Shown: in pieces, positions 1-64,000 of the stretch
Numbering within the stretch: position 1 is the stretch's first letter
Layout of the letters: each line of letters starts with the position of its first letter
Assembly: GCA_965215115.1 (NCBI GenBank)
Contig: OZ244050.1
Coordinates: 2,062,323-2,126,322 of the forward strand
DNA from: Saprospiraceae bacterium
GTDB lineage: Bacteria > Bacteroidota > Bacteroidia > Chitinophagales > Saprospiraceae
Direction of reading: 5' to 3'
DNA: 64,000 nt
Translations under genes and position numbers: made by a program
The notes under the pieces: generated by a model
Database searches by the model: none
Seen by the model: the letters and a program-made list of their open reading frames with translations, nothing else
Told to the model about the DNA's origin: nothing

Positions 1-99
1 GTGATCGGGGGCACCTTCGCCGTCATGGCCGCCGCCAACATCCTCTACCGCCGGAAGCTCAAAGGCTGGATGGCGCTCACGCAGGGTGGTGCCATCTAG
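1..99 (+). CDS. 3' end of an upstream ORF (partial, hydrophobic tail)
   Basis: Frame 1 is open from the window edge to TAG at 97-99 (VIGGTFAVMAAANILYRRKLKGW...). Too short to assign. Confidence 0.25.
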   Translation: MIGGTFAVMAAANILYRRKLKGWMALTQGGAI

Positions 100-129
100 A
101 GTGGTCGAACGGCCCCTCCTCTTCTTACC

Positions 130-1374
130 TTGCCCATGGATCCCCAAACCATCGACCTCATCGCCGCTCAGACCAAAGGCCCCTCCCCCGGTGCGAACCC
201 GGGCGCCGCCCCAACTACACCACTGTCGGCGCGCGTGTTCTCGTCTCACGTATTGATGAACCTACAGGCCGCACCGGTTTGGCAGGCCGTCGTCGTGGCG
301 GCGGTCGGGAGTTTCCTCGTCAATCTACTGTTCGTGACGGCCTCCGGCGGCATCGACTCCACCGACTGGGCGAACACCCTGCGCGGGATGGGCCTCGGGT
401 TCGCGATCGCGTTCTCGATGTGGCTCAGCCTCGCCTACCTCAACAACTGGCTCACGCACCGCGTCGATTGGCTCGACAAACCGTGGCCCGCTTTCGGGCT
501 CACCCTCGTCGCCAATATCGTCGTCGGCACCACCGTGCTCGGCTTCGTGTACTTCACCTCCTTCGTGATCCTCGGCGACGAGACGGCCCTCGACTGGCTC
601 CAGCGACAGAGGTTCGGCAATTACGTCGGCTCCGTGCTCATCGGACTGCTCATCAGCGCGATCTACCAGGGGGCGTACTTCATCAAGCTGTGGCGCACCT
701 CCCTCGTCGAGGCGGAGCAACTCAAGTCGGCCAACCTCACCGCCAAGTACGAGACCCTCAACGCGCAGATCAACCCGCATTTCCTCTTCAACTCGCTCAA
801 CGTACTCTCGGCCCTCGTGAAGCGCGACCCGGACGCGGCCGAGGGTTTCATCCAGGGCCTCAGCGAGGTGTACCGCTACGTGCTCGACGTGCGGGGGGAG
901 CAAATGGTGAGCCTCGAACGTGAGTTGCGCGCCCTCGACGCCTACGCGCGCCTCGTGCTCATGCGTTTTGGCGAAAGCCGCCTCCGGATCGACGTGTCCG
1001 TCGTCCCGCAGCCCGGCGATCTCATCGTGCCGCTCGCGCTGCAGATGTTGATCGAGAATGCCGTCAAGCACAACGGCGCCACGCGGAAGAACCCGCTCGT
1101 CGTCGAGGTCGCGCGCCAGGACGGGCACATCGTCGTGTCGAACAACAAGGTGCCGCTCTTCGAGGCGGTCGAGAGTCGCGGCATCGGGCTCGCCAACATC
1201 CGCGAGCGCTACGGACTGGCGCTCGGGCGGGAGGTCGTGGTCGAGGATACGGAGGGCACTTACGCCGTGCGCTTGCCGCTGTTCAGAGTCGAGGACAGGC
1301 GCGCGGCCGTCACCTCCCGATCCGCGCCAGCCCCGCCTTCGCCTGTTGGTGCAGGTCCGGCGCGAACTCGCTAG
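130..1374 (+). CDS. LytS/YehU-family sensor histidine kinase
   Basis: 414-aa ORF with a multi-TM N-terminus, the His_kinase box NPHFLFNSLN and HATPase_c motifs (ENAVKHNG, GIGLANIRERY). Confidence 0.85.
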   Translation: MPMDPQTIDLIAAQTKGPSPGANPGAAPTTPLSARVFSSHVLMNLQAAPVWQAVVVAAVGSFLVNLLFVTASGGIDSTDWANTLRGMGLGFAIAFSMWLSLAYLNNWLTHRVDWLDKPWPAFGLTLVANIVVGTTVLGFVYFTSFVILGDETALDWLQRQRFGNYVGSVLIGLLISAIYQGAYFIKLWRTSLVEAEQLKSANLTAKYETLNAQINPHFLFNSLNVLSALVKRDPDAAEGFIQGLSEVYRYVLDVRGEQMVSLERELRALDAYARLVLMRFGESRLRIDVSVVPQPGDLIVPLALQMLIENAVKHNGATRKNPLVVEVARQDGHIVVSNNKVPLFEAVESRGIGLANIRERYGLALGREVVVEDTEGTYAVRLPLFRVEDRRAAVTSRSAPAPPSPVGAGPARTR

Positions 1375-2806
1375 GCTCCATCTGGAGGGCCATCTGGTAG
1401 TAGACCCGCGCGGACGGCTTGTCGCGCTGGCGCTCGGCGATGAGGCCGAGCTCGACGGCCGACTTGCAGGCGTAGTAAGGCGCGGCATCGCGCCCGATGG
1501 CGATGGTGTTCTTGTAGCGCTGCTTCGCGAGCTCGACCTGGCCGCGCTTGTCGGCGATGCGGGCGGCGCGGTAGGGGAACTCGATGCGCTGCTCGGGACT
1601 CAACAGACCCTCGATCGTCTTCCCGATGGCCGCCTCGGCGCGGTCGTAGTAGCCGCCGTCGAACAGGAGCCGCGCGCGGAGGAGGTCGACGTTGGGGACG
1701 AGGTTCTGCTCGGCTTCCCGCAGGGCGCTCTTGTCGCTGCCGGCCACCGTGTTGCCCATCGTCCGCACCTTCGCCATGTACCCTTTGTAGCCCGCCAGAT
1801 CGCTGGCCAGTAGCTGGTGCCAGGCCAGCTTCTGGTAGGCCTCCTTGACGAAGTTGCCGCTCGGCCGTCGCTTTACGTAGCTCCGTAGGTAGACGGGCGC
1901 CTGGTCGCTGAGCTTGCGCTGGAGGCAGACCCCGAGCATGAAGTCGAGGTAGGGGAAGGGGTGGTAGCGCGGGGAGTGCGGCCGCCGCGACAGCAGGCGG
2001 ATGGCCTCGTCGTTGCGCCCGGACTGCATGGCGATGTTGGCCGTCACGAAGACGCCCAGCAGGCTCCGACTTTCGTCAAAACCCGCCGAGCGGATCTTGC
2101 TCCACGCCTCGTTTTCCTCGCGCTCGAGGTGCAGCAGCAGGAACGCGTACAGGGCGGTGGTCTCCTGGAGGAACGGCGACTTGTCGCGGCGTTGCTGCGC
2201 CAGTACGCGCTCGAGGTTGCGCTTCCCGCCCGCCAGGTCACCCTCCATGCCGGTGATCAGCTCGAGGCCCCACTGGTAGCCGCTCGGCACGGTGGCCACG
2301 GCCGCCTGCAGCAGGCCCATCTCCTTGCGGGAGAGCTCGAACCCCGGGTGCGCCGCGATGTTGTCCTCCAGCAACTTATAGGCCCGCCGCACCTCGCGCA
2401 TCGTCGTGACGTACTCACCGAACTTGAGCCGCGCCAGGGCCCAGTGCAGCATGATGTTGGCCTGGGTGTAGAGGTAGTAGGGCGAGTCCTTGGGCCCGTC
2501 GCGCAGCCGATCCAGCCGCGCGCCGTACTGCTTCTCGAGCCGCGCGAAGGCCTTCGGGTCCTCGTCGATGTAGACCTCGAAAAAGTCCGCGTAGTCCTCG
2601 AGCCAGACGGCCACGAGGTTGTCCGGGTCGCGCTGCTGGATGGCCTTGAGCTGCGCGCGGCCCTCCGCGAGCCTGAGCTCGAGGATCGTCTCGTAGGCCG
2701 CCGTACACTCGGCATTGAAGTCGTAGCGCAGCGCGGCGCGCAGCGGCGGAGCACTCGCGCACACGATAGCGGCTACGAGGAGCAGGACTCTGGGTGGGTA
2801 CTTCAA
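1310..2806 (-). CDS. Secreted TPR-like helical-repeat protein
   Basis: 498-aa ORF with signal peptide MKYPPRVLLLVAAIVCASAP and helical-repeat composition. No specific family recognised. The 3' end overlaps the convergent kinase gene by 65 nt. Confidence 0.55.
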   Translation of the reverse strand: MKYPPRVLLLVAAIVCASAPPLRAALRYDFNAECTAAYETILELRLAEGRAQLKAIQQRDPDNLVAVWLEDYADFFEVYIDEDPKAFARLEKQYGARLDRLRDGPKDSPYYLYTQANIMLHWALARLKFGEYVTTMREVRRAYKLLEDNIAAHPGFELSRKEMGLLQAAVATVPSGYQWGLELITGMEGDLAGGKRNLERVLAQQRRDKSPFLQETTALYAFLLLHLEREENEAWSKIRSAGFDESRSLLGVFVTANIAMQSGRNDEAIRLLSRRPHSPRYHPFPYLDFMLGVCLQRKLSDQAPVYLRSYVKRRPSGNFVKEAYQKLAWHQLLASDLAGYKGYMAKVRTMGNTVAGSDKSALREAEQNLVPNVDLLRARLLFDGGYYDRAEAAIGKTIEGLLSPEQRIEFPYRAARIADKRGQVELAKQRYKNTIAIGRDAAPYYACKSAVELGLIAERQRDKPSARVYYQMALQMEPSEFAPDLHQQAKAGLARIGR

Positions 2807-2827
2807 GGGCGGGGGTGGCGCGGCCGA

Positions 2828-3586
2828 CTATGCCTCGGCGGCGGACGGGTTCATCACCTCCTCGTCGACGAGGATGCGGCCGCAGTGCTCGCACGCGATG
2901 ATCTTCTTGTGCATCCCGATCTCGAGGCGCGTCTGCGGCGGGACGTTGTTGAAGCAGCCCCCGCAGGAGTCGCGCTCCGTGCCGACGACGGCCTGGCCGT
3001 TGCGGTACGACCCGCGGATCTTGTCGTAGGCCTTCAGGAGGCGCTCCTCGATGTTCTTGCGCGCGGCGTCGGATTGCTTCTGGAGCTTCTTCTCCTCCTT
3101 CTCGGTCTTGGCGACGATCTTCTCGAGCTCGACGCGCTTGCGCTCGAGGTCGGCGTTGCGGGCGGCGAGGCGCTCGGCGGCGGTGTCGAGGGTGGACTGC
3201 TTGGCCTCGCGCGCGACGGCGAGCTCGCCGAGGCGCTTCTCCGACAGCTGGATGTCGAGGTTCTGGAGCTCGATCTCCTTCTGGAGGGCTTCGTACTCGC
3301 GGTTGTTCTTCACCTCGTCCATCTGGCGCTGGTACTTCTCGATGGCGGTCTTCGCGTCGGCGATGAGGCCGTTGAGGCGCGTGGTCTGGTCGTCGGTCTC
3401 GGTGACGCTCGCCTGCAGGCGCTCGATGCGCTTGTTGAGCCCGGCGATCTCGTCCTCGAGGTCCGACACCTCCATCGGGAGCTCCCCTTTGAGGACCTGG
3501 ATGTCGTCGAGGTTGGAGTCGATGAGCTGGAGCTCGTAGAGGCGGCGCAACTTATCGGCGACCGTGGTTTCTGGAGTGGCTGCCAT
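2828..3586 (-). CDS. Coiled-coil / C4 zinc-ribbon protein (COG1579, DUF164 type)
   Basis: 252 aa: a long coiled coil, then CGGC...CEHC at the C-terminus. Lies directly downstream of nif3, the usual pairing. Confidence 0.8.
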   Translation of the reverse strand: MAATPETTVADKLRRLYELQLIDSNLDDIQVLKGELPMEVSDLEDEIAGLNKRIERLQASVTETDDQTTRLNGLIADAKTAIEKYQRQMDEVKNNREYEALQKEIELQNLDIQLSEKRLGELAVAREAKQSTLDTAAERLAARNADLERKRVELEKIVAKTEKEEKKLQKQSDAARKNIEERLLKAYDKIRGSYRNGQAVVGTERDSCGGCFNNVPPQTRLEIGMHKKIIACEHCGRILVDEEVMNPSAAEA

Positions 3587-3603
3587 AGCGGGTAGGGCGA
3601 GGT

Positions 3604-4725
3604 TTAGTGAGGCGGAGTGACGGGGACGTAGAAACGCACGGGATTAGTGTCCCGGCTCGTCATTCGGGCCGCGAAGGTATCGAATTGGCGCGATATGGTT
3701 TCGTACAGCAAGTCGATCGTGAAGCGCTCGGATTCGTAGTGCCCGATGTCGCAGACCACGATGCGGTTGTCGGCGTCGAAGAACTCGTGGTACTTGAAGT
3801 CCGCCGTGACGAAGGCCTGGGCCCCGGCCCCGATCGCGGCTTTCAGCAACGAGCTCCCGCTGCCCCCGCACAGGGCCACGCGTTCGATGTGTTCGCCGGT
3901 GGCCTCGGTGACGCGCAGGCCCTCGAGGTCCATCGCGTCGCAGAGGTAGTCGAGCCACTCGGCGTAGCGCATCGGTTGGGGCAGGGTTCCGACGGCGCCC
4001 ATGCCGAAGTCGGGGTGCGTGGACTCGACGTGGTACAGGTCGTAGGCCATCTCCTCGTAGGGGTGTGCGGTTTTGGCGGCAGCTAGGACGGCTTTCGCCA
4101 AAACCCTCGGCACCAGCACCTCGAGCTTGTCCTCCGCGACGCGCTCCAGGTCGCCGACGCGCCCGAGCGCCGGGGCGGCCCCTTCCTGCGGTCGGAACGT
4201 CCCCTCGCCGGGCGTCCGGAACGAGGCCCGGTCGTAGTTGCCGATGCGCCCGGCCCCGGCGTCGAACATGGCGTGGGCCACGGCCTCGGTGGCGTCGCGC
4301 GGGCAGTAGACGGCGAGCTTGCTGAGGGTGCCGGGGTGTGGCTGGAGCACGGTCACGTCCTGGAGCCCGAGTTTCTGCGCGATGCGGCCGTTGACGCCCC
4401 GGGCGAGGACGCTGTCGAGGTTGGTATGGATGGCGTAGATGGCCACCCTGGCACGGATGGCCGCGATGACGGTGCGCTCGACGTACGTTTTGCCGGTAAG
4501 GCGCTTGAGTCCCCCGAAGATGATCGGGTGGTGCGCGACGACGACGTTGCAGCCGGTCTCGACGGCCTCCTCGATGGTGGTCTCGAGGCAGTCGAGGGTC
4601 ACGAGCACGCCGGTGACGATGCTGTTGGGTTCGCCGACGAGCAGACCGCTGTTGTCGTAGGGGGCCGCGAGGGCCGGGGGTGCGACGGCCTCGAGGGCGT
4701 GGATGAGCTGGGAGAGGCGCGTCAT
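3604..4725 (-). CDS. Nif3-like dinuclear metal centre protein (GTP cyclohydrolase 1 type 2 homologue)
   Basis: 373 aa with NIF3 signatures (VVAHHPIIFGG, AIYAIHTNLD, CGGSGSS...TADFKYHEF). Confidence 0.85.
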   Translation of the reverse strand: MTRLSQLIHALEAVAPPALAAPYDNSGLLVGEPNSIVTGVLVTLDCLETTIEEAVETGCNVVVAHHPIIFGGLKRLTGKTYVERTVIAAIRARVAIYAIHTNLDSVLARGVNGRIAQKLGLQDVTVLQPHPGTLSKLAVYCPRDATEAVAHAMFDAGAGRIGNYDRASFRTPGEGTFRPQEGAAPALGRVGDLERVAEDKLEVLVPRVLAKAVLAAAKTAHPYEEMAYDLYHVESTHPDFGMGAVGTLPQPMRYAEWLDYLCDAMDLEGLRVTEATGEHIERVALCGGSGSSLLKAAIGAGAQAFVTADFKYHEFFDADNRIVVCDIGHYESERFTIDLLYETISRQFDTFAARMTSRDTNPVRFYVPVTPPH

Positions 4726-4800
4726 GGGGGGGGGCGGGGGGCGTTTTTGGCCTGAAGGCGTTCTTTTCTGGGGTGCTGTGCCGGGGTGCTGTGCCGGGGT

Positions 4801-5095
4801 GCTTTACTGGGGTCCCGGGGTCGTAAGCTGTGGTGTGGCTTGGTCTTTTGGTAAAATTAGGGCTGCTGATTTCCTTGTCGTATTTGGTTCGACCCCGGGC
4901 TACTCGTGGTTCGACCCCGCTGGGGTCGCGTGCTGGGGCTGTGCTGGGCTGCTTGACTGGGGTCCCGGGGTCGTAAGTTGTGGTGTGGCTTGGTCTTTTG
5001 GTAAAATTAGGGCTGCTGAGTTCCTTGTCGTATTTGGTTCGACCCCGGGCTACTCGTGGTTCGACCCCGCTGGGGTCGCGTGCTGGGCTCGATGG
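4801..5095. repeat. Two tandem copies of a 150-bp structured repeat (unit starts 4807 and 4957)
   Basis: Near-identical units share the core GGTTCGACCCCGGGCTACTCGTGGTTCGACCCCGCTGGGGTCG. 10-bp stem CCCGGGGTCG (4814-4823) / CGACCCCGGG (4890-4899). Mini-hairpin CGACCCC-GCT-GGGGTCG at 4912-4928. Confidence 0.9.
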
Positions 5096-5166
5096 TCCTT
5101 CGGCGGGCCGCGTAGGATGGCGCGCGCGTGCAGCAATCTATGCTCCTCGATCCATGCTCCACGTTC

Positions 5167-6498
5167 CTAATCCAGCTTCCGCTCCCACAGCATCTTTCCG
5201 GTCTTGTCGTAGACGCGTAGCGTGAGGGTGCGCGCGGTGCGGGGGCCGGCGATGGTGACGGTGCCGAAGTTGTGGACGCCGACGTGGGTGCCGTCGACGC
5301 GGTTGGCGTTCGGCTCGTCCTTCGCGCGATCGCCGGTGGCGCCGGCGGTGAGGGGGCTGACGGTGAAGTCGTAGAGCCGCACGTCACCGACCTGGAGGTG
5401 GCTGAGCTCGGAGTGGTGCCGATCGCCGGTGAGGAAGACGACGTTGTCGAGGCCCTCGGCGGCGACGCGGGCGAGGAGCCGCGCGCGTTCCTCCCGGTGG
5501 GCGGCGGCGTAGTTCTCGAAGACGGGGGCGTCGTTGAGGACCTGCCCGCCGATGGCGACGAATTTGAAGCGCGCCGAACTAGACACCAGGGCATCGATGA
5601 GCCAGTCGAACTGCGCCTCCCCGAGCAGCGTCATCGGCGCGCAGGTCTTGCAGGCGTTCGGGGCCCGGAAGGTGCGGTCGTCGAGGAGGAAGAACTCGGC
5701 GTCGCCGTAGACGAAGTTGGTCCCGATCCCGGGCGCGAGCTGCGGGTGTTGGGTCGGCGGGTTGGCCCAGAACAAATCAAAGGCCTCGCGCGACCAATCC
5801 TTGTGGACGTAGCTGCGATCGGAGTCGTTGGGGCCGTAGTCGTGGTCGTCCCAGATGGCGTAGTGGTGAACGTCGCGCAGCAGGCCCTGCAGCTCCGGGA
5901 TGGCCCGCGAGTGGGAGTAGCGGTGGAGGACGCCGCCGCGGGTGTCGAAGTCCCCGGTCCGCATGTAGATGTTGTCCCCGAGCCAGAGCATGAAGTCGGG
6001 CCGCAGGGTGTCGATGGCTCCGAAGATGCCGTAGTCCCCGCCGTAGGGCGTGCCGGGGCGGTCGAAGGCGGGCTCGTTGGCGTAGTAGCAGCTCCCGAGC
6101 GCGAAGGTGATCGCGGGTGGGTCGGCGCGGTACTCCCAGAGGGTTTGGGTCTTGAAGCGCAGGGGTCTCGCGGTGGCCATCGCGCGTCCGTCCATGAGGA
6201 TTTGGTATTCGTAGGTCGTGCCCGGCATCAGCGAGTCCGCCTTCAGCGTGGCGCAGTAGGCGTCGGTGCTAGTGGTTTTGGCGACAGCCGAGTAATGCAA
6301 GTCCTTGATGTCCGACACGGGCCAGTAGCGCAGTCGCACGCTCGCCGCGCCGTCGGTCTGCATCCAGACGGCCACTTCGCGCATGGTGTTGTAGCCGAGC
6401 ATCGGTCCGGAGCGGAGGAGGGCTTGCGCCAAAACCGATCGCGGGAGTGCCGCGGTGGCCAGGAACGCGAGCGCGAGAAGGAGGGGGCGGAAGGGCAT
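5167..6498 (-). CDS. phoD: PhoD-family alkaline phosphatase (secreted metallophosphoesterase)
   Basis: 443 aa with a signal peptide and PhoD/metallophos motifs (LGSCYY, WLGDNIY, WDDHDYGPND, FLTGDRHHSE). Confidence 0.8.
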   Translation of the reverse strand: MPFRPLLLALAFLATAALPRSVLAQALLRSGPMLGYNTMREVAVWMQTDGAASVRLRYWPVSDIKDLHYSAVAKTTSTDAYCATLKADSLMPGTTYEYQILMDGRAMATARPLRFKTQTLWEYRADPPAITFALGSCYYANEPAFDRPGTPYGGDYGIFGAIDTLRPDFMLWLGDNIYMRTGDFDTRGGVLHRYSHSRAIPELQGLLRDVHHYAIWDDHDYGPNDSDRSYVHKDWSREAFDLFWANPPTQHPQLAPGIGTNFVYGDAEFFLLDDRTFRAPNACKTCAPMTLLGEAQFDWLIDALVSSSARFKFVAIGGQVLNDAPVFENYAAAHREERARLLARVAAEGLDNVVFLTGDRHHSELSHLQVGDVRLYDFTVSPLTAGATGDRAKDEPNANRVDGTHVGVHNFGTVTIAGPRTARTLTLRVYDKTGKMLWERKLD

Positions 6499-6526
6499 GG
6501 GGCGAAAGTAGAGAGGGCGATTTTTA

Positions 6527-6658
6527 GTTCTCAGTTGACAGTTCTCAGTTGACAGTTCTCAGTTGACAGTTCTCAGTTGACAGTTCTTAGTTGGCTGCCG
6601 CGTAGGCCCGGTAGAACGGCACGCGTGACGGGAATTGAGAACTGTCAACTGAGAACTG

Positions 6659-6668
<10 letters not shown>
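6527..6668. repeat. 14-bp tandem repeat (GTTCTCAGTTGACA, 4.8 copies) with an inverted 2-copy arm
   Basis: Units at 6527, 6541, 6555 and 6569, plus a partial unit at 6583. The reverse-complement arm at 6635-6668 overlaps the ppa stop codon (6659-6661). Confidence 0.9.
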
Positions 6669-7276
<608 letters not shown>

Positions 7277-7412
7277 GTTTCTTGGGGTAGGAGAGCGAGT
7301 ACCTAGATCTAGGTATTCATCGCTCTTTCAAACAAAAAGTGTGTAATTGCAGAGGAGCCGTAGTCTTACTACCGAACCCTGGGCGCAAAGGTTGCCCCAG
7401 AATCGAATCGAA

Positions 7413-7685
7413 ATGGCCGCTACACAACACCTCTACTACGCTACCAATCACCAACCCGCCCTCGTGATCGCGGGGCTCCTCGACGATCCGCTGGCCCTCG
7501 AGCTCCTGGCTCGGCTCCGCGGGCAGTCGATGACCTTGGCGCAACTCGACCTGGGTCCTGAGCAGCGGTTCTTGCTCCGCCGGCTGCGGCACCTCAACCT
7601 CGTGCTCGCCTACGAGATCGGCGGCGTCGTGAAGTACCGCGCCAACCGGTACCCACCTGCCGTCAGGCAGGCGCTCGCCGCGTGA
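7413..7685 (+). CDS. Small hypothetical protein, possibly winged-helix
   Basis: 90-aa version (internal ATG) of ORF 7347..7685. Weak wHTH-like pattern (LELLARLRGQSMTLAQL...LRRLRHLNLV). An antisense ORF also exists here. Confidence 0.35.
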   Translation: MAATQHLYYATNHQPALVIAGLLDDPLALELLARLRGQSMTLAQLDLGPEQRFLLRRLRHLNLVLAYEIGGVVKYRANRYPPAVRQALAA

Positions 7686-7717
7686 ACGACCGGTGGTCGC
7701 GCGAGTAGCTTCGCGCC

Positions 7718-8803
7718 ATGATCCGAAAGCTACTTACCGGACGTGTGGTTGTGCTCGTCGCCCTCGCGCTCACCGCCGGCAGCGCAGGTGCGCAACAGCA
7801 GACGGTGATCTACCCCGGGTCGACGGGGACGAATCTGCTTAGCCGCTTGCAGCAGGGGTATTCTCCGAAATCCGGCCTCAACTACGGCACGGCCCGCAAC
7901 CAGTTGTACGCAGATGTTTGGGTTACCAATAATACCCTCGAGTGTCAGTACACGGGCCTCACGATCTCGATGGCCGGCAACGGCGAGCCGAAGGACATCG
8001 CCTTCGGGAAGGGCATCAACACCGAGCACGTCTACCCCCAGTCAAAGGGGGCCGAGGGGGACGCCCGCGCCGACATGCACCACCTCTACCCCACGCAGAT
8101 CGACGTCAACTCCGACCGCGGGAGCCTACCCTTCGGCGAGATCCCCGACGCGCAAACGCTGACGTGGTACCGCCTGAAGGAAGAGCTTCGGACCGTCCCC
8201 CCCGCCAACGTCCGCGACGAGTACTCCGAGGGGACCACCGCCGCCTTCGAGCCGCGCGAGAAGATCAAGGGCGACATCGCGCGGGCGGTGTTCTACTTCT
8301 GGTCCATCCACCGCGCCCGGGCCCAACGCGAGGATGCCACCTTCTTCGGGAAGATGCGCGCCGACCTGTGTACCTGGCACGAGACGGACCCCGTCGACGC
8401 GGCCGAGGCCACGCGCTCGAGGAAGATCGCGACCTACCAGGACAATGAGAATCCCTTCGTCCTCGATTGCTCGCTCCCGCAGCGACTGGCCTACTGCCCC
8501 AATCTATCGCAGGCGTGTCGCGACTTGACGCCGGTGGTGCAGCTTTCGCGAAAACCTTCCGTGGAGGCCTTCCCGAATCCCCTCGGTGAGGTGCTGCAGG
8601 TAGAGGGGATACCGGGTGGGTCGAGTCTACGGCTCCTGGATGCCCTCGGGCGGGAAGTGGCGGCGTGGACGGCTGCGGACTTCGGGCGCGCGGGCGCCGG
8701 GGGGGCTACCCTAACGTGGGTGGTGCCATCGGACCTGCCTGTCGGGATGTACTTCTTGCACGTCGGCGCTAGTGGGGAGGTGGTGCGGCTGGTGAAGCGA
8801 TAG
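7718..8803 (+). CDS. Secreted endonuclease I-family nuclease with T9SS C-terminal sorting domain
   Basis: 361 aa with a signal peptide, endonuclease I motifs (TEHVYPQS, DMHHLYPT, NSDRG, ARAVFYF) and a C-terminal ~80-aa Por/T9SS-type domain (FPNPLGEVLQVEG...YFLHV...VRLVKR). Confidence 0.85.
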   Translation: MIRKLLTGRVVVLVALALTAGSAGAQQQTVIYPGSTGTNLLSRLQQGYSPKSGLNYGTARNQLYADVWVTNNTLECQYTGLTISMAGNGEPKDIAFGKGINTEHVYPQSKGAEGDARADMHHLYPTQIDVNSDRGSLPFGEIPDAQTLTWYRLKEELRTVPPANVRDEYSEGTTAAFEPREKIKGDIARAVFYFWSIHRARAQREDATFFGKMRADLCTWHETDPVDAAEATRSRKIATYQDNENPFVLDCSLPQRLAYCPNLSQACRDLTPVVQLSRKPSVEAFPNPLGEVLQVEGIPGGSSLRLLDALGREVAAWTAADFGRAGAGGATLTWVVPSDLPVGMYFLHVGASGEVVRLVKR

Positions 8804-8804
8804 G

Positions 8805-9330
8805 GGGGCTGTGCTGGGGGGGCTGTGCGTTGGGGTCCCGTTTCCCGGGGTCCTATGCGGGCCTTTGGGTTGGTGCTTTTGTGAAGTTGGGTTTTGAAAT
8901 CTTTATTGGTGTCGTTGGTTGGACCCCGGGCTACTCGTGGTTCGACCCCGCTGGGGTCGGTGGGGGGCTTTGCTGGGGGCTGTGCGTTCGTTTCCCGGGG
9001 TCCGATCCGGTCCGTTGGGTTATTGCTTTTGTGAAGTTGAGTTTTGGGGGCTTTTTTGGTGTCGTCGGTTGGACCCCGGGCTACTCGTGGTTCGACCCCG
9101 CTGGGGTCGGTGGGGGGCTTTGCTGGGGGCTGTGCGTTCGTTTCCCGGGGTCCGATCCGGTCCGTTGGGTTATTGCTTTTGTGAAGTTGGGTTTTGGGGG
9201 CTTTTTTGGTGTCGTCGGTTGGACCCCGGGCTACTCGTGGTTCGACCCCGCTGGGGTCGGTGGGTTCGGTGGGGGGCTTTGCGTTGGGTTTCTCGTGGTT
9301 CGGCCCTGGTGGGGTCGGTGGGGGTGCTTC
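8805..9330. repeat. Three tandem copies plus a degenerate tail of the same 150-bp repeat family as 4801-5095
   Basis: TTTCCCGGGGTCC recurs at 8841, 8991 and 9141. Same 42-nt core as locus 1. Stem CCCGGGGTCC (8994-9003) / GGACCCCGGG (9071-9080). Confidence 0.9.
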
Positions 9331-9401
9331 GCTGGGGGGCCGTGCGCTCGTGTAATCGCGGGGACTTTGTGAGGCTCGATGCGCAGGGGGGGCTGCCCGT
9401 T

Positions 9402-9725
9402 TTACAAGCCTTGCATCCCCTCGCCCCAGAGCTTCTTCATCCGCGCCCAGCCGACGGCGCGGAAGATGACCGTCCTCTCCGCTGCGCTGCTGTTGGCGTC
9501 GCGGTGGCGGGTTTTGCGGAAACGCACCAAACCGGCCTCCTCGAGGAGCCCGAGGTGGTAGTTGAGCTTAAGGCTGGAGATCTGGAGCTGGTCGGCGAGC
9601 GGCGTGAAGTCGGTCGGGCCCTGCGCCTGCAGGACTTGCAAGAGGCGGCGGCGCGTCGGGCTGTCGAGCGCCTGTAGCGCGGCGGCCGGGCGGAAGGCCT
9701 CCGGCCGCGAGGGCAGTGAGTGCAT
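9402..9725 (-). CDS. ArsR/SmtB-family winged-helix transcriptional regulator
   Basis: 108 aa from the internal ATG at 9725. HTH pattern LDSPTRRRLLQVLQAQGPTDFTPLADQLQISSLKLNYHLGLLEEAGLV. Confidence 0.8.
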   Translation of the reverse strand: MHSLPSRPEAFRPAAALQALDSPTRRRLLQVLQAQGPTDFTPLADQLQISSLKLNYHLGLLEEAGLVRFRKTRHRDANSSAAERTVIFRAVGWARMKKLWGEGMQGL

Positions 9726-9933
9726 AGTGTTTCGATTCTCGCACAAATATAAACAGAATGTTGGCAAGGGCTCGATGTTTCAACATTTGTTGATTTTTAC
9801 GCTCGCCTGCGAGAAATGTCCGTAGCGCTCAACACGACCGGCATGCCTGCGTTGCGCTAGACGCGCCAGCGGTTTTGACGAAAGTCGACCCAAGCGCTAG
9901 ACCCCTAGACCCAATCCCCTAGACCCCACCCCC

Positions 9934-11238
9934 ATGCATCGTCCCCAAGTCGTCGTCATCACCGGAGCGAGCGCAGGCATCGGCCGCGCCACCGCCCACG
10001 AGTTCGCCAAGCAGGGCGCCAAGATCGGACTCCTCGCCCGCAACATCGACGGTCTCGAAGGGGCCAAACGCCAGGTCGAGGCCCTCGGCGGCGAGGCCAT
10101 CTGCTGCGTGTGCGACGTCACCGACCCCGCCCAGATCACGCTCGCCGCCGAGATGGTCGAGGAGGCCTTCGGCCCGATCGAGGTCTGGGTCAACAATGCC
10201 ATGGTGAGCTTCCTGGCGCCCCTCAAGGAGGTGAGCCCGGAGGAGTTCCGCCGCGTGACGGACGTGACCTACCACGGCGTGGTCTACGGGACGATGGAAG
10301 CCCTGCGGCGGATGCGCCCGCGCAACACCGGGTCGATCGTACTCGTCGGCTCGGCGCTCGCCTACCGCGGCATCCCCCTGCAGACGGCCTACTGCGGGGC
10401 GAAGCACGCGATCCAGGGTTTCTTCGACTCTTTGCGCGCGGAGCTGATCCACGAAGGCTCGGACATTAAGCTCTCGATGGTGCAGCTGCCGGGCGTCAAC
10501 ACGACGCAGTTCAAGCTGACGCGCAACAAGATGCCCAACAAGCCCAGGCCAATGGGTAAGGTCTACGAGCCCGAGGTCGCGGCCCGCGGCATCTACTACG
10601 CCGCGACCCACGACGAGCGCGAGGTCTTCGTCGGGTGGCCCACCTTCCAGACCATCTGGGGCAACAAGCTCTTCCCGGGCCTCGGCGACCTGGTGCTCGG
10701 CAAGACCGGCGTCAGCGGTCAGCTCACCGAGGAGCCCGCCGACCCGAACGCGAGCGACTACCTGTTCACGGCCGTCCCCGGCGACCACGGTTACAAAGGT
10801 GGTTTCGGCGGCCAGGCCACGGACGCGAGCCCGGCGCTGTGGCTGACGATGAACAAGTGGTTCGGCGCCGCACTCGTGGGCGGGATCGCGGCGGCCGGTA
10901 CGGCCCTGCTGCTGAAGGGCCTGGGCGTCGGTAGCGACGGCGACGGCGATCGTTACGACGAGGACTACGTGGACGATCGGGCCGTGGGCGAGGACGTCTT
11001 CGCGTCCGGGCACGACGCCCGCCCGGGCGAGCCGCGTTACGTCGACCACACGGCCTATCCCGAGGGAGAGAGCCGGGACCTGCGCTACCCCGATCGTGAC
11101 CTGAGCGGCATCCACGGCGGGGCACCGCGGGGGTTTGCGTACAGCGACGAGGAGGAGGGCGACGTGACCTACCCCGGGCAAGTCGGTTTGGGGGCAGCCC
11201 GTGGTCGCGACCGGGTGGTGTTGGACGGGGTGGATTAA
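9934..11238 (+). CDS. Short-chain dehydrogenase/reductase with a TM plus acidic C-terminal extension
   Basis: 434 aa with TGASAGIG Rossmann motif, NNAM and YCGAKHA catalytic motifs. The C-terminal ~150 aa are not SDR-like. Confidence 0.85.
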   Translation: MHRPQVVVITGASAGIGRATAHEFAKQGAKIGLLARNIDGLEGAKRQVEALGGEAICCVCDVTDPAQITLAAEMVEEAFGPIEVWVNNAMVSFLAPLKEVSPEEFRRVTDVTYHGVVYGTMEALRRMRPRNTGSIVLVGSALAYRGIPLQTAYCGAKHAIQGFFDSLRAELIHEGSDIKLSMVQLPGVNTTQFKLTRNKMPNKPRPMGKVYEPEVAARGIYYAATHDEREVFVGWPTFQTIWGNKLFPGLGDLVLGKTGVSGQLTEEPADPNASDYLFTAVPGDHGYKGGFGGQATDASPALWLTMNKWFGAALVGGIAAAGTALLLKGLGVGSDGDGDRYDEDYVDDRAVGEDVFASGHDARPGEPRYVDHTAYPEGESRDLRYPDRDLSGIHGGAPRGFAYSDEEEGDVTYPGQVGLGAARGRDRVVLDGVD

Positions 11239-11323
11239 CCCAGGCCGTTTGCCCGTACGCGACCGTGTGAGGGGTGCGTTTTGCCGACAGGCGACTACCT
11301 TTCGGTTTGTCTAACCGAAGCAC

Positions 11324-14300
11324 ATGATCTTACCCCCGGGCGGTCCGTCGCGATCCCTAGCGCTTTTGTGCAGCCTCTTCCTCGTGTGTGGCCACGGCTA
11401 CGCCCAGGAGGAGTCCACGCTCCTGCGTTACGACAGCGCCGGACTCTCGCGCATCCTGCGGGACCTCGCCCGCGAGCACGACGCCCGCCTCGTCTACAGC
11501 GAGGACGATCTCGCGCGGGTCCTCACCCTCCCCTTGCGCGGACTGCCGGGGCTCAACCTCCGCCAGGCCCTCGACTACCTCGGGCAGCGCACCACCCTCC
11601 GGATCGTACGCCTCCAGGTTTCGGCGGTGGCGCTCTACCACGACGAGGCCCTCGTGGGCCAGCTCCGCGCGTCGGGGGTAGCGCAGGTGACCGACGTCGA
11701 GCGCCAGGCCGAGACCTTCATCGGGACCGAGTACGAAGCCAAGCCCACCGACGAACTCGTCATCGAGGATGAGCCCCTCTTCCGGGCCTTCGACCAGATC
11801 GGGCAGCGCTACAACGTCACGGTGCTGTACCACCCAGATGACATCCCGCTCTACCGCGGGAGCGTCCGGCAGGCCCCCAACCCGGCCGACGCCTTGCGCC
11901 TCGCCATCGGGGGCACCAACCTGCGCTACGTGGGGCAGGGCCGCGATACTTTCGTGGTGGCGCCCGTCGGCAAACTCACGCGCGCGTACGCCGCCGAGGT
12001 CATCGCCGCCTGGCGCGAGGGCCGGTTCCGCTCGCCCGATCGGGCCGTGGCGGAGGTGCTACGCTACCGCGTCGGGGAGGGTGAGTCGCTGCCGTCGGGG
12101 GCTTTCGCCAAAACCGAGGGTGCCGCCCCCGGGGAGGCCCTCGTGACGGGGTACGTCTTCGACGAGCGCTCCGACGAGGCCCTCGTCGGGGCGAGTGTCG
12201 TGCACCCCGCCTCCGGGACCGGCACCGTCGTCGAACTCTCCGGGGAGTTCGCGCTCTCGCTACCGCGGGGGCGGCAGCTCGTCGAGGTGCAGTCCGTGGG
12301 GTACGTCCCGCAGCCCGTCGAGATCGAGGTCCTCGGCGACGGGGCGCTCCCGGTGCTGCGGCTCCGCGAGGGCGCGGCCACGCTCGCGGAGGTGGTCGTG
12401 TCAGCGCGCAACGAGGCGGTGCGTATGCGGCAGGCCGCCGGGGGGCTCACGGCCATCTCCTCGCGTGAACTCAGGCTCCTGCCCGCGTTCACGGCCGAGC
12501 CCGACGTGTTGCTCGCGCTCACGCGAACCCCCGGGGTCGCGGCCACGTCCGAGGGCTCGGTCGGGCTCTCGGTGCGGGGCGGGGGGCTCGACGCCAACCT
12601 CGTGCGCCAGGGCGGGATCCCGGTGCTGTACCCGGCGCACGCCCTCGGGTTCTTCCCGGCCTTCCACGGCGACCTCGTCGCGGGCGTTGAGCTCTACCGC
12701 GGCTACGTCCCGGCCGGGATCGGGGGGCGGTCCTCGAGCGCGATCGAGGTCGAGTGGCGCACGGGCGACTTCGAGGAGTGGCACCTCAGCGGCGCGACCG
12801 GACCGCTATCCAGTCGCCTCGCCGTCGGGGGGCCGATCGTCCCGGACAAGGTCAGCGTGATCGCCGGGGCGCGCCGCAGCCACCTTAACTGGTTGCTGCG
12901 CCGCCTCAACCAAGGGGACCTCCGGCGCTCGGTGGTGAGTTTCGGTGACGCGGGCATCGGCGTCGCGGCGCGGTGGGGGGCCTCCCGCCTCGACGTGCGC
13001 GCCTTCACGGCCACCGACGAGTTTCGCTACGGGCAGCGCTTCGGGTTCGCGTACCGCAACACGGGCGCCCGGGCCGAACTGCGGCAGCGCCTCAGTGCCG
13101 CCACGACCCTCAGTGCCGCAACTACCGTGAGCACCTTCGACGCCGAGCGCACCACGATTGCCGCCTCCCCGGACGCTTCGACGTTCACCTCGGGGCTCAC
13201 CTACCTCCAGGCCGAGATCGGACTGGCGCGCGTGACTTCCGCGGGCGTGCGAACCGCCGCGGGCGTCGGCGTGGAAGACTACCGCAGCGCCGGGCGTCGG
13301 CAACGCCCGCGCGACAGGGGTATGACGCGACCGTTCGACTTCGAGGACCCAAACCTCCGCGCCGGGTACGCCTTCGCGGAGGCCACGTACGAGATCTCGG
13401 AAACGTGGCTCGCGGAGGGTGGCCTGCGTCTCCTCGTCGCACAAACCGTGACGCCCCCCGGGCGGAGGTCCGAGTACGGCTCGGGCGTCCCGGGCGAGGG
13501 CAACGTGATCGGCGTCGACTCCTCCGCGAGTACCTCCACCTTCGCGCAGCCCGCCGTGCTCCAGCCCCGCGCCCAGCTCACCTACAGCCCGCCCGACCGG
13601 GACTTCAAGGTCGGCCTGGCCTACAGTCGCCTCGCGCAGCCGGTCCACCAGCTCAGCCCAACGGTATCCCCGACCCCGGCCGACATCTTCTTCGTCTCCT
13701 CGGAGTACCTCCCGATCACGACCTCGGGCATCGTGAGCCTCACGGTCGCCAGTCGGGAGATCCGGCGGTCGCTGTCGCGCTGGGGCTACGAGGCCTCGGT
13801 GTACTACCGCCGGATCCGCCGCTCGCACATGGCGCTCTCCGGGGAGCTCCTGCGCGCCTCGGCGACCCCGGAGCAGTCGTACTACACGGCCGACGGATTC
13901 GCCGCCGGGGTCGAGGGCGCGCTGCGCTACCGGGGCATCAAGCACCGCGTCGAACTCGGGTACGCCTACGGGCGCAGCCTGCTCGAGGTCGACCGCCGCT
14001 ACCGGGTCGTCCGCCTCAACGAGGGGCGCTACCTGCCGTCCAACACCGACCTCCCCCACCAGGCCAACGTCACCTACTCCTACCGGCCCACGGGGCGGTT
14101 CACGTTCTCCACGGCCTTCACGCTCACGAGCGGCCGACCCTTCACCGCGGCGACGGCGTTCCTGCCGCAGAACGGTGGCCTGGTGCCCCTGCCCACGAGC
14201 GTCAACGGCGCCAGGCTCCCCGTCACCCACCGCCTCGACCTCGGCGTCGACGTCGACAACTCCACCGCGCGCAGCCGCGGCCTCCGCGTCGGGTACTCCT

Positions 14301-14440
14301 TCTCGATCTACAATCTCTACCAGCGCGAGAATGCCTTCGCGGCCTTCTACGACCGACGCGGCGGGCGTCTGCAAGCCTACCAATTCTCGCTCGTCGGTCG
14401 GCCCGTGGCCTCCCTCAACCTCACTTTCCAATGGGACTAA
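11324..14440 (+). CDS. TonB-dependent outer-membrane receptor with STN-like and CarboxypepD_reg domains
   Basis: 1038 aa with a signal peptide, an STN-like N-terminal region, a carboxypeptidase-regulatory-like fold (VTGYVFDERSDEALVGASV...), plug and beta-barrel. Confidence 0.8.
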   Translation: MILPPGGPSRSLALLCSLFLVCGHGYAQEESTLLRYDSAGLSRILRDLAREHDARLVYSEDDLARVLTLPLRGLPGLNLRQALDYLGQRTTLRIVRLQVSAVALYHDEALVGQLRASGVAQVTDVERQAETFIGTEYEAKPTDELVIEDEPLFRAFDQIGQRYNVTVLYHPDDIPLYRGSVRQAPNPADALRLAIGGTNLRYVGQGRDTFVVAPVGKLTRAYAAEVIAAWREGRFRSPDRAVAEVLRYRVGEGESLPSGAFAKTEGAAPGEALVTGYVFDERSDEALVGASVVHPASGTGTVVELSGEFALSLPRGRQLVEVQSVGYVPQPVEIEVLGDGALPVLRLREGAATLAEVVVSARNEAVRMRQAAGGLTAISSRELRLLPAFTAEPDVLLALTRTPGVAATSEGSVGLSVRGGGLDANLVRQGGIPVLYPAHALGFFPAFHGDLVAGVELYRGYVPAGIGGRSSSAIEVEWRTGDFEEWHLSGATGPLSSRLAVGGPIVPDKVSVIAGARRSHLNWLLRRLNQGDLRRSVVSFGDAGIGVAARWGASRLDVRAFTATDEFRYGQRFGFAYRNTGARAELRQRLSAATTLSAATTVSTFDAERTTIAASPDASTFTSGLTYLQAEIGLARVTSAGVRTAAGVGVEDYRSAGRRQRPRDRGMTRPFDFEDPNLRAGYAFAEATYEISETWLAEGGLRLLVAQTVTPPGRRSEYGSGVPGEGNVIGVDSSASTSTFAQPAVLQPRAQLTYSPPDRDFKVGLAYSRLAQPVHQLSPTVSPTPADIFFVSSEYLPITTSGIVSLTVASREIRRSLSRWGYEASVYYRRIRRSHMALSGELLRASATPEQSYYTADGFAAGVEGALRYRGIKHRVELGYAYGRSLLEVDRRYRVVRLNEGRYLPSNTDLPHQANVTYSYRPTGRFTFSTAFTLTSGRPFTAATAFLPQNGGLVPLPTSVNGARLPVTHRLDLGVDVDNSTARSRGLRVGYSFSIYNLYQRENAFAAFYDRRGGRLQAYQFSLVGRPVASLNLTFQWD

Positions 14441-15492
14441 CCTCACGCACGAGCCCCGCCCGCACGCGCCTGGCCGTACTGCTACTCACCGTCGCGTCGG
14501 CCGTGGGCTGCGTCAAGGAGCTCGAGCTCCCGACGGCGACGCAGTCGACCACCTTCGTCGACGGCGCCGTCCTCGTCGGGAGCCCCATCCAGGAGCTGCG
14601 CTTCGGGTTCACCGTCGGCCTCGCCGAGGAGGCCCGCCCGATCAGAGGTGCCGAGATCACGGTCGTCAACCTCGCCACCGGCGATCGCCACCGTTACTCC
14701 AACATCGGTGGGGTCGACTACGAAGCCAATTACACGCCTCGCCACGGGGACGCCTACCAGCTCGAGATCCGCCTGCCGGATGTCGCGGGGCCCTACCGCA
14801 GTCGTGCGGACTCCCTGCCGTACGTGCCGTTTAGCCTCTCGGCCGAACTCGCGCTCAAATCCCGCCTCAACCGCGATGGCGTGGCCGTGCCGCAGGGGTC
14901 GATCACGGCCAGGACCACCGTCCGACAGGAGGGCAGCGCGCCGCTCGCCGGCGCCCTCACCGTGCGGCAATCCTTCGTCTGGGCCTACGCCGACCGCATT
15001 TGCACGTTCTTAGACCTCAGCCGCCTGTGTTACTTCGTGGACGACAACGAGGATGCGCCCCCGAGCCTGATCGACCTGTCCACCGTCGGGGGCTCGGGCG
15101 CGGCTACGTTCGACGTCGGTAGCGAGGCAATCGACTACCGCATGGCGGAGCAGGCGTACTTCGTGCTCCGGAGCCGACGCTACAGCGCGGCCGCGGCGCC
15201 GTTCTTGACGACGTATCAAATCGCGCAAGCGCCCTCCGGGACGCCCTTCGACGAGCGGCTCCTGCCGGGGATCGGGAATATCGAGGGCCCGCCGGAGGCC
15301 CCCGGGGTCCTCGGGTTCTTCGGTGTCGCCGAGGCCCAGCTCACGGTGCTGCCCGTGCGGGCGGTCGCGGGCAGCGTCCTCGGATTCATCACGCCCCTCT
15401 GTAGCCTGGATAACGCGGCCGGTCGATTCGACTGCTGCGAGTGCGCGAACACCGAGGGCGCCCTCGTGCGGAGGCCCTCTTACCTACCTTAG
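14431..15492 (+). CDS. DUF4249-type lipoprotein (TonB-receptor partner)
   Basis: ATG at 14431 overlaps the receptor stop. Lipobox-like LLLTVASAVGC. Position directly after the receptor is typical of DUF4249. The six-frame ORF 12973..15492 upstream of this ATG is a shadow frame. Confidence 0.6.
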   Translation: MGLTSRTSPARTRLAVLLLTVASAVGCVKELELPTATQSTTFVDGAVLVGSPIQELRFGFTVGLAEEARPIRGAEITVVNLATGDRHRYSNIGGVDYEANYTPRHGDAYQLEIRLPDVAGPYRSRADSLPYVPFSLSAELALKSRLNRDGVAVPQGSITARTTVRQEGSAPLAGALTVRQSFVWAYADRICTFLDLSRLCYFVDDNEDAPPSLIDLSTVGGSGAATFDVGSEAIDYRMAEQAYFVLRSRRYSAAAAPFLTTYQIAQAPSGTPFDERLLPGIGNIEGPPEAPGVLGFFGVAEAQLTVLPVRAVAGSVLGFITPLCSLDNAAGRFDCCECANTEGALVRRPSYLP

Positions 15493-15756
15493 GGCAGTCC
15501 TCGCGGTAGTAGAGGTGACGGTCGCGCCTACCGTGTGGGGCCCTGGGATTCGTAGGAAAGATGAAATCCGGACCGATTGGTTGAGCTGTCCGTTTCGCTG
15601 TCTCGAGTTCATGGGGACCGTGCTAAGGACCGCCACTCCGTCAGTTTTGGCGACAGCCGCGTGACAAACTTGCAGTAATGGTTTTGCGGAAACGCCATTC
15701 CGTCCCCTCCCAACCCAAGGCACGCGGATTGATGTTAAGGCAGCAAAGCACTATTT

Positions 15757-18475
<2,719 letters not shown>

Positions 18476-18804
18476 GGGGGGGGGGCGGCTTTCGCCAAAA
18501 CGGATGATCGCGCCGTTGGACTGCTTACAGGAGGGGCCCCTACCCATCTTACGCTGGGCAGCGGCGCTTTACCAAACGGGCGTGTAGCCGCGCTGCCCGG
18601 ACGTGGTGGAACGCAACTTCTAGCCTCGCGGCCCTCCACCCCAATGGGACAGGTGCCCTGTCGGCGAGCGAATCGGACGCGCTCTATGCCTTGAGGCTGA
18701 TGTGCCGGGTCGCCCGCGAGCACCGGGCGGGACCCGGCGAGCTAGGCATGCGCTTGAGTTCCTCCTGCTAGCTCCTCTTTGCTACTTGCGATAGAGCTGC
18801 CACC

Positions 18805-21246
18805 TCACTGCACCCGCCCCCGCTCCTCCGCCGCGCTGTCGCGCGAGACACTCTTCACTCTCTTGTTGCCGAACGGCGCGCTGTACGTCACTTTCAACGT
18901 CGGACGAGAGAAATCGAAGCCGAAATCCGCCACGAAATCCTGCGCCGGGATCACCGTGCGGCTGCGCGCCCTAAGGGTGTTGAGGGCATCGTCCACGCCG
19001 ACCGTGAAGCTCGCGCCACTCGCGAGCTTCTTCTGGAGCGCCACGTTGAGACTCCCGATCGCGAGCGTGCGCACGTAGCCGTTCACGTTCGGACCCGAGA
19101 AAAAGCCCGAAACTCCGAGCGACCAGTTTTGCGGAAGCGCAAAATTTTGACCACCCGCGATACGGACGTTGGCAAGGCTTCGCGTGAGGAGCGCGCCCTC
19201 GACGTAGGCCGTGTTTTCGGTGTACGTGAGGGTGGCGTTGAGGCGCCCGCTCCACCAGGGGGCTAGCTTGGTCGGCGTGCCCACGGTGGCCGACCAAACG
19301 CGCTGTCCACTGAGGTTGAGCGGCTGCGTGACCTGCGCTTGTAGCCTGGTATTGTACACGGGTTGAAAGCCTGCGATCGCAGAGTCGACGCTCGTGTAGC
19401 CTAAGCCGAGGCTGAGTCCGCCGCGCGTGATGGCCGCCTCGAAGGCGTTCGCGATCCCGGGTTGCAGACCTGGATTCCCGCCGAAGTTGGTGCGCGGGTC
19501 GAGGAAGACCACGAAGGGCGCCAATTGCGTAAAGGCCGGTCGGTTGATGCGCCGCGCGTAACCCGCCGTAAGCTTGATGCGCTCGGTGAGGTTATAGCCA
19601 ATGCTCGCGTTGGGGAAGAGCAGTCCATAGTTGCGATCCACGAGCCTGCCGGCGGCGGCCTCGTCGAGTTCGGTGTCGGTGAGTTCGTAGCGGAGGCCGA
19701 GTTGGTACTCGAGTAGCTTCTTGTCCGCGCCGAGATTGGCGGTGGAGGCGTACTGCGCGTAGGCCGCCGCGATCGACTCGTCGAGCGTGCTTGCCGAACT
19801 GAAGCCCGAATCACGTTGGCCGTCGCGAAGTAGCGTCACGTCGTTCTGAAAGTCGGAAACGACCGCCTTGGCGCCGAGCGAGAGCGTACCCGAAGCTAGG
19901 GACTGGCGGTAGTCGGCTTTCGCGACGAAGATGTTGAAGGGCGATGTTTTGTCGCTCGCCAGACGCGCATCCCGCAGGCTGCCTGCGTCGCCGAGGTCGC
20001 GATAGTCGAGCGCGTAACTGATCGGGTTCTCGTTGTCGTAAACGAGGTAATCCAAGCTAAGGTCGAGCTTGGCCGCGGTGGTGAGTTTTTGCGAAAGCAG
20101 CACGCCCACTTGCCCGTGCCGCCAGTCGTTGTCCTCCCGCACGTCCGTGATCAGCAAGGTATCAGCCGTGGCGGCGAGTCCGAAGCGGTTGCGTTGCTGG
20201 CCGCCCATGTCGTAGAGGTCTGCGTAGCCGCTGGCGAGCAAGCCGAGCGTCGTCCCCTCGGAGAGCGTGAAATCGGCCCCGAGGCGCGCGTTGACCACAT
20301 TGCGAAGGGGATTGCGGCGGAAGGCTAGGTCGGTAGTCTGTGGCCGCTCGCCGCCGACGGTGCGCCGCAGGTAACTCTGCTCGGGCGTAGCGTTGCGCAC
20401 GTAGCTCACGTTGCCGAACACACTCGCCCTGCCCCTTCGGTACGTCCCACTCACCGAGCTCTGCACGATCTCTCGCAACTGCGCGCCCGGAAAGCTCGCC
20501 TCCGCGTAGGAGCCCCCGCCGGTCAGGGTGTAATTGCCGTTAAGCCCCTCGTCTGGCAGCCGCCTGAGCACGATGTCGACGTAGCCCGCGTTGCCGTCCG
20601 CGTCGAGGTCGGCCGGGGGCGTGGTGATGAGTTCGAGGCGCACGATGTCGCTCGCGGGGATGCCGGCGAGGTAGCTCACCAGCGCGTCGGCGGGCATGTA
20701 GTTGAGGCGACCGTTGATCATCACGCGGACGCCGTCCTTGCCGAGCATGTTGATGTTGCCCGAACTGCGGTCGACGATGATCCCCGGCGAGCGCTCGAGC
20801 ACCTCGAGGGCGGTCTGCCCGATGGCCGTCGGCTGGTTGGCCACGTTGACGATGGTGCGGTCGATGCGGCGCTCGAAGAGAGGCTTTTCGGCCGTAACAG
20901 TGACGGCCGTGAGTTGGGCGGCGCCCGTGCCGAGGGTCAATGGACCCACGTCGGTGTCTTCGGCGAGATCCATTTCGGGACCGAGTAAGTCGCCGTAACC
21001 GATCGACGTGACGCGGAGCCGGTAGCGGCCTGGTGCGGGGCTCTCGATCTGGAAGCGGCCGCCCGCATCCGTGACGGCTCCGCCGATGAAACTGGTGTCG
21101 GCGGCGGCCAGGAGCACGACGTTGGCGTAAGCCACGGGTGCGTCGGCCCCGTCGACGACGGTGCCGGAGACGGTGATTTGGGCGAGTAGCGAGGTGGGGG
21201 CTTTCGCCAAAACAAGGAGCACTATCAATAACAGAAAGGTGCGCAT
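18805..21246 (-). CDS. TonB-dependent receptor / outer-membrane beta-barrel protein with CarboxypepD_reg domain
   Basis: 813 aa with a signal peptide, carboxypeptidase-regulatory-like N-domain (ITVSGTVVDGADAPVAYANVVLL), plug (IVDRSSGNINMLG) and an aromatic C-terminus. Confidence 0.8.
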   Translation of the reverse strand: MRTFLLLIVLLVLAKAPTSLLAQITVSGTVVDGADAPVAYANVVLLAAADTSFIGGAVTDAGGRFQIESPAPGRYRLRVTSIGYGDLLGPEMDLAEDTDVGPLTLGTGAAQLTAVTVTAEKPLFERRIDRTIVNVANQPTAIGQTALEVLERSPGIIVDRSSGNINMLGKDGVRVMINGRLNYMPADALVSYLAGIPASDIVRLELITTPPADLDADGNAGYVDIVLRRLPDEGLNGNYTLTGGGSYAEASFPGAQLREIVQSSVSGTYRRGRASVFGNVSYVRNATPEQSYLRRTVGGERPQTTDLAFRRNPLRNVVNARLGADFTLSEGTTLGLLASGYADLYDMGGQQRNRFGLAATADTLLITDVREDNDWRHGQVGVLLSQKLTTAAKLDLSLDYLVYDNENPISYALDYRDLGDAGSLRDARLASDKTSPFNIFVAKADYRQSLASGTLSLGAKAVVSDFQNDVTLLRDGQRDSGFSSASTLDESIAAAYAQYASTANLGADKKLLEYQLGLRYELTDTELDEAAAGRLVDRNYGLLFPNASIGYNLTERIKLTAGYARRINRPAFTQLAPFVVFLDPRTNFGGNPGLQPGIANAFEAAITRGGLSLGLGYTSVDSAIAGFQPVYNTRLQAQVTQPLNLSGQRVWSATVGTPTKLAPWWSGRLNATLTYTENTAYVEGALLTRSLANVRIAGGQNFALPQNWSLGVSGFFSGPNVNGYVRTLAIGSLNVALQKKLASGASFTVGVDDALNTLRARSRTVIPAQDFVADFGFDFSRPTLKVTYSAPFGNKRVKSVSRDSAAEERGRVQ

Positions 21247-21294
21247 GAGACGTGATTAAGCGTGAGGAAAGAGGTTGTGAAGCGTCCTGGCTCG

Positions 21295-22416
21295 CTACCG
21301 CACCCCCGTCACCTCCCGCACCCGCATCTTCAGCCCCCACCCAAAAAAATCATTGCTCAGCGCTACCGCCACTTCATTATCCCCGGCCTCGAGTGGGAGA
21401 CGGAACTGCGCGTTGTCAATGCTCAAGCGCCCCTTCGGGTACCGCATCTGCGGCGTACCGTAGCGGTTTTCGTCGGCGAACAGCAACCGGCCGTTGACGT
21501 ACACCGCCGCGGCGTCGGAAAATCCAAAGTCAACCGCCACCTCCCGAGCCACGTCGCTGTTTAGGGTCGTCTTCAACCAACAGAGCCTGCGCTCGCCGGA
21601 GGGCGTTTTGCCGAAAGGCCGACTCAGGTTGACGAGGTCCAGATGCTCGGCGTCTACCGTTCGCCAGGTCGTCGTGTCGCGCGGCACCTCCAGGCGCGTC
21701 AGCGAGCGGTCGAAGGGAATGGCCTCGGGCGGGCTCACGCGCCAACGGTTCAGATACCGACCGTCGCGGCCCCCGGCGAAGTAGCCGACCTCACCCGCGA
21801 GCTCCGGGGTGCCCGGATCGAACCGCACGTTCGCGTAGTAACCACGACCACTAAATCCGATGCGCCCCTCCCGAATACCGCCGTCGAGTTGCGGCACGTA
21901 CAGCGCCGGCGCGGTCATGTCGTTGACGTAGACCAGGAGTTGCTGGCCGAGCACCACGAGCTTGACGTGGTTCCAGTCGTCGCCCTTGATCTCGACGGCG
22001 GCCTGGTACTCCGGGCGCAGGTCCCAGTAGTTGACGCCCTTCACGATGGCCGCGTACTGGAGGGCCTCCGTGACGCGCGACTCCCCGGCGAAGAAGGTCC
22101 GCAGGTAAACGAGTTCCGAATTGTCTTTGTCGACGCGCCGGAAGTGGACCCCCGCGAAGCCGTCGGTCTCGGGGAGGTAGTCGTACTCTAGGGTCCCGTC
22201 CCGGAGGACGAAGTCCCGCTTGTCGACGGTATGATCTTCTAGCGCCTGATCGGCGGCACCGATGTGTAGGGTTTGGCGCCCCCGGTGCTCGACGAAGCGG
22301 ATGGGCAGATCATTGGCGTCCCAGGCCTCAGGCGTGAGCGGGAGCTGCTGGGTTTGGGCGGCGAGGGAGAGGGCGGCTTGCGCCAAAACTAAGGATAGGC
22401 AGAAACGCGAGGTCAT
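21295..22416 (-). CDS. Secreted hypothetical protein (LamG/DUF1080-like N-domain suspected)
   Basis: 373 aa with signal peptide MTSRFCLSLVLAQAALSLAAQ and beta-rich composition. Family assignment is tentative. Confidence 0.45.
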   Translation of the reverse strand: MTSRFCLSLVLAQAALSLAAQTQQLPLTPEAWDANDLPIRFVEHRGRQTLHIGAADQALEDHTVDKRDFVLRDGTLEYDYLPETDGFAGVHFRRVDKDNSELVYLRTFFAGESRVTEALQYAAIVKGVNYWDLRPEYQAAVEIKGDDWNHVKLVVLGQQLLVYVNDMTAPALYVPQLDGGIREGRIGFSGRGYYANVRFDPGTPELAGEVGYFAGGRDGRYLNRWRVSPPEAIPFDRSLTRLEVPRDTTTWRTVDAEHLDLVNLSRPFGKTPSGERRLCWLKTTLNSDVAREVAVDFGFSDAAAVYVNGRLLFADENRYGTPQMRYPKGRLSIDNAQFRLPLEAGDNEVAVALSNDFFGWGLKMRVREVTGVR

Positions 22417-22547
22417 AGGGTGGCTGGTTGTGCTTCCGCAAAACAGGTCCTACGGGCGCCACCGGGCCCAACCAAGCTGGCGACAAGGGCGTGCAAGTCG
22501 GTGCAAATCCGATAACCCGCTGTTGCTTAGCGAATTATCCGACCGTT

Positions 22548-23924
22548 TCACATGCCCTCGGGTACGTCCGTTGGCCAGAGCGCCACTGGAGTAGCCCCAG
22601 CTCCGGCCCCCAAACTCACCTCCGACACCGCGCCAAATCCATTAAAACGATACCGCACCCCCAGCAGGCGTCCGAAGCCGTGGGATAGGTTTTGCCGAAA
22701 GGCCTCCTCTCCGTCGCGCATCACACGTACTTCCCTGTCGAGCAATTCCACGTCCACCCGGACCCACTGGTCCGGGCTTACGCCAAAACCCGCCAAATCC
22801 GTGTGCCGACCGTCAATCATCTGCTGGTCGACGTATAGGTCGATATCGCCGGTACAACCCGTGAGCACGAAGGGGAAAATCATGGTGCCGCGCTCTCCAT
22901 ACAGCACCATATTCGCTCCGCGGCAAGCGTCTCCGCGCTCGTGCCGAAACGAAGTAGAAAACCGAAAACCCGCCTCGGTGTCGATGCCGTCGAGCCCACC
23001 GATGAAGTGTAATTCGCCCGAGTGCTGCGGCGCTTTGGCGCTATTTGTATTGATATCTGGCGCGGTGATGCGCAGGGCACCGTCCTCGCCGATCAGCTGC
23101 GACATCGATCGGTATTCCGGGGCCTCCACGGCCGGCTGGTCGATAGTCCCGAGCCAACCCTCCGAGGGGACGACGAGTGACTTTTCGGCGCCCACCACTC
23201 CGTCGATCAGCAGCTTAGCCGTGTAAACCCCCGGGTAGTAGTACGTGCAGGCGTAGAACCCGCGCGCCGGATCGACCGCGTGGCGCAGGCGTGGGTCCCA
23301 CGACTGCTGAATGCTGAGCGTATCGAAGCTGCTGCCGTTGACGGCGTAGCGGAATTGCACCGTGTTGGGCAAGCCCCGCGCGATGGGCGCGAAATCAAAG
23401 CGCTCGACCTGCACCGGCGGACCTTTGTACGTCGGCGTATGCGTGGCGAGCGTACCAACCAAGATGGCCGCGAGCAGGACGCCGAGGAAGCCGACCGCGA
23501 GCGGCCGCCAATTGCGCGTGGCCGGGGCGGTGGCGTGGGTGGGCGGGGCGGCAGGTGCGGTAGGCACCGCCGCGGGCCGCGGCGGCGCGATGGGCACTTC
23601 AGGTTGCGGCAGCGGCTCCGGGGGCGGCGCCTGCATCCCGAGCCACGTCGCCTGCGCCTCCACCCAGCCCGCGAAACCCGCGAAGCGCGCCAGCGTGTCG
23701 AGCGTCGTCCTCGAGGGGGAGCTGCTGTAGGCAACGTGTCCCCAGACCCGCTTGAGGGTCGCCACCGAAAGTTGGACGCCGGTCTCGGCAAGGATTGACT
23801 CGGTAAGTTCCTCGAAATGCACCGTCTGCCAGTCGGCGGCCGCGCCCCAGTCGAGGCGGGCCTCGATGCGTTGTAGGCAAAGCTCGAGGGCATCGCGTGG
23901 GGGCGGGGGTTCGGCAGTCGACAC
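22548..23924 (-). CDS. Membrane-anchored hypothetical protein (cytoplasmic N-domain, Pro/Ala linker, TM, extracytoplasmic beta domain)
   Basis: 458 aa with one TM (LAVGFLGVLLAAILVGTLA) and a PKD-like stretch (YACTYYYPGVYTAKLLIDG). No firm family. Confidence 0.4.
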   Translation of the reverse strand: MSTAEPPPPRDALELCLQRIEARLDWGAAADWQTVHFEELTESILAETGVQLSVATLKRVWGHVAYSSSPSRTTLDTLARFAGFAGWVEAQATWLGMQAPPPEPLPQPEVPIAPPRPAAVPTAPAAPPTHATAPATRNWRPLAVGFLGVLLAAILVGTLATHTPTYKGPPVQVERFDFAPIARGLPNTVQFRYAVNGSSFDTLSIQQSWDPRLRHAVDPARGFYACTYYYPGVYTAKLLIDGVVGAEKSLVVPSEGWLGTIDQPAVEAPEYRSMSQLIGEDGALRITAPDINTNSAKAPQHSGELHFIGGLDGIDTEAGFRFSTSFRHERGDACRGANMVLYGERGTMIFPFVLTGCTGDIDLYVDQQMIDGRHTDLAGFGVSPDQWVRVDVELLDREVRVMRDGEEAFRQNLSHGFGRLLGVRYRFNGFGAVSEVSLGAGAGATPVALWPTDVPEGM

Positions 23925-24170
23925 CGGGGCAAAAGTAGCCGCCCGGGGGTCGGTAGCGAGTGTGCACCAACTTGTTGTGCGTTTGTGCGTTTGTGCGTGG
24001 TTTCAGCGGGGCGTGAGGTTTGCCTGTTGCGGCAGGCGATTCGTCGTCTGCGCGCAAGCATCGAGCGCCAAGCCGGCGGATTCACCTCTTAGGCTTTAGT
24101 GCAAACACTGACTACGTCACCCCCCCCGGCCAGCAGCAGCCCTGACTTAGCACCAGCGCCACCCTTGCCT

Positions 24171-24428
24171 TTCGGCGCCCGCCCGATGCGGCGCGTATTG
24201 CAGAACGAGCTCGTCGACAAGCTGTCGAAGGAGATCCTGCGCGGCACCTTCCAGGCCGGGGACACGATCTATGTCGATGTTGATCCGAAGGGGCTCACGT
24301 TCTCGAAGGAGCCTTATGATGGCGTGACGCGCTACCCGGAGTCGGTGGACGGGACGCACCCGCTGAAGGATGCGGACGTGTTGGATGTGGAAGTGGAGGA
24401 GGTGAAGGATTTGCATGATGTGGAGTAG
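24171..24428 (+). pseudogene. Orphan duplicate of the last 85 codons of clpB
   Basis: Collinear with 18218-18475. The first 132 nt show 16 differences by hand alignment. The last 125 nt (24303-24427 vs 18350-18474) are identical. Stop is TAG here, TAA in clpB. Confidence 0.85.
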
Positions 24429-24711
24429 GGGGGCGTTACGAAGCAGTGGGGTAGGGGCTCCGCTGCTGAGTAGCTCCACGAGGGTGCCCTCATTGGAAGC
24501 GCCACTCGCAGCGTGAGAAGGGGAAGGGCCTCTTCTCTAAGCAGTCGAGCGGCCCCCAGATGGCTCAGTCTGTTAACGTCGGCCCGATTTTCGCCTTTCA
24601 TGAACCTGGTGCGCGACTTCGGCGTACCTTTGCGGCAACAGAACCTACCGCGCCTCTCATCTGCACGGCGGAAAATTGGGTAGGTCAATCTTTTTTTCCC
24701 TTCATGGGGAG

Positions 24712-24743
24712 GCCCGCTAGCGACATCACTAGCGGGCTTTTTT
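24712..24743 (+). terminator. Intrinsic terminator-like hairpin plus T6
   Basis: GCCCGCTAG-cgacatca-CTAGCGGGC followed by TTTTTT (24738-24743). Lies ~290 nt downstream of the orphan clpB 3' end. Confidence 0.7.
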
Positions 24744-25109
24744 ATGCACTACTCCAAGCAAGCCATCTCCGTCGAGGCGCAGGTCGCCCACTTAATCGCT
24801 CGGGGGATGCGCGTGGCCGATCCTGCCCAGGCGGCTCAGCACTTGCGCTACGTGGGGTACTTCCGTCTGCGGGGCTACTTCTCCTCGCTCGTCGTCGATC
24901 CGTTAGACTGGAGCCTCGGTTTTCGCCCGGGCACCGACTTCGAACTTCTGCTCGCGCTTTACAATATGGACCGCGACTTGCGCTTGCTGTTCATGCACCT
25001 GCTCGAGCGGTTCGAGGTGGCCGTCCGGACCTTACTGGTTCAGCATTTCTGCCCCGAGCTTGGTGCTGCCTGGTATGAAGAAGAGGCGAACTTCAAGTTA
25101 CGACACTAA
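24744..25109 (+). pseudogene. Abi_2 (AbiD/AbiF-like) abortive-infection gene, N-terminal ~115 codons only
   Basis: MHYSKQAISVEAQVAHLIARGM...LRYVGYFRLRGY matches Abi_2 N-termini. Full-length members are roughly 300 aa. The frame ends where composition switches to AT-rich (~25090). Confidence 0.6.
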
Positions 25110-25158
25110 AGGAACAGTTACACAAGTTTGCAATTCTAAGCGGTGGTTTGTAATTTTC

Positions 25159-26073
25159 TTAGTCACTTTGAAATTTTTTAAGCCTTTCGGTAAGTATGTC
25201 GCCGTCTCCCTGAGTCCACAGAACCTCCAAAGTAGCACTCCCGCTTCTGGCGGCGCCCACCGACGCAACATACTTTTCCAGGTAATCAAACAATGTGCCT
25301 TCCTGCATATAAAATATACTTTCTTTATCGCCCATGAATATTTTCGGGATATACTTGTGCGGACGTTTGACCTTGTCGTAGCCTCGTACTGCACCATTCA
25401 AGTAAGAAACGACAACTGCCCCTCCGCCTGGTCTTTGAGACCAAGGGTGTGTGCGATGTTCGTCTCCGACCCAGAAGATTTTTTTGGTAAAATTGCGAAA
25501 TGTTCGTTCGTCATTCGATGAATTGAATACATCTTCACAGTTGCAATCGAATGGAGAACATATGGGCACCGCCAAATTTTCGTCTTCCATCTCTTTGCAG
25601 AATAATTTGGCTACTGTGAAGCATGGGATGGACGCGGCTAAAAGATCGGTTAAGAGGTAGTAAAATAGCTCCTTATAGATGAATGGCGCTGCGTCCTCGT
25701 AGAACGACGTAAGCAGAATCGCTTTTAAGTTTGATAAGTTAACTTGATGTAAGTCCGTGCTGTGAAAATCAATCCGATATTTTGCGTCAATGAGCTGTGC
25801 CTCTTGCCAGCCTTCAAGTTCTTTGATCCTAATGCGGCGTAGGTCGCTATTATATGCTGCTATTTCTTCCTCACCAATTTCCCCGTCATCGTTCATATAA
25901 TCTAGTATGTCCGACTGATAACGGTCCATTATAGCACTGTAGCAACCAAAATATTGCTCGCTCGATGTGCAAAGAAATTCGATCTCTTTATTGATATCTA
26001 GAGGCGTCCAAGGACTGTTGCTCGTATCTAGTTGCCAACGAGGTGTCATATACTCACATCCAACTTTAGACAT
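25159..26073 (-). CDS. Hypothetical protein in an AT-rich insert
   Basis: 304-aa ORF is the only long frame in the AT-rich block 25.09-26.35 kb. In-frame stop just upstream of the ATG. No recognisable domain. Confidence 0.5.
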   Translation of the reverse strand: MSKVGCEYMTPRWQLDTSNSPWTPLDINKEIEFLCTSSEQYFGCYSAIMDRYQSDILDYMNDDGEIGEEEIAAYNSDLRRIRIKELEGWQEAQLIDAKYRIDFHSTDLHQVNLSNLKAILLTSFYEDAAPFIYKELFYYLLTDLLAASIPCFTVAKLFCKEMEDENLAVPICSPFDCNCEDVFNSSNDERTFRNFTKKIFWVGDEHRTHPWSQRPGGGAVVVSYLNGAVRGYDKVKRPHKYIPKIFMGDKESIFYMQEGTLFDYLEKYVASVGAARSGSATLEVLWTQGDGDILTERLKKFQSD

Positions 26074-26353
26074 ACATATATCAGGATATAGGCGCCAAAC
26101 AATTTTTTTGTTAAATAATATTCCGACTCTAGACTGAACACACCTTATTCCATTCTCTTCGTATTCGTAATCAGAATGGATGGCATCGCCGCGAACTACA
26201 CGTTCATGACACTTCTGTCAATTCTTCAGATGTAAAATCGTGATGAATTGAATAAACCGTCCGAAAAACTATTAAGTTATCGCGAATGGTCTGCCAACTT
26301 ATTTCTGTCATCATTTTTTCCTTTAGTCTTGTGTGTCATCTTAAATTTTGAGT

Positions 26354-26668
26354 CTACGTTTGAATCGCCGTTGAAGTTACACTCTCGACAATCCCCGGCA
26401 GCCCCGCCCGCTCCAGCGCCCGATCAAACAGCTGTGTAAACGTCTTGCGAAAAGCCGGGTCGGTGGCCCAGAGGCGGTAGAAGTCCAGGCTCTCGTCGCG
26501 GGAGCCTTGCACGGCGTCTTGGAGCATGTTGTGCTTGAGGCGCTGTCGATTGATTGGGTCTTGCGTGGCCTGGTACTCCGCCACGAAGCGCGGATCGGCC
26601 TCGGCACGCTTGAATTCCAGGTGTCTCCCCCCCGGCTGTCGGAGTACATGGTCGATCGCTCGCTGCAT
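26354..26668 (-). CDS. Small GC-rich ORF, possibly a gene remnant
   Basis: 104 aa from the internal ATG of ORF 26354..26980. The upstream part of that ORF runs through a 12-bp tandem repeat (LRHLLRHLLRH) and is unlikely to be coding. Confidence 0.3.
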   Translation of the reverse strand: MQRAIDHVLRQPGGRHLEFKRAEADPRFVAEYQATQDPINRQRLKHNMLQDAVQGSRDESLDFYRLWATDPAFRKTFTQLFDRALERAGLPGIVESVTSTAIQT

Positions 26669-26724
26669 ATCAAGGCATTGCGCCCGGTGTCGGAGTAAAT
26701 GTCGGAGTAAATGTCGGAGTAACC
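26638..26724. repeat. 12-bp tandem repeat GTCGGAGTAAAT (3 copies at 26689-26724) plus a diverged copy at 26638
   Basis: Read directly: gtcggagtaaat gtcggagtaaat gtcggagtaacc. gtcggagtacat lies 40 nt upstream. Confidence 0.85.
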
Positions 26725-26903
26725 TGCCCCTCGGCGCACGGCAGCGCCCCCCTAAAGTGTTCGGGATCCATACGCGACCGGGGAGTGCAGGCGCCCGAAA
26801 GACCGTAGAGACTATCGAGTTCGCGGTCTTGAGTCGACTAGAGCGATAGATCCGCTTGGCCCCCTTACCCGCATGAACCAGCGGACGCCGCATGCATAGC
26901 CCC

Positions 26904-27965
26904 TCACCCCACCCCCTTCCCAAACATCCCATACCCCACCTCCGCATACGCCAACCGCTCCGTGAACCGCAGCGAAGCATTCCCCTCGCGCATCAAACAA
27001 AAAATAGCGTCGTCGTAGTAGTCGCGGAAGCTCATCATGCCATAGGCGCCGAGGTAATTCATCAACCCGCGCTGGCGGTAGTCCGGGTGCACACCCTGGG
27101 TCTTGGCGAGCATCGTGCGGTGACGAAGCATGGGGTAGTGCTCGGCGAAGACCGGGGGCGTCTGCAGGCGCAAGGGGGCGTAGTTGGGGTAGCACAGACT
27201 GATCGCTACCAGGCGCCCCGTCTCCCGCTCGGCCATGAGCACGGAGGTGTGCGGACATAAGGATGCAGCGTAGGTCGGGTTGTACAACAACTCGAATTCC
27301 TCGGCGGCGATCCCGCGGTAGCCCGGGTTTTGTCCGAAGATGTCGGCGACGAGGGCGAAGATCTCAGGCGCACGTGCTTGCCAACTTTCGCGATTGAGAG
27401 GAATAAATTCGTACGGTAAAGTTTTTAAGCCTTCCAGCAAAACACGTTTATCCGTATAAGCTTGCGGGATCACCTCCGCGCGGATAAGGCGACTCACGAA
27501 CCTTTGCTGTACCGCGTAACCCGCTTGCCTAAGCAGCGCGGGGTAGTAGCTGGGATTCACCGGCTCGCGCGTGAATTGCCCCCACGGCGCTCTGTCGAGT
27601 CGCAGGCGGTAATTGTGAAAGGTGTTGAAGTTTTTGAGCCCTTCCACCCGCGTGCAGCCGCGCGACCTCGCCCAGGTTTCGAAGGCTTTAAAGAGTGCGG
27701 TATTGAGGATGGAATCGTTTATGGTTTCCCAAAAACCAAACATCGCCGCTTCACTCCCATGCGGGTGGATCCCTAATAAACGCGCTTTACCTGGCGACCA
27801 AAACAACTCGACGGCAGCTTCGTCACGTTTTAGCGAAAGCAAAGCCTCGACGTGCTCGGGTGATTCGTCGTTGTGCAAGCCTTCAGCGGCGAACAGGTTT
27901 TGCCGTAAGGCGTAGAAACCTGCCGGAAGGGAGCCGTCTACGGAAGCTTGTTTAATCTCATTCAT
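26904..27965 (-). CDS. Hypothetical protein, possible GNAT-fold acyltransferase
   Basis: 353-aa ORF. Its start overlaps the upstream gene's stop by 4 nt (operon). The fold call is a weak impression only. Confidence 0.5.
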   Translation of the reverse strand: MNEIKQASVDGSLPAGFYALRQNLFAAEGLHNDESPEHVEALLSLKRDEAAVELFWSPGKARLLGIHPHGSEAAMFGFWETINDSILNTALFKAFETWARSRGCTRVEGLKNFNTFHNYRLRLDRAPWGQFTREPVNPSYYPALLRQAGYAVQQRFVSRLIRAEVIPQAYTDKRVLLEGLKTLPYEFIPLNRESWQARAPEIFALVADIFGQNPGYRGIAAEEFELLYNPTYAASLCPHTSVLMAERETGRLVAISLCYPNYAPLRLQTPPVFAEHYPMLRHRTMLAKTQGVHPDYRQRGLMNYLGAYGMMSFRDYYDDAIFCLMREGNASLRFTERLAYAEVGYGMFGKGVG

Positions 27966-30340
27966 AAGCGTTCGAGTTGACCGGTCTGCCCGTCGATGCG
28001 GACGCGGTCGCCGGTGACGAGGGCGCGGGTGATGCCTGGGACGTTGATGATGGCGGGAATGCCGAGCTCGCGCAACACGATCACCGAGTGCGAGAGGCTA
28101 GAGCCGCGCTCGATGATCACGCCTTTGCAGCCCGGGAAGAGCGGCGCCCAGCCGGGGTCGGTCCGCAGCGCGCAGAGGATCTTGCCCCGCAACGGCGCGT
28201 AATCCTCGGGGCCGGAGATGCAGACCACCTCGCCCTCGGCCTCGCCGGCGACCGCGGCCTGCCCCTGGAAGTGTCTGCCGTCCGCGCTGGCCAACGGCGG
28301 CTGGAGATTGCGGCCCGGGACGTAGACGCGACCCGGCGGCTCGTCGCCCTGCCAAGCGCTCGCTTGCTCGCGGCGGCGCACCAACTCTTCGGCGACTACG
28401 GACTCGCCCGTTTGCCAGTAGCGCTCCAACTCCGCGAGACGCCAGAGGAAGATGTCGGCGGGCGATATCAAAGTGCCGCGAGCGTGTAGCAGATTGCCCA
28501 TGCGTCGGAAGACGCTGCGGTACATGCCAAACAAGCGCGTGCGTTGCAGGCGCAACGCCTCGCGGCGGAAGATGCCTTCGCGTAGGGGCCGAAGCCACGC
28601 GGGCGTGGTGTTGGTGGCTTGCGTCGCGTGCGTGGGCGCGCTGTCTAGCATCGGGCGCAGGTAGCGCAACAGCACGTTTGGGTCGACGCGCATCGTGACG
28701 GTCTCCATCTTGAGTTCGCCCATGACACGGTCGCCGTAGCGCGCGATGTAGGCGCGTACCGATGTCGCAAAAGCCGGATACTTCGCGTCGAGTGTGTCGA
28801 ATAGCCTAGGCGAATCTTGCTGTAATAAGGCTACCAATCCAGCGTATCCTTTCGCCTCCTGCACCAGAGCTTGTAGTCCTAGCATCGGTTCGAGTGACGG
28901 CAACGCCTGGTCCTGGTGCAGATGATCGCGCAAGTAAACGTCTGGCTCGGCGACCTGTATTTTCGCAAGGCGCCGGTGGGCTCGGCCATTCTGCATCATG
29001 ACGTAGAAATCGTTGATGATCGGCACTTCCCAGTGCTCCAGTACGTCGGTGTTTAAGCGTTGATACCATTGCTGGCACTCGCTTTCTGTAAAGTTGTTTG
29101 GCTCGGCGGCATAGAAGTCGGTGAAGACCTTTTCGAAGTTGGCTTCAAAGCGCGCGGCATCTTTCGGTAGGCGGCGGAAAGCCAGTAGTAGGCGAACGAG
29201 ATTGACGCCGAGTGCGGGCAGGCCGGTGCTGATGTCCCAGAGCGATTTGCGTCGATCTTCTACGAAGGCTACCGGACTTTCCAAGCCCATCATGCGCTCG
29301 AGATCGGACTTGTTTTGCCGAAAGGCGGGTAAGAGCGCCAGACCGCGGTACCAATTGTTGATGTTGTAGTAGACGCGTCCGCGGTAATGATGTAGCAAGT
29401 TCTGTACGACCGCTTCTTGGGCGGCCACCTTCGCTTTCGAGAGGCCGAGGGCGCGCATGGTCTGCCGGTAGACGGTGGCGTAGGCGCGCTCGGCGAAGGT
29501 GAAACTAAGTTCGGAGGTAAGTCCGCAGTAGCTCTCCTGGATGTTGGCGTTATCGAGCACGATCTGTACGGAAGGTGGCGTGGTGATGGGCCGCATCTGT
29601 AGCCAGTATATCTCTCCTGTCGGCAACGCAGAACTCTAGGTCGAGTCGGATAGGTCAAACTTTGCTTCTAGCGCCGTAGCGGTATCGAATAATTCCTGCA
29701 AAAGATCCGCGGGCAGCGCCTGCTCGCCTTCGGGAACCTCCTGCCAGTACACCTCGCCGCTCGCCTTGTCGAAGGCAGCTTCGGCCGGGTCTCGTTGGCC
29801 CTGCACCAGCGCTTCGCCCGCGCCCCGCACGGTGTGGATGAGCAGTTCGTTGGGATAGACCGGATAAGTAGTGAAGAGCACGCCGCTGTGCTCGGCCGCG
29901 ATCCACTCTTGCACGATGACAGCGGGGAGCAGACGTGTATGCAGACCCATCTCGATGCGATACGCGCGCACACGGTCACTATTTGCACTGCGCACGACGG
30001 CCTCGATGGCGACGGGGATGTCCTCGGCCGCTACGCCGAGTTGCGTGTCGAGCATGCCGGGGTGGGCATAGTTGCGGCCGTCCTCGCCGAGGGCCGAGGA
30101 GCGCACGGCGTAGGCCCCCCTAGCCCCCGGAGGGGGTATTTGGGCTTTCGCCAAAACTTGCCACAGTTCCGCAAATGCTGGGTCGTCTCGCCAAGCTGGC
30201 CGAAGGCTATAATCTTCGAGCAAATAGGGTGCGAAAGCACTGGCCGGCAGCGAGACGAAGGGCGGGACGCGGCAACCCGATGCTTGGAGCAATCGTAGGC
30301 CTTCCGCCTTACCGCCGATATCCTGTGGATGCTTATTCAT
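27962..30340 (-). pseudogene. PEP-utilising enzyme (PPDK_N ATP-grasp plus swivel phosphohistidine domain) interrupted by one in-frame TAG
   Basis: ORFs 29636..30340 (GGKAEGLRLL, PPDK_N) and 27962..29626 (...TDPGWAPLF...ERGSSLSHSVIVLRELGIPAI) share a frame. They are separated only by TAG (29636-29638) plus 3 codons. Confidence 0.8.
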
Positions 30341-31200
30341 AACGAAGTGGCGACGATGAGGACGAGGTAACTGGCGAGCATGTAAGCCGACGTAGCCAAC
30401 TCCGCTTTGCGAAACTTACCTTCCGCCATCGACGCGAGACCCTGGCGGTAGGCGACGCTCACCCACACCGCGCAAGCGAGAGCCAGTACGTAAGTCCACC
30501 ACGGCAGGGCGAGTTGCCAAAACAACAGACCTTGCACGAGCGCGCTCGACCACAGCAGCACCAGGATAAAGCCAACGGCCCGCGGCACCCCGAGCAAACT
30601 TGAGTACGTATCAATTCCCGCGCGCTCGGCCATCGACGCGTGCGTCTTACGCGCCAGTTCAAACACGAAACCCGCCAGCAGACTCAACAGCATGAGCAAG
30701 CCCAGCACTGGCGTCGCATCCTCGCGCCACGCAAACCACAACCACGCGATGACCATCGGCATGATGAGCATGTGGCTGAAGGCATAGAGCACCAGACGCC
30801 GGCGCAGCCAATCGCCGACAAAGAATTCGTAGCGCATCAGCAAAGCGTACCCGAAGGCCAGCCCCCAGAACAGCAGCGTCTGCCAGCCGTGCACGTACGA
30901 CCACCACACCTCGCTGAGCGTAAGCACCGCCGAGAGTCCAATAAGAGATCCAAGCGTCACGCCGCCCGACTGCAACACACGCTCAGGGTGATTGAAGGCA
31001 TCAATGTCGTAATCCTTGATCTCGTCCATGACGCGCAGGCGGAAGAAGAAAGAGATCGTAGCCAGGACGCCCAGCCAGAAGATCGGTCCGAAGTCGCGGA
31101 CGACCTCCGTCGCGCTGTACACAGCGAGGTGAAGGATGGCGAACAGCGCCATGTTGACCGGCGGGAAGCGCTCTTGCAAGTAAGCGGGTAGTCGCGTCAT
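30337..31200 (-). CDS. UbiA-family prenyltransferase (integral membrane)
   Basis: Multi-TM protein with Asp-rich motif RVMDEIKDYDID. The start is set at internal ATG 31200 (MTRLPAYLQERFP), because ATG 31263 would overlap the divergent MMPL gene. Confidence 0.75.
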   Translation of the reverse strand: MTRLPAYLQERFPPVNMALFAILHLAVYSATEVVRDFGPIFWLGVLATISFFFRLRVMDEIKDYDIDAFNHPERVLQSGGVTLGSLIGLSAVLTLSEVWWSYVHGWQTLLFWGLAFGYALLMRYEFFVGDWLRRRLVLYAFSHMLIMPMVIAWLWFAWREDATPVLGLLMLLSLLAGFVFELARKTHASMAERAGIDTYSSLLGVPRAVGFILVLLWSSALVQGLLFWQLALPWWTYVLALACAVWVSVAYRQGLASMAEGKFRKAELATSAYMLASYLVLIVATSL

Positions 31201-31233
31201 GCTGGTCTCGGATTTGTTGCTGTACTTGCGCGG

Positions 31234-33426
31234 ATGGTCGAGCCGGGGAGTTGGCGCAGGCACCGCGTCGTCGCGTTGGTACTCGTCGTCACGTTAGTGG
31301 GCCTCTCGCTGCCGGGCGTCAAGGATGCGCTCGCGGTGAATAACTCGCTGGAGATCTGGTTCGACGGGGACAGTCCGGCGCTGGACGCCTACCGCGTGTA
31401 CCAGGAGCGCTTCGGGAGTGACGAACAGGTGCTCGTGGCCCTCGACCTGGCCGGCGGCGGGATCGACACCGCCGAGGCGCGGCGACTGCGCCAATTGCAC
31501 GCCGCGCTGTTGGCGCTCGACGAGGTGGCGAGCGTGCAGTCGCCGGCCGACCTGGCGATCCCTGAGCGGCGGCTCACGGGGCTGGTCTTCCGGCAACTCC
31601 TCGACAACACACCGGAGCGACAGCTGGTCTTGCTCGAGCGATTTCCGATCATTGAGCAGCAGGTGTTCAGTCCGGGGATGCGCGCGTGTAAGATGGTCGT
31701 GCAGCTCAACGCCGCGCGCGACATCGATGCCGAGCGTGGCGCGATGGTGGGCAAGATTAGGGAAGTCGTGGCCGAGCACTGGCGCGCCGACGTCTACGCG
31801 CTCGGCGGGATTAGCGTCGTGTTCGCGGCGCTTAACGAGCTCACCGAGGCGCAATTCGGGCTGTACGTGCCGATTACCTACGCGGTCATGCTGCTGTTCT
31901 TGTGGGTGGTGGCCCGCAGCTGGCGCGTGTGCGCGATCGCGCTCGCGACGATGACGACGGCCACGGTGCTGAGTCTCGGGGCGTACGGCTGGCTCGGGCA
32001 CGAGCTCAACCTGATGACGGTGCTGATCCCGCTGGTGATCCTGCTGCTGAGCAGTCTGGACCTGATGCACCTGGTCTACGCCTGGAAGAGTCGGCCGGAC
32101 GCAGGTCTCGCGGGCGCCATTGCCCTGGTGTGGCGCCCGGCGCTCTTGACGACGCTCACCACCATGTTGGGGTTTCTGTCGCTGCTGTTTAGCCCGATGG
32201 CTATCTTGCAGGAGTTCGGTTTGTACAGCGCACTCGGCGTGGGTTTGTGTTTGCCGTTGACCTACGTGTTCGCGGCCTGGTTGTGGCCTCGCGCGCCGGC
32301 AGGTGATGCGGTAGAACGTGGAGATCGACGCGGACGCCTGTGGCAAGAATGGGTGGCGAAGCATCGTATTGCCGTCGGAATAGGTTTTGGCGTAAGCCTC
32401 CTCTTCTTTGCCATCGGCATTAGTCAATTGCGCAGCGATACGTATACGCTCGGGTACTTGCCCGAAGATCACCCCGTGGTGCTCGACCACGAGAAGATAC
32501 AGGCGACGTTCGGGGCGTACATTCCGCTCGAATTGCTGGTGCGACCCAGCGGCGGTGGCTCTTTTAAAGACAGTCTTACCTACGGCCAAATGGCCGCCCT
32601 GGCCAGCCAACTCGAAGCGGCGGGTTTCGCGCCGCAGATTGGCTTGCCGCAACTCGTCGACCTCACGGCCCGGCAGTACGGCGCGAAGACCCCCGAGGCG
32701 GTGGCCGGCAAGGCCGCGATCTCGCTGGCGACGCTGAAGACCAACTTCGGACAGTGGCTCGATTTGTACTACGACGAGGAGTCGGAAACGGCGCGCCTCA
32801 CCGTCTTCGGCGAGATGATGTCGGCAGGTAAGTTGGGCGATAACATCGGCGAGATACGGACCCTCAGCGCCGGTGCGCCCGTGACGGTGCAGCCCGCCGG
32901 CTACCTGCCGCTGTACGCGCAACTCGTGCCCTACGCCACGGAGAGCCAGGTGGTCTCGCTCGCGATGGCGGCCCTGCTGATCGGCGTCCTGCTGTGGGTT
33001 TACTTCCGGTCCTTTGCACAGATGATCGTCGTGTTGGCCACGCAGATATTTCCGCTCGCCGGCATGTTCGGGCTGATGGGCTGGTTCGGCATCGAACTCG
33101 ACATCGCCACGGCGAGTATTGCCTGTATTGGACTGAGTTATTGCGTCGATGACAGTATCCATTTTGCGTTGGGGTATCGGCGGCACCGTCGCGGTGGGGC
33201 GAGTCACGAGGAAAGTATGGTGAGCACCTTGTCGCACACGGGGCACGCGATCGTGCTGTCGAGTTTCATGCTGATGCTGGGCTTTGCCTGCATGTTGTTC
33301 TCTCCGCTGAAGACCGTATATCTCTTCGGGTTACTAAGCTGCATCATGGTGGCGCTCGCCCTCGTGTCGCAACTGCTGTTGTTCGGCTTTCTGCAACGAA
33401 GCATCAGCGCCGTCCAGCAGTCCTAA
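31234..33426 (+). CDS. MMPL/RND-superfamily transporter
   Basis: 730 aa with two 5-6 TM bundles separated by periplasmic domains, typical of MMPL/sterol-sensing-domain exporters. Confidence 0.8.
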   Translation: MVEPGSWRRHRVVALVLVVTLVGLSLPGVKDALAVNNSLEIWFDGDSPALDAYRVYQERFGSDEQVLVALDLAGGGIDTAEARRLRQLHAALLALDEVASVQSPADLAIPERRLTGLVFRQLLDNTPERQLVLLERFPIIEQQVFSPGMRACKMVVQLNAARDIDAERGAMVGKIREVVAEHWRADVYALGGISVVFAALNELTEAQFGLYVPITYAVMLLFLWVVARSWRVCAIALATMTTATVLSLGAYGWLGHELNLMTVLIPLVILLLSSLDLMHLVYAWKSRPDAGLAGAIALVWRPALLTTLTTMLGFLSLLFSPMAILQEFGLYSALGVGLCLPLTYVFAAWLWPRAPAGDAVERGDRRGRLWQEWVAKHRIAVGIGFGVSLLFFAIGISQLRSDTYTLGYLPEDHPVVLDHEKIQATFGAYIPLELLVRPSGGGSFKDSLTYGQMAALASQLEAAGFAPQIGLPQLVDLTARQYGAKTPEAVAGKAAISLATLKTNFGQWLDLYYDEESETARLTVFGEMMSAGKLGDNIGEIRTLSAGAPVTVQPAGYLPLYAQLVPYATESQVVSLAMAALLIGVLLWVYFRSFAQMIVVLATQIFPLAGMFGLMGWFGIELDIATASIACIGLSYCVDDSIHFALGYRRHRRGGASHEESMVSTLSHTGHAIVLSSFMLMLGFACMLFSPLKTVYLFGLLSCIMVALALVSQLLLFGFLQRSISAVQQS

Positions 33427-34561
33427 GTGCATTCCAATCGCGGCGTAACCCCGGAACACCCTCGGTAAGAATGGATACGGTGCCACCGCGTGCGCCATGC
33501 TGTACATGCCGAGCCGGTGCCAGCCGAAGGCGTACCAGGCGAGGCGCAGGGATTGTTGCCAGCAGCCCTCGTCGCGCCAGGCGGGCCAGTCCGACATAAG
33601 CTGCGCGCGGTAGTGTGACAGGTAATCGCCGGTCCGTGCGTAGCGCTCCTCGGTGAGGACGAAGCTGAGCAACTCGATGACATCGTAAACGGGCACGTGC
33701 TCGCTCGCCAATTCCCAGTCGTAAAGGCAGAAGCTGCCGTCTGCGCGGAAGCAAGCATTACGTGGGATTGGCGTCGTTGTGGATTAAGGTCTTGGGCAGC
33801 GTGGCGAATTGTGCCTGGAGATCTTTTATCCGGTTTAAACCGTCGTTTAAAGCATCGTAGAGTGAGGCGGTGTAAGCTTCGGGAAAGTGCGCGCGTCCGC
33901 TTTCGACTAAGGCGTGCCACAGCGGGGCTTGTTGCTGCCAGTAATTCGGGTAATCGGTGTCTCGCCAGGCCAATACGTCTAGATTGTTTCGTTCAGCTTC
34001 CGCAAAAACGTGCCACGCCGCCATATCCGACAAGGCCCTTGTGATGTGTTGATCCGACCAGGCATCTACGTCCATGACGGAGTTGAGCAGGGCGTGTTCG
34101 CTCAGGTCTTCGATCAGCAACTCGTAGATGTCCTGGGTGGGGTCGAGGCGGTAGCCGGCGAGGGTAGGCTGAACAGGGTGTCCGAGCTTGCGGTAAACCT
34201 CGATCTCGCGCAAGTGCGTATTCGCGAAACCGGTTGTTTGGCTGTAATCCACGTAGACCTTCCCGAGCGCCGGATCGCAGGCCTCGGCGAGTCCGGCGAG
34301 CATGGCGGCGATCTCCGCGCCCGGCGGTTTTACCTTGAGTACCCACCGGTCCCGCCTGCGCTCGTCGCCGAGTTGCCAGTCGACCAGGAGGCCGAAGTGA
34401 CCGATGCGGCGCGCGGTCTGCTGCGCGGTGAGCGTCACGAGGATGCTGGCGGAGTTATCGATGTCGTAGGGCTCGACGGTGTGGACGACGACGGTTGGGC
34501 CGTGGACGGAGGAGAGGAGTTGTTGGAGGTGGTGTGTTCCGAGGAAAGCTGGGTCGTTCAT
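33334..34561 (-). pseudogene. APH/choline-kinase-like phosphotransferase with an apparent +1 frameshift at ~33765
   Basis: ORF 33758..34561 ends LIHNDANPT*. The next frame continues NACFRADGSFCLYDWELASEHVPVYDV (HxDxxxxN ... DWE kinase motifs) into ORF 33334..33711. Confidence 0.7.
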
Positions 34562-34569
34562 GAGCGAGG

Positions 34570-35670
34570 TTATTGGCAGTTTGCGGGGACACAGGCCGTA
34601 TCAAACACATGCAGCGCATCAAAATAAAAGCAGTCTTCTTGCGCGCTCAATTCCGCGGAGCGATCGGCCAGGTAGGACGGCAGCGCCTGGAGGGCGGCGC
34701 CCTGGTCGACGAGCAGGTTCCAGTAGACGAAGCGCATGTCGGGGCGCTGCAGCAAGCCGGAGACGGTCTCGGCGAAGACCGCCGAACTGGTGTACTCGAA
34801 GATGTTAGAGAGGCTTGCCTTAGTGACGTGCGCGCCGGCGGCACTTTCGATAAAGTCGATGGCCTCCCCGACGACGCATTCGAGCTTATGGAATTGCCGC
34901 CCGAGTCGCTCGTAATGCTCGGCGCGGTAGCACGGCGGCCGTAGGTGTTGCGGCATGTCGGCCGGGCCGTAGAAGAAGAATCGAGAGATAAAACTGTCGC
35001 CGAGCAAGTGGCTCTCGAGGTAGGCGCTCAATCTCTCGTAAAAGCGATCGCCGCCCGTCTCTTGCGTGTACTTAAACAGCGCCGGGTCGCGCCCGTTGCT
35101 GAGTTGCTGGCGACTAAAGTACTCGACGAAGACCTCCTCGAAATCGGTAGTCTGTAACTGCTTCCAGATCTCCTGTTGCCGTGCGATCGTCTTGGCGTCG
35201 AACAGGGCGTCCATCTGCGCGCGCTGCCGTTCGCTGAGCGTGCGGTAGAACTGGCAGATGTACTGTTCCAATCGCCCGGCCAGGAGCAATCCCGCGGGGT
35301 GCTCGGCGAAGATCGGCGCCCACAGCGCTCGCTGCTCATCGTCGAGCCCCCCCAGCACCCGCGTACTTGCCCGGGCCATGCCCACCGCCCCATCGAAGCC
35401 GAGCAAACCGCTGTACACCTCGTACGGACACTCGCGGATCACCTTCACCTTGAGTCGGAGTAACTCGATCTGCAGCGGGTTGAGGTCGACCGCCCAGACG
35501 CGTCTGCAGGGTTGCAGCAGGGCGTTGAGCACGTTGCAGCCCCCCGAGCAGATCACGAGGACCTCGTCGTCGGCGGTCGGCCGCAGGGCGTTGACGACAC
35601 TTGCGGCGCCCTCCCAGACCATCGAGTAGCGGATCTGGTCGAAGGACAATTTGCTGAATTCAGTTTCCAT
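34570..35670 (-). CDS. DUF3419 / BtaA-like SAM-dependent protein
   Basis: 366 aa. The N-terminus FDQIRYSMVWEGAASVVNAL...VLVICSGGCNVLNALL...VWAVDLNPLQ is typical of DUF3419. Confidence 0.75.
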   Translation of the reverse strand: METEFSKLSFDQIRYSMVWEGAASVVNALRPTADDEVLVICSGGCNVLNALLQPCRRVWAVDLNPLQIELLRLKVKVIRECPYEVYSGLLGFDGAVGMARASTRVLGGLDDEQRALWAPIFAEHPAGLLLAGRLEQYICQFYRTLSERQRAQMDALFDAKTIARQQEIWKQLQTTDFEEVFVEYFSRQQLSNGRDPALFKYTQETGGDRFYERLSAYLESHLLGDSFISRFFFYGPADMPQHLRPPCYRAEHYERLGRQFHKLECVVGEAIDFIESAAGAHVTKASLSNIFEYTSSAVFAETVSGLLQRPDMRFVYWNLLVDQGAALQALPSYLADRSAELSAQEDCFYFDALHVFDTACVPANCQ

Positions 35671-37072
35671 AATCGATTCGGTGGTACAGTATTTTGCTGT
35701 GGTGACGGGCGTCTAAAGGGAGTTGGGCTTTTTTATAAACTCGTATCTGTTGAATTTCGGGAAAGGCGCGTCTGGTGGCACTCTCGATTGACGCCTTCGC
35801 GGCCGTTCCGCAATAGGCGATTTGTATGCCATCGCGTGCGGTTTTCACGGCAACGTGTTCGACGCCCGCTTCGCTGCGGAGCAGGTGCTCAATCTGGTAG
35901 TGTTGGTAGCCGGCGCAGGGCACCGTGTTACCGGTGCGCGCGGTGAGGTAGAGCTGCCCGTCGCGTAGGTACCCGTTGTCGCCGGTGCCGTGCCACGCGT
36001 CTTTCGTGAGGACGTGAGGGCCGGAGACGAAGATCTCTCCCGCCTCGCGCCATTCCCCGTTTCCGCGGACCGCGACGCGATTGCGGATCTCTAATCCGGA
36101 CAGGCACGTGACGGGTTGTCCGACGCAGTAGCCGAGGCGCGGGTCCTGGGTTTTGGCGTAAGCCCGCACGGCGATGGGCTCGGCCTCCGTGGCGCCGTAG
36201 ATGACGTACAGCGTCGCGTTCGGGAACGTGAACTGCATACGCGCGAGCAAGGCTTCCGGGACCGGCGCACCCCCGATGCCGCAAGCCTGCACGTCCGGGT
36301 AAGGCGCCTCGTCGAGCGTGAGGATGCGATTGAACACGTAGGGATTGCCGGTGACGCTACTGACGCCCCCTTTACGCCAATCGGTACTCAACTGGCGGTA
36401 ATCGATATCGAGTAATCCTTTGCTCAAATCGGCAGGCAATTGACTCGCCGTACCCGTGGCCAGTTGGTGGAGTAGCACGTTGGCGAACACCGAACTGTCG
36501 AGTTGTCCGGCGAAAGGCGGGAAGCACTGCTTGAGGCAAGTGTGCTGTGCGAGCAGCAGCCGGTGACTGCGCAGTAGGATCTTTGGCGCGCCCGTGCTGC
36601 CCGAACTGAGGCTAATGAGCGCGGCCTGATCGCCGGTGAGGTCTACGGTGGTGGGCATCTCGTCTACCTCCTGGGTCGTGAGTCGCAGGACGCGGACGCG
36701 CATCGCCCACAGCAGTATCCGCAGGGCGAGCGGCGCGCCGTCGACGAGCACCACGCCTCCGAAATCAGCCCGTTTGCGCCACTGCCGCAGCACCGCGAAC
36801 CACTGTCCGGCGGGCGGGACGAGGAGGCTTGCGCCAAAACCCATGAGCGCGAGCAAGGCCATGAGCCGGGGTGCGCTGAGGGCCTGGAGGGGGATGAAGG
36901 CCTTGGTGTTTAGGTTGCGGTGACCCGAGAGCTGTTGCGTGAAACCGGTGGCGACGCGGAGGAGGTGATCGGCCGTCCATTCCTCCATTCGGCCGCCCAC
37001 GGGCCAGCGCAGCAGGACGCGCTGGTCGGCGGCGCGCATGCCGGAGAAGATGGTTTGGGCGAAGTTGGGCAT
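35660..37072 (-). CDS. AMP-dependent synthetase/ligase (adenylate-forming enzyme)
   Basis: 471 aa from the internal ATG (MPNFAQTIF). AMP-binding motif LSSGSTGAPKILLRSH. The longer ORF to 37240 runs into a palindrome and is unlikely. Confidence 0.8.
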   Translation of the reverse strand: MPNFAQTIFSGMRAADQRVLLRWPVGGRMEEWTADHLLRVATGFTQQLSGHRNLNTKAFIPLQALSAPRLMALLALMGFGASLLVPPAGQWFAVLRQWRKRADFGGVVLVDGAPLALRILLWAMRVRVLRLTTQEVDEMPTTVDLTGDQAALISLSSGSTGAPKILLRSHRLLLAQHTCLKQCFPPFAGQLDSSVFANVLLHQLATGTASQLPADLSKGLLDIDYRQLSTDWRKGGVSSVTGNPYVFNRILTLDEAPYPDVQACGIGGAPVPEALLARMQFTFPNATLYVIYGATEAEPIAVRAYAKTQDPRLGYCVGQPVTCLSGLEIRNRVAVRGNGEWREAGEIFVSGPHVLTKDAWHGTGDNGYLRDGQLYLTARTGNTVPCAGYQHYQIEHLLRSEAGVEHVAVKTARDGIQIAYCGTAAKASIESATRRAFPEIQQIRVYKKAQLPLDARHHSKILYHRIDYGN

Positions 37073-37190
37073 CGGGGGCGGGGTGGGGCTGCTGGTGCGG
37101 TAGCAAAGGTGGGCGGCGGTAGGGGCGCCCGCGTTGCAGATTGCGCAACTTCGGCGCGGGGGAGTTGCGGGGAGTGGGAATGGGGGGCGC

Positions 37191-37242
37191 GTTTGGCTCG
37201 CTCCGCGAGTGAGAGTAGCGCCACTCGCGGAGCGAGCCAAAC
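37191..37242. repeat. Perfect 21-bp inverted repeat with a 10-nt loop
   Basis: GTTTGGCTCGCTCCGCGAGTG (37191-37211) / CACTCGCGGAGCGAGCCAAAC (37222-37242). 25 nt of the right arm recur at 60818-60842. Confidence 0.9.
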
Positions 37243-37400
37243 GGCGCTAGGCTTCCGATCCGCTACGCCAATTTTGACGCCTCCCGATGGGCATGTACGT
37301 AAAACGTGTCGACTGGATCGACATATGCGCGCGACGTGTCGATTGGAGAGGCATTTGATTGACACGTCCTCAAAATGTATAGATTGGATCGACGTGACAT

Positions 37401-39143
37401 TCAAGCGTCCGCGCCCGTAAGCCCCGCCACCCAAACCCACCCCAGCACCGGCCACAATCCCCGATCCTCGCCCACGGGCAGCGCCGACCAGTCCAGCACC
37501 CAATCTCGCGGCAGCGCTGGACAGTTTTCGCGTAAGCTGCGCGCCAGGAGGCCCGGCTGCCGGTAGTAGTAACGCAGTAAAGTTTCGTCGTCGAGCGTAG
37601 CGTCGAGCGTCGGCAGCGGTCGGGTGAGGCCTGCAAGTTTTGCCGAAAGGCGCTCATCTATCGCCGCAAGTACGGCCGCTTTAGTCTCCGGCGGCACGGC
37701 GTCGGGAGCGTAATAGATAAACGGTTCGATCACCTTCCCGCTGCTAGAATATTCTATTTTCACGAAGGTGTCCGGGTGATGCCAATCGCCACTATAGTCG
37801 GATTGCGAAGCCGCCTCGCCTGCGTCTTCCTCGATGGCGTAAAAGCCGGGCGGCAAGGCGCCCGCGTCACTCGGCAAATCAAGCGTCTCCCGCTCGCGGG
37901 GTGCCACCGGCGGCATCACCCGCGCCGGCAGGGGCGGCGGCAGGACCTGCGGGAGGAAGCCGTACTCGTAGTCGAGTTCGAGCGAGCTGCGGGAGACGCG
38001 GTCGAGCGGCCACGCGGGCGTATCCAGGAAGTCGGGTTGGCCATCCGGCGCAAGTGCGGTAACATCCGCTAGGTCGAGTGGCCGCGCCGACCACTCGTGA
38101 ATCAGACGATCGTCGCGCCCCTGGATCGGTCCGAAACCCGGCGGCTGCGGGGCGGGCACGGCGACGCAAACGGCGAAGCGGAAAAGGTTGGGCGCGTCGT
38201 CGCCGAGCTGGCCCGGCTGCGCCCGGTAATCGATGACCCAGGCGCGCAAGGGGTGGCGCTGGCTGCCGACCGGCCCCAGGAAATCGCGCAGCAGTCGCTC
38301 GCCGTCGGCGCGCATCAGGTAGCCCACCTTCACCGAGCCGGCCGTCCACACGCTCACGAAGTCGGTCCAGTGGCGGTCGCGGTGCTCGTCGTCGTACTGG
38401 CGCTCGTGCACGAGGTAGGCGACCTGCCCGCTGTGCAGGAGTGGCGCCCCGGTGTCGTCGCCGCTGGCGAAATTGCCCCCGCCGCCGCCTTCGTAGGTCC
38501 CGAGCCAGGTCCAGCCCCAGGGGAGTTGCGTGGGGGACGGTTCGGCTTGCGCCAAAACCCGCCGCAGCGCCTCCGGGGCCAGCGTGAGCGCCGAACCGGA
38601 GTGCGCGAGGTAAGGTCGGTAGTCGTGCTCGCCGGGCTGCGGAGCGTACGCGGCATTCGCGAACACCTGCGCGAGCGCGCTCGGCCAGGGCCGCAGGTCG
38701 GGATGCCGAATGTCGAGGCGGCGCCAATCGTCGAAGGCGCGGGGCCAGGGGGTGCCGACGTGGACGGTGAGGTTGACGTAGCGCCCGCGCGGGCTGCCCT
38801 CGAGCTCGATCGCGGCCGTGAGCGGGGTCGTTGGCGCGAGCACGCGACAGGCCTCGGCGTAGGCGCGGAAAGCCGCGGCCTCTTCGCTGGGCAGGTACCC
38901 GATCCGCAGGCCGAGCCAGTACACGGCCACGGCATTGCGGTCGTGCGCGTTGTCGGGTTCGGCCACGAGCACGGCCGCGGCCCGACCGTTTTGCGGAAGC
39001 GCCTCCCACTCCCGCGGCCCCTCGTTGTGCTGCCACCCGCGCAGCGGCATCCGCCAGAAGCTGTGGTCGTGATCGCCGGCGTCGAGGCGCGTGAGGATGC
39101 GCGCGGGCGGGATGGAGGTGGGGACGTAGTCGGGGGTGTGCAT
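37401..39143 (-). CDS. HIRAN-domain protein (probably two HIRAN-like modules plus an unknown C-terminal region)
   Basis: 580 aa. AAVLVAEPDNAHDRNAVAVYWLGLRIGYLPSEEA fits the HIRAN core. A second, similar block lies near residue 250 (VSVWTAGSVKVGYLMRADGERL). Confidence 0.55.
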   Translation of the reverse strand: MHTPDYVPTSIPPARILTRLDAGDHDHSFWRMPLRGWQHNEGPREWEALPQNGRAAAVLVAEPDNAHDRNAVAVYWLGLRIGYLPSEEAAAFRAYAEACRVLAPTTPLTAAIELEGSPRGRYVNLTVHVGTPWPRAFDDWRRLDIRHPDLRPWPSALAQVFANAAYAPQPGEHDYRPYLAHSGSALTLAPEALRRVLAQAEPSPTQLPWGWTWLGTYEGGGGGNFASGDDTGAPLLHSGQVAYLVHERQYDDEHRDRHWTDFVSVWTAGSVKVGYLMRADGERLLRDFLGPVGSQRHPLRAWVIDYRAQPGQLGDDAPNLFRFAVCVAVPAPQPPGFGPIQGRDDRLIHEWSARPLDLADVTALAPDGQPDFLDTPAWPLDRVSRSSLELDYEYGFLPQVLPPPLPARVMPPVAPRERETLDLPSDAGALPPGFYAIEEDAGEAASQSDYSGDWHHPDTFVKIEYSSSGKVIEPFIYYAPDAVPPETKAAVLAAIDERLSAKLAGLTRPLPTLDATLDDETLLRYYYRQPGLLARSLRENCPALPRDWVLDWSALPVGEDRGLWPVLGWVWVAGLTGADA

Positions 39144-39490
39144 GGGGTGGCGTAGGCTCGGGCTATCTCGGCTTTCGCCAAAACAAGCTCTTCCGTCGCA
39201 TACGCCGCGCGGGGAACTTGCGCGGGTGAGTCCGTTAGCCGAAAATCAATCGCTGTGCCCGGGCGACTTCGCCGCGCGGGTAGTCCTCGCCGATTATGAG
39301 GCGCACGCTTTCAGCAGCTGAGTTACCTCTCCGCGGGTGGCGCCGTGGTGGGAATGGAAGCCCGCGAGGATATAGGGCGGGCGGGGGGATGTTGTGTACG
39401 GCTATTCTTATGATCGATAGGCTCAGGCTACCAATTGCGTTGAGTGCTCAGACCGCCTAATTTTCGAGACATCCACACTCCGAAACGCAC

Positions 39491-40558
39491 GTGACAAACG
39501 CCCCCGCCACCTTCCTCCACCGCATATCCTATGAGTCCGCTGCTTCAGAGGCGCTGCTTGCCGCGAACTACCTGCCCGTCGGACATGGCCAACTTGGCGC
39601 AGCCGCCTACTTGGCAGACGCCGACGATTGGACCGCCTTCGAAACAGTATATCGCGAGACGTACAGCGGCGCCATTGATCGGCAGCGGCATCAGCTCTGG
39701 CGCTACCTCGTCGGGATGCAGCGCCGCAGTCGGGTAGTTGTCCCGAGGCGCGGGTCGCTCGACGTTTACGAGATCATTGGAGAGGTGGCACTCCCGCGGG
39801 CGCAATGGCCAGCCGAACTCGAGGCCCTGGTCGCCTCGTCGGCCGGTGAGGATGTTGACCTCGGCTACGTCTGGCACGTGAAGCTCGTCGAGTCCAGTAT
39901 CGATCGCGCGACCCACATCACCGACGATGTACGTCGCAGGCTAAAGTTCCGTGGAACGACGGCCGACATTTCTGATCTCTCGGAGGCCGTCGAGCAGGGC
40001 ATACAGAACAAGCGGAACAATGTGACCGTCGGCCTCAGCCAAAGCACGGTAGATCACTTAGTAGAGTTGCTCGCCAAGGCCTTCGATAGTGGACTCTCCG
40101 ACATAGCTTTCGAAGAACTCATCGAGCGATACTTCAGGGCCATAGGCGCGGACCAAGACCCGGAGGCGACCAAAGTCTACTCCAAGCGTGACAAGTACGG
40201 GGGCACCGAGAAGAGTGGGGACATCGATGTCATCGCCACGTTTTCGCGGTTGCGCACGAAGTACGTCGTGCAGGCGAAGAAGCATTCCGCTAAGACGGAC
40301 GCGACAGCCGTTGCTCAAATTCGGTCATATTTGAGAAGCCCTGAGGCGGAAGGCTTTCGACAGGAGATCGATAAGGAGGACTTTGCTTTCACGCTCGTGC
40401 CTTGGGTAATATCAACGGGTGATGGGTTTAGCCCAGACGCTATAAAGTCAGCAGCGCTAGGGCTCGGAACCGACAGTCAAGATATGATCCGCGTACACCT
40501 GATCGACGGGAAGGCCTTCGCTAGGATGTTGCTGGAGGCTGGGGTCGGGGTGCTGTAA
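39491..40558 (+). CDS. Mrr-like restriction endonuclease with an unassigned ~190-aa N-terminal domain
   Basis: 355 aa, GTG start. C-terminal Mrr_cat-type PD-(D/E)xK pattern (FEELIERYF...GDIDVIATFSRLRTKYVVQAKKH). Confidence 0.65.
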   Translation: MTNAPATFLHRISYESAASEALLAANYLPVGHGQLGAAAYLADADDWTAFETVYRETYSGAIDRQRHQLWRYLVGMQRRSRVVVPRRGSLDVYEIIGEVALPRAQWPAELEALVASSAGEDVDLGYVWHVKLVESSIDRATHITDDVRRRLKFRGTTADISDLSEAVEQGIQNKRNNVTVGLSQSTVDHLVELLAKAFDSGLSDIAFEELIERYFRAIGADQDPEATKVYSKRDKYGGTEKSGDIDVIATFSRLRTKYVVQAKKHSAKTDATAVAQIRSYLRSPEAEGFRQEIDKEDFAFTLVPWVISTGDGFSPDAIKSAALGLGTDSQDMIRVHLIDGKAFARMLLEAGVGVL

Positions 40559-40700
40559 ATAGGTTTTCAACCTATTGAACACCGCGTGATCGTAACATAG
40601 AAAACAATTGAAATCAGCCATCGAATGATCGAAGTAGTTTAGCCTGGTTTACGAAGAAACCAAATATTTTTACTTGATGGGCCATCATACAACGCTACAA

Positions 40701-40994
40701 CTAACTTCTTCTCATTCTCTCCCCTAGCCAGGCCATGGTGTCGCCGAAGACCTTGGCGTGTGCCTCGTGTTTGAGTTGCGTCGTCAAGATCTCTCGGTCG
40801 TCCCCGAGTTGCCGGCGCTCGAATTCGATTAAGTCGATGTCATCGTAATGCATCGTCACCAACCTAACATAATGATCAGCGAGGGCGTGGGGCGGCATGT
40901 CGTCGCTAACGCAAAACAAGTTAGTCTTGCGGTGGTCAACCTTAGCCGGGACTTCGCTTACGTGCACGATATTCTTGCTTCTGAATCCAAACAT
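40701..40994 (-). CDS. Hypothetical small protein
   Basis: 97-aa ORF in a lower-GC stretch. No similarity recognised. Confidence 0.3.
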   Translation of the reverse strand: MFGFRSKNIVHVSEVPAKVDHRKTNLFCVSDDMPPHALADHYVRLVTMHYDDIDLIEFERRQLGDDREILTTQLKHEAHAKVFGDTMAWLGERMRRS

Positions 40995-41161
40995 ACCTGA
41001 ACATTTATGGTGTGGACCTATTTATTGTAAGCTCTTCAGTCAATACGCTTGTCGCGTCTTATATGTTACGATTATAAAAAAATATCCGGATTGGCTTACC
41101 TAGTGGCCATAATCTGCACGTGCAGAACGCTTCGGGCCTCCCGCCCCGTACCTTGCCTCTC

Positions 41162-41668
41162 ATGAATCTGGACCTCGCCGCCGCCCGCGCCTTCCGCCCC
41201 GCCTCGATCGCGCTCACCGGCAATACCGCCAGAGACCGCCACCCCACCTTCGATGTCGGAGAGTTCCTCCCGCCGGAGGTGGGCGACTCAATCGAGGTCG
41301 CGCGCCTCGTGCTCGCGTCCACCACCGGAGACGTAGTGAGCATCCGGGCCACGCGCACGACGAACGGCTACGCCATCGACGTCTACGACGAGTACACCGC
41401 GGAGTACGAATACGGCTTCGAGGGCTACCGACGGGACTACGCCCAGATCCCGACGCAGGGCGAGATGATCGATCTCCTCACCGCAATGACCGTCGAGGAG
41501 GTGGCCATGTCGCCCGGGCAGCCGTACGTGCAAGCGGTGCTTGAGAACAACGAATTGTCGAGTATCGAGGAGGCGCTGGCGTTTCTACGAATCGACTCGC
41601 GACTGTACCCAGAGTTGAATAGTCTACTGCGAGCGTTTTTGGTGCAGGAGGGACTAAGCGCTGTGTAA
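41162..41668 (+). CDS. Hypothetical protein upstream of the helicase operon
   Basis: 168 aa from the internal ATG of ORF 41120..41668, with GC-rich codon usage. No domain recognised. Confidence 0.4.
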   Translation: MNLDLAAARAFRPASIALTGNTARDRHPTFDVGEFLPPEVGDSIEVARLVLASTTGDVVSIRATRTTNGYAIDVYDEYTAEYEYGFEGYRRDYAQIPTQGEMIDLLTAMTVEEVAMSPGQPYVQAVLENNELSSIEEALAFLRIDSRLYPELNSLLRAFLVQEGLSAV

Positions 41669-41802
41669 GCCCGGAGACCAACTGCTGCGAATTCGTATGT
41701 CTAGGCACAACGTGATGAGCAATCCGTGAACGCCCCTCCGGCTGATCCCACCCCGCAACCTACATTGCACGTCCACGTACCCTCCTCAGGGCAAGCGGCC
41801 GC

Positions 41803-44800
41803 ATGAACATCTTCCACACCCACCGGCGCATCGTCGCCGAGTACAAGCGCTACCTCGAGAGCTTCATCCACGTGCAGGACGAACTCATCGCCGCGCACAT
41901 CCAGGAGGCACTCGACGCCGGGAAGCTCTTTCCCGATCCGCTGATTCAGTTCAATCCGAGCTTCGCGTACGGGCCTTCGCTCGCGGAACTCGTCGCGGAG
42001 GGGTTGCTCCACCGCACGCTCGACGACATCTTCCGGGGCTACAGCCTCTACCAGCACCAGGTGGACGCCCTGCGGCTCGGGACCAGTGGCCAGGATTTTA
42101 TCGTGACCTCGGGGACGGGCTCGGGCAAGTCGCTCACCTACATCGCAGCCATCTTCGATCGCATCCTGCGCGCGCACGACGACGGCAGCTACCGTAAGGG
42201 CGTCAAGGCGGTGATCGTGTACCCGATGAACGCGCTCATCAACTCGCAGACCGAGGAGTTTCGCAAGTACCAGCGCAACTACCTCGAGCCGTTGGCGCCC
42301 GCGTCGCTCGACCGCGAAGGGCTAGCCAAGCTTCCGCTCGACGAGCAGGTGGCCGAACTGGAACGGGCTACCGGCGCCACTTTCCCGATCTCCTTCGCGC
42401 AGTACACCGGCCAGGAAGGCGAGGCCGTGCGCGACCGCGTGAAGGCCGACCCGCCCGACATCATCCTCACCAACTACATGATGTTGGAGCTGATGATGAC
42501 GCGCCTGGCCGAGGCGCCGCTGCGAGACTCGTTCAGGGCGAGCTTGGACTTTCTGGTCTTCGACGAGCTCCACACGTACCGCGGGCGCCAGGGCTCCGAT
42601 GTGGCGATGCTTATCCGACGGATTCAAGCGTTTACCGGGCGGCCCACGCAGTGTATCGGTACCTCGGCGACGATGTCTTCCGGGGGCGATAGCCTCGACG
42701 CGCAGAAGGAGACGGTGGCCGAGGTCGGCCAGCTGATTTTCGGGAAGCCTTTCGGCAAAACGCAGGTCGTCAACGAAACTTTGACCCGCGTGACGGCTTA
42801 TCGCGACGTGGTGCCGAGTCGAGAAGAACTCTCACTCTCGCTCGACCCACAATCGATGATCGACGGGGATGAAACGCAACTCAGGAATCACCCCCTCGCG
42901 CTCTGGCTCGAAGCCGAGATTGGTTTGGAGCAGATCAGTCCCAAGTGGCTGCGGCGGCGTACGCCCGTTACGATGGAACACGTGTACGAGGTTTTGGCGG
43001 AAGCCGCCCGCGTCACGGCCGACGAAGCCGAGGCCGCTATTAAGGCCCTGCTTGCCTGGTCGGAGAAGATCAATGAGCAGCTTAAGTCGCGCGGCATCCG
43101 TCGCGCTTACTTCCCGTTCCGACTTCACCAATTCATCTCCCAGACGGGCGGAGTTTACGTGACGCTCGATCCGCCGGAGACGCGCAACATCACGCTCGAA
43201 GCGGGCTACTTCATCCAGGGCAAGAACGCTGATCGGCAACGACTTTATCAAATCGTGTTTAGCCGGGTAAGTGGGCATGAGTTTATCTGCGTCCGAAAGA
43301 AGATCAGCGATCGCCTACTTTACGCCCGCGACTTCAATGATTACACGGACGATCCGGAGGAGGAAGACCTGATTGCGGGTTATCTCATTCCCGACAATGA
43401 AGACGATCCGATCTGGAGAGACGAGTTCGCCGAGCAACTGCCCACCGCCTGGATCCGGCGCTACAAGGATGGCGTGACGCGGGTCATTCCGAAGTACCGC
43501 GCCCGTATCCCCAACGCGATTTACTACAACGCCGATGGGCGTTTTGGCGAAAGCCCCGATGGCATTCCCGACGCACAGTTCGGGTGGTTTATGCCTACCA
43601 AGCTGCTCTTCGATCCGACCTCCGGCGTCTTCTTCGACGCGAAGTCTTCCGAAGGCTCGAAGTTGATGCGGCTCGGAAATGAAGGTCGTAGTACGGCCAC
43701 GACGACACTTTCGCTCGCCGCCGTCGATGCGCTTCGACTCGGTGGCTTGCCGGACGGCGACCAGAAGCTGCTCAGCTTTACCGACAACAGGCAGGACGCC
43801 TCGCTGCAGGCCGGGCACTTCAATGATTTCGTGAGCATCGGGCGTATTCGTTCGGCTATTTACCACGCGCTGCGTTTTGCGCCGGACCACATGCTTGGCG
43901 TCGACCACATTGCCGCCGCCGTGGTGCGGGCCCTCGCGCTCGAACAGGAGGAGTACGCCCAGGTGCCGGCGCGTTTTGCGGGCAAGCGCGCAGAGAATGA
44001 GTCCGCCCTGCAGGATTACCTCACGATCCGCGTGCTACAAGACCTTAAGCGGGGTTGGCGCTACACGATGCCCAACCTCGAACAGTGCGGCCTGCTCGAC
44101 ATCGGCTACCGCTACATAGAGGCCGAGTTGGACACCGACATCTGGACGGAGCTGCCGCTGCCGATCGTGGCGCAGATGAGTGTCGACGAGCGGCGGACCT
44201 TCTTCACGCAGACGCTCGACTACATCCGCACCTCGAATGCGATCTACCACCGCTACTTCGTGGAAGACCAGGTGACGGTGGCGAACGCCATCAAGAACAA
44301 GCTCACCGGCGCCTGGACCCTCGGCGAGCAGGAGCGGCTGGAGTCGCCCAACTACATGCGCTACCAGAGTGTGGGGCGTGTCCGCAGAACGCATACCGCG
44401 AGTATGGGCAAGGCTAGTAATTGGGGGCGTTACGTTTCGCAAATTCACCAACACCAAACTGGTGAATCGCTCAGCCAGAAGGACTTCGAAGGTTTTGCCG
44501 AAAGGCTACTCGACCTGCTCAGCCAAATGGGACTGTTGCGCGCGAAAGCCATTCAGGGCGAGACCGGCGAAACGACCGCCTACATCCTCGACGCCAATGC
44601 CATAGAGTGGCGCCTGGGGAAGGGCGAAACGGTGCGGCCCGACCTCGTGCGCCGCCGCTCTTACCTCGGAGACGCCCCGACGCCCGCGCCGAATACCTAC
44701 TTCGAGGAGTTTTACCGTCGCGACTTCACCGTCCGTAAAGACCTCGTGGCCGCGGAACACACCGGGCAAGTCCAACACCAAGATCGGATTGATCGCGAAG

Positions 44801-47019
44801 AGCGCTTCCGGGCCGGCACCATCCGCGCGCTGTACTGTAGTCCCACGATGGAGCTCGGCATCGACATCGCCAACCTCAACATCGTCCACCTGCGCAACGT
44901 GCCGCCCAATCCGGCCAACTACGCGCAACGCAGCGGCCGCGCCGGGCGAAGTGGCCAGGGAGCGCTCGTGATCACATACTGCAGCCAGCTCAGCGCGCAC
45001 GACCGACACTACTTCCAGCACCCCGCCGAGATGGTGGCCGGCGTGGTAGTGGCCCCGCGGCTCAACCTTGACAACGAGGAGCTGCTCCGCTCGCACATCC
45101 AGGCGACGTACCTGCTCGAATCCGGCATCAACATCACGAAGAGCGTCACCGAGGTAATCGATCTCGAGGACGAGCAACTCGGTTTGAATGCGGATACCAA
45201 GCACAAACTGCAAGCCGGACATCGCGCACGTAGCGAGAAAGTCGTGCATCTGTTTACGGACATTTTGCAACGCGACAAGGTGTTGGCGGGTGTGCTTTCG
45301 CCAAAACAACTGGCCGCCATCGTAGACGAGTGTCCGCAGAACTTTGACCGGGCGTTTAACCGCTGGCGAGAGCTCTACCGCAACACCCTACGCCTGGCCG
45401 ACGACGCCCACCGCATTAAGACGGGCTCACTCTACGCTGCCGATTCCGACGAGCGCAAACAGGCTAATATTAACGCCCGCGTCGCCTACAAGCAGCTCGA
45501 GGAACTCAAGAACGATTACGAGCGCTACACGGGCACGCTGTCGGAGTTTTACCCCTTCCGCTACCTCGCTTCGGAAGGATTTCTGCCGGGTTACAACTTC
45601 ACGCGCCTGCCGATCCGCGCGGCCATCAACGGCTACGAATCGGCGCAATTCCTCAGTCGTCCGCGCCTGCTGGCGCTCCAGGAGTTTGGCCCGCGCAACA
45701 TCATTTACCACAACGGGCAGAGCTACGAGATCGACCGGCTCAACATCACCGATGTCGAGGGCCAGCGCGTGAGCGCAAAGGTGGCCCGGACCTCGGGCTA
45801 CATCTTGATGGGCGACGAGTTCAATCGCGAGACCGACCCGATCAACCCGAACGTCAACCTCAACTCCGGCGGCGGGACCATCCTCACCAACCTGATCGAG
45901 ATGCGCGAGACCGGCACCCGGGTGCTCAACCGCATCACGAGCGAAGAGGAGGAGCGCCGGCGCACCGGTTACGTCATCGAGACCTACTTCTCGCTGCCGC
46001 AGGGCCGCGCGGGTTGTGATACGATCTACGTCAAGTCGGCCGGAGAGACCTTGCTGGAGATCCTCTACATGCCGACGGCCAACATCGTGCAGGTCAACAA
46101 GTCGGAGCGCCGCACCGAACGCGAGCAGTTCTTAATCGACAAGACCTACGGCTACTGGAAGCGCGACACCGACGCCGACAACGACGACAAGGGCCGCATC
46201 ATCCCGGTGAGCCTCTACACCTCGATCACCACCAACGCGCTCTACATCCAGCCCACCGCCAAGCTCGGGCTCGAGGAAGATCAGGTGATCACGTTGAAGT
46301 ACGCTTTCAAGCGTGCTATCGAAGAACGCTACCAAGTCGAAGGCAACGAGATCGGCGTGACACTCATGGGTGACGGCCAGGTGGCCAACATCATGCTCTA
46401 CGAAAGTTCGGAGGGCAGCCTCGGGGTATTGAGCCAACTGGTGGCCTCGCCGCAGGAGTTCCAGGCACTCGTGCGACGCGCCTACGAGCTGTGCTACTTC
46501 GACAAGGGTGAAGACCTCAAGCCAGAACTCGGCCCCGCCACCTACAACGACCTGCTGAGCTACTATAACCAGCGCGATCACGAGGTGATCGACCGGCACC
46601 GCATCAAAGAGCCGCTGGAGGATCTGATGAAAACTACTATCGAGATCGGCGGGCGCGGCACCGTTGGCGATTACGATGCACAGTACAAACACCTGCTGGC
46701 CAACTACGACGAGTCGAGTAGCACGGAGCGGCAATTTCTCGATGGTTTGTACAAACTCGGACTGCGCCTGCCCGACGAGGCCCAACCGAGCCTGAAAGAT
46801 GTTGAAGGCCTGTACGTCACGCCCGACTTCCGCTACGACCGGCACGTGTACGTGTTCTGCGACGGTACGCCCCACGACCGTGAGGACGTGCGGGCCGACG
46901 ACCACCGCAAGCGGCGCGCGCTGCGTGACCGTGGCCTGCGCTCCATCATCTATCACTACCGCGACTCCCTTGACGATCTCGTCAAGGCGAATGCCGATGT
47001 CTTTACTTCCGTCAAATGA
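41803..47019 (+). CDS. Giant DEAD/DEAH-box helicase fused to a DUF1998-type domain and a C-terminal DUF559/Vsr-like module (DrmA+DrmB-like)
   Basis: 1738 aa. Helicase motifs TSGTGSGKS, VFDELH, GTSATM, QRSGRAGRSG. DUF1998-like block FYPFRYLASEGFLPGYNFTRLP...LYESSEGSLGVL. Tail TPDFRYDRHVYVFCDGTPHD...RRALRDRGLRSIIY. Confidence 0.85.
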   Translation: MNIFHTHRRIVAEYKRYLESFIHVQDELIAAHIQEALDAGKLFPDPLIQFNPSFAYGPSLAELVAEGLLHRTLDDIFRGYSLYQHQVDALRLGTSGQDFIVTSGTGSGKSLTYIAAIFDRILRAHDDGSYRKGVKAVIVYPMNALINSQTEEFRKYQRNYLEPLAPASLDREGLAKLPLDEQVAELERATGATFPISFAQYTGQEGEAVRDRVKADPPDIILTNYMMLELMMTRLAEAPLRDSFRASLDFLVFDELHTYRGRQGSDVAMLIRRIQAFTGRPTQCIGTSATMSSGGDSLDAQKETVAEVGQLIFGKPFGKTQVVNETLTRVTAYRDVVPSREELSLSLDPQSMIDGDETQLRNHPLALWLEAEIGLEQISPKWLRRRTPVTMEHVYEVLAEAARVTADEAEAAIKALLAWSEKINEQLKSRGIRRAYFPFRLHQFISQTGGVYVTLDPPETRNITLEAGYFIQGKNADRQRLYQIVFSRVSGHEFICVRKKISDRLLYARDFNDYTDDPEEEDLIAGYLIPDNEDDPIWRDEFAEQLPTAWIRRYKDGVTRVIPKYRARIPNAIYYNADGRFGESPDGIPDAQFGWFMPTKLLFDPTSGVFFDAKSSEGSKLMRLGNEGRSTATTTLSLAAVDALRLGGLPDGDQKLLSFTDNRQDASLQAGHFNDFVSIGRIRSAIYHALRFAPDHMLGVDHIAAAVVRALALEQEEYAQVPARFAGKRAENESALQDYLTIRVLQDLKRGWRYTMPNLEQCGLLDIGYRYIEAELDTDIWTELPLPIVAQMSVDERRTFFTQTLDYIRTSNAIYHRYFVEDQVTVANAIKNKLTGAWTLGEQERLESPNYMRYQSVGRVRRTHTASMGKASNWGRYVSQIHQHQTGESLSQKDFEGFAERLLDLLSQMGLLRAKAIQGETGETTAYILDANAIEWRLGKGETVRPDLVRRRSYLGDAPTPAPNTYFEEFYRRDFTVRKDLVAAEHTGQVQHQDRIDREERFRAGTIRALYCSPTMELGIDIANLNIVHLRNVPPNPANYAQRSGRAGRSGQGALVITYCSQLSAHDRHYFQHPAEMVAGVVVAPRLNLDNEELLRSHIQATYLLESGINITKSVTEVIDLEDEQLGLNADTKHKLQAGHRARSEKVVHLFTDILQRDKVLAGVLSPKQLAAIVDECPQNFDRAFNRWRELYRNTLRLADDAHRIKTGSLYAADSDERKQANINARVAYKQLEELKNDYERYTGTLSEFYPFRYLASEGFLPGYNFTRLPIRAAINGYESAQFLSRPRLLALQEFGPRNIIYHNGQSYEIDRLNITDVEGQRVSAKVARTSGYILMGDEFNRETDPINPNVNLNSGGGTILTNLIEMRETGTRVLNRITSEEEERRRTGYVIETYFSLPQGRAGCDTIYVKSAGETLLEILYMPTANIVQVNKSERRTEREQFLIDKTYGYWKRDTDADNDDKGRIIPVSLYTSITTNALYIQPTAKLGLEEDQVITLKYAFKRAIEERYQVEGNEIGVTLMGDGQVANIMLYESSEGSLGVLSQLVASPQEFQALVRRAYELCYFDKGEDLKPELGPATYNDLLSYYNQRDHEVIDRHRIKEPLEDLMKTTIEIGGRGTVGDYDAQYKHLLANYDESSSTERQFLDGLYKLGLRLPDEAQPSLKDVEGLYVTPDFRYDRHVYVFCDGTPHDREDVRADDHRKRRALRDRGLRSIIYHYRDSLDDLVKANADVFTSVK

Positions 47020-49940
47020 TCGACGCCAGAGAGTTCAAGCCCGGCAAACTCGTCCGGCTCCGCCGCCGCGAGTGGATCGTGCAGCCGACCGAGGACCGGG
47101 ACGTGTTGCGCATCAAACCGCTCGGCGGCGCCGAGGAGGAGACGACCGGCATCTACCTGCCCTTTGCGTTCGAGAACGAGCGCATCGAGGAGTATTACTT
47201 TCCGCTACCCGAACGCGAGGACTTCGGTGATCTGGCCAGTGCCCGGCTGCTCTACGACGCCGTGCGCCTCGGCTTTCGCGACGCCTCGGGGCCTTTCCGC
47301 TCGATTGCCAAGTTCAACTTTCAACCACGGGCCTACCAGATGGTGCCGCTCATTTTGGCCTTGCGCCAGGAAGGACCGGTGCGGCTCTTCATCGCTGACG
47401 ATGTCGGGATCGGCAAGACGATCGAGAGCCTGATGGTGGCTCGGGAGATGCTCGACCGTGGGCTCGTCAAGCGCGTTGCAGTCGTTTGCCTGCCGCACCT
47501 CTGCGAGCAGTGGCAACAGGAGATGCGCGACAAGTTCGGTTTGGAGGCGGTGATCGTGCGCAGCTCCACGGCGGCTACGCTCGATCGCAAGACCCCCGGC
47601 GACATCAGTGCTTTTGCGCACTATCCCTTCCAGGTCGTGAGCATCGACTACGTCAAGACGGCGAAGCGGATCGACAGTTTTGTGGCGGATTGCCCGGGGC
47701 TAGTAATCGTGGACGAGGTGCACACGGCCTCGGCGAGCCCGGGGGCCGGTCGGCAGCAGCGGCACCATTTGCTGCGACAGCTGAGCGAGAAGCCGAACCA
47801 GAATCTTTTGCTGCTCTCGGCCACGCCCCACAGCGGCAAGCCGGAGGAGTTCCAATCGTTGCTCGGACTCCTGGCCCCGGGGTTTGCCTGCATCGAGATC
47901 GGTAAAGCGACCGACGCGGAGCGCCGCCGTTTGGCTGCCCACTACGTGCAGCGGCGGCGCAAGGATATCGAGCGTTGGGAGGGCGATAAGCTCAAGGAGA
48001 CGAAGCTTACTTTCCCGAAGCGCGATCCTAGAGAGGTGGCCTATCCTATGAGTCCGGAGTACCTACAGCTTCAGTACGACGTGATGCGGCTTGCGCAAAA
48101 ACTCGCGACCAAGGATGAGTCTAAGACGCAGCGTAAGCGGCTCAATTACTGGACGGCGCTGGGCTTGTTGCGTGGGGTGATGAGTAGTCCGGCGGCGGGG
48201 ATTACGATGCTGAATAATCGGGCGCGGAAGGTGGCCGAGGATGACGACGACGAGGGCGGCTATGAAAGTGCCGACGGTGATGGCGAACGTCAAGAATCAG
48301 ACGCCGCCACCCTACTCGCCGAGGCCAACGACAATCCCGTGATCGAAAACGATTTCGACTGGGGGCGCGACCTGGAGCCGGAACTCTACGAGACCGAAAC
48401 CGGCGAGAGCACTACGCTGCGCAAGCACCGCCACGAGTTGTCGAGCCAACTCCAGCACATTCACAAAGAAGGGCTCGACCTGAAGGTGAAGGCGCTCGTC
48501 ACGCTCGTGAAGCAATGGCACAAGGACGGCTTCTCGCCCATCGTCTACTGCCGCTACATCCGCACGGCCGAGTACGTGGGGCAGGTTTTGGCGAAAGCCT
48601 TCCCGAAAAAGGTGGGCATCGCGACCGTCACCAGCAAGGTGCCCGACGAGGAGCGACAGGCGGCCGTCGACAAACTCGGCGACCACGAGCTGCGCGTGCT
48701 GGTGGCCACCGATTGTATGAGCGAGGGCATCAACCTCCAGCGCTACTTCACGGCCATCATCCACTACGATCTGCCGTGGAACCCGAACCGCCTCGAACAG
48801 CGCGAGGGCCGCGTGGATCGCTTCGGCCAGACGGCCCCCGTCGTGCGCACGGCGCTGCTCTACGGCGAGGACAATCCCATGGACGGCATCGTGCTCAAGG
48901 TGCTGCTCCGTAAGGCGCGCGAGATCAAGCGGGCCATTGGGGTGAGCGTCCCGTTTCCGGAAAACAACCAGAGCATCATGGACGCCGTCACGCAGGCGGT
49001 GTTGCTGAAGGCGCCACCCTCGCCCGGCGGGATGCAACTCGGCATCTTCGACCAACTGGCCGAGGTCAACGAGAAGGCGGCCGAGGTGGAGATTGCCTAC
49101 AGACGCATCGAAGAGGTCGAGGTGGCCACGCGCAGCATCTTCGCGCAATACGCCGTCAAGGCCCAGGATATCGACCAAGACCTCGCCGACGCCATCCGCC
49201 TCATCGGCGACATGGACAGCGTCGAGCAGTTCGTGCTGCGCGCCGTGACGCACCTGGGCGGCAACTACAAGCCGCGCAAAGGCGGCTACCGCATCGAGCG
49301 GGAGGGTATGCCGGTGGGCGTCGATCACCTCTTCGGTGACGGCAAGAACCTCGACGTGAGTTTCGCGACGCCTACCCCAGAGGGCTTCCGCTACGTGGCG
49401 CGCAATCATCCGCTGGTGGACAGCCTCAGCCAGGTGCTTATGTCGGAAGCGATGGCGGAGGCCGATGGTGAGTTGCCGCTTTCGCAAAACCGCGTCCGCC
49501 GCACGGCCGTCGTCCGCACCGCCGCCGTGACGCGCACCACGACGCTGTTGCTGTTGCGCGTGCGCAATGTGATCGAGCGCACGGATATGAATCGCCAGCA
49601 GTTGGTAGCCGAGGAGCTGATGCTCAAAGGCTACCGCGGCACGCCGCCCGACCTGGAGTGGCTGCCCGAGGAGGAGAGCCTGGCCCTGCTCCAAACCGAG
49701 GCCAGCGCCGAGGTGGCCGCCGTCGAGAAGCGCGAGGCCATCGACGATGCACTCAATGATTACACGGCGCTCAAGGACGTGCTGAACGGGTTCGGGCGCG
49801 AGCAGGCCGAGCGCCTCGTCGAGGCCCACGATCGCTTCCGGGCCGCCGTCAAGGGGCCGCGCCGCTACCAGGTGGTCGAGCCCATCCTGCCCATGGACCT
49901 GATGGGCGTCTACGTCTTCATCCCCGATCGCACGCAGTAA
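47016..49940 (+). CDS. SNF2-family helicase (DrmD-like)
   Basis: 974 aa. Motifs ADDVGIGKTIE, VIVDEVHTAS, LLLSATPHSGK, QREGRVDRFGQ. ATGA overlap with the upstream gene. Confidence 0.85.
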   Translation: MIDAREFKPGKLVRLRRREWIVQPTEDRDVLRIKPLGGAEEETTGIYLPFAFENERIEEYYFPLPEREDFGDLASARLLYDAVRLGFRDASGPFRSIAKFNFQPRAYQMVPLILALRQEGPVRLFIADDVGIGKTIESLMVAREMLDRGLVKRVAVVCLPHLCEQWQQEMRDKFGLEAVIVRSSTAATLDRKTPGDISAFAHYPFQVVSIDYVKTAKRIDSFVADCPGLVIVDEVHTASASPGAGRQQRHHLLRQLSEKPNQNLLLLSATPHSGKPEEFQSLLGLLAPGFACIEIGKATDAERRRLAAHYVQRRRKDIERWEGDKLKETKLTFPKRDPREVAYPMSPEYLQLQYDVMRLAQKLATKDESKTQRKRLNYWTALGLLRGVMSSPAAGITMLNNRARKVAEDDDDEGGYESADGDGERQESDAATLLAEANDNPVIENDFDWGRDLEPELYETETGESTTLRKHRHELSSQLQHIHKEGLDLKVKALVTLVKQWHKDGFSPIVYCRYIRTAEYVGQVLAKAFPKKVGIATVTSKVPDEERQAAVDKLGDHELRVLVATDCMSEGINLQRYFTAIIHYDLPWNPNRLEQREGRVDRFGQTAPVVRTALLYGEDNPMDGIVLKVLLRKAREIKRAIGVSVPFPENNQSIMDAVTQAVLLKAPPSPGGMQLGIFDQLAEVNEKAAEVEIAYRRIEEVEVATRSIFAQYAVKAQDIDQDLADAIRLIGDMDSVEQFVLRAVTHLGGNYKPRKGGYRIEREGMPVGVDHLFGDGKNLDVSFATPTPEGFRYVARNHPLVDSLSQVLMSEAMAEADGELPLSQNRVRRTAVVRTAAVTRTTTLLLLRVRNVIERTDMNRQQLVAEELMLKGYRGTPPDLEWLPEEESLALLQTEASAEVAAVEKREAIDDALNDYTALKDVLNGFGREQAERLVEAHDRFRAAVKGPRRYQVVEPILPMDLMGVYVFIPDRTQ

Positions 49941-52900
49941 TGGCCACGAAGTTCCCGTCCGTCACCCTCCAGGGCAACATCCTCACCTTCGAGGCGCTCG
50001 AGAAGATCGCCGCCGGCAAAGACGATGGCGATATGCCGCGGCAGACGGCGCGCGAGTACGGTTTCGCGAGTGAGCAAGAGCTGCGCAGCGAGATTCAGGG
50101 GCAGTGGGCTGTCGCCAAAACCCAGTACACCGCTTTCCAGCAGCAGGTCGAGCGATTAAAGGATTCTGAGCCCGGTACCACCAAAACTCGGAGCGGTTGG
50201 ATGATACCGCTACTCAGTTTGTTGGGCCACGATCTGCGCTACCAGGCCAAGGCGCAAGAGATCGACGGGCGGGCGTACGCCATTAGCCACGTGGCTAGTG
50301 CGACCGCCGAAACAGGTTTTGGCGAAATCGAAGATTCGCGCAAGCAAAGCCGCAAAACCGACGCCCCGAGCACCAACTTCCCCGTGCACATCGTCGGCGC
50401 CAACCAAAGCCTCGACCGCCGGGGCGAGGGCATGCGCATGAGTCCGCACGCCCTGGTGCAGGAATTTCTCAATCGTCACGAGAGCCTCTACGCCATCGTC
50501 ACCAACGGCAAGTCGCTGCGCCTGCTGCGCGACAGCGCCAACCTCACCAAACTGAGCTACGTCGAGTTTGATTTGACGCGACTGTTCGGCGAGGACCTCT
50601 TCACCGACTTCGCGCTGCTCTATCGCCTGCTGCACATCAGTCGCCTGCCGGAGGAGCCGACTGCCGGGGCGGACAGTATCCTGGAGAAGTATCACCAGGA
50701 GGCGCTGAAGTCCGGGTCGCGCATCCGGAGCAAACTCAGTGAGGCCGTCGAGCGGGGCATCGTGATGCTGGCCAACGGGCTGCTCGCCAATGCGGACAAC
50801 CACGCCCTGCGGCAGTGGGCCGCCGAGCAGCCGGACGCGCCGGCCGCCTACTACGAGGCGCTGCTGAAGCTCATCTACCGCCTGCTGTTCGTGATGGTGA
50901 TCGAGGAGCGCGACCTCATCTTCCCACCGCCCGAGACCCGGGCAGACGATGGGCTAGACGGCCTGCGCGGCCCGCAGCCGATGGCCCACCGCGACGTGTA
51001 CTACCAGTTTTACTCGCTGAAGCGCCTGCGTGGCCTGGCCCTCAACCACCGCCTCGCCAACGCGCGCGAGTACGACCTGTGGGAGAGCTTGCGCAACACC
51101 TTCGCGCTGTTTGAGCCCGGGGGTACCGGCGCCAAACTCGGTATTGGCCCGCTGGCAGGGAGTCTGTTCGGGACGCAGGCGCTGAGCGCCTTGCAGGGCG
51201 GGCGCGTCAACAACCGCGTGCTGCTGGAGTGCCTACGGGGCCTTAGCCAGTTTGACAATGGCCAGGGCGGCGTGATGCCGGTCAACTACGCGAGTCTCGA
51301 CGTGGAGGAGTTCGGTTCGGTGTACGAGGGCCTGTTGGAGTACGCACCGCACATCGACCCGAAAACGCTGGAGTTCCGGTTTGTCAAGGGCCAGGACCGC
51401 AGCAGCAGCGGTAGCCACTACACGCCTGACGAGTTGGTGCAGCCGCTCATCAAACATAGTCTCGAGCACCTGATCGCGGATCGGACGGTGGCCCCGGATG
51501 CGGCCGAGCCTAAACGCGAGGCCGCGATTCAGCAACTGCTGCAACTCAAGGTGACCGACGTGACCTGCGGCAGCGGCCACATCTTGCTAGCGGCAGCGCG
51601 ACGCATCGGCCTGGAAGTCTCGCGCCTGCGCAGCCAGGAGGAGCAGCCCAATCCCATGGCCATTCGCGAGGGCACCCGCGACGCCATCCAGCGCTGCATC
51701 TACGGGGTCGACCGCAATCCGCTGGCCGTCGAACTTTGCAAGGTGGCGCTCTGGCTGGAGGCGCATGTCCCGGGCCGTCCGCTCGGCTTTCTCGACCACC
51801 GCATCAAGTGCGGCGACGCGATCGTGGGCGTGGGTCACCTCGAAGACTTGCAGAAGGGTATTCCGACGGAGGCTTTCAAAACGTTCACTTCAGAAGAGAA
51901 GTCACTTGGGGCAGCATTACGCAAGCGTAACCAGAAGGAGCGCAAGGACCGGGAAGCTCGGGTCGGGGGAGATTACCAGACGAATTTGTTAAGCGAGCAA
52001 TTTAGCGTCAAAGACCGTTTGGCCGCCTTTCGGCAAAACTTCGCCCGTTTTGCCGAGATGCCCGAGCGCACGGTGGCGGAGATTGAGGAGAAGGAGGCGG
52101 CGTACAGGAAGTTGAGCCAGGGCAGTAACTGGTGGTTTATCAAAACCCTGTGTGACGTGCAGATCGCGCAGTTTTTTATTCCGAAGACGGATGATAAGCG
52201 GGTGGTGACAGACAGTCGGTTTTTTGAGATGATGCGTGGGGCAAGGGATACGCAGGCGGAAGGTGCGGCGGTGTCGGAGAGCAGTGAGCGACGCTTTTTT
52301 CACTGGTTTTTGGAATTTCCGGAGGTGTTTGCGGGGGGGGGCTTTGATTGTGTGTTGGGGAATCCGCCTTTTTTGGGGGGGCTAAAAATTCCCGACAAAA
52401 TTGATGAAATTGCACACGAATACTTACAAAGTATGTTTCATGCATCTGGAAGAGCAGATTTAGTCTCCTACTTTTTTCGCAGGACATACACCCTTATCGG
52501 ATCTGCTGGTAAAATTAGTCTCTTAGCGACTAATACGATCTCCCAAGGTGACACTCGAATCGCAGGACTTCAGAGCATATTAAAGCTTGGTGGAGTAATT
52601 AACTTTGCCATACCCTCAATAGTATGGCCAGGAGCCGCAGAAGTAAGAGTTGCGAGCGTATCACTTTCAACTAAATCCGGCGCTTCAGCCAAGAAATATA
52701 TAGGTTCATCAGAAGTCACATTCATTAGCAGCTATCTTGATTCCGCGCCGGAGTTACATCCATACAAGATCAAAAGTAACAAAAATGAATCCTTTCAAGG
52801 TGACAACGTTGCAGGATTAGGGTTCTCTATTACCCGATCAGAGGTCAAAACTATGATTGAGTCGGATCCGAAAAATGAGCAGGTTTTATTTCCATACATC

Positions 52901-54526
52901 GACGGAGACACTCTCAACAAATCTCCAGAAATGGTGACTGAAAACTACATAATAAGCTTCGGAGAACGTACAGAATCCGATGCTATTTCGTTTAAAGAGC
53001 CGTATAGAAAGTTGATAAAAGATGTTTACCCGGAAAGACAAACAAAAAATGCGAAAAAGTATCCAAGAATGGTATATGAATGGTGGAAGTTCTGGAATTA
53101 TCGAAAAGAACTACACCGACAGCTCGATAATCTGGATGAAGTACTGTGTGTTGCGAGAGTGAGCAGAACACTAGCTTTTGCGGTGGTAAATGCTAAGCAA
53201 GTATTCCACGAGAAGCTTGTGGTGATGACTCGTTCGCTTGATGAAACATTTCCTGTATTACAATCAGACTTCCACAACTACTGGGCTTGGAAGTATTGTA
53301 CAACAATGAAAGATGATTTGACATATACTTCTAGCGCGATCTATCAGACATTTCCGTTTCCAGAAGCAAATTTGTTCAAACTTGTAGAATCTGGCTGCTT
53401 TTTTAGGTCTAAGAGACGCGAAGACCTATTGCTTCTAAGTTTAGGTCTGACAAAACTCTACAACCAATTCCACAACGCCCACCTCACCACCGATTACGAC
53501 ACCCTCTGGTCCGACGGCACCCTCACCATTGCCCCCGCCGAACTCAAAAAGCGCAAGCAGAGCAAGGAGACTTACAACCTCTACCGCCACCTCGACAAAA
53601 CGCCCGGTACGATCTCTATGGGCGAGGCCGTCGAGCGCATCGCCGAGTTGCGGCGCCTCCACAAGGAGATGGACCAGGCCGTGCTGGCGGCCTACGGCTG
53701 GGATAAACCCGGCAGGTACTGGGGTCCGGCCATCCGGCTGCGGCACGACTTCCACGAGGTGGACTACCTGCCCGACAACGATAATGTGCGCTACACCATC
53801 CACCCGGAGGCCCGGCGGGAGGTGCTCAAGCGGCTGCTGCTGCTCAATCACGAGATCCATGCGGCCGAGGTGCGGGGCGTGGAGTATGAGGTGGTGCGAG
53901 GAGAGAAGATCCGGCAGTTGATGCGCGAACAGGTGGAGGCGCTCTACCCCTATGTTGATCGCCTCCACGAGCGGACGGTCACCTTCCTCTCCTCGGCCGA
54001 GGAGTCTTTTGCCGGCGTGGAGCAGACCTTGGCGAAGAGCTACAAGGGCTACGTCTCCGAGCTGTCGAGTGCGTTGGAGAATGAGTTGGCCGAGCGGGTG
54101 TTCGTGGCTTTTGATGCGGAATTTCAGGGGCGGTACCGCAAGGAGGACGGGACGCGCGAGGCTTACCTAGACGCACAGGCGGCCATTGATCCGCAGAAAC
54201 TGGGTAAGTTTACGGGGCTGCTCAAGAAGCGCAGCACGAAATACGAGTTGGGGACGATGGAGTACTTGCTGTCGCTGGTGTATAAGGAGACCGGCTCGAC
54301 GCTGCGGTCGAGTGAGTTGCTACAGGACTTTCGGGCGTTTGTGCTGCGCGAAGTTGGGATTGGGGTTTTGGATCGGGGCTTTTTGGATGAGTTGAAGGGC
54401 TATGCTGCTAGGTATCGCAATGAGGCGGTGCATTTGGGGGAGGTGAGTAAGGTTGAGGCGGAGGCTTGTCGGGAGGTGGTGCTGGGGTTGTTGGGGGTGG
54501 TGGCTAATCAGCACTTGTCACGTTAG
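49940..54526 (+). CDS. Large N6-adenine DNA methyltransferase, Eco57I/type IIG-like architecture (DrmMI-like)
   Basis: 1528 aa. SAM motif VTDVTCGSGHILLAAA, catalytic GNPPF (52361-52372), C-terminal LRRLHKEMDQAVLAAYGW block. TAATG overlap with the SNF2 gene. Confidence 0.9.
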   Translation: MATKFPSVTLQGNILTFEALEKIAAGKDDGDMPRQTAREYGFASEQELRSEIQGQWAVAKTQYTAFQQQVERLKDSEPGTTKTRSGWMIPLLSLLGHDLRYQAKAQEIDGRAYAISHVASATAETGFGEIEDSRKQSRKTDAPSTNFPVHIVGANQSLDRRGEGMRMSPHALVQEFLNRHESLYAIVTNGKSLRLLRDSANLTKLSYVEFDLTRLFGEDLFTDFALLYRLLHISRLPEEPTAGADSILEKYHQEALKSGSRIRSKLSEAVERGIVMLANGLLANADNHALRQWAAEQPDAPAAYYEALLKLIYRLLFVMVIEERDLIFPPPETRADDGLDGLRGPQPMAHRDVYYQFYSLKRLRGLALNHRLANAREYDLWESLRNTFALFEPGGTGAKLGIGPLAGSLFGTQALSALQGGRVNNRVLLECLRGLSQFDNGQGGVMPVNYASLDVEEFGSVYEGLLEYAPHIDPKTLEFRFVKGQDRSSSGSHYTPDELVQPLIKHSLEHLIADRTVAPDAAEPKREAAIQQLLQLKVTDVTCGSGHILLAAARRIGLEVSRLRSQEEQPNPMAIREGTRDAIQRCIYGVDRNPLAVELCKVALWLEAHVPGRPLGFLDHRIKCGDAIVGVGHLEDLQKGIPTEAFKTFTSEEKSLGAALRKRNQKERKDREARVGGDYQTNLLSEQFSVKDRLAAFRQNFARFAEMPERTVAEIEEKEAAYRKLSQGSNWWFIKTLCDVQIAQFFIPKTDDKRVVTDSRFFEMMRGARDTQAEGAAVSESSERRFFHWFLEFPEVFAGGGFDCVLGNPPFLGGLKIPDKIDEIAHEYLQSMFHASGRADLVSYFFRRTYTLIGSAGKISLLATNTISQGDTRIAGLQSILKLGGVINFAIPSIVWPGAAEVRVASVSLSTKSGASAKKYIGSSEVTFISSYLDSAPELHPYKIKSNKNESFQGDNVAGLGFSITRSEVKTMIESDPKNEQVLFPYIDGDTLNKSPEMVTENYIISFGERTESDAISFKEPYRKLIKDVYPERQTKNAKKYPRMVYEWWKFWNYRKELHRQLDNLDEVLCVARVSRTLAFAVVNAKQVFHEKLVVMTRSLDETFPVLQSDFHNYWAWKYCTTMKDDLTYTSSAIYQTFPFPEANLFKLVESGCFFRSKRREDLLLLSLGLTKLYNQFHNAHLTTDYDTLWSDGTLTIAPAELKKRKQSKETYNLYRHLDKTPGTISMGEAVERIAELRRLHKEMDQAVLAAYGWDKPGRYWGPAIRLRHDFHEVDYLPDNDNVRYTIHPEARREVLKRLLLLNHEIHAAEVRGVEYEVVRGEKIRQLMREQVEALYPYVDRLHERTVTFLSSAEESFAGVEQTLAKSYKGYVSELSSALENELAERVFVAFDAEFQGRYRKEDGTREAYLDAQAAIDPQKLGKFTGLLKKRSTKYELGTMEYLLSLVYKETGSTLRSSELLQDFRAFVLREVGIGVLDRGFLDELKGYAARYRNEAVHLGEVSKVEAEACREVVLGLLGVVANQHLSR

Positions 54527-56153
54527 CATATCTCTTCCGGAGATCAGCCGACAATTTTTCTAATGATGCATCTTGACTAGAAAAGATTGGTTCAGAGGAT
54601 CGTGAGTTTGTTGGAAATGCAGACTTGTATGTGAGGGACGGTGCTTTGCGATATAGTTCACCTGCTGTAATTATGCGTAGTGGCGCAACGCTGTGCGAAT
54701 GATTGAACTTAGGCACTTGATACTCATCTCCTATAAGCTTCGTCCAAAGGTTATCAATAACACTGTGAGTGTGAAGCGACTCTAGCCATTCGCCCATGAC
54801 CACTAGACAGGGATAGATGATTAGCTTTTGCTTTGGCACAAGCAACCGCTTTGCTTTGTAAAGTACTGGTAGCCAGTCGATGCTTTTCTTCAGCTGCAGC
54901 AGTCCAACTGCTTCGTCAAATGGAACTTTATCGTTATCTTGCTTAAAAAGCTCATCAAAGGAAGTTCCGTACTCCTGGCTGTCTATCCAGCCAATTTGTT
55001 TTACTTGTCCAATGATGCACCTGTTCTGCTGATGGATGGTAAAATCTGCGAGTTCATCTCCTGAATTCGGGAGACTCTGCAAATCAGGCTTTCCTAAATA
55101 GGCGCGATTGAAGCGATTTGTTTTATTAATCAGATTAGCGAAGCAATCACCGACGAAAGCTTCAAGCTCATCGCCCTTGAATTTGCCTAGATCATCGGGC
55201 TGTACTCCCAAATTCTTTAACTTCGACCAGTAATATTGATCGATCAATCCAGACGAAAGATATTGAAACAAGCTAGGATAATCTGATATAACCTGCCCCG
55301 TTAAGTGCTCATTGACTTTCCCAGCGTCCACAACGGGCATCGATCTTATTAGACCTAAGCCCCGTACAGTGATAGCATTACTCTTAGCTCTAGCGATAAC
55401 TTCCTCGCAATCGAGACCCATCTTCAGATTAGAGTAAATATCTGTGTTCGAGAATGGATTTGGCCATTTTCTCGCATCAAAAGTGAATTTAAAATAATGG
55501 TTGTAAAACTCTTGCATGTTAGTGATGCTTGTTGTCGATGCTAGATAGTTCTCAATACCTAACGGGGTCCCCTTCTTTGCCTTACGCTCCAAGACGCCTA
55601 CGCGGTCTATCAAATGCTTTCCAAAAGCCAAATGGAAAGATTCATCTATTTTAGCATTATAAATATCAGATATAAGCCCTCTTATATTCAGACTTATTTC
55701 TGTTTGCCCAAGACTCGACGCGACAACATCGCTTTGATTTTGTATGCTAGTCTCGGCCTCAATAATGAGTGAGTAAATATCTACTTCAAATTGAATCGTT
55801 CTGTAAGACTCGTAAGTCTCTCGTTCAGGCAACCCGGATATGGCGTTAATATAGTTGCTGGCCGCTCTAATGCATCCACCACGAGACCATGGGAGATAGA
55901 CCGCGTTCATTTCTTCGCGCAGACGGTTCAAAGTCTCGGCTATTTCGGGGTATATGTTTGGAAATAGCTCGTTTAGCTTAGGATCATAAACACCTTCGCT
56001 GTAGTTGCCGTAGTTGATCATTGCGTGCACCCAGTTGCACGAAAATAGCCTCGCTAGTACTTCACGCGGGTCATACTCCCAGAGCAAATCAGATTGCACA
56101 AACTGAGGAAAATCTTTGGTGCTCGGCAGCCCCCGCAGTCGAATAGTCGTCAT
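54504..56153 (-). CDS. AT-rich hypothetical protein, candidate PD-(D/E)xK nuclease
   Basis: 549-aa ORF is the only long frame in the AT-rich block. Weak nuclease-like pattern GDELADFTIHQQNRCIIGQVKQ. Last gene of the minus-strand TcmP/DUF5131 operon. Confidence 0.5.
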   Translation of the reverse strand: MTTIRLRGLPSTKDFPQFVQSDLLWEYDPREVLARLFSCNWVHAMINYGNYSEGVYDPKLNELFPNIYPEIAETLNRLREEMNAVYLPWSRGGCIRAASNYINAISGLPERETYESYRTIQFEVDIYSLIIEAETSIQNQSDVVASSLGQTEISLNIRGLISDIYNAKIDESFHLAFGKHLIDRVGVLERKAKKGTPLGIENYLASTTSITNMQEFYNHYFKFTFDARKWPNPFSNTDIYSNLKMGLDCEEVIARAKSNAITVRGLGLIRSMPVVDAGKVNEHLTGQVISDYPSLFQYLSSGLIDQYYWSKLKNLGVQPDDLGKFKGDELEAFVGDCFANLINKTNRFNRAYLGKPDLQSLPNSGDELADFTIHQQNRCIIGQVKQIGWIDSQEYGTSFDELFKQDNDKVPFDEAVGLLQLKKSIDWLPVLYKAKRLLVPKQKLIIYPCLVVMGEWLESLHTHSVIDNLWTKLIGDEYQVPKFNHSHSVAPLRIITAGELYRKAPSLTYKSAFPTNSRSSEPIFSSQDASLEKLSADLRKRYANVTSAD

Positions 56154-56172
56154 TTTAGTATGCTTTATGTGG

Positions 56173-56937
56173 TCAAGCGCCTATTGAATCTCCAACAGAA
56201 GCTACGCCATGAGATATTGGCATCTCCCCCCACTCCCGTCCCGCCAATACCCGCCCGTTCGCCTTCTTCGAGCGCCGCTGGCCATCCTGTCCGTACGTAC
56301 CCCACTGCTTAAAGAAGAAAGCCACGTTTTGGCGCAAGCACTCATCCCGCACCCCCTCCGCCCAACCGGATGACATCGGCCTAGCCTTGACGCCGCTCTC
56401 CCCGCCGACGATGACCCAGTGGATGCCGTCGAGGTTTAGGTCTCCCAATCCCTCGAGCAGAGGCTCGCAGGAAAGGAAGCGGGTGCGGGCCGGTACCTCG
56501 CGGAGGGCCTCGATGCGGTGCAGCGTACGTCGGTCTTCGACGGAGGTCCCGAGCCAGGCGTTTTCAGGTACGACGCGAGTGGTGAAGTAGGCGACCATGC
56601 GTTCAGGTCGCTTGGTGAGGATTTGATACGTGTGACGAGGGGTATCCCGGATGGTGGCGAAGACGGCATCGAGGTGCTCTTCGGTCGCGCGCTCGTGGAA
56701 GAGGTCACTCATCGAGTTTACGAAATAGAGCGTGGGCTTGCGCACCTGGCGTGGGCCGTCGACTCGGCCGGCGTGCTCGCGGAAGGCGAAGCCGTCTTCG
56801 TAGCCGGGCGTCCCCATGGCCTGCAGACGCTTGGCCATGACAGCGGCGTAGCACTCGCGGCAGCCGGCGGAAAGTTTCGTACAGCCAGTTGATGGATTCC
56901 AGGTGGACTCGGTCCATTCGATGGCGGAGGTGCTCAT
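56173..56937 (-). CDS. DUF5131 (phage Gp37/Gp68 family) three-Cys protein
   Basis: 254 aa. N-terminus IEWTESTWNPSTGCTKLSAGCRECYA is the family signature, including the Cys triad. Confidence 0.85.
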   Translation of the reverse strand: MSTSAIEWTESTWNPSTGCTKLSAGCRECYAAVMAKRLQAMGTPGYEDGFAFREHAGRVDGPRQVRKPTLYFVNSMSDLFHERATEEHLDAVFATIRDTPRHTYQILTKRPERMVAYFTTRVVPENAWLGTSVEDRRTLHRIEALREVPARTRFLSCEPLLEGLGDLNLDGIHWVIVGGESGVKARPMSSGWAEGVRDECLRQNVAFFFKQWGTYGQDGQRRSKKANGRVLAGREWGEMPISHGVASVGDSIGA

Positions 56938-58037
56938 GGGGTGTAGGTGATGGTGACGAGGTCTTTTTCCTGGCCTAGGGCTGTTTCGTAGCGGGTCTTG
57001 GGGGATGTACCTGCGTAGGTAAGCTTCCTGGCTTTCTTGGCTGCTTGTAGGGCCTCGCGGCTGTGCGTTCCCGTGAAGCCACGGTTCTGGGTAAAGTGGA
57101 AGACCTCCTCATTCGTGACGGTACCGCGCTTCGCGATCCACTCCAGCAAGTCACGCTCGTATGTCTCGATCTTGCTCAGCTTCGGCAAACCGGTGAAGAT
57201 GTCGAACTGCCCGACGCCCCTCTGCTCCGGCAAAATGTAGTTTGCCTGCCCTGTTTCTTCATCCATACTCCAGGCCTGGCGAAGGAACTTGTCGGGGCCA
57301 CGTGGATGTTCAGAGGAGAAAATCACCCCGAAATAATTAGCTCCCCGCTTGAGTGCAAACGGAATGAACTGCCGACCTGGGCACACGAGTTCCTCGAAGC
57401 CTTTGGCTAGCGTTTGGTGCATGACCTGGACGGGCGCGTCAACGAGGACTGGGCCGACCTTCGGAAAGTGGCGCAGGATCGAGTCTTGAGTGATGAAGCG
57501 ACTGAGGGTGAAAGTACTGATGAAAAGGAGGAAATCTGTTTTGTAACGATGGCAAAGCCGATCTACGATCTGTTCGTTACCGAACTTGACCCCGTTTTGG
57601 TCGAGGATCTGGAGGGAGGGGGCCTTTGGCGGTAGCGTGTTGAGCACGTGCTCAAAACACTCGACGAAATCCATGTTGAGGACCTCCACGCTGCCGACCA
57701 TGTCCTTGTCCAGCTCTAGCCAGCCGTCAATAAACCGCTTCAGTTTCTTATGCTTCTCCGGCTTGAATTCGTTAAAAATTACGCGGACCTTCACGCTGCT
57801 GGTCGCTAGATTTTTCTTCTGCGAGCCGACTGCCTTCATGATTCTCTGGGGCGAACTGGGTACGCCGTTCGCATCGTAGCCGCCCGGGCCCGCAAAGTAG
57901 TCCACGATGTAGATCACGTCGTCCCTGTCGGCCTTCAGGAAGGTCGGCAGCCACGCTTCTGTGTACTTTTCGAAAAGTTGGAGCTTGGCCTGCGTGGTGG
58001 CGTCGTAGGGTTTGCCGTGGTGGTCCTTGACGGGCAT
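56934..58037 (-). CDS. tcmP: Three-Cys-motif partner protein TcmP
   Basis: 367 aa. TcmP-like N-terminus (HHGKPYDATTQAKLQLFEKYTEAWLPTF, IVDYFAGPGGY). ATGA overlap with the DUF5131 gene, the defining pairing. Confidence 0.75.
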   Translation of the reverse strand: MPVKDHHGKPYDATTQAKLQLFEKYTEAWLPTFLKADRDDVIYIVDYFAGPGGYDANGVPSSPQRIMKAVGSQKKNLATSSVKVRVIFNEFKPEKHKKLKRFIDGWLELDKDMVGSVEVLNMDFVECFEHVLNTLPPKAPSLQILDQNGVKFGNEQIVDRLCHRYKTDFLLFISTFTLSRFITQDSILRHFPKVGPVLVDAPVQVMHQTLAKGFEELVCPGRQFIPFALKRGANYFGVIFSSEHPRGPDKFLRQAWSMDEETGQANYILPEQRGVGQFDIFTGLPKLSKIETYERDLLEWIAKRGTVTNEEVFHFTQNRGFTGTHSREALQAAKKARKLTYAGTSPKTRYETALGQEKDLVTITYTP

Positions 58038-58095
58038 GGTCCGGTGTTTGAGGCAATACTACACAAATTGTTTGACAACGTGATACAGTTTAGGG

Positions 58096-58392
58096 TTGCG
58101 TCCTCCGATTTTTGCGCCGTTCTCTTGCGCGATGAGTCTGTTTTGGCGAAAGCTCACTCCAAAAACCAGCGGCACCGACAGATCGAGCGGCTTGCACCCA
58201 GGCAACGCAGTCCTCTACGTCTCGACGGGCGGCTTCAGCGGCGACGCCCGCCGCAAGGCAGATCGAGCGAACACCCCCAACACCCTTGTCGACCTCGACT
58301 GCCTCGCCGCGCTCTTGACGCAGTACTACGAGTCCTACGACGCCGACACCCGGACGCCGGCCCCAATGCGAAAGGTGTGGAGGCCGGTGTAG
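58096..58392 (+). pseudogene. C-terminal remnant of a restriction endonuclease (Mrr-type)
   Basis: Only the last ~65 codons look homologous (VLYVSTGGFSGDARRKA...LVDLDCLAALLTQYYESYD...RKVWRPV). There is no catalytic N-terminal part. Confidence 0.45.
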
Positions 58393-58417
58393 CATGTGGT
58401 CGCTACAATCAGCAAAA

Positions 58418-58846
58418 TCACCGTATCACCTTCGCCCTCCCACTAGCCGGCACTTCTATAAGCAGCGTCGAGGTCTGCTCCGCACTCTTTACGAGCAGCC
58501 GCACCTCGGGCCACGCACGGACCACCTGGACTACCGTGTCCCAGTACCGCGACTTCTTCGAAGGACGCTTAATAAATACCACGCCTACGCCGTGCTGGGC
58601 CAGTAAGGCAAACTGCTGTCGTCGGCGCTTGATGTTGACATCGTGCGTGAGGGCCATGGCCGACTGTAGTCCCAACTTGGGAATCCACTCCTCATCTAGA
58701 GCCCCGCGGCCAAATACATCGACGAGAGACTTCACCTGTAACTCGACACCGTCATCATCCTGCAGCCGGTCCTGCAGCACACTCAGTCCACGAATAAGGT
58801 TCGGTGACACGTTTTCATCCCCGTAGATAATCATGCGGCCATACAA
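58418..58846 (-). CDS. PIN-like domain protein (DUF5615 / VapC45-like toxin-type)
   Basis: 142 aa. IIYGDENVSPNLIRGL ... DEEWIPKLG...ALTHDVNIKRRRQQ pattern. Overlaps the upstream DUF433 gene by 16 nt. Confidence 0.6.
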   Translation of the reverse strand: MYGRMIIYGDENVSPNLIRGLSVLQDRLQDDDGVELQVKSLVDVFGRGALDEEWIPKLGLQSAMALTHDVNIKRRRQQFALLAQHGVGVVFIKRPSKKSRYWDTVVQVVRAWPEVRLLVKSAEQTSTLLIEVPASGRAKVIR

Positions 58847-59664
58847 AATTCGATTGCGTCTCGCACACGGCGCAGGGTCAAGTCATACTCCCTAGCGATC
58901 AACCTGATCGAGTCTCCGGCCTCGTGCATCCGGCACAGGACCTCCGCCTCGATGTTGGTGCCGACGATGACGGGTTGTCCGAAGCGGCGCTTAGGATTCA
59001 GTTCGATAGAGCCTTTGCCTGCACTCGGCTTGAAAGAACTCGCTGTGCCCTCGCTCGCGAACGACAGCTCCTGCACGAATTCACGGATCACCTCAAGGGC
59101 AAACTGGCGCTTGCCGTCGAGCGAGACTAAGCTCCCATTGATCTCCCAGTAGACACAGGCTCCGTCCGTCGCCATTTTGGACAGGATAGTCCGCTGCGCG
59201 AAAGGGTGACGCTGGCCCGTTAGCCGCTCCAGCTGCTCGGCCGCCTTGACGATCTTACGCGTGGTTACGCCAGCGGCGCGCAAGCGACTGAAGGTCTTGA
59301 GTTCGATGAGGGTGAGGAAGTCGATGGTGGGCTCGCCACCGAGCTGCCCGAAGCCATCCTGCTCAAAGTACCGCTGCGCCCACCCGCGCAGCCGCGTCAC
59401 CGGCTCGCCGAGGAGGCGTGCCGCGTCTGGGGGTGTGTAGGTGCCGGTGCCGAGTGCGAACATGGTGGCGCAAGGTACGCCTCTCGTGCCTATAGGTGCT
59501 CCCGGCAGCCCCACGGCCGTGGCCAGGTGCTGCGCGAAGACCGCCGGATCATCCACCGAGCGAACGGGCTTCCCGTGCGGGACGGTCGGCACCTCGCCGC
59601 CCTCGTACAGTCGATATTGGTTCACCCCAAAACCAAGGATATCGGACATCCCCCGCGCCGACAT
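58831..59664 (-). CDS. HTH plus DUF433 protein (antitoxin-type partner)
   Basis: 277 aa. XRE-like N-terminus (GMSARGMSDILGFGVNQYRLYEGGE), C-terminal DUF433 (RFGQPVIVGTNIEAEVLCRMHEAGDSIRLIAREYDL). The HTH appears to start upstream of the only ATG, so the gene may be 5'-truncated. Confidence 0.65.
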   Translation of the reverse strand: MSARGMSDILGFGVNQYRLYEGGEVPTVPHGKPVRSVDDPAVFAQHLATAVGLPGAPIGTRGVPCATMFALGTGTYTPPDAARLLGEPVTRLRGWAQRYFEQDGFGQLGGEPTIDFLTLIELKTFSRLRAAGVTTRKIVKAAEQLERLTGQRHPFAQRTILSKMATDGACVYWEINGSLVSLDGKRQFALEVIREFVQELSFASEGTASSFKPSAGKGSIELNPKRRFGQPVIVGTNIEAEVLCRMHEAGDSIRLIAREYDLTLRRVRDAIEFCMAA

Positions 59665-59865
59665 CCCGTACCGCTGGCGGATGCGCCGGATCTCTTCCGG
59701 GAAGGAGGTACCGTGCCTTTCCTGCGTTGGGCGCGTTCGACTGCCTCCGGGCAGCGCGCCCTAACCGCGCCGAGAACTAGAAGTACTCTCTCATTTGGCG
59801 CCGCTGCCTGACGGTAATCGAACGGCGTAGCCGGCACTGGCGAAGCCAACCAAACGCCCGCTCCA

Positions 59866-60609
59866 CTACATCAGCAATTGATAAATAGGCCACAGCCGCC
59901 CCATCTCCCCCGCCACCGTCTCCAAAATCCGATCCTCCCGCAAGCGCTCGTCGGACGGATCAAACGCCCGACTCACCATCGCGTACTTCCCCACCCGCAC
60001 CGTCCGCAAGGCCGCCTTGAGGTCGCCGACCGTCTCCATCTCGCTGAACTCGAAGGTATTCCCCTCGCCCGTCCACAGGTGGTACTCCCGCAGGCGCTGC
60101 ACCTCCGCCCACAGCGCCGCCAGCAGCTCCCGGTCCGCTTCCGTCGTCGGGCGCGCGGCGGCGCGTAGCTTCTCCTTCTCCCAAATCCCCGCCCCCGGCA
60201 TCCCGACCCGCAGCCAAATCCCGAGCCCGGAGCCCGTCACCGTCACCTGGATCCGCATCTGGTACACCGGACTCTCCTGGCCCTCCGGTACGCGACCGTC
60301 CAGCCGGTCCGTCTGCGCCTTGCTCCGGCCGTAGTGCAACCAGATCTCCTGGATCTTCGGCGAGTTGAAGTAACTGCCCTCCTCGCGGTGCGCTACCCTC
60401 GACGTTAAGTACGCGCGGTCGTAGTGCGGGTGCAGGTCCAGACCGCGCTCGGCGAGTTTTGGCGAAAGCCGTCCCTCCAGCTCGATGAGCCTGTCCTGGA
60501 CATCTTCCCTGGCGTGGCGCGCGGCGAGGGTCTGATCGCGGTGGCGAGCCGGCGCGAAGGCGGCGTAGTGGTCTTGCTTGAAGAAGTAGTCGGTGTCGTC
60601 GTGGCGCAT
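59866..60609 (-). CDS. Hypothetical protein
   Basis: 248 aa from the internal ATG (MRHDDTDYFFKQ). The longer ORF to 60765 would read through an intergenic inverted motif pair. Confidence 0.45.
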   Translation of the reverse strand: MRHDDTDYFFKQDHYAAFAPARHRDQTLAARHAREDVQDRLIELEGRLSPKLAERGLDLHPHYDRAYLTSRVAHREEGSYFNSPKIQEIWLHYGRSKAQTDRLDGRVPEGQESPVYQMRIQVTVTGSGLGIWLRVGMPGAGIWEKEKLRAAARPTTEADRELLAALWAEVQRLREYHLWTGEGNTFEFSEMETVGDLKAALRTVRVGKYAMVSRAFDPSDERLREDRILETVAGEMGRLWPIYQLLM

Positions 60610-60714
60610 GGGGCGGGGTAGTGGGTCGGAAGGTAAGCAGCGCTGTCGACGCCGCTGAAGTAAAATGCAGTCCCGCAAGCCTTGCCCCCTCACAGCTTCA
60701 TACTCGTATGTGAA

Positions 60715-60791
60715 GTTTTGGCGAAAGCCGAATTGCCTTGCTAAGGATGAGCATTTTGGGGACATTTATTTACAACGGCTTTCGCCAAAAC
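60715..60791. repeat. Inverted pair of the window-wide motif (16-nt perfect arms, 45-nt spacer)
   Basis: GTTTTGGCGAAAGCCG (60715-60730) / CGGCTTTCGCCAAAAC (60776-60791). Lies downstream of the AraC-family gene stop and upstream of the next minus-strand gene. Confidence 0.9.
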
Positions 60792-60841
60792 CTGAACGAG
60801 TCAAACGCCGCAAGCCTCTCGCGGAGCGAGCCAAACGGCGC

Positions 60842-61750
60842 TCACCCCAACCCCCGCCGCCACGCCCCCGGCGTACTCCCGACTTTAGCCTTGAACAGCT
60901 TACTGAACGATTGCGTGTACGCGAAGCCCAAACCGTATGCCACCTCGCTCACCGTGGCCTCGCCGGCCGCCAACTCGCGCTTCGCGCAGGCCACGAGCCG
61001 CGCCTGGATCAACTCCTGGGTGCTCTGCCCCGTGAGGGCCTTCAGGACGCTCCCGAGGTACTTCGGCGACACGGCCAGCGACGCGGCCACCGCCACCACC
61101 GTCGGCACGCCGCGCTCGCGGAGACGCTCCGGCGCAAAACCGGCGTCGAGGACGTGCTCCAGGCGCGTGAGCAGGTGGCGGTGCTCGCGCTGCCGCGTGC
61201 CGAACTGCCGGTGGTAAAACCGGTCGGCGTAGTAGAGCAGGCTCCCGACCTGCGCCACGAGGATGTCGCGCGTGAAGCGATCCGGCGCCGGGGCGGCCGA
61301 CTCGCGCGCCAACTCCCTGAGCAGCCCGACCACCGTCGCCTCCTCGGTCTCCGACAGGTGCAGCGCCTCGTCGACGGCGTAACCGAAGTAGTCGTACCGC
61401 GTGATCGCCTCGGCCAGGGGCGTGCCCAACAGCAGGCGCGGGTCGAACATCAGCAGCCAGCCCTCGTGCGTGAGCCGCGGCTCGCCCCGCAGCGAGTACA
61501 CCTGCCCCGGCGCGACGAAGACCAGCTTGCCGCCGTCGAAACCGTAGCTGCCCTGGCCGTAGCGCAGGGTCACGTTCACGTTTTGCTTCAGGGCCACCGA
61601 GTAAAAATCCTGGATCAGTTGCGCCGGCTCGTCCTCGCGCAGGCGCGCGATGTCCCCGAGGCGCACGACGCTCAGCAGCGCGTGTTTTGGCGAAAGCAAA
61701 CCCCGAAACGCGTGGTACTCAGCGATGGAGCGCAGGCGGCGCGGCGGCAT
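60842..61750 (-). CDS. AraC-family transcriptional regulator
   Basis: 302 aa from the internal ATG (MPPRRLRSIAEYHAF). C-terminal AraC HTH (TVSEVAYGLGFAYTQSFSKLFKAKVGSTP). Confidence 0.85.
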   Translation of the reverse strand: MPPRRLRSIAEYHAFRGLLSPKHALLSVVRLGDIARLREDEPAQLIQDFYSVALKQNVNVTLRYGQGSYGFDGGKLVFVAPGQVYSLRGEPRLTHEGWLLMFDPRLLLGTPLAEAITRYDYFGYAVDEALHLSETEEATVVGLLRELARESAAPAPDRFTRDILVAQVGSLLYYADRFYHRQFGTRQREHRHLLTRLEHVLDAGFAPERLRERGVPTVVAVAASLAVSPKYLGSVLKALTGQSTQELIQARLVACAKRELAAGEATVSEVAYGLGFAYTQSFSKLFKAKVGSTPGAWRRGLG

Positions 61751-61760
61751 AGGCGCAACA

Positions 61761-62660
61761 TTATCGACGGTACACGGCGGCGAACTCGCGGGCGAAATCA
61801 TCCACCTTGACCTGCCCAAAATCGGTGGGCTTGTGCGCAAGGTAGTCCTCGTGCAGGAGGCCGCTGCGGATGGCGGCGTACATCTCCACCATGCCCGCGG
61901 CGATGGCCGGCTGCATGCCCGCCCCCGCGAGACTGTCGTAAAACTCGTCGTCGCCGATCTGCACCCACGGCAGGTCGGGCTGCCCGACGGCGGCCCCGAC
62001 GGCGCTCGCGAGTTCGGCGTAAGTGCACTCGTCGCTGGTCACGTAGCGGACGCTGCGCCGCGCGGTGGGCGTCGCGTTGACCTCCGCGGTCACGGCGTCG
62101 GCGATGTCGCGCGGGGCCACCCAGGCGTTGCGGCCGTCGGGCGCGAGCGTGCCGCCCATGATGCCGTGGTCCCGGATGAGCCCGACCTGGGGGTAGAGGT
62201 TGTAGTAGATCTCCAGCGGGCGCACGTGCGTCACGGCCACGTCGTCGGGCAGGGCGTCGAGGCACTGCTCTACGTCGTAGGTGCCGCGCAGGATGCCGGT
62301 GCCGTCGCGGCGGTGCGCGCCGATGCTGCTGAGGTTGACGACGCGCGCGACGCCGGTCGTTCGTACCGCTTCCGCAAAACCGTGCCCGAGGGTCTGGAAG
62401 TAGGCCAGCAAGTCGAGGGACCGGTCGAAGTAGTCGGCCGGGGGCGCCATGACGTAGGCGAGGTCCGCTTCCGCAAAACTCGAGGCGAGGAAGGCCACGT
62501 CCTCGAGGCGACCGATCGCCGGGGTGGCGCCGAGGGCGCGGATGGCTTTCGCGCGGGCGGGATCGCTGCTGACGACGGTGACGCGGTGCCCGTCGGCGAG
62601 GAGGCGTCCGGCGAGCGGGCGCCCGATGCGCCCGAGCGATCCGGTGAGGGTGACGTTCAC
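61761..62660 (-). CDS. NmrA-like / NAD(P)H-binding domain protein
   Basis: 299 aa. N-terminal Rossmann pattern VTLTGSLGRIGRPLAGRLLADGHRVTVV. Adjacent to the AraC regulator. Confidence 0.8.
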   Translation of the reverse strand: MNVTLTGSLGRIGRPLAGRLLADGHRVTVVSSDPARAKAIRALGATPAIGRLEDVAFLASSFAEADLAYVMAPPADYFDRSLDLLAYFQTLGHGFAEAVRTTGVARVVNLSSIGAHRRDGTGILRGTYDVEQCLDALPDDVAVTHVRPLEIYYNLYPQVGLIRDHGIMGGTLAPDGRNAWVAPRDIADAVTAEVNATPTARRSVRYVTSDECTYAELASAVGAAVGQPDLPWVQIGDDEFYDSLAGAGMQPAIAAGMVEMYAAIRSGLLHEDYLAHKPTDFGQVKVDDFAREFAAVYRR

Positions 62661-63169
62661 GGTGCGAGTGGTGGTTTTGGTGAACGGCGAAGGTGGCGGG
62701 GCGCGGGCCAGGGTTTGTGTTCGGATGTCGGGAATTTGGGTGGGGATGTCGGCACCACTTGAGAAGCGGGCAGACCGCTCACTAGCTCGGACCTTGCTCG
62801 CTTACCCAGGCTATCCATCCGTTTGTAGGGCGGTCGCCTTTACGCAGCTGTCCGGGCAGTACGGACGATCTGATTGATCAGTGCCTTTTGATTCGACTCC
62901 GCCCTCGTTTGCGGCCTCGACGTTTGCTGCATAGCTTTCGCCAAAACCGATCCTTTCCAGCTCCTGGCGAAACAGTCCAAATCAATCCCGAAAGGCGACA
63001 AACCCGACCCCAGCTACCCGAGTACGACCGGTCAGCCCTCCGGTGGCGGCAGGGGCAACAACCCGAAGAAGGGTTAAATCCGGGGGGGCATTTGGGTGGA
63101 GTTGCAGCTGCGGCGCTTCAGTATGCCCGCGATCCAACGAAGGATAATCTCTGCTGCTGATACGAAGGA

Positions 63170-63937
63170 TCACTGCTTCATCTGATCGGCGTAGCGCTCG
63201 GTCACCGAGTGCAAGTACCGCTCAATTTGCACGTCCAGTCCCCCCTCACTACCGGACGCCAAACACCCCTCCGCCAGGCCCCCAATCGCGCGCGCCACGC
63301 TCCCGTCGCTGAGGTCGGCAAGCATCGTCGGCATCAGCGCCGCCAGGACGCCCGGCGGCAGATCGTCGAAGCCGCGCCCGTCGAAGGGGTCGGTGCCGTA
63401 CCGCAGGCAGAGCGCCGTGGTCAGGCGGGCGCGCGCGGTATCGACGAAGTGCGCCGCCTGCCACGGGCGACGCCGGGCGTGGGCGACGCCCGCGAGCCGG
63501 ACGTACAAAACCGCCTCTGCGACAAGTGCGCGCATGTCCGGCACCCGCTTCGGCGCGGGCGCGCCGGTCTCCCCGAAGACCAACGCGAAGCGGGCCGTCG
63601 TCGCCGCGAAGCTCGTCTGCGGCCGCGCCGACACGTCGAGTTGCATCCCGTGCTCGTGCAGGAACACGCGGTAGACGGCGTCTTCGTACGGGATGTCGAG
63701 CAGGCGCGCGAAGCCCGGGTCGTAGTCCGCGAGCCAGGACTCGGCTTGCGCCAAAACTTGCGCGACCTCTACGCCGGGGCGGGTCCCGAGCGCGAGGTCG
63801 ATGTCCGAGTGTCGGTCGCGGAACCCTTCGGCCGTCGACCCGACGTGCGCCGCCGAGGCAACCTCCGGGTGCTGAGTGGCCCACTGGGTAAGGTCGGCGA
63901 GGAGTCGGGCGCGGGCGGTGGGGAGCATCGCGCGCAA
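63170..63937 (-). CDS. Nucleotidyltransferase-domain protein
   Basis: 255 aa. Pol-beta-type NTase motif HVGSTAEGFRDRHSDIDLAL. Substrate unknown. Confidence 0.55.
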   Translation of the reverse strand: MRAMLPTARARLLADLTQWATQHPEVASAAHVGSTAEGFRDRHSDIDLALGTRPGVEVAQVLAQAESWLADYDPGFARLLDIPYEDAVYRVFLHEHGMQLDVSARPQTSFAATTARFALVFGETGAPAPKRVPDMRALVAEAVLYVRLAGVAHARRRPWQAAHFVDTARARLTTALCLRYGTDPFDGRGFDDLPPGVLAALMPTMLADLSDGSVARAIGGLAEGCLASGSEGGLDVQIERYLHSVTERYADQMKQ

Positions 63938-64000
63938 TGGTAAGGTGTGGTGCGCGAGCCAGGCGACGAATCGTTCGCCTGAACCTTAGCCAGTCCTAAA

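Follow-up and report, generated by a model that had tools for sequence, protein, structure and literature searches.

The window, the whole 64-kb stretch of DNA analysed here, carries 59 copies of one 15-nt unit in which GTTTT and a single base are followed by a 2-bp G/C stem with C-G as its closing pair, then by a GNNA loop and the complementary stem. There are 53 core copies, defined by formation of the inner two stem pairs, and 6 GTTTT-GCGGAAGC forms; a preliminary description of this DNA had put the number at about 57. In one group of Saprospiraceae-like bacteria the motif occurs about once per kb, mostly within genes and in both orientations. The copies are as follows (coordinates, strand, form, context).

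965..979, +, GTTTT-GGC-GAAA-GCC, perfect stem; His-kinase CDS, sense (RFGES)
2068..2082, -, GTTTT-GAC-GAAA-GTC, perfect stem; CDS 1310-2806, sense
4070..4084, +, GTTTT-GGC-GGCA-GCT, inner 2 bp paired; NIF3 CDS, antisense; inverted pair with 4090
4090..4104, -, GTTTT-GGC-GAAA-GCC; NIF3 CDS, sense (VLAKA)
6275..6289, +, GTTTT-GGC-GACA-GCC; PhoD CDS, antisense
6421..6435, -, GTTTT-GGC-GCAA-GCC; PhoD CDS, sense (VLAQA)
8541..8555, -, GTTTT-CGC-GAAA-GCT, inner 2 bp; endonuclease I CDS, antisense
9511..9525, +, GTTTT-GCG-GAAA-CGC; HTH_20 CDS, antisense
9872..9886, +, GTTTT-GAC-GAAA-GTC; intergenic, 48 nt upstream of 9934(+)
11278..11292, +, GTTTT-GCC-GACA-GGC; intergenic, 32 nt upstream of 11324(+)
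12100..12114, -, GTTTT-GGC-GAAA-GCC; CDS 11324-14440, antisense (AFAKT)
15644..15658, +, GTTTT-GGC-GACA-GCC; clpB leader; kept in 6/7 clade genomes, compensatory flip in L278
15681..15695, +, GTTTT-GCG-GAAA-CGC; clpB leader, copy 2
16039..16053, -, GTTTT-GGC-GAAA-GCC; within clpB (AFAKT); 7/7 clade genomes, outgroups without motif
16943..16955, -, GTTTT-GC-GGAA-GC, offset-0 form; clpB, antisense
17276..17290, -, GTTTT-GCA-GCAA-TGC; clpB, antisense; window-specific
18487..18501, -, GTTTT-GGC-GAAA-GCC; intergenic, convergent genes either side
19126..19138, +, GTTTT-GC-GGAA-GC, offset-0 form; OMP CDS, antisense
20085..20099, +, GTTTT-TGC-GAAA-GCA; OMP CDS, antisense
21199..21213, -, GTTTT-GGC-GAAA-GCC; OMP CDS, sense (VLAKA)
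21605..21619, +, GTTTT-GCC-GAAA-GGC; CDS 21295-22416, antisense
22375..22389, -, GTTTT-GGC-GCAA-GCC; CDS 21295-22416, sense (VLAQA)
22432..22444, -, GTTTT-GC-GGAA-GC, offset-0 form; intergenic
22689..22703, +, GTTTT-GCC-GAAA-GGC; CDS 22548-23924, antisense (AFRQN)
22775..22789, -, GTTTT-GGC-GTAA-GCC; CDS 22548-23924, sense
27722..27736, -, GTTTT-TGG-GAAA-CCA; CDS 26904-27965, sense
27827..27841, +, GTTTT-AGC-GAAA-GCA, inner 2 bp; CDS 26904-27965, antisense
27897..27911, +, GTTTT-GCC-GTAA-GGC; CDS 26904-27965, antisense
29312..29326, +, GTTTT-GCC-GAAA-GGC; CDS 27962-29626, antisense (AFRQN)
30143..30157, -, GTTTT-GGC-GAAA-GCC; CDS 29636-30340, sense (VLAKA)
32384..32398, +, GTTTT-GGC-GTAA-GCC; MMPL CDS, sense
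33995..34009, -, GTTTT-TGC-GGAA-GCT, inner 2 bp; CDS 33758-34561, sense
36150..36164, +, GTTTT-GGC-GTAA-GCC; AMP-binding CDS, antisense
36826..36840, -, GTTTT-GGC-GCAA-GCC; AMP-binding CDS, sense
37524..37538, +, GTTTT-CGC-GTAA-GCT, inner 2 bp; HIRAN-protein CDS, antisense
37637..37651, +, GTTTT-GCC-GAAA-GGC; HIRAN-protein CDS, antisense
38544..38558, -, GTTTT-GGC-GCAA-GCC; HIRAN-protein CDS, sense (VLAQA)
38988..39000, +, GTTTT-GC-GGAA-GC, offset-0 form; HIRAN-protein CDS, antisense
39170..39184, -, GTTTT-GGC-GAAA-GCC; intergenic, 27 nt upstream of 39143(-)
42747..42761, -, GTTTT-GCC-GAAA-GGC; defence helicase CDS, antisense
42991..43005, +, GTTTT-GGC-GGAA-GCC; defence helicase CDS, sense (VLAEA)
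43541..43555, +, GTTTT-GGC-GAAA-GCC; defence helicase CDS, sense (FGES)
44492..44506, +, GTTTT-GCC-GAAA-GGC; defence helicase CDS, sense
45293..45307, -, GTTTT-GGC-GAAA-GCA, inner 2 bp; defence helicase CDS, antisense
48088..48102, -, GTTTT-TGC-GCAA-GCC, inner 2 bp; SNF2 CDS, antisense
48585..48599, +, GTTTT-GGC-GAAA-GCC; SNF2 CDS, sense (VLAKA)
48951..48965, -, GTTTT-CCG-GAAA-CGG; SNF2 CDS, antisense
50107..50121, -, GTTTT-GGC-GACA-GCC; DrmMI-like CDS, antisense
52025..52039, -, GTTTT-GCC-GAAA-GGC; DrmMI-like CDS, antisense (AFRQN); final copy ahead of low-GC stretch
56326..56340, +, GTTTT-GGC-GCAA-GCA, inner 2 bp; DUF5131 CDS, antisense
58140..58154, +, GTTTT-GGC-GAAA-GCT, inner 2 bp; small ORF 58096-58392 (doubtful)
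60456..60470, +, GTTTT-GGC-GAAA-GCC; CDS 59866-60765, antisense
60715..60729, +, GTTTT-GGC-GAAA-GCC; CDS 59866-60765, antisense; inverted pair with 60777
60777..60791, -, GTTTT-GGC-GAAA-GCC; intergenic, 12 nt upstream of 60765(-)
61684..61698, +, GTTTT-GGC-GAAA-GCA, inner 2 bp; AraC CDS, antisense
62368..62380, -, GTTTT-GC-GGAA-GC, offset-0 form; CDS 61761-62660, sense
62467..62479, -, GTTTT-GC-GGAA-GC, offset-0 form; CDS 61761-62660, sense
62933..62947, -, GTTTT-GGC-GAAA-GCT, inner 2 bp; intergenic
63743..63757, -, GTTTT-GGC-GCAA-GCC; CDS 63170-63937, sense (VLAQA)

Anatomy and covariation of the hairpin

The 17 exact copies of GTTTTGGCGAAAG reported earlier are indeed present, where none is expected (0 in 100 dinucleotide-preserving shuffles); their coordinates, which on the reverse complement are 13-mer positions, were all right but for 60466, a typo for 60456. 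The variant classes GCC-GAAA-GGC, GGC-GCAA-GCC, GGC-GTAA-GCC, GGC-GACA-GCC, GAC-GAAA-GTC, GCG-GAAA-CGC and GGC-GGAA-GCC and the GCGGAAGC forms likewise lie where they had been placed. If all 3 bp of the stem must pair, as in the strict pattern GTTTT-N3-GNNA-N3', the window has 42 matches, against 0.05-0.18 expected from Markov models of orders 1-5. Of the 3-bp GNNA hairpins found in the window, 24% have GTTTT in front, and the runner-up prefix occurs just 3 times, showing that tail and hairpin form a single unit; across the clade, GTTTTN lies directly 5' of 73% of GCGAAAGC occurrences. The flanking bases carry less than 0.3 bit per position, spacing between copies is Poisson-like, and inverted pairs (e.g. 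4070/4090, 60715/60777) are rare in the window.

Two parts of the preliminary definition had to be refined. GTTTT followed by a covarying mini-hairpin stands, but a 3-nt stem is not required, the essential stem being just 2 bp, closed by C-G, with an outer pair that decays in lower-GC relatives. The GNNA frame of the loop also stands, but its choice is not free: GAAA is by far the most frequent, followed by GCAA, GGAA, GTAA and GACA, and neither GAGA and GATA loops nor GNA triloops are used among motif copies.

The compensatory changes claimed for the stem are nearly perfect at positions 7/14. Across all 61 GTTTT-N3-GNNA-N3 sites of the window, picked without regard to pairing, these positions are G-C in 41, C-G in 17, A-T in 2 and another combination in 1, so that 60 pair, in two alternative states; the mutual information is 1.0 bit, a value that none of 2000 permutations attained. 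For seven genomes together, 75 distinct sequence types yield a covariation score of 0.50, against 0.19 for shuffled controls (0/500 reach the observed value) and 0.04-0.13 for slid ones. Compensatory flips are also seen at orthologous sites, in the clpB leader (GCC..GGC in genome L278, GGC..GCC elsewhere) and at site NA37 (GCG..CGC in L082, GGC..GCA in L083). A dimer reading half-sites on duplex DNA would tolerate mixed GGC..GGC forms, yet there are none.

Clade-wide hyperabundance and level of action

The material comprised 64 kb from this genome and, for each relative, about 20 kb. The motif extends beyond the window: it is present in six related genomes as well, and its density in the seven (GC 48-70%) is 0.26-0.83 per kb, against a background of 0.005 per kb in 80 other Bacteroidota, sampled over 1.4 Mb. 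The offset-1 G/C-stem form is found 104 times in 198 kb of the clade and 7 times in 1,418 kb from those 80. Individual copies are kept where substitutions would be synonymous, and at orthologous positions the stems show compensatory flips. In clpB, an orthologue to which the preliminary description had pointed, the AFAKT copy is present in 7/7 clade genomes; 13/15 of its columns are invariant, which ranks it among the best-conserved 0.3% of 15-nt windows of the clpB alignment, and 3/5 of its third-codon positions are invariant, compared with 9% across the gene. Outgroup Saprospiraceae have unrelated peptides and no motif at this position, and lineage-specific gains by substitution also occur (clpB of L081). 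As had been noticed, low-GC islands are avoided: 1-kb bins with GC <0.55 hold 1 copy in 7 kb and the remainder 58 in 57 kb (one-sided p=0.009), a depletion in foreign DNA which, as an argument for a self tag in DNA intake, is based on just 7 kb.

The motif works at the DNA level, not at that of RNA or protein. Core copies are balanced between strands (27 on +, 26 on -), as described before; 85% of the 53 fall in coding DNA, where five of six frames are used and 19 are sense and 26 antisense. The 38 sense and 53 antisense copies pooled from seven genomes fit two usable sense frames and three antisense frames. Since copies occur in both senses, and at one orthologous site two genomes have the motif in opposite directions, an mRNA element is argued against, in agreement with the preliminary description. 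So, too, is its rejection of a polar signal of the Chi/KOPS type upheld by the absence of strand bias in all seven loci (the G-rich strand bears 58 copies and the C-rich strand 56). The peptides VLAKA, VLAQA, AFAKT and AFRQN, 40-600 times more frequent than amino-acid composition predicts, are confined to places encoded by the motif and rely on rare codons (GTT 6%, TTG 14%, GCT 7.5%, AAA 27%). A protein repeat is ruled out by this tie of peptides to motif, the rare codons and the use of both strands and five of six frames; strand balance, coding location, frames and rare codons likewise argue against a terminator or a REP/MITE element.

A possible single-stranded self tag

The C(GNNA)G DNA mini-hairpin is extraordinarily stable, nuclease-resistant and a poor SSB substrate. 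The genomic variant spectrum largely agrees with known extra-stable DNA mini-hairpins, the measured stem/loop classes being those found in the genome: GCGAAAGC melts at 76.5 °C, CCGAAAGG at 65 °C, hairpins with GCAA, GTAA, GGAA and GACA loops at 71-72 °C, and CGGCGAAAGCCG, which binds SSB poorly, at 89 °C (PMC13037366). Stability alone is not what is selected, since GNA triloops and GAGA/GATA loops, equally stable in vitro, are never used; this implies a sequence-specific reader. A hairpin of 2-3 bp cannot plausibly extrude from relaxed duplex DNA, which counts against the self-tag reading proposed below. We infer a single-stranded read-out by a reader protein, linked to DNA intake or recombination. 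The motif would be read once one strand is single-stranded and displays the 5' GTTTT tail adjoining the mini-hairpin, both recognised by a putative sequence- and shape-specific protein.

In density (the range claimed earlier) and in its coding and non-coding spread, the motif resembles the DNA uptake sequences of Neisseria and Haemophilus (DUS/USS), of which it looks like a structure-based counterpart. Known DUS/USS recognition needs no secondary structure (ComP of Neisseria binds duplex DNA), so that a tag based on a hairpin would call for a recognition step of another kind. Natural transformation is, to our knowledge, not documented for Saprospiraceae, which speaks against a self tag, and the unused stable loops, while fitting a protein reader, do not tell which process is served. 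About half of DUS/USS belong to terminators, where inverted pairs are common (bioRxiv 10.1101/2025.10.24.684340), whereas the present motif is 15-20% intergenic, rarely in terminators and rarely in inverted pairs. Precedents in favour are the Neisseria NTS/SsnA hairpin, which is abundant in the genome, modulates transformation and is read in ssDNA form only (PMC11893778), and the hyperabundant HIP1 motif, linked to transformation in recent preprint abstracts. No description of the GTTTT mini-hairpin itself was found in the literature, from which the first account had not recognised it either.

We tentatively suggest, at somewhat less than even probability, that the motif is a clade-specific signal upheld by selection or drive and read as ssDNA, its most likely role being to mark as self the DNA that enters the cell or recombines into it, whether through transformation or through some other route of single-strand transfer. 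Tagged fragments would be preferentially taken up, protected or integrated, so that copies, arising by point substitution in either orientation wherever proteins tolerate them, would accumulate and be retained. If so, the motif would be functionally analogous to the DUS of Neisseria and the USS of Pasteurellaceae.

Abundance, anatomy and base pairing of the motif

The 15-nt motif, in which a GTTTT tail is followed by a mini-hairpin with a GNNA loop (oligonucleotide GTTTTGGCGAAAGCC, with a GCC..GGC variant), is far more abundant in the window than expected. The 13-mer GTTTTGGCGAAAG occurs 17 times on the two strands together and was found in none of 100 dinucleotide-preserving shuffles; its coordinates in the preliminary description hold with one exception, 60466, which should read 60456. 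The most frequent 9-mer of the window is GTTTTGGCG, with 32 copies. When all 136 GTTTT sites were listed, the variant classes recognized earlier by eye were found at their places, and 61 of the sites continue as N3-GNNA-N3. A perfect 3-bp stem is formed in 42 of these 61, compared to 2.6% of all GNNA contexts in the window. For this strict form, the 42 copies observed stand against 0.05-0.18 expected under Markov models of orders 1, 3 and 5. Adding the copies in which only the inner two pairs are formed (11) and those in which the hairpin follows GTTTT immediately (6) brings the total to 59 copies in 64 kb, about one per 2.4 kb per strand. If a density of 0.9 per kb is extrapolated to 5.25 Mb, a genome would carry several thousand copies.

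The motif is not confined to the window. ClpB places the window in the Bacteroidota, nearest the Saprospiraceae; the GTDB representatives that were fetched are 61-74% identical to it in this protein, do not carry the motif and served as an outgroup. Closer relatives form a tight group at 86-91% ClpB identity, after which identity falls to 76%. Six relatives were taken from this group, with ~20 kb around clpB for each (about 130 kb in all); their sequences stem from long-read as well as independent assemblies available through NCBI, JGI, ENA and Logan. All six carry the motif, at 0.26-0.62 per kb and GC contents of 48-70%, against 0.83 per kb in the window. Its presence in long-read and independent assemblies alike rules out an assembly artefact. 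In other Bacteroidota (80, other Saprospiraceae loci included), the core pattern was found 7 times in 1.42 Mb (0.005 per kb), so that the clade is enriched ~100-fold. Scanning IMG/VR viral sequences with the exact 15-mer gave 72 single matches, which is the chance level, and no phage with several copies. Among the matches listed from metagenomes, almost all were likewise single and at chance level, and one marine assembly (ORXU01) had contigs with multiple copies.

Tail and hairpin form one unit, as is indicated by three observations. GTTTT is the prefix of 42 of the 177 three-bp GNNA hairpins of the window, the next commonest prefix being found on 3; GTTTTN precedes 44 of the 60 occurrences of GCGAAAGC in the seven genomes (the window and its six relatives); and outside the 15 nt each position carries less than 0.3 bit. 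The core common to the clade consists of GTTTT, one base, a 2-bp G/C stem closed by C-G, GNNA and the complement of the stem, with 104 copies in 198 kb. In relatives of lower GC content, many copies leave the outer pair unformed but retain the tail, the loop and both inner pairs. A minor form, with GCGGAAGC directly behind GTTTT, accounts for 12 copies in the seven genomes. GAAA is by far the commonest loop, followed by GCAA, GGAA, GTAA and GACA; the main stem-loop combinations are GC-GAAA-GC (44 copies in the clade), CC-GAAA-GG (11), GC-GCAA-GC (11), GC-GGAA-GC (11) and GC-GTAA-GC (6). Neither GAGA or GATA loops nor GNA triloops occur with the tail anywhere in this set.

Two G-C pairs closed by C-G around a G..A loop are also what defines the extraordinarily stable DNA mini-hairpins of Hirao and colleagues (PMC13037366), and this arrangement is found throughout the clade. 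The hairpins d(GCGNNAGC) and CCGNNAGG, at the phage G4 origin, ssiA and the N4 promoters, have the same cores and nearly the same variants as the motif, that is, GC or CC stems and GAAA, GCAA, GTAA, GGAA or GACA loops, and are known to exclude SSB and resist nucleases (PMC13037366). They differ in being single phage or plasmid sites, whereas here the hairpin is fused to an invariant GTTTT tail and recurs, by estimate, several thousand times over the chromosome. The published melting temperatures are 76.5 °C for GCGAAAGC, 65 °C for CCGAAAGG, 71-72 °C for the GCAA, GTAA, GGAA and GACA loops and 89 °C for CGGCGAAAGCCG, which also resists nucleases and is a poor binder of SSB (PMC13037366). The stems and loops permitted in the motif largely coincide with this table. 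Stability alone does not explain the choice, however, since GNA, GAGA and GATA loops are unused although equally stable in vitro; this implies a protein reader with sequence specificity. By nearest-neighbour folding the motif has only -2.3 kcal/mol, and its two strands are not distinguished; such models cannot capture the mini-hairpin fold (PMC13037366).

The compensatory changes at positions 7 and 14 that had been seen by eye are confirmed when all copies are tallied. Over the 61 sites, this pair is G-C in 41, C-G in 17, A-T in 2 and unpaired in 1, with a mutual information of 1.0 bit that none of 2000 permutations reached; pairs 8/13 and 6/15 covary as well. Pair counting on 75 distinct sequence types, not chosen for pairing, gave a covariation score of 0.50, compared to 0.19 for shuffled sequences (none of 500 reached 0.50) and 0.04-0.13 for slid partners. 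Mixed sites, in which one half of the stem is of the GGC type and the other of the mismatched GCC type, are absent. A dimer reading half-sites in duplex DNA and accepting both GGC and GCC should accept mixed sites too. Their absence argues for pairing within one strand, and hence for read-out as single-stranded DNA, as do the loop, which is asymmetric, and the tail, present on one side only.

Mini-hairpins of N4 promoters can extrude from supercoiled DNA. Similarly, the motif could serve a nucleoid protein, a topoisomerase or a protein organising the chromosome, which would bind it in duplex or supercoiled DNA or recognize its extruded form, a reading with which strand neutrality, near-uniform density and clade-wide conservation would agree; N4-type promoters are indeed recognition sites containing such hairpins (PMC13037366). 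We regard it as improbable: the asymmetry of tail and loop and the strict pairing by either G-C or C-G point to intrastrand pairing, and a stem of 2-3 bp is very short for cruciform extrusion. Moreover, we know of no nucleoid protein with a structured 15-nt site at one per kb.

Position in genes and evolution of single copies

Genes were called from GC3, and the calls were compared with Pfam. The window has 53 core copies, of which 45 (85%) lie in coding DNA, 19 in sense and 26 in antisense orientation, and 8 between genes. The coding copies use five of the six reading frames to about the same extent and avoid the sixth, which would encode x-F-W-R-K-x. Pooling the seven genomes gives 38 sense, 53 antisense and 23 intergenic copies; the ratio of 38 to 53 is that expected from two usable sense frames and three usable antisense frames. 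The peptides VLAKA, VLAQA, AFAKT, AFRQN, FGES and LSPK occur in window proteins only where the motif encodes them, which rules out a protein repeat. Those of five residues are 40-600 times, and those of four residues 10-15 times, commoner than amino-acid composition predicts, and they are written in codons that are rare within their synonymous families (GTT, 6%; TTG, 14%; GCT, 7.5%; AAA, 27%). Thus, it is the nucleotide word that drives the peptides and not the reverse.

A role in transcripts was examined in the same way. C(GNRA)G is a favoured tetraloop in RNA too, and a GNRA hairpin behind a U-run might act at that level; copies in upstream intergenic regions are mostly in sense orientation (13 against 5). 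However, 6 of these 13 are a single orthologous site in the clpB leader. Against an RNA element stand the antisense majority in coding DNA and one orthologous position, in an FAD-oxidase gene, where the copies lie on opposite strands in two relatives (L083, 5307-8255, and L276, 17349-20297; alignment column 585). A transcript-level role can account for neither. GACA loops, moreover, fall outside the GNRA class, an intrinsic terminator would have its U-run behind the stem and not 5' of it, and Rfam gave no match over the window. An RNA element is therefore very improbable, in agreement with the preliminary description, which had argued against one. The motif acts at the level of DNA and not through a peptide or a transcript. 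The flip at the FAD-oxidase site needs few substitutions, since the motif matches its own reverse complement at 10 of 14 positions, counted by eye, when offset by one base.

The history of single copies is clearest in clpB. Each of the seven genomes has the copy encoding AFAKT, and nucleotide identity between their clpB genes is 70-83%. Only two of its 15 columns vary, motif positions 6 and 15, which form the outer stem pair; with 13 invariant columns, the copy ranks in the top 0.3% of all 15-nt windows in this conserved gene. Of its 5 third-codon positions 3 do not vary, compared to 9% gene-wide. In outgroup Saprospiraceae, peptides of equal length but unrelated sequence, AKKLMKD for example, stand at this site, with no gap in the alignment. 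Substitutions in the common ancestor of the clade thus created the copy, which its descendants have retained; the gapless alignment and the outgroup peptide of equal length rule out that a mobile 15-nt unit was inserted. Elsewhere, the copy in the clpB leader is kept in 6 of 7 genomes, one of which (the locus L278) shows a double compensatory change, GCC..GGC for GGC..GCC. The site in the NA37 gene reads GCG..CGC in the relative represented by L082 and GGC..GCA in that represented by L083. Gains that are specific to a lineage and alter amino acids also occur, for instance in clpB of L081. The comparison of orthologues shows conservation at synonymous sites and origin by substitution.

The clpB leader copy is part of a composite sequence (window 15630-15700; ~9830-9900 in L081, L083, L276 and L278; 8433 in L279). 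In most genomes it is bracketed by TGTCA..TGACA, and in 4 of 7 a second element, of the GTTTTGCGGAAGCG type, lies ~20 nt downstream. This composite could be a regulatory site of the heat-shock gene that makes use of the motif. RNAalifold found the motif hairpin in the leader and no added structure. The clpB gene of the window itself (15733-18475) is frameshifted near 16000, with an N-terminal frame at 15733-16001 and the rest at 16010-18475; ClpB is intact in the relatives (880-910 aa). The frameshift is probably a long-read indel error rather than the mark of a pseudogene.

A by-product of mutation or repair bias, such as quasi-palindrome correction or repair of the very-short-patch type, without a function of its own, would be another way for such a word to spread. 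Template-switch correction can perfect imperfect stems, and VSP-type repair enriches certain short words. Known repair biases, however, are less than 2-fold on 4- to 5-mers, and here the enrichment is ~100-fold for an asymmetric 15-nt word, invariant in its tail and limited in its loops, with copies conserved at synonymous sites between genomes of 70-83% nucleotide identity. We consider this origin distinctly improbable.

Repetitive hairpins that serve single-strand-specific enzymes offer a further comparison. REP elements consist of GTAG plus a hairpin, and the REP/BIME-RAYT systems, with an HUH (Y1) enzyme, resemble the motif in combining a single-stranded head with a covarying hairpin that is read on single-stranded DNA. 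REPs differ in being extragenic imperfect palindromes of 20-40 nt with a GTAG head, often clustered and associated with a RAYT gene; BIMEs are extragenic too, and REP, NTS and SRM elements as a whole measure 20-50 nt. The NTS/dRS3 elements of Neisseria, recognized by the GIY-YIG nuclease SsnA, are abundant hairpins with oriented, non-palindromic flanks, which are read only as single-stranded DNA and whose apex, GCGMAVGC, is of the GCGAAAGC type (PMC11893778). They differ from the motif in their length (28 nt), their long stem, their copy number (hundreds, not thousands), their clustering at certain genes and the adjacent ssn gene. One could thus suppose that the motif, whose conserved head and covarying hairpin echo both the REP design and the oriented NTS flanks, is the cognate site of a hairpin-specific enzyme, either an Ssn-like GIY-YIG nuclease or an HUH/RAYT-like protein, and forms a domesticated or selfish repeat family that this enzyme would spread or maintain. 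This seems rather unlikely. The unit has 15 nt and a GTTTT head, 85% of its copies are intragenic, and they arise by point substitution and not by insertion. Cutting of tagged DNA would work against accumulation of the tag, and neither a GIY-YIG domain nor a Y1 HUH transposase-like gene was found among the scanned proteins of the 64-kb window or in the Pfam lists for the related loci (about 130 kb).

Orientation, spacing and foreign DNA

The two orientations are balanced in each of the seven loci, with 27/26 copies on the plus and minus strands in the window and 7/6, 6/8, 6/3, 5/6, 4/2 and 4/4 in the relatives; pooled, the G-rich strand carries 58 and the C-rich strand 56. The balance noted at the outset, which had been taken to speak against Chi or KOPS, is thus borne out in seven loci, and also relative to GC skew. 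A skew of the Chi/KOPS type is excluded at these sample sizes. Chi and KOPS are, like the motif, over-represented words; Chi marks self DNA and is read as single-stranded DNA, and a polar signal of this type, recognized during double-strand-break processing or by FtsK, would agree with the high density of the motif and its scarcity in foreign islands. Chi and KOPS sites, however, are unstructured words of 5-8 nt with a strong strand skew, whereas the motif is structured and strand-neutral, and we regard such a signal as highly unlikely.

Orientation bears equally on a role in priming, in which the hairpin would exclude SSB and position a primase, a restart factor or a complementary-strand synthesis factor on the adjacent 3'-TTTTG-5' template, the primer starting pppAAAAC. 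Typical Okazaki fragments measure 1-2 kb, near the spacing of the motif on each strand (about one per 2.4 kb), and the invariant T-run beside the hairpin would template a purine-started primer. The GCGAAAGC hairpin lies in the primase start region of the phage G4 origin and binds SSB poorly, and hairpins of this kind are also present in ssiA, among plasmid ssi sites, and in N4 promoters (PMC13037366). A lagging-strand signal should nevertheless show strand bias, which is seen in none of the seven loci, and the FAD-oxidase site reversed its orientation without being lost. A priming signal is therefore unlikely.

The copies are spaced almost as in a Poisson process, the coefficient of variation being 0.91 compared to 0.97 for random placement, and regular spacing is thereby ruled out. 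The largest gaps, at 22.8-27.7 kb and 52.0-56.3 kb, are low-GC islands. One copy was found in the 7 kb of 1-kb bins with a GC content below 0.55 and 58 in the other 57 kb (p=0.009), which supports the earlier remark that no near-consensus copy was seen in AT-rich patches. The island at 24099-25109 has none; it contains a second fragment of a ClpB C-terminus (ClpB_D2-small, 24099-24428) and a truncated Abi_2 gene (24744-25109). A defence island whose composition resembles DISARM occupies 39491-58037, and in its parts of normal GC content the motif is present at normal density.

Genes of the DISARM-like defence island (window coordinates)
39491-40558, Mrr_cat nuclease
41803-47019, DruE/DrmA-like helicase of 1738 aa
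47016-49940, DpdE/DrmD-like SNF2 protein
49940-54526, DrmMI/type IIG methyltransferase
54504-56153, low-GC open reading frame without an assigned function
56173-58037, PDC-M30 B+A pair

Other sequences of the window are worth recording. In the NIF3 gene, at 4070-4104, an inverted pair of motif copies 20 nt apart forms a 35-nt near-palindrome, GTTTTGGCGGCAGCTAGGACGGCTTTCGCCAAAAC. Intergenic tandem repeats of 150 nt, at 4788-5087 (2.0 units) and 8839-9264 (2.8 units), share GACCCCGGGCTACTCGTGGTTCGACCCCGCTGGGGTC, have no relation to the 15-nt motif and are predicted to fold strongly, each unit at about -59 kcal/mol. Between the phoD-like and pyrophosphatase genes, at 6526-6593, the 14-nt sequence AGTTCTCAGTTGAC is repeated in tandem 4.9 times. 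An endonuclease I homologue (PF04231; EndA/Dns family of periplasmic or extracellular nucleases) is encoded at 7718-8803. Enzymes of this family limit natural transformation in Vibrio, which is only a hint as to the role of the motif. The gene at 37401-39143, for a 580-aa protein with a HIRAN domain, a fold that binds 3' ends of single-stranded DNA, carries four copies; a functional link between this protein and the motif is speculative.

Comparison with known genomic words and possible role in DNA intake

The motif belongs with the hyperabundant, lineage-specific words of bacterial genomes, from whose described members it is set apart by its covarying hairpin with a single-stranded tail and by its taxon. 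It has most in common with the uptake sequences DUS and USS. Like these, it is hyperabundant, at about one per kb, and occurs in both orientations with no replication-strand bias, inside genes in tolerated frames as well as between them. Its copies arise by substitution and shape local peptides, it is shared by relatives with relaxed variants or dialects (at low GC content, the outer pair is relaxed), and it is depleted in foreign DNA. To our knowledge, uptake sequences are established in two families only, both Proteobacteria, and all are plain sequences. DUS and USS show no base-pair covariation, and DUS is bound as a duplex by ComP, whereas the stem of the motif covaries; its host, moreover, belongs to the Bacteroidota (Saprospiraceae-like), where we found no uptake sequence described. 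About half of DUS and USS copies lie in terminators, often as inverted pairs (bioRxiv 10.1101/2025.10.24.684340). In contrast, 15-20% of the motif copies are intergenic, close inverted pairs number about 3 in 64 kb, and the T-run precedes the stem instead of following it as in a terminator.

A second relative in kind is HIP1 of cyanobacteria (GCGATCGC), which shares with the motif its hyperabundance, its spread over a clade, its position inside genes and a conservation that codon needs do not explain. As a perfect 8-bp palindrome with cognate methyltransferases, it is unlike the motif, which is an asymmetric covarying hairpin of 15 nt, with tail and loop on one side only and without a GATC or CGATCG core. 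The function of HIP1 has been open for decades; recent preprints tie it to transformation and horizontal gene transfer.

These likenesses suggest that the motif may be a self tag acting in DNA intake or recombination. This is the best explanation at hand, held tentatively and at somewhat less than even confidence; that the motif is a hairpin signal under selection at the level of DNA can be said with far more certainty than which process it serves. Incoming strands, in transformation or other transfer, would be single-stranded, of either strand and from anywhere in the genome, and the hairpin would be exposed on them; the predicted protein reader would recognize the motif in this single-stranded form. 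In the Neisseriaceae and Pasteurellaceae, uptake-biased drive combined with purifying selection gives a pattern (PMC3630211; bioRxiv 10.1101/2025.10.24.684340) that the distribution of the motif matches. A precedent is provided by NTS and SsnA, where an abundant hairpin with an apex of the same mini-hairpin type is recognized only as single-stranded DNA and modulates transformation (PMC11893778). Among the scanned genes of the 64-kb window, no competence genes were seen.

The preliminary description did not recognize the motif from the literature, and neither did we: none of the papers open to full-text search contained the motif strings, and the literature on uptake sequences in Bacteroidota, hyperabundant hairpins and Saprospiraceae repeats yielded no description of it. 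It is conceivable, with still less confidence than we place in a self tag as such, that the motif is the first genome-wide self tag defined by structure, a GTTTT-tailed mini-hairpin of single-stranded DNA, in Bacteroidota, that would be read by a dedicated protein on incoming or recombining strands.

DUS, USS, HIP1 and Chi are rare windows on how bacteria discriminate between self and foreign DNA. What distinguishes the present motif is its host, a member of the Bacteroidota, and the requirement for base pairing, which argues for read-out on single-stranded DNA. Its variants largely match those of a 40-year-old biophysical curiosity that was known until now only at isolated phage and plasmid sites, and it visibly reshapes protein sequences and codon choice. 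The 15-mer is a concrete bait for a new protein specific for single-stranded DNA and hairpins. It can also serve to tell native from foreign DNA in these genomes and to study whether drive or selection shapes the evolution of motifs. If the motif is indeed a structure-defined self tag, it would represent a third, mechanistically distinct specificity of uptake or recombination, beside DUS/ComP and USS, whose spectrum of variants would be set by the biophysics of the hairpin and not by read-out of a duplex sequence.

Follow-up and report, generated by a model that had tools for sequence, protein, structure and literature searches.

A helicase-nuclease, SNF2 ATPase, and methyltransferase operon from a Saprospiraceae bacterium is very probably an ARMADA type I system

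Operon layout and assignment

Three overlapping plus-strand genes, encoding a giant DExH helicase, an SNF2 helicase, and an adenine methylase, raise the question of whether they form a new kind of DISARM locus or belong to a system that is already known. They occupy 41803-54526 of the window, a 64,000-nucleotide stretch of a Saprospiraceae bacterium genome (GCA_965215115.1, contig OZ244050.1), where ORF calling yielded proteins of 1738, 974, and 1528 aa. The coupling described in the original prediction was borne out in its coordinates and in both overlaps, with the start of armA overlapping the stop of armC (ATGA at 47016-47019) and the armA/armB junction reading TAATG (49938-49942). The peptides quoted there for the helicase (YLASEGFLPGYNFTRLP, ESSEGSLGVL, and PDFRYDRHVYVFCDGTPHD...RRALRDRGLRSIIY) were all present in the translation, the third protein has GNPPF at residues 807-811, and the three enzyme calls were upheld by Pfam (DEAD and Helicase_C for the first protein; SNF2-rel_dom and Helicase_C for the second; Eco57I, MmeI_Mtase, and MmeI_TRD for the third). 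The features are as follows.

41803..47019, + strand: armC, first gene of the operon, a 1738-aa YprA/DruE-like DExH helicase-nuclease (Pfam, PADLOC, homologues)
42052..42678, + strand: RecA1 lobe of ArmC, residues 84-292, with Walker A GTGSGKS (K109) and DELH (D254) (Pfam DEAD)
42685..44727, + strand: ~680-aa insert between RecA1 and RecA2 of ArmC, with helical, beta-rich, and winged-helix-like domains (AlphaFold)
44737..45102, + strand: RecA2 lobe core of ArmC, residues ~979-1100 (Pfam Helicase_C; run of invariant residues)
45535..46602, + strand: OB-CON-DUF1998 "canopy" module of ArmC, residues ~1245-1600 (Foldseek; Pfam MZB sub-threshold; zinc cysteines gone)
46660..47016, + strand: putative Vsr-type (PD-(D/E)xK superfamily) nuclease domain of ArmC, residues ~1620-1738 (hhalign, Foldseek, invariant residues)
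47016..49940, + strand: armA, a 974-aa SNF2 ATPase, RapA/BrxHII/DrmD-like (Pfam, PADLOC, NCBIfam, PDB)
49940..54526, + strand: armB, a 1528-aa N6-adenine DNA methyltransferase, PglX/DrmMI/MmeI-like (Pfam, PADLOC, PDB)
52200..53400, + strand: low-GC (0.40-0.48) cassette in armB, residues ~754-1153, with motif IV and the target-recognition domain (composition profile)

We conclude that the locus is very probably an ARMADA type I anti-phage system with its genes ordered armC, armA, armB. ARMADA was named in a September 2025 preprint as a "missing link" between DISARM and Druantia, and in its type I a YprA/DruE-like helicase with a Vsr nuclease fused to it comes first, followed by a BrxHII-like helicase and lastly a PglX-like methylase (bioRxiv 10.1101/2025.09.15.676423). 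Three proteins that are 44-45% identical to ArmC over 100% of its length (MCX6170646.1, HPI89404.1, and NQV36814.1) are "ARMADA Type I helicase" entries in Table S1 of that work (bioRxiv 10.1101/2025.09.15.676423), and this full-length homology leads us to infer membership of the same type. The system is thus one already described rather than a new DISARM subtype, and this operon is a typical copy of it. The original prediction had also allowed for something other than canonical DISARM, either a hybrid or a new subtype, in which the giant helicase recalls DruE; the hybrid, non-canonical, and DruE-like parts of that suggestion stand, and the novelty does not. In the literature that we found, no experiment on ARMADA type I is reported and only type II has been tested.

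The scanned neighbouring ORFs contained no UvrD/GajB-like fourth gene, and the assignment is therefore to type I and not to type II. The predicted lack of a PLD gene near the operon held, with no PLD domain in the ORFs of at least 150 aa scanned between 34570 and 60765. The neighbourhood is rich in defence genes, including one for an Mrr-cat nuclease on the upstream side and PDC-M30 on the downstream side.

The ArmC helicase and its appended domains

The helicase core of ArmC was recognized by Pfam as DEAD (residues 84-292, E 3.1e-21) and Helicase_C (residues 979-1051, E 5.7e-14); the latter match sets the start of the RecA2 lobe, and its end near residue 1100 was estimated from invariant residues that run through H1098. 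The homologue search returned over 8000 proteins, of which the best 120 were full-length (1686-1820 aa) with E = 0; the observation is therefore far beyond chance. The Walker A and DELH residues were invariant in the alignment of 120 homologues.

By sequence, ArmC is DruE-like and not DrmA-like. PADLOC gave 285 bits for DruE3 versus 40 for DrmA, and the DrmA match was confined to the generic Helicase_C region. The closest solved relative by sequence was a 2108-aa helicase, presumably DruE (9tu7, E 1.3e-46), and DrmA was absent from the 60 PDB matches listed of 82 in all. The C-terminal 514 residues matched no DrmB or DruE model. The published tree groups ARMADA with Druantia and not with DISARM, and a fused helicase-OB-CON-DUF1998 protein is the usual state in the YprA family, DISARM being the split exception (bioRxiv 10.1101/2025.09.15.676423). 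The earlier description of the protein as a fusion of DrmA and DrmB is, on these grounds, misleading.

The insert between the RecA lobes was modelled with AlphaFold (residues 295-985, pLDDT 88.9). Its position is that of the BrxA-like/beta-barrel ZBM/MarR-like array of ARMADA and Druantia helicases, and such an insert has been taken as a mark of the defence branch (bioRxiv 10.1101/2025.09.15.676423). The fold search did not confirm a BrxA-like or MarR-like identity for its domains, returning weak PadR/MarR-type matches alone (probability 0.57 or less); weak colinear PADLOC matches were to DruE models only.

The DUF1998-type block was below threshold in Pfam (DUF1998/MZB, 20.8 bits; cut-off 24.2) but was confirmed by structure: the model of residues 1225-1738 (pLDDT 87) matched MrfA (6znp_A, E 6.6e-9, probability 1.0) and DrmB (7s9v_B, E 1.1e-4, probability 0.99) in Foldseek. 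The fold claimed for this block is thus present, but the zinc-binding cysteines are lost. The DUF1998 cysteine positions read S1380, T1580, and D1583, the zinc site of the OB insert reads A1328, S1331, D1345, and N1348, and the zinc-ribbon CxxC...CxxC positions of the insert between the lobes read S487, S490, D604, and S607. ArmC and 119 of 119 full-length homologues aligned lacked the Cys4 zinc-binding modules, that of DUF1998 among them; in relatives at a greater distance (35-36% identity) the modules are retained. In the aligned sequences of the ArmC clade, three predicted Cys4 zinc sites have had all of their cysteines replaced. CxxC zinc modules and the DUF1998 Cys4 cluster have been described as typical of the defensive-branch and ARMADA helicases (bioRxiv 10.1101/2025.09.15.676423), and this point counts against the ARMADA type I assignment, since the published helicases have several CxxC modules and the DUF1998 Cys4 cluster, whereas ArmC has none.

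The C-terminal module had been likened to Vsr/DUF559 endonucleases, and hhalign, Foldseek, and the conserved residues support that likeness. Pfam gave no match to the C-terminus, nor did the sequence-profile search match it to any PDB Vsr. Alignment to E. coli Vsr with hhalign (E 5.6e-4, probability 30%) placed the catalytic residues in register, pairing E1642 with E25, D1675 with D51, and FCDG with FTHG, and Foldseek matched the Vsr-like I-Bth0305I (3r3p_B, probability 0.84, TMt 0.55, E 0.3). Among the 120 homologues, E1642, Q1661, D1675, D1687, G1688, H1691, D1692, D1700, and R1704 were invariant. The statistics are weak, and the domain is best described as a putative Vsr-type fold suggested by alignment and modelling. 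The worry that FCDG lacks a catalytic Glu is largely resolved, given that E. coli Vsr itself has Phe at this position and that the Asp/His/Asp residues are invariant. For ARMADA type I, the preprint reports a Vsr HHpred match of the representative (E 3.9e-5) and predicts in its text that the domain is active, with "active?" in Table S2 (bioRxiv 10.1101/2025.09.15.676423). The domain is a candidate effector, presumably with nuclease activity.

ArmA, ArmB, and conservation of the operon

ArmA contains Walker A GIGKT (K134) and DEVH (D233), and its top PDB match was RapA; the catalytic residues of ArmA, ArmB, and ArmC were invariant across the homologues aligned. Its top PADLOC model, PDLC02853, is named DpdE (548 bits, covering the whole protein), and ArmC matched DpdJ models at 73-78 bits, as might be expected of a Dpd-like (7-deazaguanine) or BRIGADE-like modification-restriction cluster. 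Against such a cluster, the NCBIfam DpdE score was 183 bits with a cut-off of 500, the modification enzyme is an N6-adenine methylase with NPPF, and the ORFs scanned within ~7 kb on either side matched no DpdA tRNA-guanine transglycosylase, preQ0/7-deazaguanine synthesis, or PLD family. We consider this explanation scarcely credible.

ArmB has motif I (TCGSGH, residues 542-547), motif IV (NPPF, 808-811), and a target-recognition domain, and it ends in a variable extension. Its top PDB match was MmeI, MmeI_N scored 17.7 bits at the N terminus (cut-off 27), and NCBIfam PglX models scored ~30 bits versus cut-offs of 400-900. The flanks of the low-GC cassette were 55-79% identical to the closest relatives, and the best matches of the cassette itself were other proteins (41-44%), so that it probably represents a recombinational swap of specificity.

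Profile searches, which the original prediction had proposed as a check, placed ArmC with DruE and matched ArmA to DrmD models (PADLOC, 293 bits; NCBIfam DISARM_DrmD, 326 bits) and ArmB to DrmMI (PADLOC, 684 bits). The last two matches, together with the structural resemblance of the canopy to DrmB, are what favour a new class 1 DISARM subtype in which DrmA and DrmB were fused, the PLD nuclease DrmC was lost, and another nuclease was appended. The NCBIfam DrmD score lies under its 610-bit cut-off, however, and the DruE-like helicase, the C-terminus lacking a DrmB match, the published tree, and the usual fused state of the YprA family all argue against that subtype, which we regard as improbable.

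A survey of homologous operons, also proposed earlier, found the three genes together across phyla and no PLD gene in any fetched related locus. In 11 of the 12 loci that extend past the helicase, the SNF2 gene came immediately after it, and a methylase homologue was present in every locus long enough to show one. The helicase-SNF2-methylase order recurred in Ignavibacteriales, Flavobacterium, Schleiferia, Sphingobacteriales, and other Bacteroidota loci; a Chloroflexi locus has its methylase upstream of the helicase, and two Nitrospiraceae contigs stop inside the SNF2 gene. A metagenome contig matched the operon at 88% nucleotide identity; the match begins exactly at the armC ATG, with an unrelated flank upstream, and continues unbroken until the contig ends within armA. 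The operon has moved between genomes as a cassette.

These data bear on the possibility of two independent adjoining systems, one being a Druantia-like helicase-nuclease that stands alone and the other a BREX/type IIG-like methylase paired with an SNF2 protein. The top PADLOC matches of the helicase are indeed DruE models, the methylase resembles MmeI and PglX, and in one related locus neither an SNF2 nor a methylase gene lies within 10 kb downstream of the helicase, but the upstream side of that locus is cut by the contig end. The start-to-stop overlap of all three genes, their adjacency and order across phyla, the unbroken identity from armC into armA on the metagenome contig with its unrelated upstream flank, the lack of DruH, DruA-D, or DruM/F/G partners among the scanned neighbouring ORFs, and the requirement for every gene in ARMADA type II make two systems even less likely than a DISARM subtype. 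Less likely again is an MrfA/YprA-type housekeeping helicase for DNA repair that happens to adjoin an orphan methylase. MrfA is the top structural match of the canopy, and YprA and Lhr are among the PDB sequence matches, but the helicase gene is a fixed part of an operon that also encodes a methylase and an SNF2 ATPase, the operon has moved between genomes, its surroundings are defence-rich, and the ~680-aa insert is the defence-branch mark of Bell et al.

Proposed mechanism and comparison with known systems

In an ARMADA type I system of this kind, ArmB would mark host DNA as self by methylating a short motif in it, and ArmB together with the ArmA translocase may read that motif for restriction, recognizing incoming DNA that lacks the mark. 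ArmC would then load on single-stranded or end-containing intermediates of the unmarked DNA and translocate 3'-to-5' at the expense of ATP, with the canopy lying over the helicase core, and its Vsr domain would nick or cleave the DNA; the infection would be cleared directly and the cell not killed. Work by others on relatives has shown that DruE is a 3'-to-5' ssDNA-dependent helicase and that ARMADA type II protects E. coli directly, without abortive infection; that protection depends on the Walker motifs in both ArmA and ArmC and on NPPW in ArmB.

The locus shares with ARMADA type I the YprA-like helicase, BrxHII/RapA-like SNF2 protein, and PglX-like methylase in that order, the fused OB-CON-DUF1998 and C-terminal Vsr-type nuclease, and the lack of PLD and fourth genes; it differs in that its helicase and the 119 aligned homologues lack the Cys4 modules described for the defensive branch. 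Type II (armABCD of E. coli NCTC 12900/EDL933), the only ARMADA with experimental phage protection, has homologous SNF2, methylase, and YprA-like helicase-Vsr proteins with similarly placed Walker A, DExH, and NPP[FW] motifs (ArmA K136/D236 versus K134/D233 here; ArmC K110 versus K109). Its order is armA-armB-armC-armD, ArmD being an extra GajB-like UvrD helicase with a RelE-like domain, and its ArmC often has extra inactive EEP and Vsr domains; all of these are absent here.

Class 1 DISARM (DrmD, DrmMI, DrmA, DrmB, and DrmC) draws its SNF2 ATPase and N6-adenine methylase from the same families, and its helicase likewise belongs to the YprA family and has a DUF1998 canopy; a methylation mark with helicase-driven attack on unmodified DNA is probably common to both. 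DISARM keeps DrmA and DrmB as separate genes and uses the PLD nuclease DrmC, whereas here the helicase is DruE-like with its canopy and Vsr domain fused. Druantia, especially type III, has the closest helicase by sequence, with the same insert between the RecA lobes, a DUF1998 module fused to it, and a nuclease-like domain at the C terminus. It pairs DruE with DruH, DruA-D, or DruM/F/G and not with an SNF2 and PglX-like pair, and the nuclease domains of type III are of the PLD type. BREX differs in PglZ, BrxC, BrxA, BrxB, and BrxL, which are absent here, and in the PglX scores given above, but has the same PglX/MmeI-type methylase and BrxHII/RapA-like SNF2 protein. PglX is needed for BREX defence itself, and the methylase motif of ARMADA type II is likewise needed for defence.

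Operon layout and family assignment

Three overlapping open reading frames (ORFs) were called on the forward strand, and their coordinates and overlaps were checked against the sequence.

41803-47019, forward strand: armC, ORF of 1738 aa, YprA/DruE-like DExH helicase-nuclease
47016-49940, forward strand: armA, ORF of 974 aa, SNF2 ATPase
49940-54526, forward strand: armB, ORF of 1528 aa, N6-adenine methyltransferase

The start and stop codons overlap as ATGA between armC and armA and as TAATG between armA and armB. The original prediction had described this coupled arrangement correctly, and all of the peptides that it quoted, including GNPPF, were found in the translations. Pfam domains were DEAD and Helicase_C in ArmC, SNF2-rel_dom and Helicase_C in ArmA, and Eco57I, MmeI_Mtase, and MmeI_TRD in ArmB. 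No PLD domain was present in any of the ORFs scanned from 34570 to 60765, as had been claimed, and promoter and terminator scans returned sites no more numerous than by chance.

The PADLOC models that best matched ArmC were those for DruE (DruE3, 285 bits; DruE1 and DruE2, 194-247 bits), and the DrmA models scored 37-40 bits, confined to the generic Helicase_C region. Its best solved relatives by sequence were the giant helicases 9tu7 (E 1.3e-46) and 9wae, then YprA/MrfA 6znp, and DrmA was absent among the best 60 of 82 PDB sequence matches. For ArmA, the best PDB relative was RapA, the PADLOC model named DpdE matched over the full length with 548 bits, which reflects the shared SNF2 family, and DrmD matched with 293 bits; NCBIfam DISARM_DrmD gave 326 bits, below its cut-off of 610. 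ArmB scored 684 bits with PADLOC DrmMI and ∼30 bits with the NCBIfam PglX models, its best PDB relative was MmeI, and it carries motif I as TCGSGH and motif IV as GNPPF (residues 807-811). MmeI-like type IIG/IIL enzymes combine an N-terminal PD-ExK endonuclease with a methylase and a target-recognition domain (TRD). ArmB has the MmeI_Mtase and MmeI_TRD domains, and its weak MmeI_N match (17.7 bits versus a cut-off of 27) covers the non-catalytic part of the profile only; no (D/E)xK motif was seen among the invariant residues of ArmB. The operon is DISARM-like and DruE-like and has no PLD nuclease, in line with the original prediction, but a DrmA-DrmB fusion was the wrong evolutionary framing for a helicase that is DruE-like.

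More than 8000 ArmC homologues were found, the best 120 of which are full-length (1686-1820 aa; 43-64% identity). MCX6170646.1, HPI89404.1, and NQV36814.1, with 44-45% identity to the window ArmC over 100% coverage, appear as "ARMADA Type I helicase" in Table S1 of Bell et al. (bioRxiv 10.1101/2025.09.15.676423), who named this phage-defence system related to DISARM and Druantia; at least three ArmC homologues are among the Table S1 rows listed, and three further accessions not found there are uninformative. On the basis of full-length homology to these listed members, together with gene order and domain content, we assign the operon to ARMADA type I, of which it is a compact, intact, three-gene example. 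The earlier suggestion of a hybrid or new subtype was right in recognizing a mixture of DISARM and DruE features, but the system had already been named. An undescribed DISARM subtype was ruled out, as the operon matches the published ARMADA type I; a false lead is removed, and a reader with only the sequence had arrived at the "missing link" idea published in 2025.

Domains of the ArmC helicase

The Pfam MZB (DUF1998) model scored 20.8 bits on ArmC, below the threshold of 24.2, and PADLOC gave no match at all, neither DrmB nor DruE, for the C-terminal 514 residues. In Foldseek searches, residues 1225-1738 as modelled by AlphaFold (pLDDT 87) matched MrfA (6znp_A; E 6.6e-9, probability 1.0) and DrmB of the DrmAB complex (7s9v_B; E 1.1e-4, probability 0.99). 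Because the model matches both proteins, we conclude that a predicted OB-CON-DUF1998 module (the canopy) is present and fused to the helicase core, in agreement with the DUF1998-type block first noticed in the sequence. A further insert of ∼680 aa (residues 295-985; AlphaFold pLDDT 88.9) lies between the RecA lobes. ARMADA type I helicases have a BrxA-like, beta-barrel, MarR-like insert at this place; the fold search of the window insert returned no match at E ≤0.001, only weak PadR/MarR-type matches and none to BrxA, and 9tu7 and 9wae were not among the matches.

The last ∼120 residues of ArmC were modelled by AlphaFold as helix-helix-strands-helix-strand, and Foldseek matched this C-terminus to I-Bth0305I, a homing endonuclease of Vsr-like type (3r3p_B; E 0.3, probability 0.84, TMt 0.55). 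A profile of 25 ArmC homologues was compared by hhalign (E 5.6e-4) with an E. coli Vsr sequence that agrees with the known residue numbers; the alignment places E1642 at Vsr E25, D1675 at the catalytic D51, and VFCDG at IFTHG. Nine residues (E1642, Q1661, D1675, D1687, G1688, H1691, D1692, D1700, and R1704) were invariant in 120 ArmC homologues. Pfam found neither DUF559 nor Vsr in the isolated C-terminal 152 residues, and a sequence profile of the domain gave chance matches only against the PDB. The hhalign, Foldseek, and invariant-residue tests, each weak singly, agree with one another and point to a predicted Vsr-type nuclease at the end of ArmC, where a nuclease-like fold had been proposed. 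The concern that FCDG has Phe in place of the DUF559 Glu is no argument against activity of this domain because Phe is the Vsr state at that position.

Bell et al. (bioRxiv 10.1101/2025.09.15.676423) stress CxxC zinc modules in both the beta-barrel and the OB inserts, as well as a Cys4 DUF1998 cluster, and treat Cys-rich modules as a common feature rather than a definition. ARMADA type I is described with both the CxxC modules and the DUF1998 Cys4 cluster, whereas the window ArmC has neither: it contains nine cysteines and zero CxxC motifs, and in the alignment the beta-barrel site reads S487, S490, D604, and S607, the OB-insert site A1328, S1331, D1345, and N1348, and the DUF1998 site S1380, T1580, and D1583. 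None of 60 tabulated ArmC homologues had CxxC at the predicted zinc sites; scattered CxxC motifs occur elsewhere, mostly within the Vsr domain. ArmC homologues from related loci L005, L006, L007, L008, and L015 (35-36% identity) have CxxC pairs at ∼450 and 555 and at ∼1280 and 1300, with one more pair in the DUF1998 region, around residue 1550, and the cysteines of the predicted zinc sites are kept in L005, L007, L008, and L015. Since the zinc-site cysteines are absent from the window ArmC, and the CxxC pairs at these sites from its 60 tabulated homologues, the window probably belongs to a broad zinc-free type I lineage, and membership in such a lineage would account for the sub-threshold MZB score. 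This clade would offer a natural test of the need for the zinc modules and for the DUF1998 Cys4 cluster.

Related loci, mobility, and neighbouring genes

The order helicase, SNF2, methylase was kept in an 8-Mb genome, an Ignavibacteriales MAG, Flavobacterium frigoris, Schleiferia thermophila, and Sphingobacteriales and Bacteroidota MAGs, and an occasional inserted gene (e.g., Fic) was tolerated. In L014 and in L015, which is a Chloroflexi locus, the methylase is located upstream. Both Nitrospiraceae contigs break off within the SNF2 gene, short of where a methylase could be seen. None of the related loci holding ArmC homologues has a PLD gene. A Saprospiraceae MAG (L008) encodes a Cys-containing ARMADA-like helicase at 874-6018; no SNF2 or methylase gene was found in its downstream 10 kb, which holds glycosyltransferase and T9SS-related genes instead, and its upstream side is lost at the contig end.

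Within armB, the GC content falls from ∼0.65 to 0.40-0.48 at 52200-53400 and then recovers, the rest of the gene being 0.62-0.66. Motif IV (NPPF) and the TRD (ArmB residues ∼754-1153) fall within this segment. The flanking parts of ArmB have 55-79% identity to their closest relatives, and the best matches of the low-GC segment are different proteins with 41-44% identity, which suggests a swapped specificity cassette. The operon itself also appears to have been transferred. A metagenome contig (L016, 7760-15303) has 88% nucleotide identity to the window operon from ∼41802; the match starts precisely at the armC ATG, extends to the contig end inside armA, and the sequence upstream of armC is unrelated to the window and gave no alignment. 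The L016 flanks have a GC content of 0.54, and one flanking gene carries a Por_Secre_tail domain. With so sharp a boundary between the 88% identity and unrelated upstream sequence, the comparison points to movement of the operon as a cassette between genomes. The low-GC TRD cassette would illustrate how specificity moves, and the sharp-edged transfer between genomes of differing GC how the whole system moves.

A combined proposal would be that a large zinc-free ARMADA type I lineage exists, in which three predicted Cys4 modules, including the DUF1998 cluster, have been replaced by Ser, Asp, Thr, and Asn while the operon stayed intact and mobile, and that specificity is set by a swappable ArmB cassette of ∼1.2 kb containing motif IV and the TRD; we regard it as possible but somewhat doubtful in its entirety. 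If both points are true, YprA-type defence helicases do not require zinc binding, and motif recognition for restriction would lie with the methylase, as in BREX, and not with the helicase.

The operon is bordered by the following genes.

37401-39143, reverse strand: 580-aa HIRAN-domain protein, just upstream of the operon
39491-40558, forward strand: 355-aa protein carrying a restriction-endonuclease domain (Mrr_cat), with weak PDC-S02 matches
41120-41668: 182-aa ORF upstream of armC
54504-56153, reverse strand: 549-aa ORF of low GC (0.39-0.48), converging on armB with a 23-nt overlap at the armB 3' end
56173-58037, reverse strand: gene pair for a DUF5131 protein and a GMT-like wHTH protein, PADLOC candidate PDC-M30 (B, 346 bits; A, 304 bits)

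The Mrr_cat and HIRAN proteins, together with a GC dip at 40200-41000, suggest a defence island, and because the gene pair matches PDC-M30, a second defence candidate adjoins ARMADA. The 549-aa ORF had no Pfam, NCBIfam, or PADLOC match and only seven matches among 1.84 billion representative proteins, of which three, counting the protein itself, are strong. The Mrr_cat protein, the 182-aa ORF, and the 549-aa ORF were ruled out as parts of the system because none has a homologue in any related locus. Elsewhere in the window, a second low-GC stretch (0.53-0.55) at 24000-28000 contains several ORFs without a Pfam match and may be further foreign DNA. The clpB gene (15757-18475, forward strand) has a frameshift near 15974-16002, with the first 82 residues in one frame and the remainder in another, which is either an assembly indel error or a pseudogene; the ARMADA genes themselves are intact. 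The ORF at 15678-16238 was excluded by BLASTP as the ClpB N-terminus, the true N-terminal part being 15757-16002 in another frame. The window ClpB is 88% identical to a Saprospiraceae MAG protein, by which the host appears to be a Saprospiraceae-like bacterium within Bacteroidota.

Proposed mechanism and comparison with known systems

In the literature found, anti-phage activity was shown for ARMADA type II (E. coli) only. Type II protects E. coli directly and requires every gene, and mutation of its Walker A, DExH, and methylase-motif residues abolishes protection; the counterparts of these essential residues are K134/D233 in ArmA, K109/D254 in ArmC, and NPPF in ArmB. DruE is a 3'-to-5' ssDNA-binding helicase for which the MZB domain is needed. 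By analogy, ArmB would place N6-adenine methyl marks on host DNA wherever its TRD recognizes a motif, and ArmB with the ArmA translocase would detect DNA that does not carry the mark. ArmC would then engage single-stranded or end-containing intermediates, translocate, and cut the DNA with its Vsr domain, so that phage would be cleared directly and not by abortive infection. We infer the self-marking, the division of labour among the proteins, and the nuclease activity from these related systems.

Dpd systems feature DpdA/B/C and 7-deazaguanine synthesis genes, and no match to DpdA-type (tRNA-guanine transglycosylase) or 7-deazaguanine synthesis families was obtained among the scanned ORFs. In Druantia, DruE is accompanied by DruH (type III), DruA-D (type I), or DruM/F/G (type II); the window helicase is DruE-like, but the Druantia partner models matched no neighbour of the operon. 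In DISARM class 1, the DrmA helicase and DrmB (DUF1998) are encoded separately, in contrast to the single fused gene of the window, and the nuclease is the PLD protein DrmC, whereas the ORFs scanned at 34570-60765 encode no PLD domain. DrmC is reported to be dispensable for DISARM, and the lack of a PLD gene alone is hence not decisive. DISARM class 1 also contains DrmD and DrmMI; ArmA and ArmB score on the PADLOC models for these proteins, ArmA stays below the NCBIfam DISARM_DrmD cut-off, and ARMADA has both families as well.

According to Bell et al. (bioRxiv 10.1101/2025.09.15.676423), a BrxHII/RapA-like helicase and a PglX-like methyltransferase are common to ARMADA and class 1 DISARM, and ARMADA helicases of both types carry at their C-terminus a Vsr-type nuclease, predicted to be active, that replaces the PLD nuclease of DISARM. 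Type II has an extra fourth gene encoding the GajB-like ArmD, whereas the window has none, the downstream 549-aa ORF being on the opposite strand and showing no UvrD match. In ARMADA type I, the helicase gene comes first, followed by the genes for a BrxHII/RapA-like SNF2 protein and a PglX-like methyltransferase, and the helicase core is fused to an OB-CON-DUF1998 module and a C-terminal Vsr-type nuclease. The window operon has the same gene order, and its ArmC is alike in the canopy, as judged from the structural model, and in the predicted nuclease.

Follow-up and report, generated by a model that had tools for sequence, protein, structure and literature searches.

A conserved TcmP/DUF5131 gene pair and an adjoining AT-rich cassette for a predicted PD-(D/E)xK nuclease in a Saprospiraceae defence island

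The locus and its neighbours

The window analysed here is a stretch of 64,000 nucleotides from a Saprospiraceae bacterium (contig OZ244050.1, positions 2,062,323 to 2,126,322). Within it, three minus-strand genes follow one another, encoding TcmP, a DUF5131 protein and a protein of 549 aa. TcmP and DUF5131 share 4 nt (an ATGA overlap), the 549-aa gene begins 19 nt past DUF5131, and its 3' end shares 23 nt with that of a convergent methyltransferase gene. These observations of the initial annotation hold when recomputed from the window, and its motifs (the Cys triad CTKLSAGCREC, the stretch IVDYFAGPGG and the D...QxK pattern ELADFTIHQQNRCIIGQVK) are found in the translations. Likewise, the fall in GC content is real, 0.436 in the 549-aa gene as against 0.625 in the entire window (0.626 in DUF5131, 0.558 in TcmP), and PADLOC models together with the neighbouring gene models confirm that a defence island surrounds the three genes. 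Judged from aligned homologs, motif conservation in all three proteins is well beyond chance. The features of the locus are as follows.

49940..54526, plus strand: Eco57I/MmeI-family (DrmMI-like) DNA methyltransferase, 1528 aa, outside the module (Pfam, PADLOC)
54504..56218, no strand: AT-rich variable cassette, 1715 nt, GC about 0.44 (homology breakpoints against locus L165; GC profile)
54504..56153, minus strand: 549-aa protein with a predicted C-terminal PD-(D/E)xK-type nuclease domain (AF2 model, homologs)
54999..55163, minus strand: predicted catalytic core E331...E367-x-x-D370...Q383-x-K385 (conservation in 68 sequences, model secondary structure)
56173..56937, minus strand: DUF5131 protein (phage Gp37/Gp68 family), 254 aa (PF07505, PDC-M30B, phrog_2045)
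56851..56883, minus strand: DUF5131 Cys triad C19-x6-C26-x2-C29 (translation; invariant Cys)
56934..58037, minus strand: TcmP (three-Cys-motif partner protein), 367 aa (TIGR04474, PDC-M30A, PF22560)
57879..57908, minus strand: TcmP glycine-rich stretch, candidate nucleotide/SAM-binding loop (translation and invariant columns)
58418..59664, minus strand: DUF433/HTH and PIN_10 two-gene neighbour pair, upstream of TcmP (Pfam)
59866..60765, minus strand: neighbour ORF co-travelling with the TcmP/DUF5131 block (homolog in locus L003)

The methyltransferase matches Pfam Eco57I, MmeI_Mtase and MmeI_TRD as well as the PADLOC DrmMI model (1.5e-205). It ends a helicase-helicase-methyltransferase operon (41803-54526) that converges on the cassette, and the genes upstream of it match DruE and DpdE/DrmD models. 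On the other side, a DUF433/HTH gene (58831-59664; Pfam 3e-13) precedes and overlaps by 16 nt a PIN_10 gene (58418-58846; 3.4e-14); from their domains alone we take the two to be a toxin-antitoxin pair, and neither occurs in any of 80 other TcmP loci. The ORF at 59866-60765 gave no Pfam, PADLOC, PHROG or PDB match, and its homolog in L003 (L003:9970-10704; phmmer 5e-96, blastn identity 70%) sits directly after DUF5131.

TcmP and DUF5131 as a two-gene module

TcmP is recognised by TIGR04474 (89.3 bits, cut-off 53) and by PADLOC PDC-M30A (6e-91), and its C-terminus is a winged helix-turn-helix, with PF22560 (GMT-wHTH) covering residues 286-344. Among 58 TcmP sequences D46, F48, G50 and G53 of the glycine-rich stretch (D46-x-F-x-G-x-x-G) are invariant, as are N89 and D146-Q-x-G149 elsewhere in the N-terminal domain, while E90 and N148 are nearly so. 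Pfam and PDB profile searches with TcmP gave no methyltransferase match, and hhalign comparison with two methyltransferase types was negative. Gordonia phages encode distant TcmP homologs, which depositors annotated as 'methyltransferase' and which adjoin DUF5131 too.

The DUF5131 protein matches PF07505 (329 bits, 2e-98; cut-off 28.9), PADLOC PDC-M30B (2e-104) and phrog_2045 (5e-88); neither a sequence nor a profile match to it was found in the PDB. All 60 DUF5131 sequences compared have C19, C26 and C29, the presumed [4Fe-4S] ligands. RadicalSAM.org places DUF5131 in the radical SAM superfamily as Megacluster-5-2, in support of the earlier suggestion of an Fe-S or radical-type cofactor, and the window protein is predicted to be a non-canonical radical-SAM-type enzyme. 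With its C-x6-C-x2-C cluster and SAM it would act on DNA or RNA by radical chemistry; the C-terminal winged helix of TcmP would position it there, and the outcome would be modification or damage of the nucleic acid.

We find that TcmP-DUF5131 is a self-contained, conserved two-gene module. Counting one locus per species, 79 of 80 loci have DUF5131 after TcmP in the same orientation; the two are directly adjacent in 75, and 31 show the 4-nt overlap. A natural TcmP-DUF5131 fusion exists (P0012, 617 aa), and in Chitinophagaceae the pair is kept at a conserved chromosomal site without any partner. The initial annotation regarded the pair as part of a previously undescribed system; it has in fact already been entered in PADLOC-DB v2, where it is candidate PDC-M30/PDC-M41. 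Such PDC systems are predicted by 'guilt-by-embedding' and are experimentally unvalidated (PADLOC), and no paper on a function of the pair turned up in the literature searched.

The third position, on the other hand, is hypervariable and without a conserved occupant. A census of the genes downstream of DUF5131 covered 72 neighbours from the 80 loci: co-directional neighbours number 30 within 100 nt and 19 further off, another 23 are convergent, and by BLASTP 62 of the 72 are singletons. Housekeeping genes are common among them. Pfam domains in the 35 closest co-directional neighbours include aconitase, racemase, Mur ligase, HNH and GIY-YIG, and at the third position elsewhere a minority of the genes code for HNH, GIY-YIG or Uma2 domains. 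The conserved third partner for which the initial annotation had proposed such a census thus did not emerge.

A predicted nuclease on an exchangeable cassette

The 549-aa protein belongs to a rare, undescribed family whose members are about 550 aa long. It matches no family in Pfam, NCBIfam, PADLOC or PHROG; an exhaustive HMMER search gathered 97 clusters, and among 5.8 billion clusters only two hold close homologs. D370 and K385 are present in all 68 family sequences, E367 in 67 and E331 in 65, whereas at position 383, 36 sequences have Q and 31 have E. The AF2 model is confident (pLDDT 86.9, pTM 0.90) and has a nuclease-like core of order αβββαβ around these residues, which lie on helix 319-337 and on strands 371-375 and 378-385; it is preceded by a helical domain (residues ~1-270) with no recognisable relative. 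Foldseek lists are made up mostly of PD-(D/E)xK enzymes (Upx, Can2, the R.BspD6I small subunit, Cfr10I and SgrAI, and further Bse634I, Hjc, McrC and Shedu), all of them weak matches with a best E-value of 5e-3 and TM-scores of at most 0.3. Among family members one weakly matches NERD and two CARF_PDDEXK. The guess of a nuclease, offered earlier from the D...QxK pattern, is therefore strengthened by the invariant D370 and K385, the model core and the weak PD-(D/E)xK matches, and it is very likely that the protein is a nuclease of the PD-(D/E)xK type, its site reading D...(Q/E)xK. It would act as a single-protein, metal-dependent DNA endonuclease for defence, in which the large helical N-terminal domain would do the sensing or target recognition.

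That the third gene is exchangeable, as the initial annotation supposed from its composition, is borne out by a comparison with the closely related locus L165, which is 91% identical in nucleotides to the window over TcmP/DUF5131 and 84-88% over the methyltransferase. Both flanks are kept in L165, while the slot between them holds 2.7 kb of unrelated ORFs with sharp junctions. Homology ends at window positions 54503|54504 and 56218|56219, and since these breakpoints bracket 54504-56218, the 549-aa gene is a discrete AT-rich cassette. Besides the 549-aa gene and the 19-nt spacer, it includes the DUF5131 3' end (15 codons), and it also provides the final 23 nt of the methyltransferase ORF. The first slot gene of L165 begins 236 nt past DUF5131 and has weak similarity (E = 0.004) to the metallo-beta-lactamase-type domain of ComEC. 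In ComEC this domain is a nuclease. The two close homologs of the 549-aa gene have a GC content of 0.38 and lie on low-GC contigs. Our data support the view that the 549-aa gene is an exchangeable, horizontally acquired cassette, and its acquisition is recent. The 1.7-kb insert would come from a low-GC donor. It occupies a replaceable slot, with the TcmP/DUF5131 operon on one side and the converging DISARM-like methyltransferase gene on the other.

Elsewhere, members of the family mostly stand alone in variable islands. No TcmP, DUF5131 or Eco57I-type methyltransferase was found at the 75 main-clade loci, no neighbour family is common to more than four of them, and no conserved integrase or transposase partner was found at family loci. 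Contexts include a CTnDOT-like integrative conjugative element, in which a distant relative adjoins rteC, the vicinity of a Fic gene, and an island with TIR/SEFIR, caspase-like and DUF4365 genes; on long contigs the neighbours are often defence genes (type I R-M, TIR/SEFIR, DUF4365, Dsr1-like). No family member was found in 2.9 million viral contigs or in a plasmid collection.

Relation of the nuclease to its neighbours and to known systems

Do the three genes form one system, as initially proposed? The profile of the 549-aa family matches none of the 80 other TcmP/DUF5131 loci, and the pair is absent from the 75 main-clade loci and from both close-homolog loci, results that speak against the proposal. 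We consider it fairly probable that the 3.5 kb hold two independent units on the same strand, the TcmP-DUF5131 module and an acquired cassette for a predicted nuclease. In the window genome, transcription of the TcmP operon probably reads through into the 549-aa gene, in view of the gap of only 19 nt after DUF5131; such read-through would follow from the landing site of the cassette and not from a mechanism shared with the pair. Nevertheless, given that no terminator-like site was found in the gap, co-transcription and functional coupling may exist in this genome.

An R-M-like pair, in which a large Eco57I-family methyltransferase would have the separate 549-aa nuclease as its cleaving partner, seems to us unlikely. 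Here that methyltransferase would be the adjacent DISARM-like one, and the nuclease would take the position that the nuclease DrmC often fills in DISARM systems; PADLOC found no DrmC-type protein in that operon. Both close homologs (38-39% identity; L001 and L002) are co-directional with, and 2 nt and 24 nt downstream of, a large type-IIG-like methyltransferase of the Eco57I family; the C-terminal tails of these two methyltransferases are 44% identical, so that the gene order has been kept at high divergence. As the window copy too adjoins the 3' end of an Eco57I/MmeI-family methyltransferase, all three suggest that the nuclease works with a methyltransferase and not on its own. However, the association rests on two loci only and is probably a single ancestral one, the window genes are convergent, and the L001 and L002 methyltransferases are only distant relatives of the window enzyme (25% identity over partial length). 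Moreover, L165 has the same helicase/methyltransferase system without the nuclease, none of the 75 main-clade loci has an Eco57I-type methyltransferase nearby, and in L003, where a family remnant lies beside TcmP/DUF5131, no methyltransferase of that kind occurs within 6 kb.

That remnant, a 48-aa pseudogene downstream of the pair in the next-closest TcmP locus (73% nucleotide identity), indicates that TcmP/DUF5131 and the 549-aa family have adjoined in more than one genome. It lends something to a three-part modification-restriction-type system, in which TcmP/DUF5131 would mark nucleic acid by radical SAM chemistry and swappable downstream nucleases would read the mark, as do the same-strand 19-nt arrangement, the exchange of the slot in L165, the few HNH, GIY-YIG or Uma2 genes at the third position elsewhere and the 'methyltransferase' label of the phage TcmP homologs; both slot alleles would begin with a candidate nuclease, if the ComEC-like domain is one. 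Yet we regard such a system as quite improbable, given that neither family occurs at the loci of the other (0 of 80, 0 of 75 and neither close-homolog locus), that convergent genes make up about a third of the downstream neighbours, among which housekeeping genes are frequent, that the pair persists partnerless across Chitinophagaceae and also as a fusion, that the first slot gene of L165 lies 236 nt away, and that no methyltransferase fold was found for TcmP in Pfam and PDB profiles or by hhalign. A nuclease fold serving mobile-element maintenance, recombination or repair, or an inactive passenger, would accord with the relatives near rteC and Fic, the lack of a PADLOC match and the decayed L003 copy, but is very improbable, as the strict conservation of the catalytic residues in 68 diverged sequences argues for an active enzyme, long-contig neighbours are often defence genes and no integrase or transposase partner is conserved.

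The two units, which we favour as independent, resemble different known systems. The Mrr catalytic motif is D...QxK, and the 549-aa family has the signature D...(Q/E)xK in common with Mrr-type/type IV restriction endonucleases, as well as a layout with the nuclease at the C-terminus and a non-catalytic domain before it, although Pfam Mrr_cat gave no match to the window protein or to any of 68 members of its family. The cassette recalls DISARM and type IIG R-M in adjoining a DrmMI-like methyltransferase, just as its close homologs follow type-IIG-like ones. DrmC of DISARM, however, is a PLD-family nuclease, whereas the 549-aa protein has a predicted PD-(D/E)xK fold and no PADLOC DrmC match, and its gene is convergent to the DISARM-like operon and not inside it, the same operon occurring in L165 without the 549-aa gene. 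The window TcmP and DUF5131 match both component models of PDC-M30 (also PDC-M41) end to end, in the order A then B of that two-gene system, to which the 549-aa gene does not belong. DUF5131 shares radical SAM megacluster 5 with spore photoproduct lyase, which together with phage M6 gp53 sets a precedent for radical SAM chemistry on DNA, but differs from canonical radical SAM enzymes in spacing (C-x6-C-x2-C as against C-x3-C-x2-C). In structure the 549-aa model comes closest to Upx (PDB 9wuf; Foldseek probability 0.97), a weak match (E = 5e-3, TMq 0.30, 9% identity), and the window protein matches no PADLOC model, that of Upx included. Upx is a single-protein PD-(D/E)xK anti-phage nuclease of 1212 aa with two nuclease domains (PMC13099982), and it resembles the 549-aa protein in that both stand alone and have a C-terminal PD-(D/E)xK core backed by other domains.

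The TcmP/DUF5131 pair, an obligate two-gene unit

On balance, the three minus-strand genes appear to form two independent units, the TcmP/DUF5131 pair and a replaceable cassette placed behind it, a reading that we favour without great confidence. The initial annotation had joined all three genes into one new modification-restriction system with an exchangeable effector. The sequence facts on which it was built (ORFs, overlaps, drop in GC content and peptide motifs) all hold on re-computation.

56934-58037, minus strand, TcmP, ORF of 367 aa
56173-56937, minus strand, DUF5131, ORF of 254 aa
54504-56153, minus strand, third gene, ORF of 549 aa

The TcmP and DUF5131 genes share 4 nt, 19 nt separate the DUF5131 stop codon from the start of the third gene, and the 3' end of the third gene overlaps by 23 nt with that of a convergent ORF encoding a methyltransferase of 1528 aa. 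The GC content is 0.558 in TcmP, 0.626 in DUF5131 and 0.436 in the third gene, against 0.625 in the window. Upstream, a spacer of 380 nt (58038-58417) separates a PIN gene from TcmP. An Rfam scan of the window, this spacer included, returned no match, and a scan for sigma-70 promoters and terminators gave background level only, sigma-70 being an unsuited model if the genome is of Bacteroidota type. An opposite-strand ORF in the spacer (58096-58392, plus strand), considered by eye as a restriction-enzyme C-terminus, was rejected, as it resembles neither the Mrr-type gene of the window nor any PDB chain.

TcmP is a member of NCBIfam TIGR04474 (89.3 bits, cut-off 53), and residues 286-344, at its C-terminus, give a match to the winged-helix family PF22560. 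Across 58 TcmP sequences D46, F48, G50, G53, N89 and D146-Q-x-G149 are invariant, the first four giving the stretch D-x-F-x-G-x-x-G, and E90 and N148 are nearly so. No methyltransferase family of Pfam matches TcmP even at E = 5, PDB profile searches yielded nothing, and hhalign comparisons with an HsdM-like alignment and with one C5-methyltransferase were both negative. Distant phage homologs of TcmP carry the label 'methyltransferase', as depositors' annotation only.

DUF5131 belongs to PF07505 (329 bits, gathering threshold 28.9). RadicalSAM.org/SFLD treat this family as a radical SAM subgroup, in a megacluster shared with spore photoproduct lyase. None of 60 sequences deviates at C19, C26 or C29 or in the motifs SMSD, LTKR and FFFKQWG, and each position of SxEPL and GGESG is invariant or almost so. 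We take GGESG to be like the GGE motif of radical SAM enzymes. The canonical C-x3-C-x2-C is absent from the window protein, which has C-x6-C-x2-C instead. Against TIGR04471 (radical SAM mobile pair protein A) it scores 84.5 bits with a cut-off of 355; judged by this score it is related to the equivalog but not a member of it. Sequence and profile searches of the PDB found no solved relative. In the mechanism that we envisage, the Cys triad would bind an Fe-S cluster and a SAM-driven radical reaction would take place on nucleic acid. The winged helix of TcmP would serve to bind DNA, and TcmP might also offer a second SAM site.

TcmP is followed on the same strand by DUF5131 in 79 of 80 loci, all from different species, the single exception lying at a contig edge. 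The two genes are directly adjacent in 75 of these loci, 31 of which have the 4-nt overlap seen in the window. Independent evidence that the two proteins act together comes from a natural fusion, the JGI/ENA metagenome protein P0012 (617 aa), in which TcmP is N-terminal and DUF5131 C-terminal. TcmP and DUF5131 thus constitute an obligate two-gene unit. The adjacent window genes match both PADLOC models PDC-M30A (6.2e-91) and PDC-M30B (2.2e-104), an assignment by component-model matches that leaves the system-calling rules of PADLOC aside, and DUF5131 also matches PDC-M41B. The PDC entries of PADLOC are candidates predicted by 'guilt-by-embedding' and are unvalidated; of 100 Pseudomonas aeruginosa strains, 32 are reported to carry PDC-M30. 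A literature search turned up no paper that gives the pair a function.

Two further genes are seen near the pair. In eight Chitinophagaceae-type loci (L004:4239-5384; L040, L056, L065, L070, L071, L072, L076) a protein of about 380 aa is encoded directly upstream of TcmP on the same strand, with gaps of -4 to +67 nt. It has the canonical radical SAM motif CEHGCIYC and by eye is like SplB/'DNA repair photolyase'-type proteins; its position could reflect shared locus ancestry or a functional link to the pair. The other is an ORF at 59866-60765 (minus strand), which travels with the TcmP/DUF5131 block: its homolog (phmmer 5e-96) lies at 9970-10704 of L003, the next-closest TcmP locus, from a Saprospiraceae MAG. 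In the window it is placed upstream of TcmP, past a PIN/DUF433 pair, and in L003 directly after DUF5131. No protein family and no PDB entry matches it, and the other 79 TcmP loci lack it.

DUF5131 homologs at about 50% identity are present in 156 phage records; TcmP has no match in the same kind of records by tblastn, nor in PHROG. The notion that phages have DUF5131 without TcmP was dropped, given that hhalign identifies neighbouring phage 'methyltransferase' genes as distant TcmP homologs. Profile comparison with TcmP gives a probability of 90.6% and E = 1.3e-6 for gp43 of Gordonia phage Fairfaxidum, and 89.4% and E = 2.1e-6 for gp43 of Gordonia phage Angelique, the latter alignment spanning 309 columns, the C-terminal winged helix among them.

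L166, Gordonia phage Fairfaxidum, 32933-34874, DUF5131 convergent with a diverged TcmP homolog
L167, Gordonia phage Angelique, 32816-34668, DUF5131 convergent with a diverged TcmP homolog

In both phages, which are temperate, the two genes overlap by 4-11 nt and lie between integrase/metalloprotease genes and the immunity repressor. Prophage-expressed defence genes usually sit between integrase and immunity repressor. The presence of a distant TcmP homolog beside phage DUF5131 indicates that the pairing is older and wider than sequence search reveals, and its extension to temperate Gordonia phages should be useful for finding the role of the pair.

The 549-aa protein and its family

The product of the third gene has no match in Pfam, NCBIfam, PADLOC or PHROG, and a search of 5.8 billion protein clusters yields just two close homologs (38-39% identity). 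An exhaustive profile search collects 97 clusters at 50% identity (E <= 1e-3), nearly all of them proteins about 550 aa long, with the match extending over residues ~280-500. A word-indexed search with the family alignment gave back just the three known proteins, and a metagenome scan using the close-homolog alignment gave no hits; loci of the main clade were recovered by a metagenome scan with a 35-sequence main-clade alignment. The family is absent from the plasmid and viral collections searched.

In an alignment of 68 family sequences all have G327, D370 and K385, 67 have E367 and 65 have E331; at position 383, 36 carry Q, 31 carry E and one carries D. The resulting pattern, E...D...(E/Q)xK, is at the level of sequence the signature of PD-(D/E)xK nucleases. 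An AlphaFold2 model built from this alignment has a pLDDT of 86.9 and a pTM of 0.90, the three close homologs alone having been insufficient for a usable one (pLDDT 37.5). In the model the N-terminal part, from residue 1 to about 270, is helical. The C-terminal domain runs through helix 319-337, strands 349-353, 371-375 and 378-385, helices 418-434 and strand 444-452; this is the α-β-β-β-α-β core, with the conserved residues on helix 319-337 and strands 371-375 and 378-385. Foldseek returns nothing at E <= 1e-3. Its best PDB matches, all weak and almost all of this fold, are Upx (5e-3, probability 0.97), Can2, the small subunit of R.BspD6I (0.048, probability 0.98), Cdn1, Cfr10I, SgrAI, Bse634I, Hjc, McrC and Shedu, and on viral models it returns resolvases and restriction enzymes. 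Among the 68 relatives one matches NERD at 0.007 and two match CARF_PDDEXK at 2e-4. The guess that the protein is a nuclease is therefore well supported as regards predicted fold and putative active site, by conservation and by the modelled core. The protein would act as a metal-dependent DNA endonuclease and a solo defence enzyme, whose helical N-terminal domain may sense or select targets.

No neighbour family is common to more than four of the 75 main-clade loci, and the settings in which the family is found range from a CTnDOT-like conjugative element to an island that also has TIR/SEFIR, caspase-like and DUF4365 genes. At L091:3952-10289, the locus of another relative, the nuclease gene is near a DUF4365 gene, a caspase-like peptidase C14 and a SEFIR/TIR protein, in an element with a D5-type primase. 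On the contig of one of the two close homologs (L002:6024-6395) a Dsr1-like SIR2 N-terminus is encoded beside the nuclease relative. On account of its conserved site, large N-terminal domain and solitary life, the family can reasonably be put forward as a candidate new defence nuclease of the single-gene type.

A replaceable cassette between two converging operons

A contig found through a DUF5131 of the same 90% cluster, L165, keeps synteny with the window to either side of the slot that holds the third gene. Identity is 91% across the TcmP 3' end and DUF5131, and 88% and 84% in two parts of the methyltransferase. The slot itself is filled in L165 by 2.7 kb of unrelated ORFs, without a trace of the 549-aa gene. 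Homology ends at 54503/54504, immediately past the stop codon of the third gene, and at 56218/56219, 15 codons ahead of the DUF5131 stop. These sharp ends mark the AT-rich block 54504-56218 as a discrete cassette. The ORFs on either side both end in sequence that came with the cassette, hence the 23-nt overlap. The close nuclease homologs have a GC content of 0.38 and lie on low-GC contigs, making a low-GC donor likely. No direct or inverted repeats, a sign of transposon-type insertion, were found to flank the cassette. The third gene is a replaceable cassette that encodes a protein with a conserved PD-(D/E)xK site; the exchangeability proposed in the initial annotation is borne out by L165, where the same flanks enclose other content. 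It is a base-pair-resolved case of cassette replacement between two converging defence operons, and shows how operon-like tight spacing can arise without functional coupling.

At the slot junction of L165 (3540-3600) the methyltransferase 3' end has a 21-nt tandem duplication, so that GLLGVVV occurs twice, and the methyltransferase is split into several ORFs. Both are probably due to errors; '3x' in the contig name suggests low coverage.

Does the nuclease partner the neighbouring methyltransferase? At both close-homolog loci the nuclease gene follows that of a large type-IIG-like methyltransferase, with 2 nt between them in one case and 24 nt in the other, and the C-terminal tails of these two methyltransferases are conserved. 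The window gene also abuts a methyltransferase gene of the Eco57I family. This suggests that the nuclease subfamily of the window may work with such methyltransferases. The arrangement in the window is convergent, however, unlike that of the close-homolog loci, the window methyltransferase is only a distant relative of theirs, and L165 has the same methyltransferase operon without the nuclease. We consider a partnership with the Eco57I-family enzyme unlikely.

The methyltransferase gene (49940-54526) is itself a mosaic. An AT-rich segment (52391-53472, GC 0.42) covers catalytic motif IV together with the MmeI-type target-recognition domain and has only 45% protein identity to L165 between flanks of 84-88% nucleotide identity; by sequence it looks like a swapped specificity-determining part. 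A common origin of this segment and the nuclease in one L002-like methyltransferase-nuclease operon was rejected, as likeness to the L002 methyltransferase does not go beyond motif IV and the orientation is wrong. The operon (41803-54526, plus strand), described earlier as DISARM-like, is atypical: its first gene (1738 aa) best matches Druantia DruE models, its second (974 aa) is a better match to DpdE than to DrmD, and no DUF1998/DrmB or DrmC component was detected in it. Possibly it is a hybrid, or else a helicase-helicase-methyltransferase arrangement not described before.

The third gene in relation to the pair and to known systems

Does the third gene belong to the pair? Four lines of evidence speak against it, the exchange seen in L165 being the most direct. 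Neither the 549-aa protein nor its family profile has a match in the 80 TcmP loci, taken with up to 8 kb of flank on each side. Conversely, TcmP, DUF5131 and an Eco57I-type methyltransferase are not found in the 75 main-clade nuclease loci, and TcmP/DUF5131 is likewise not found at either close-homolog locus. Among 72 genes that follow DUF5131, 30 are co-directional within 100 nt, 19 are co-directional further off and 23 are convergent; by BLASTP 62 are singletons. The 35 closest co-directional neighbours include, by Pfam, aconitase, racemase, peptidases, an ABC transporter and a Mur ligase, and also HNH, GIY-YIG, RAMA, SNF2 and Uma2 proteins. A census of these neighbourhoods for a conserved third partner thus reveals no constant occupant after DUF5131.

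Three observations speak for the original three-gene model. The 19-nt gap makes co-transcription of DUF5131 and the third gene likely in this genome, the slot of L165 starts with a gene that weakly resembles a ComEC metallo-beta-lactamase-type domain, and L003 (73% nucleotide identity) keeps, downstream of TcmP-DUF5131, a pseudogene remnant of the nuclease family, 48-56 residues long with an in-frame stop.

L003:8001-9107, TcmP frame split into two ORFs by a stop
L003:11004-11147, nuclease-relative remnant of which only the first ~50 codons survive

This remnant is not an independent association, since L003 and the window hold the same inherited block; judged from its sequence, the L003 block appears to be decaying or to contain assembly errors. 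With the third component in none of the TcmP loci and the pair in none of the main-clade loci, the proposed three-gene system is unsupported, and we hold it to be slightly less probable even than the methyltransferase partnership. That the 549-aa protein has a role outside defence is highly improbable beside its reading as a solitary defence nuclease.

It is tempting to imagine, as a long shot, that the pair is a radical-SAM module for marking nucleic acid and that the slot downstream serves specifically to receive nuclease effectors, which can replace one another. Just as speculatively, the slot would hold a PD-(D/E)xK protein here and a ComEC-like protein of metallo-beta-lactamase fold in L165. 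The effectors would spare or require the mark, and the versions in actinophage prophages would serve superinfection exclusion, which we regard as equally far-fetched. If true, radical chemistry would here underlie a restriction-modification logic whose effectors can be plugged in.

The reading of two independent units leaves current concepts unchanged. The 549-aa protein has no PADLOC Drm match and the syntenic operon of L165 lacks it, so it is not a recognised component of DISARM. It also differs from Mrr_cat (PF04471), Upx and NERD in having no family match to them in Pfam or PADLOC; Upx is a validated single-protein PD-(D/E)xK defence nuclease (PMC13099982). The pair is already catalogued as a candidate defence system. 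The family of the third gene, judged by its sequences, is rare and uncatalogued, has a strictly conserved PD-(D/E)xK site and occurs alone in variable islands, and as such is of a familiar kind, that of single-gene PD-(D/E)xK nucleases in defence islands.
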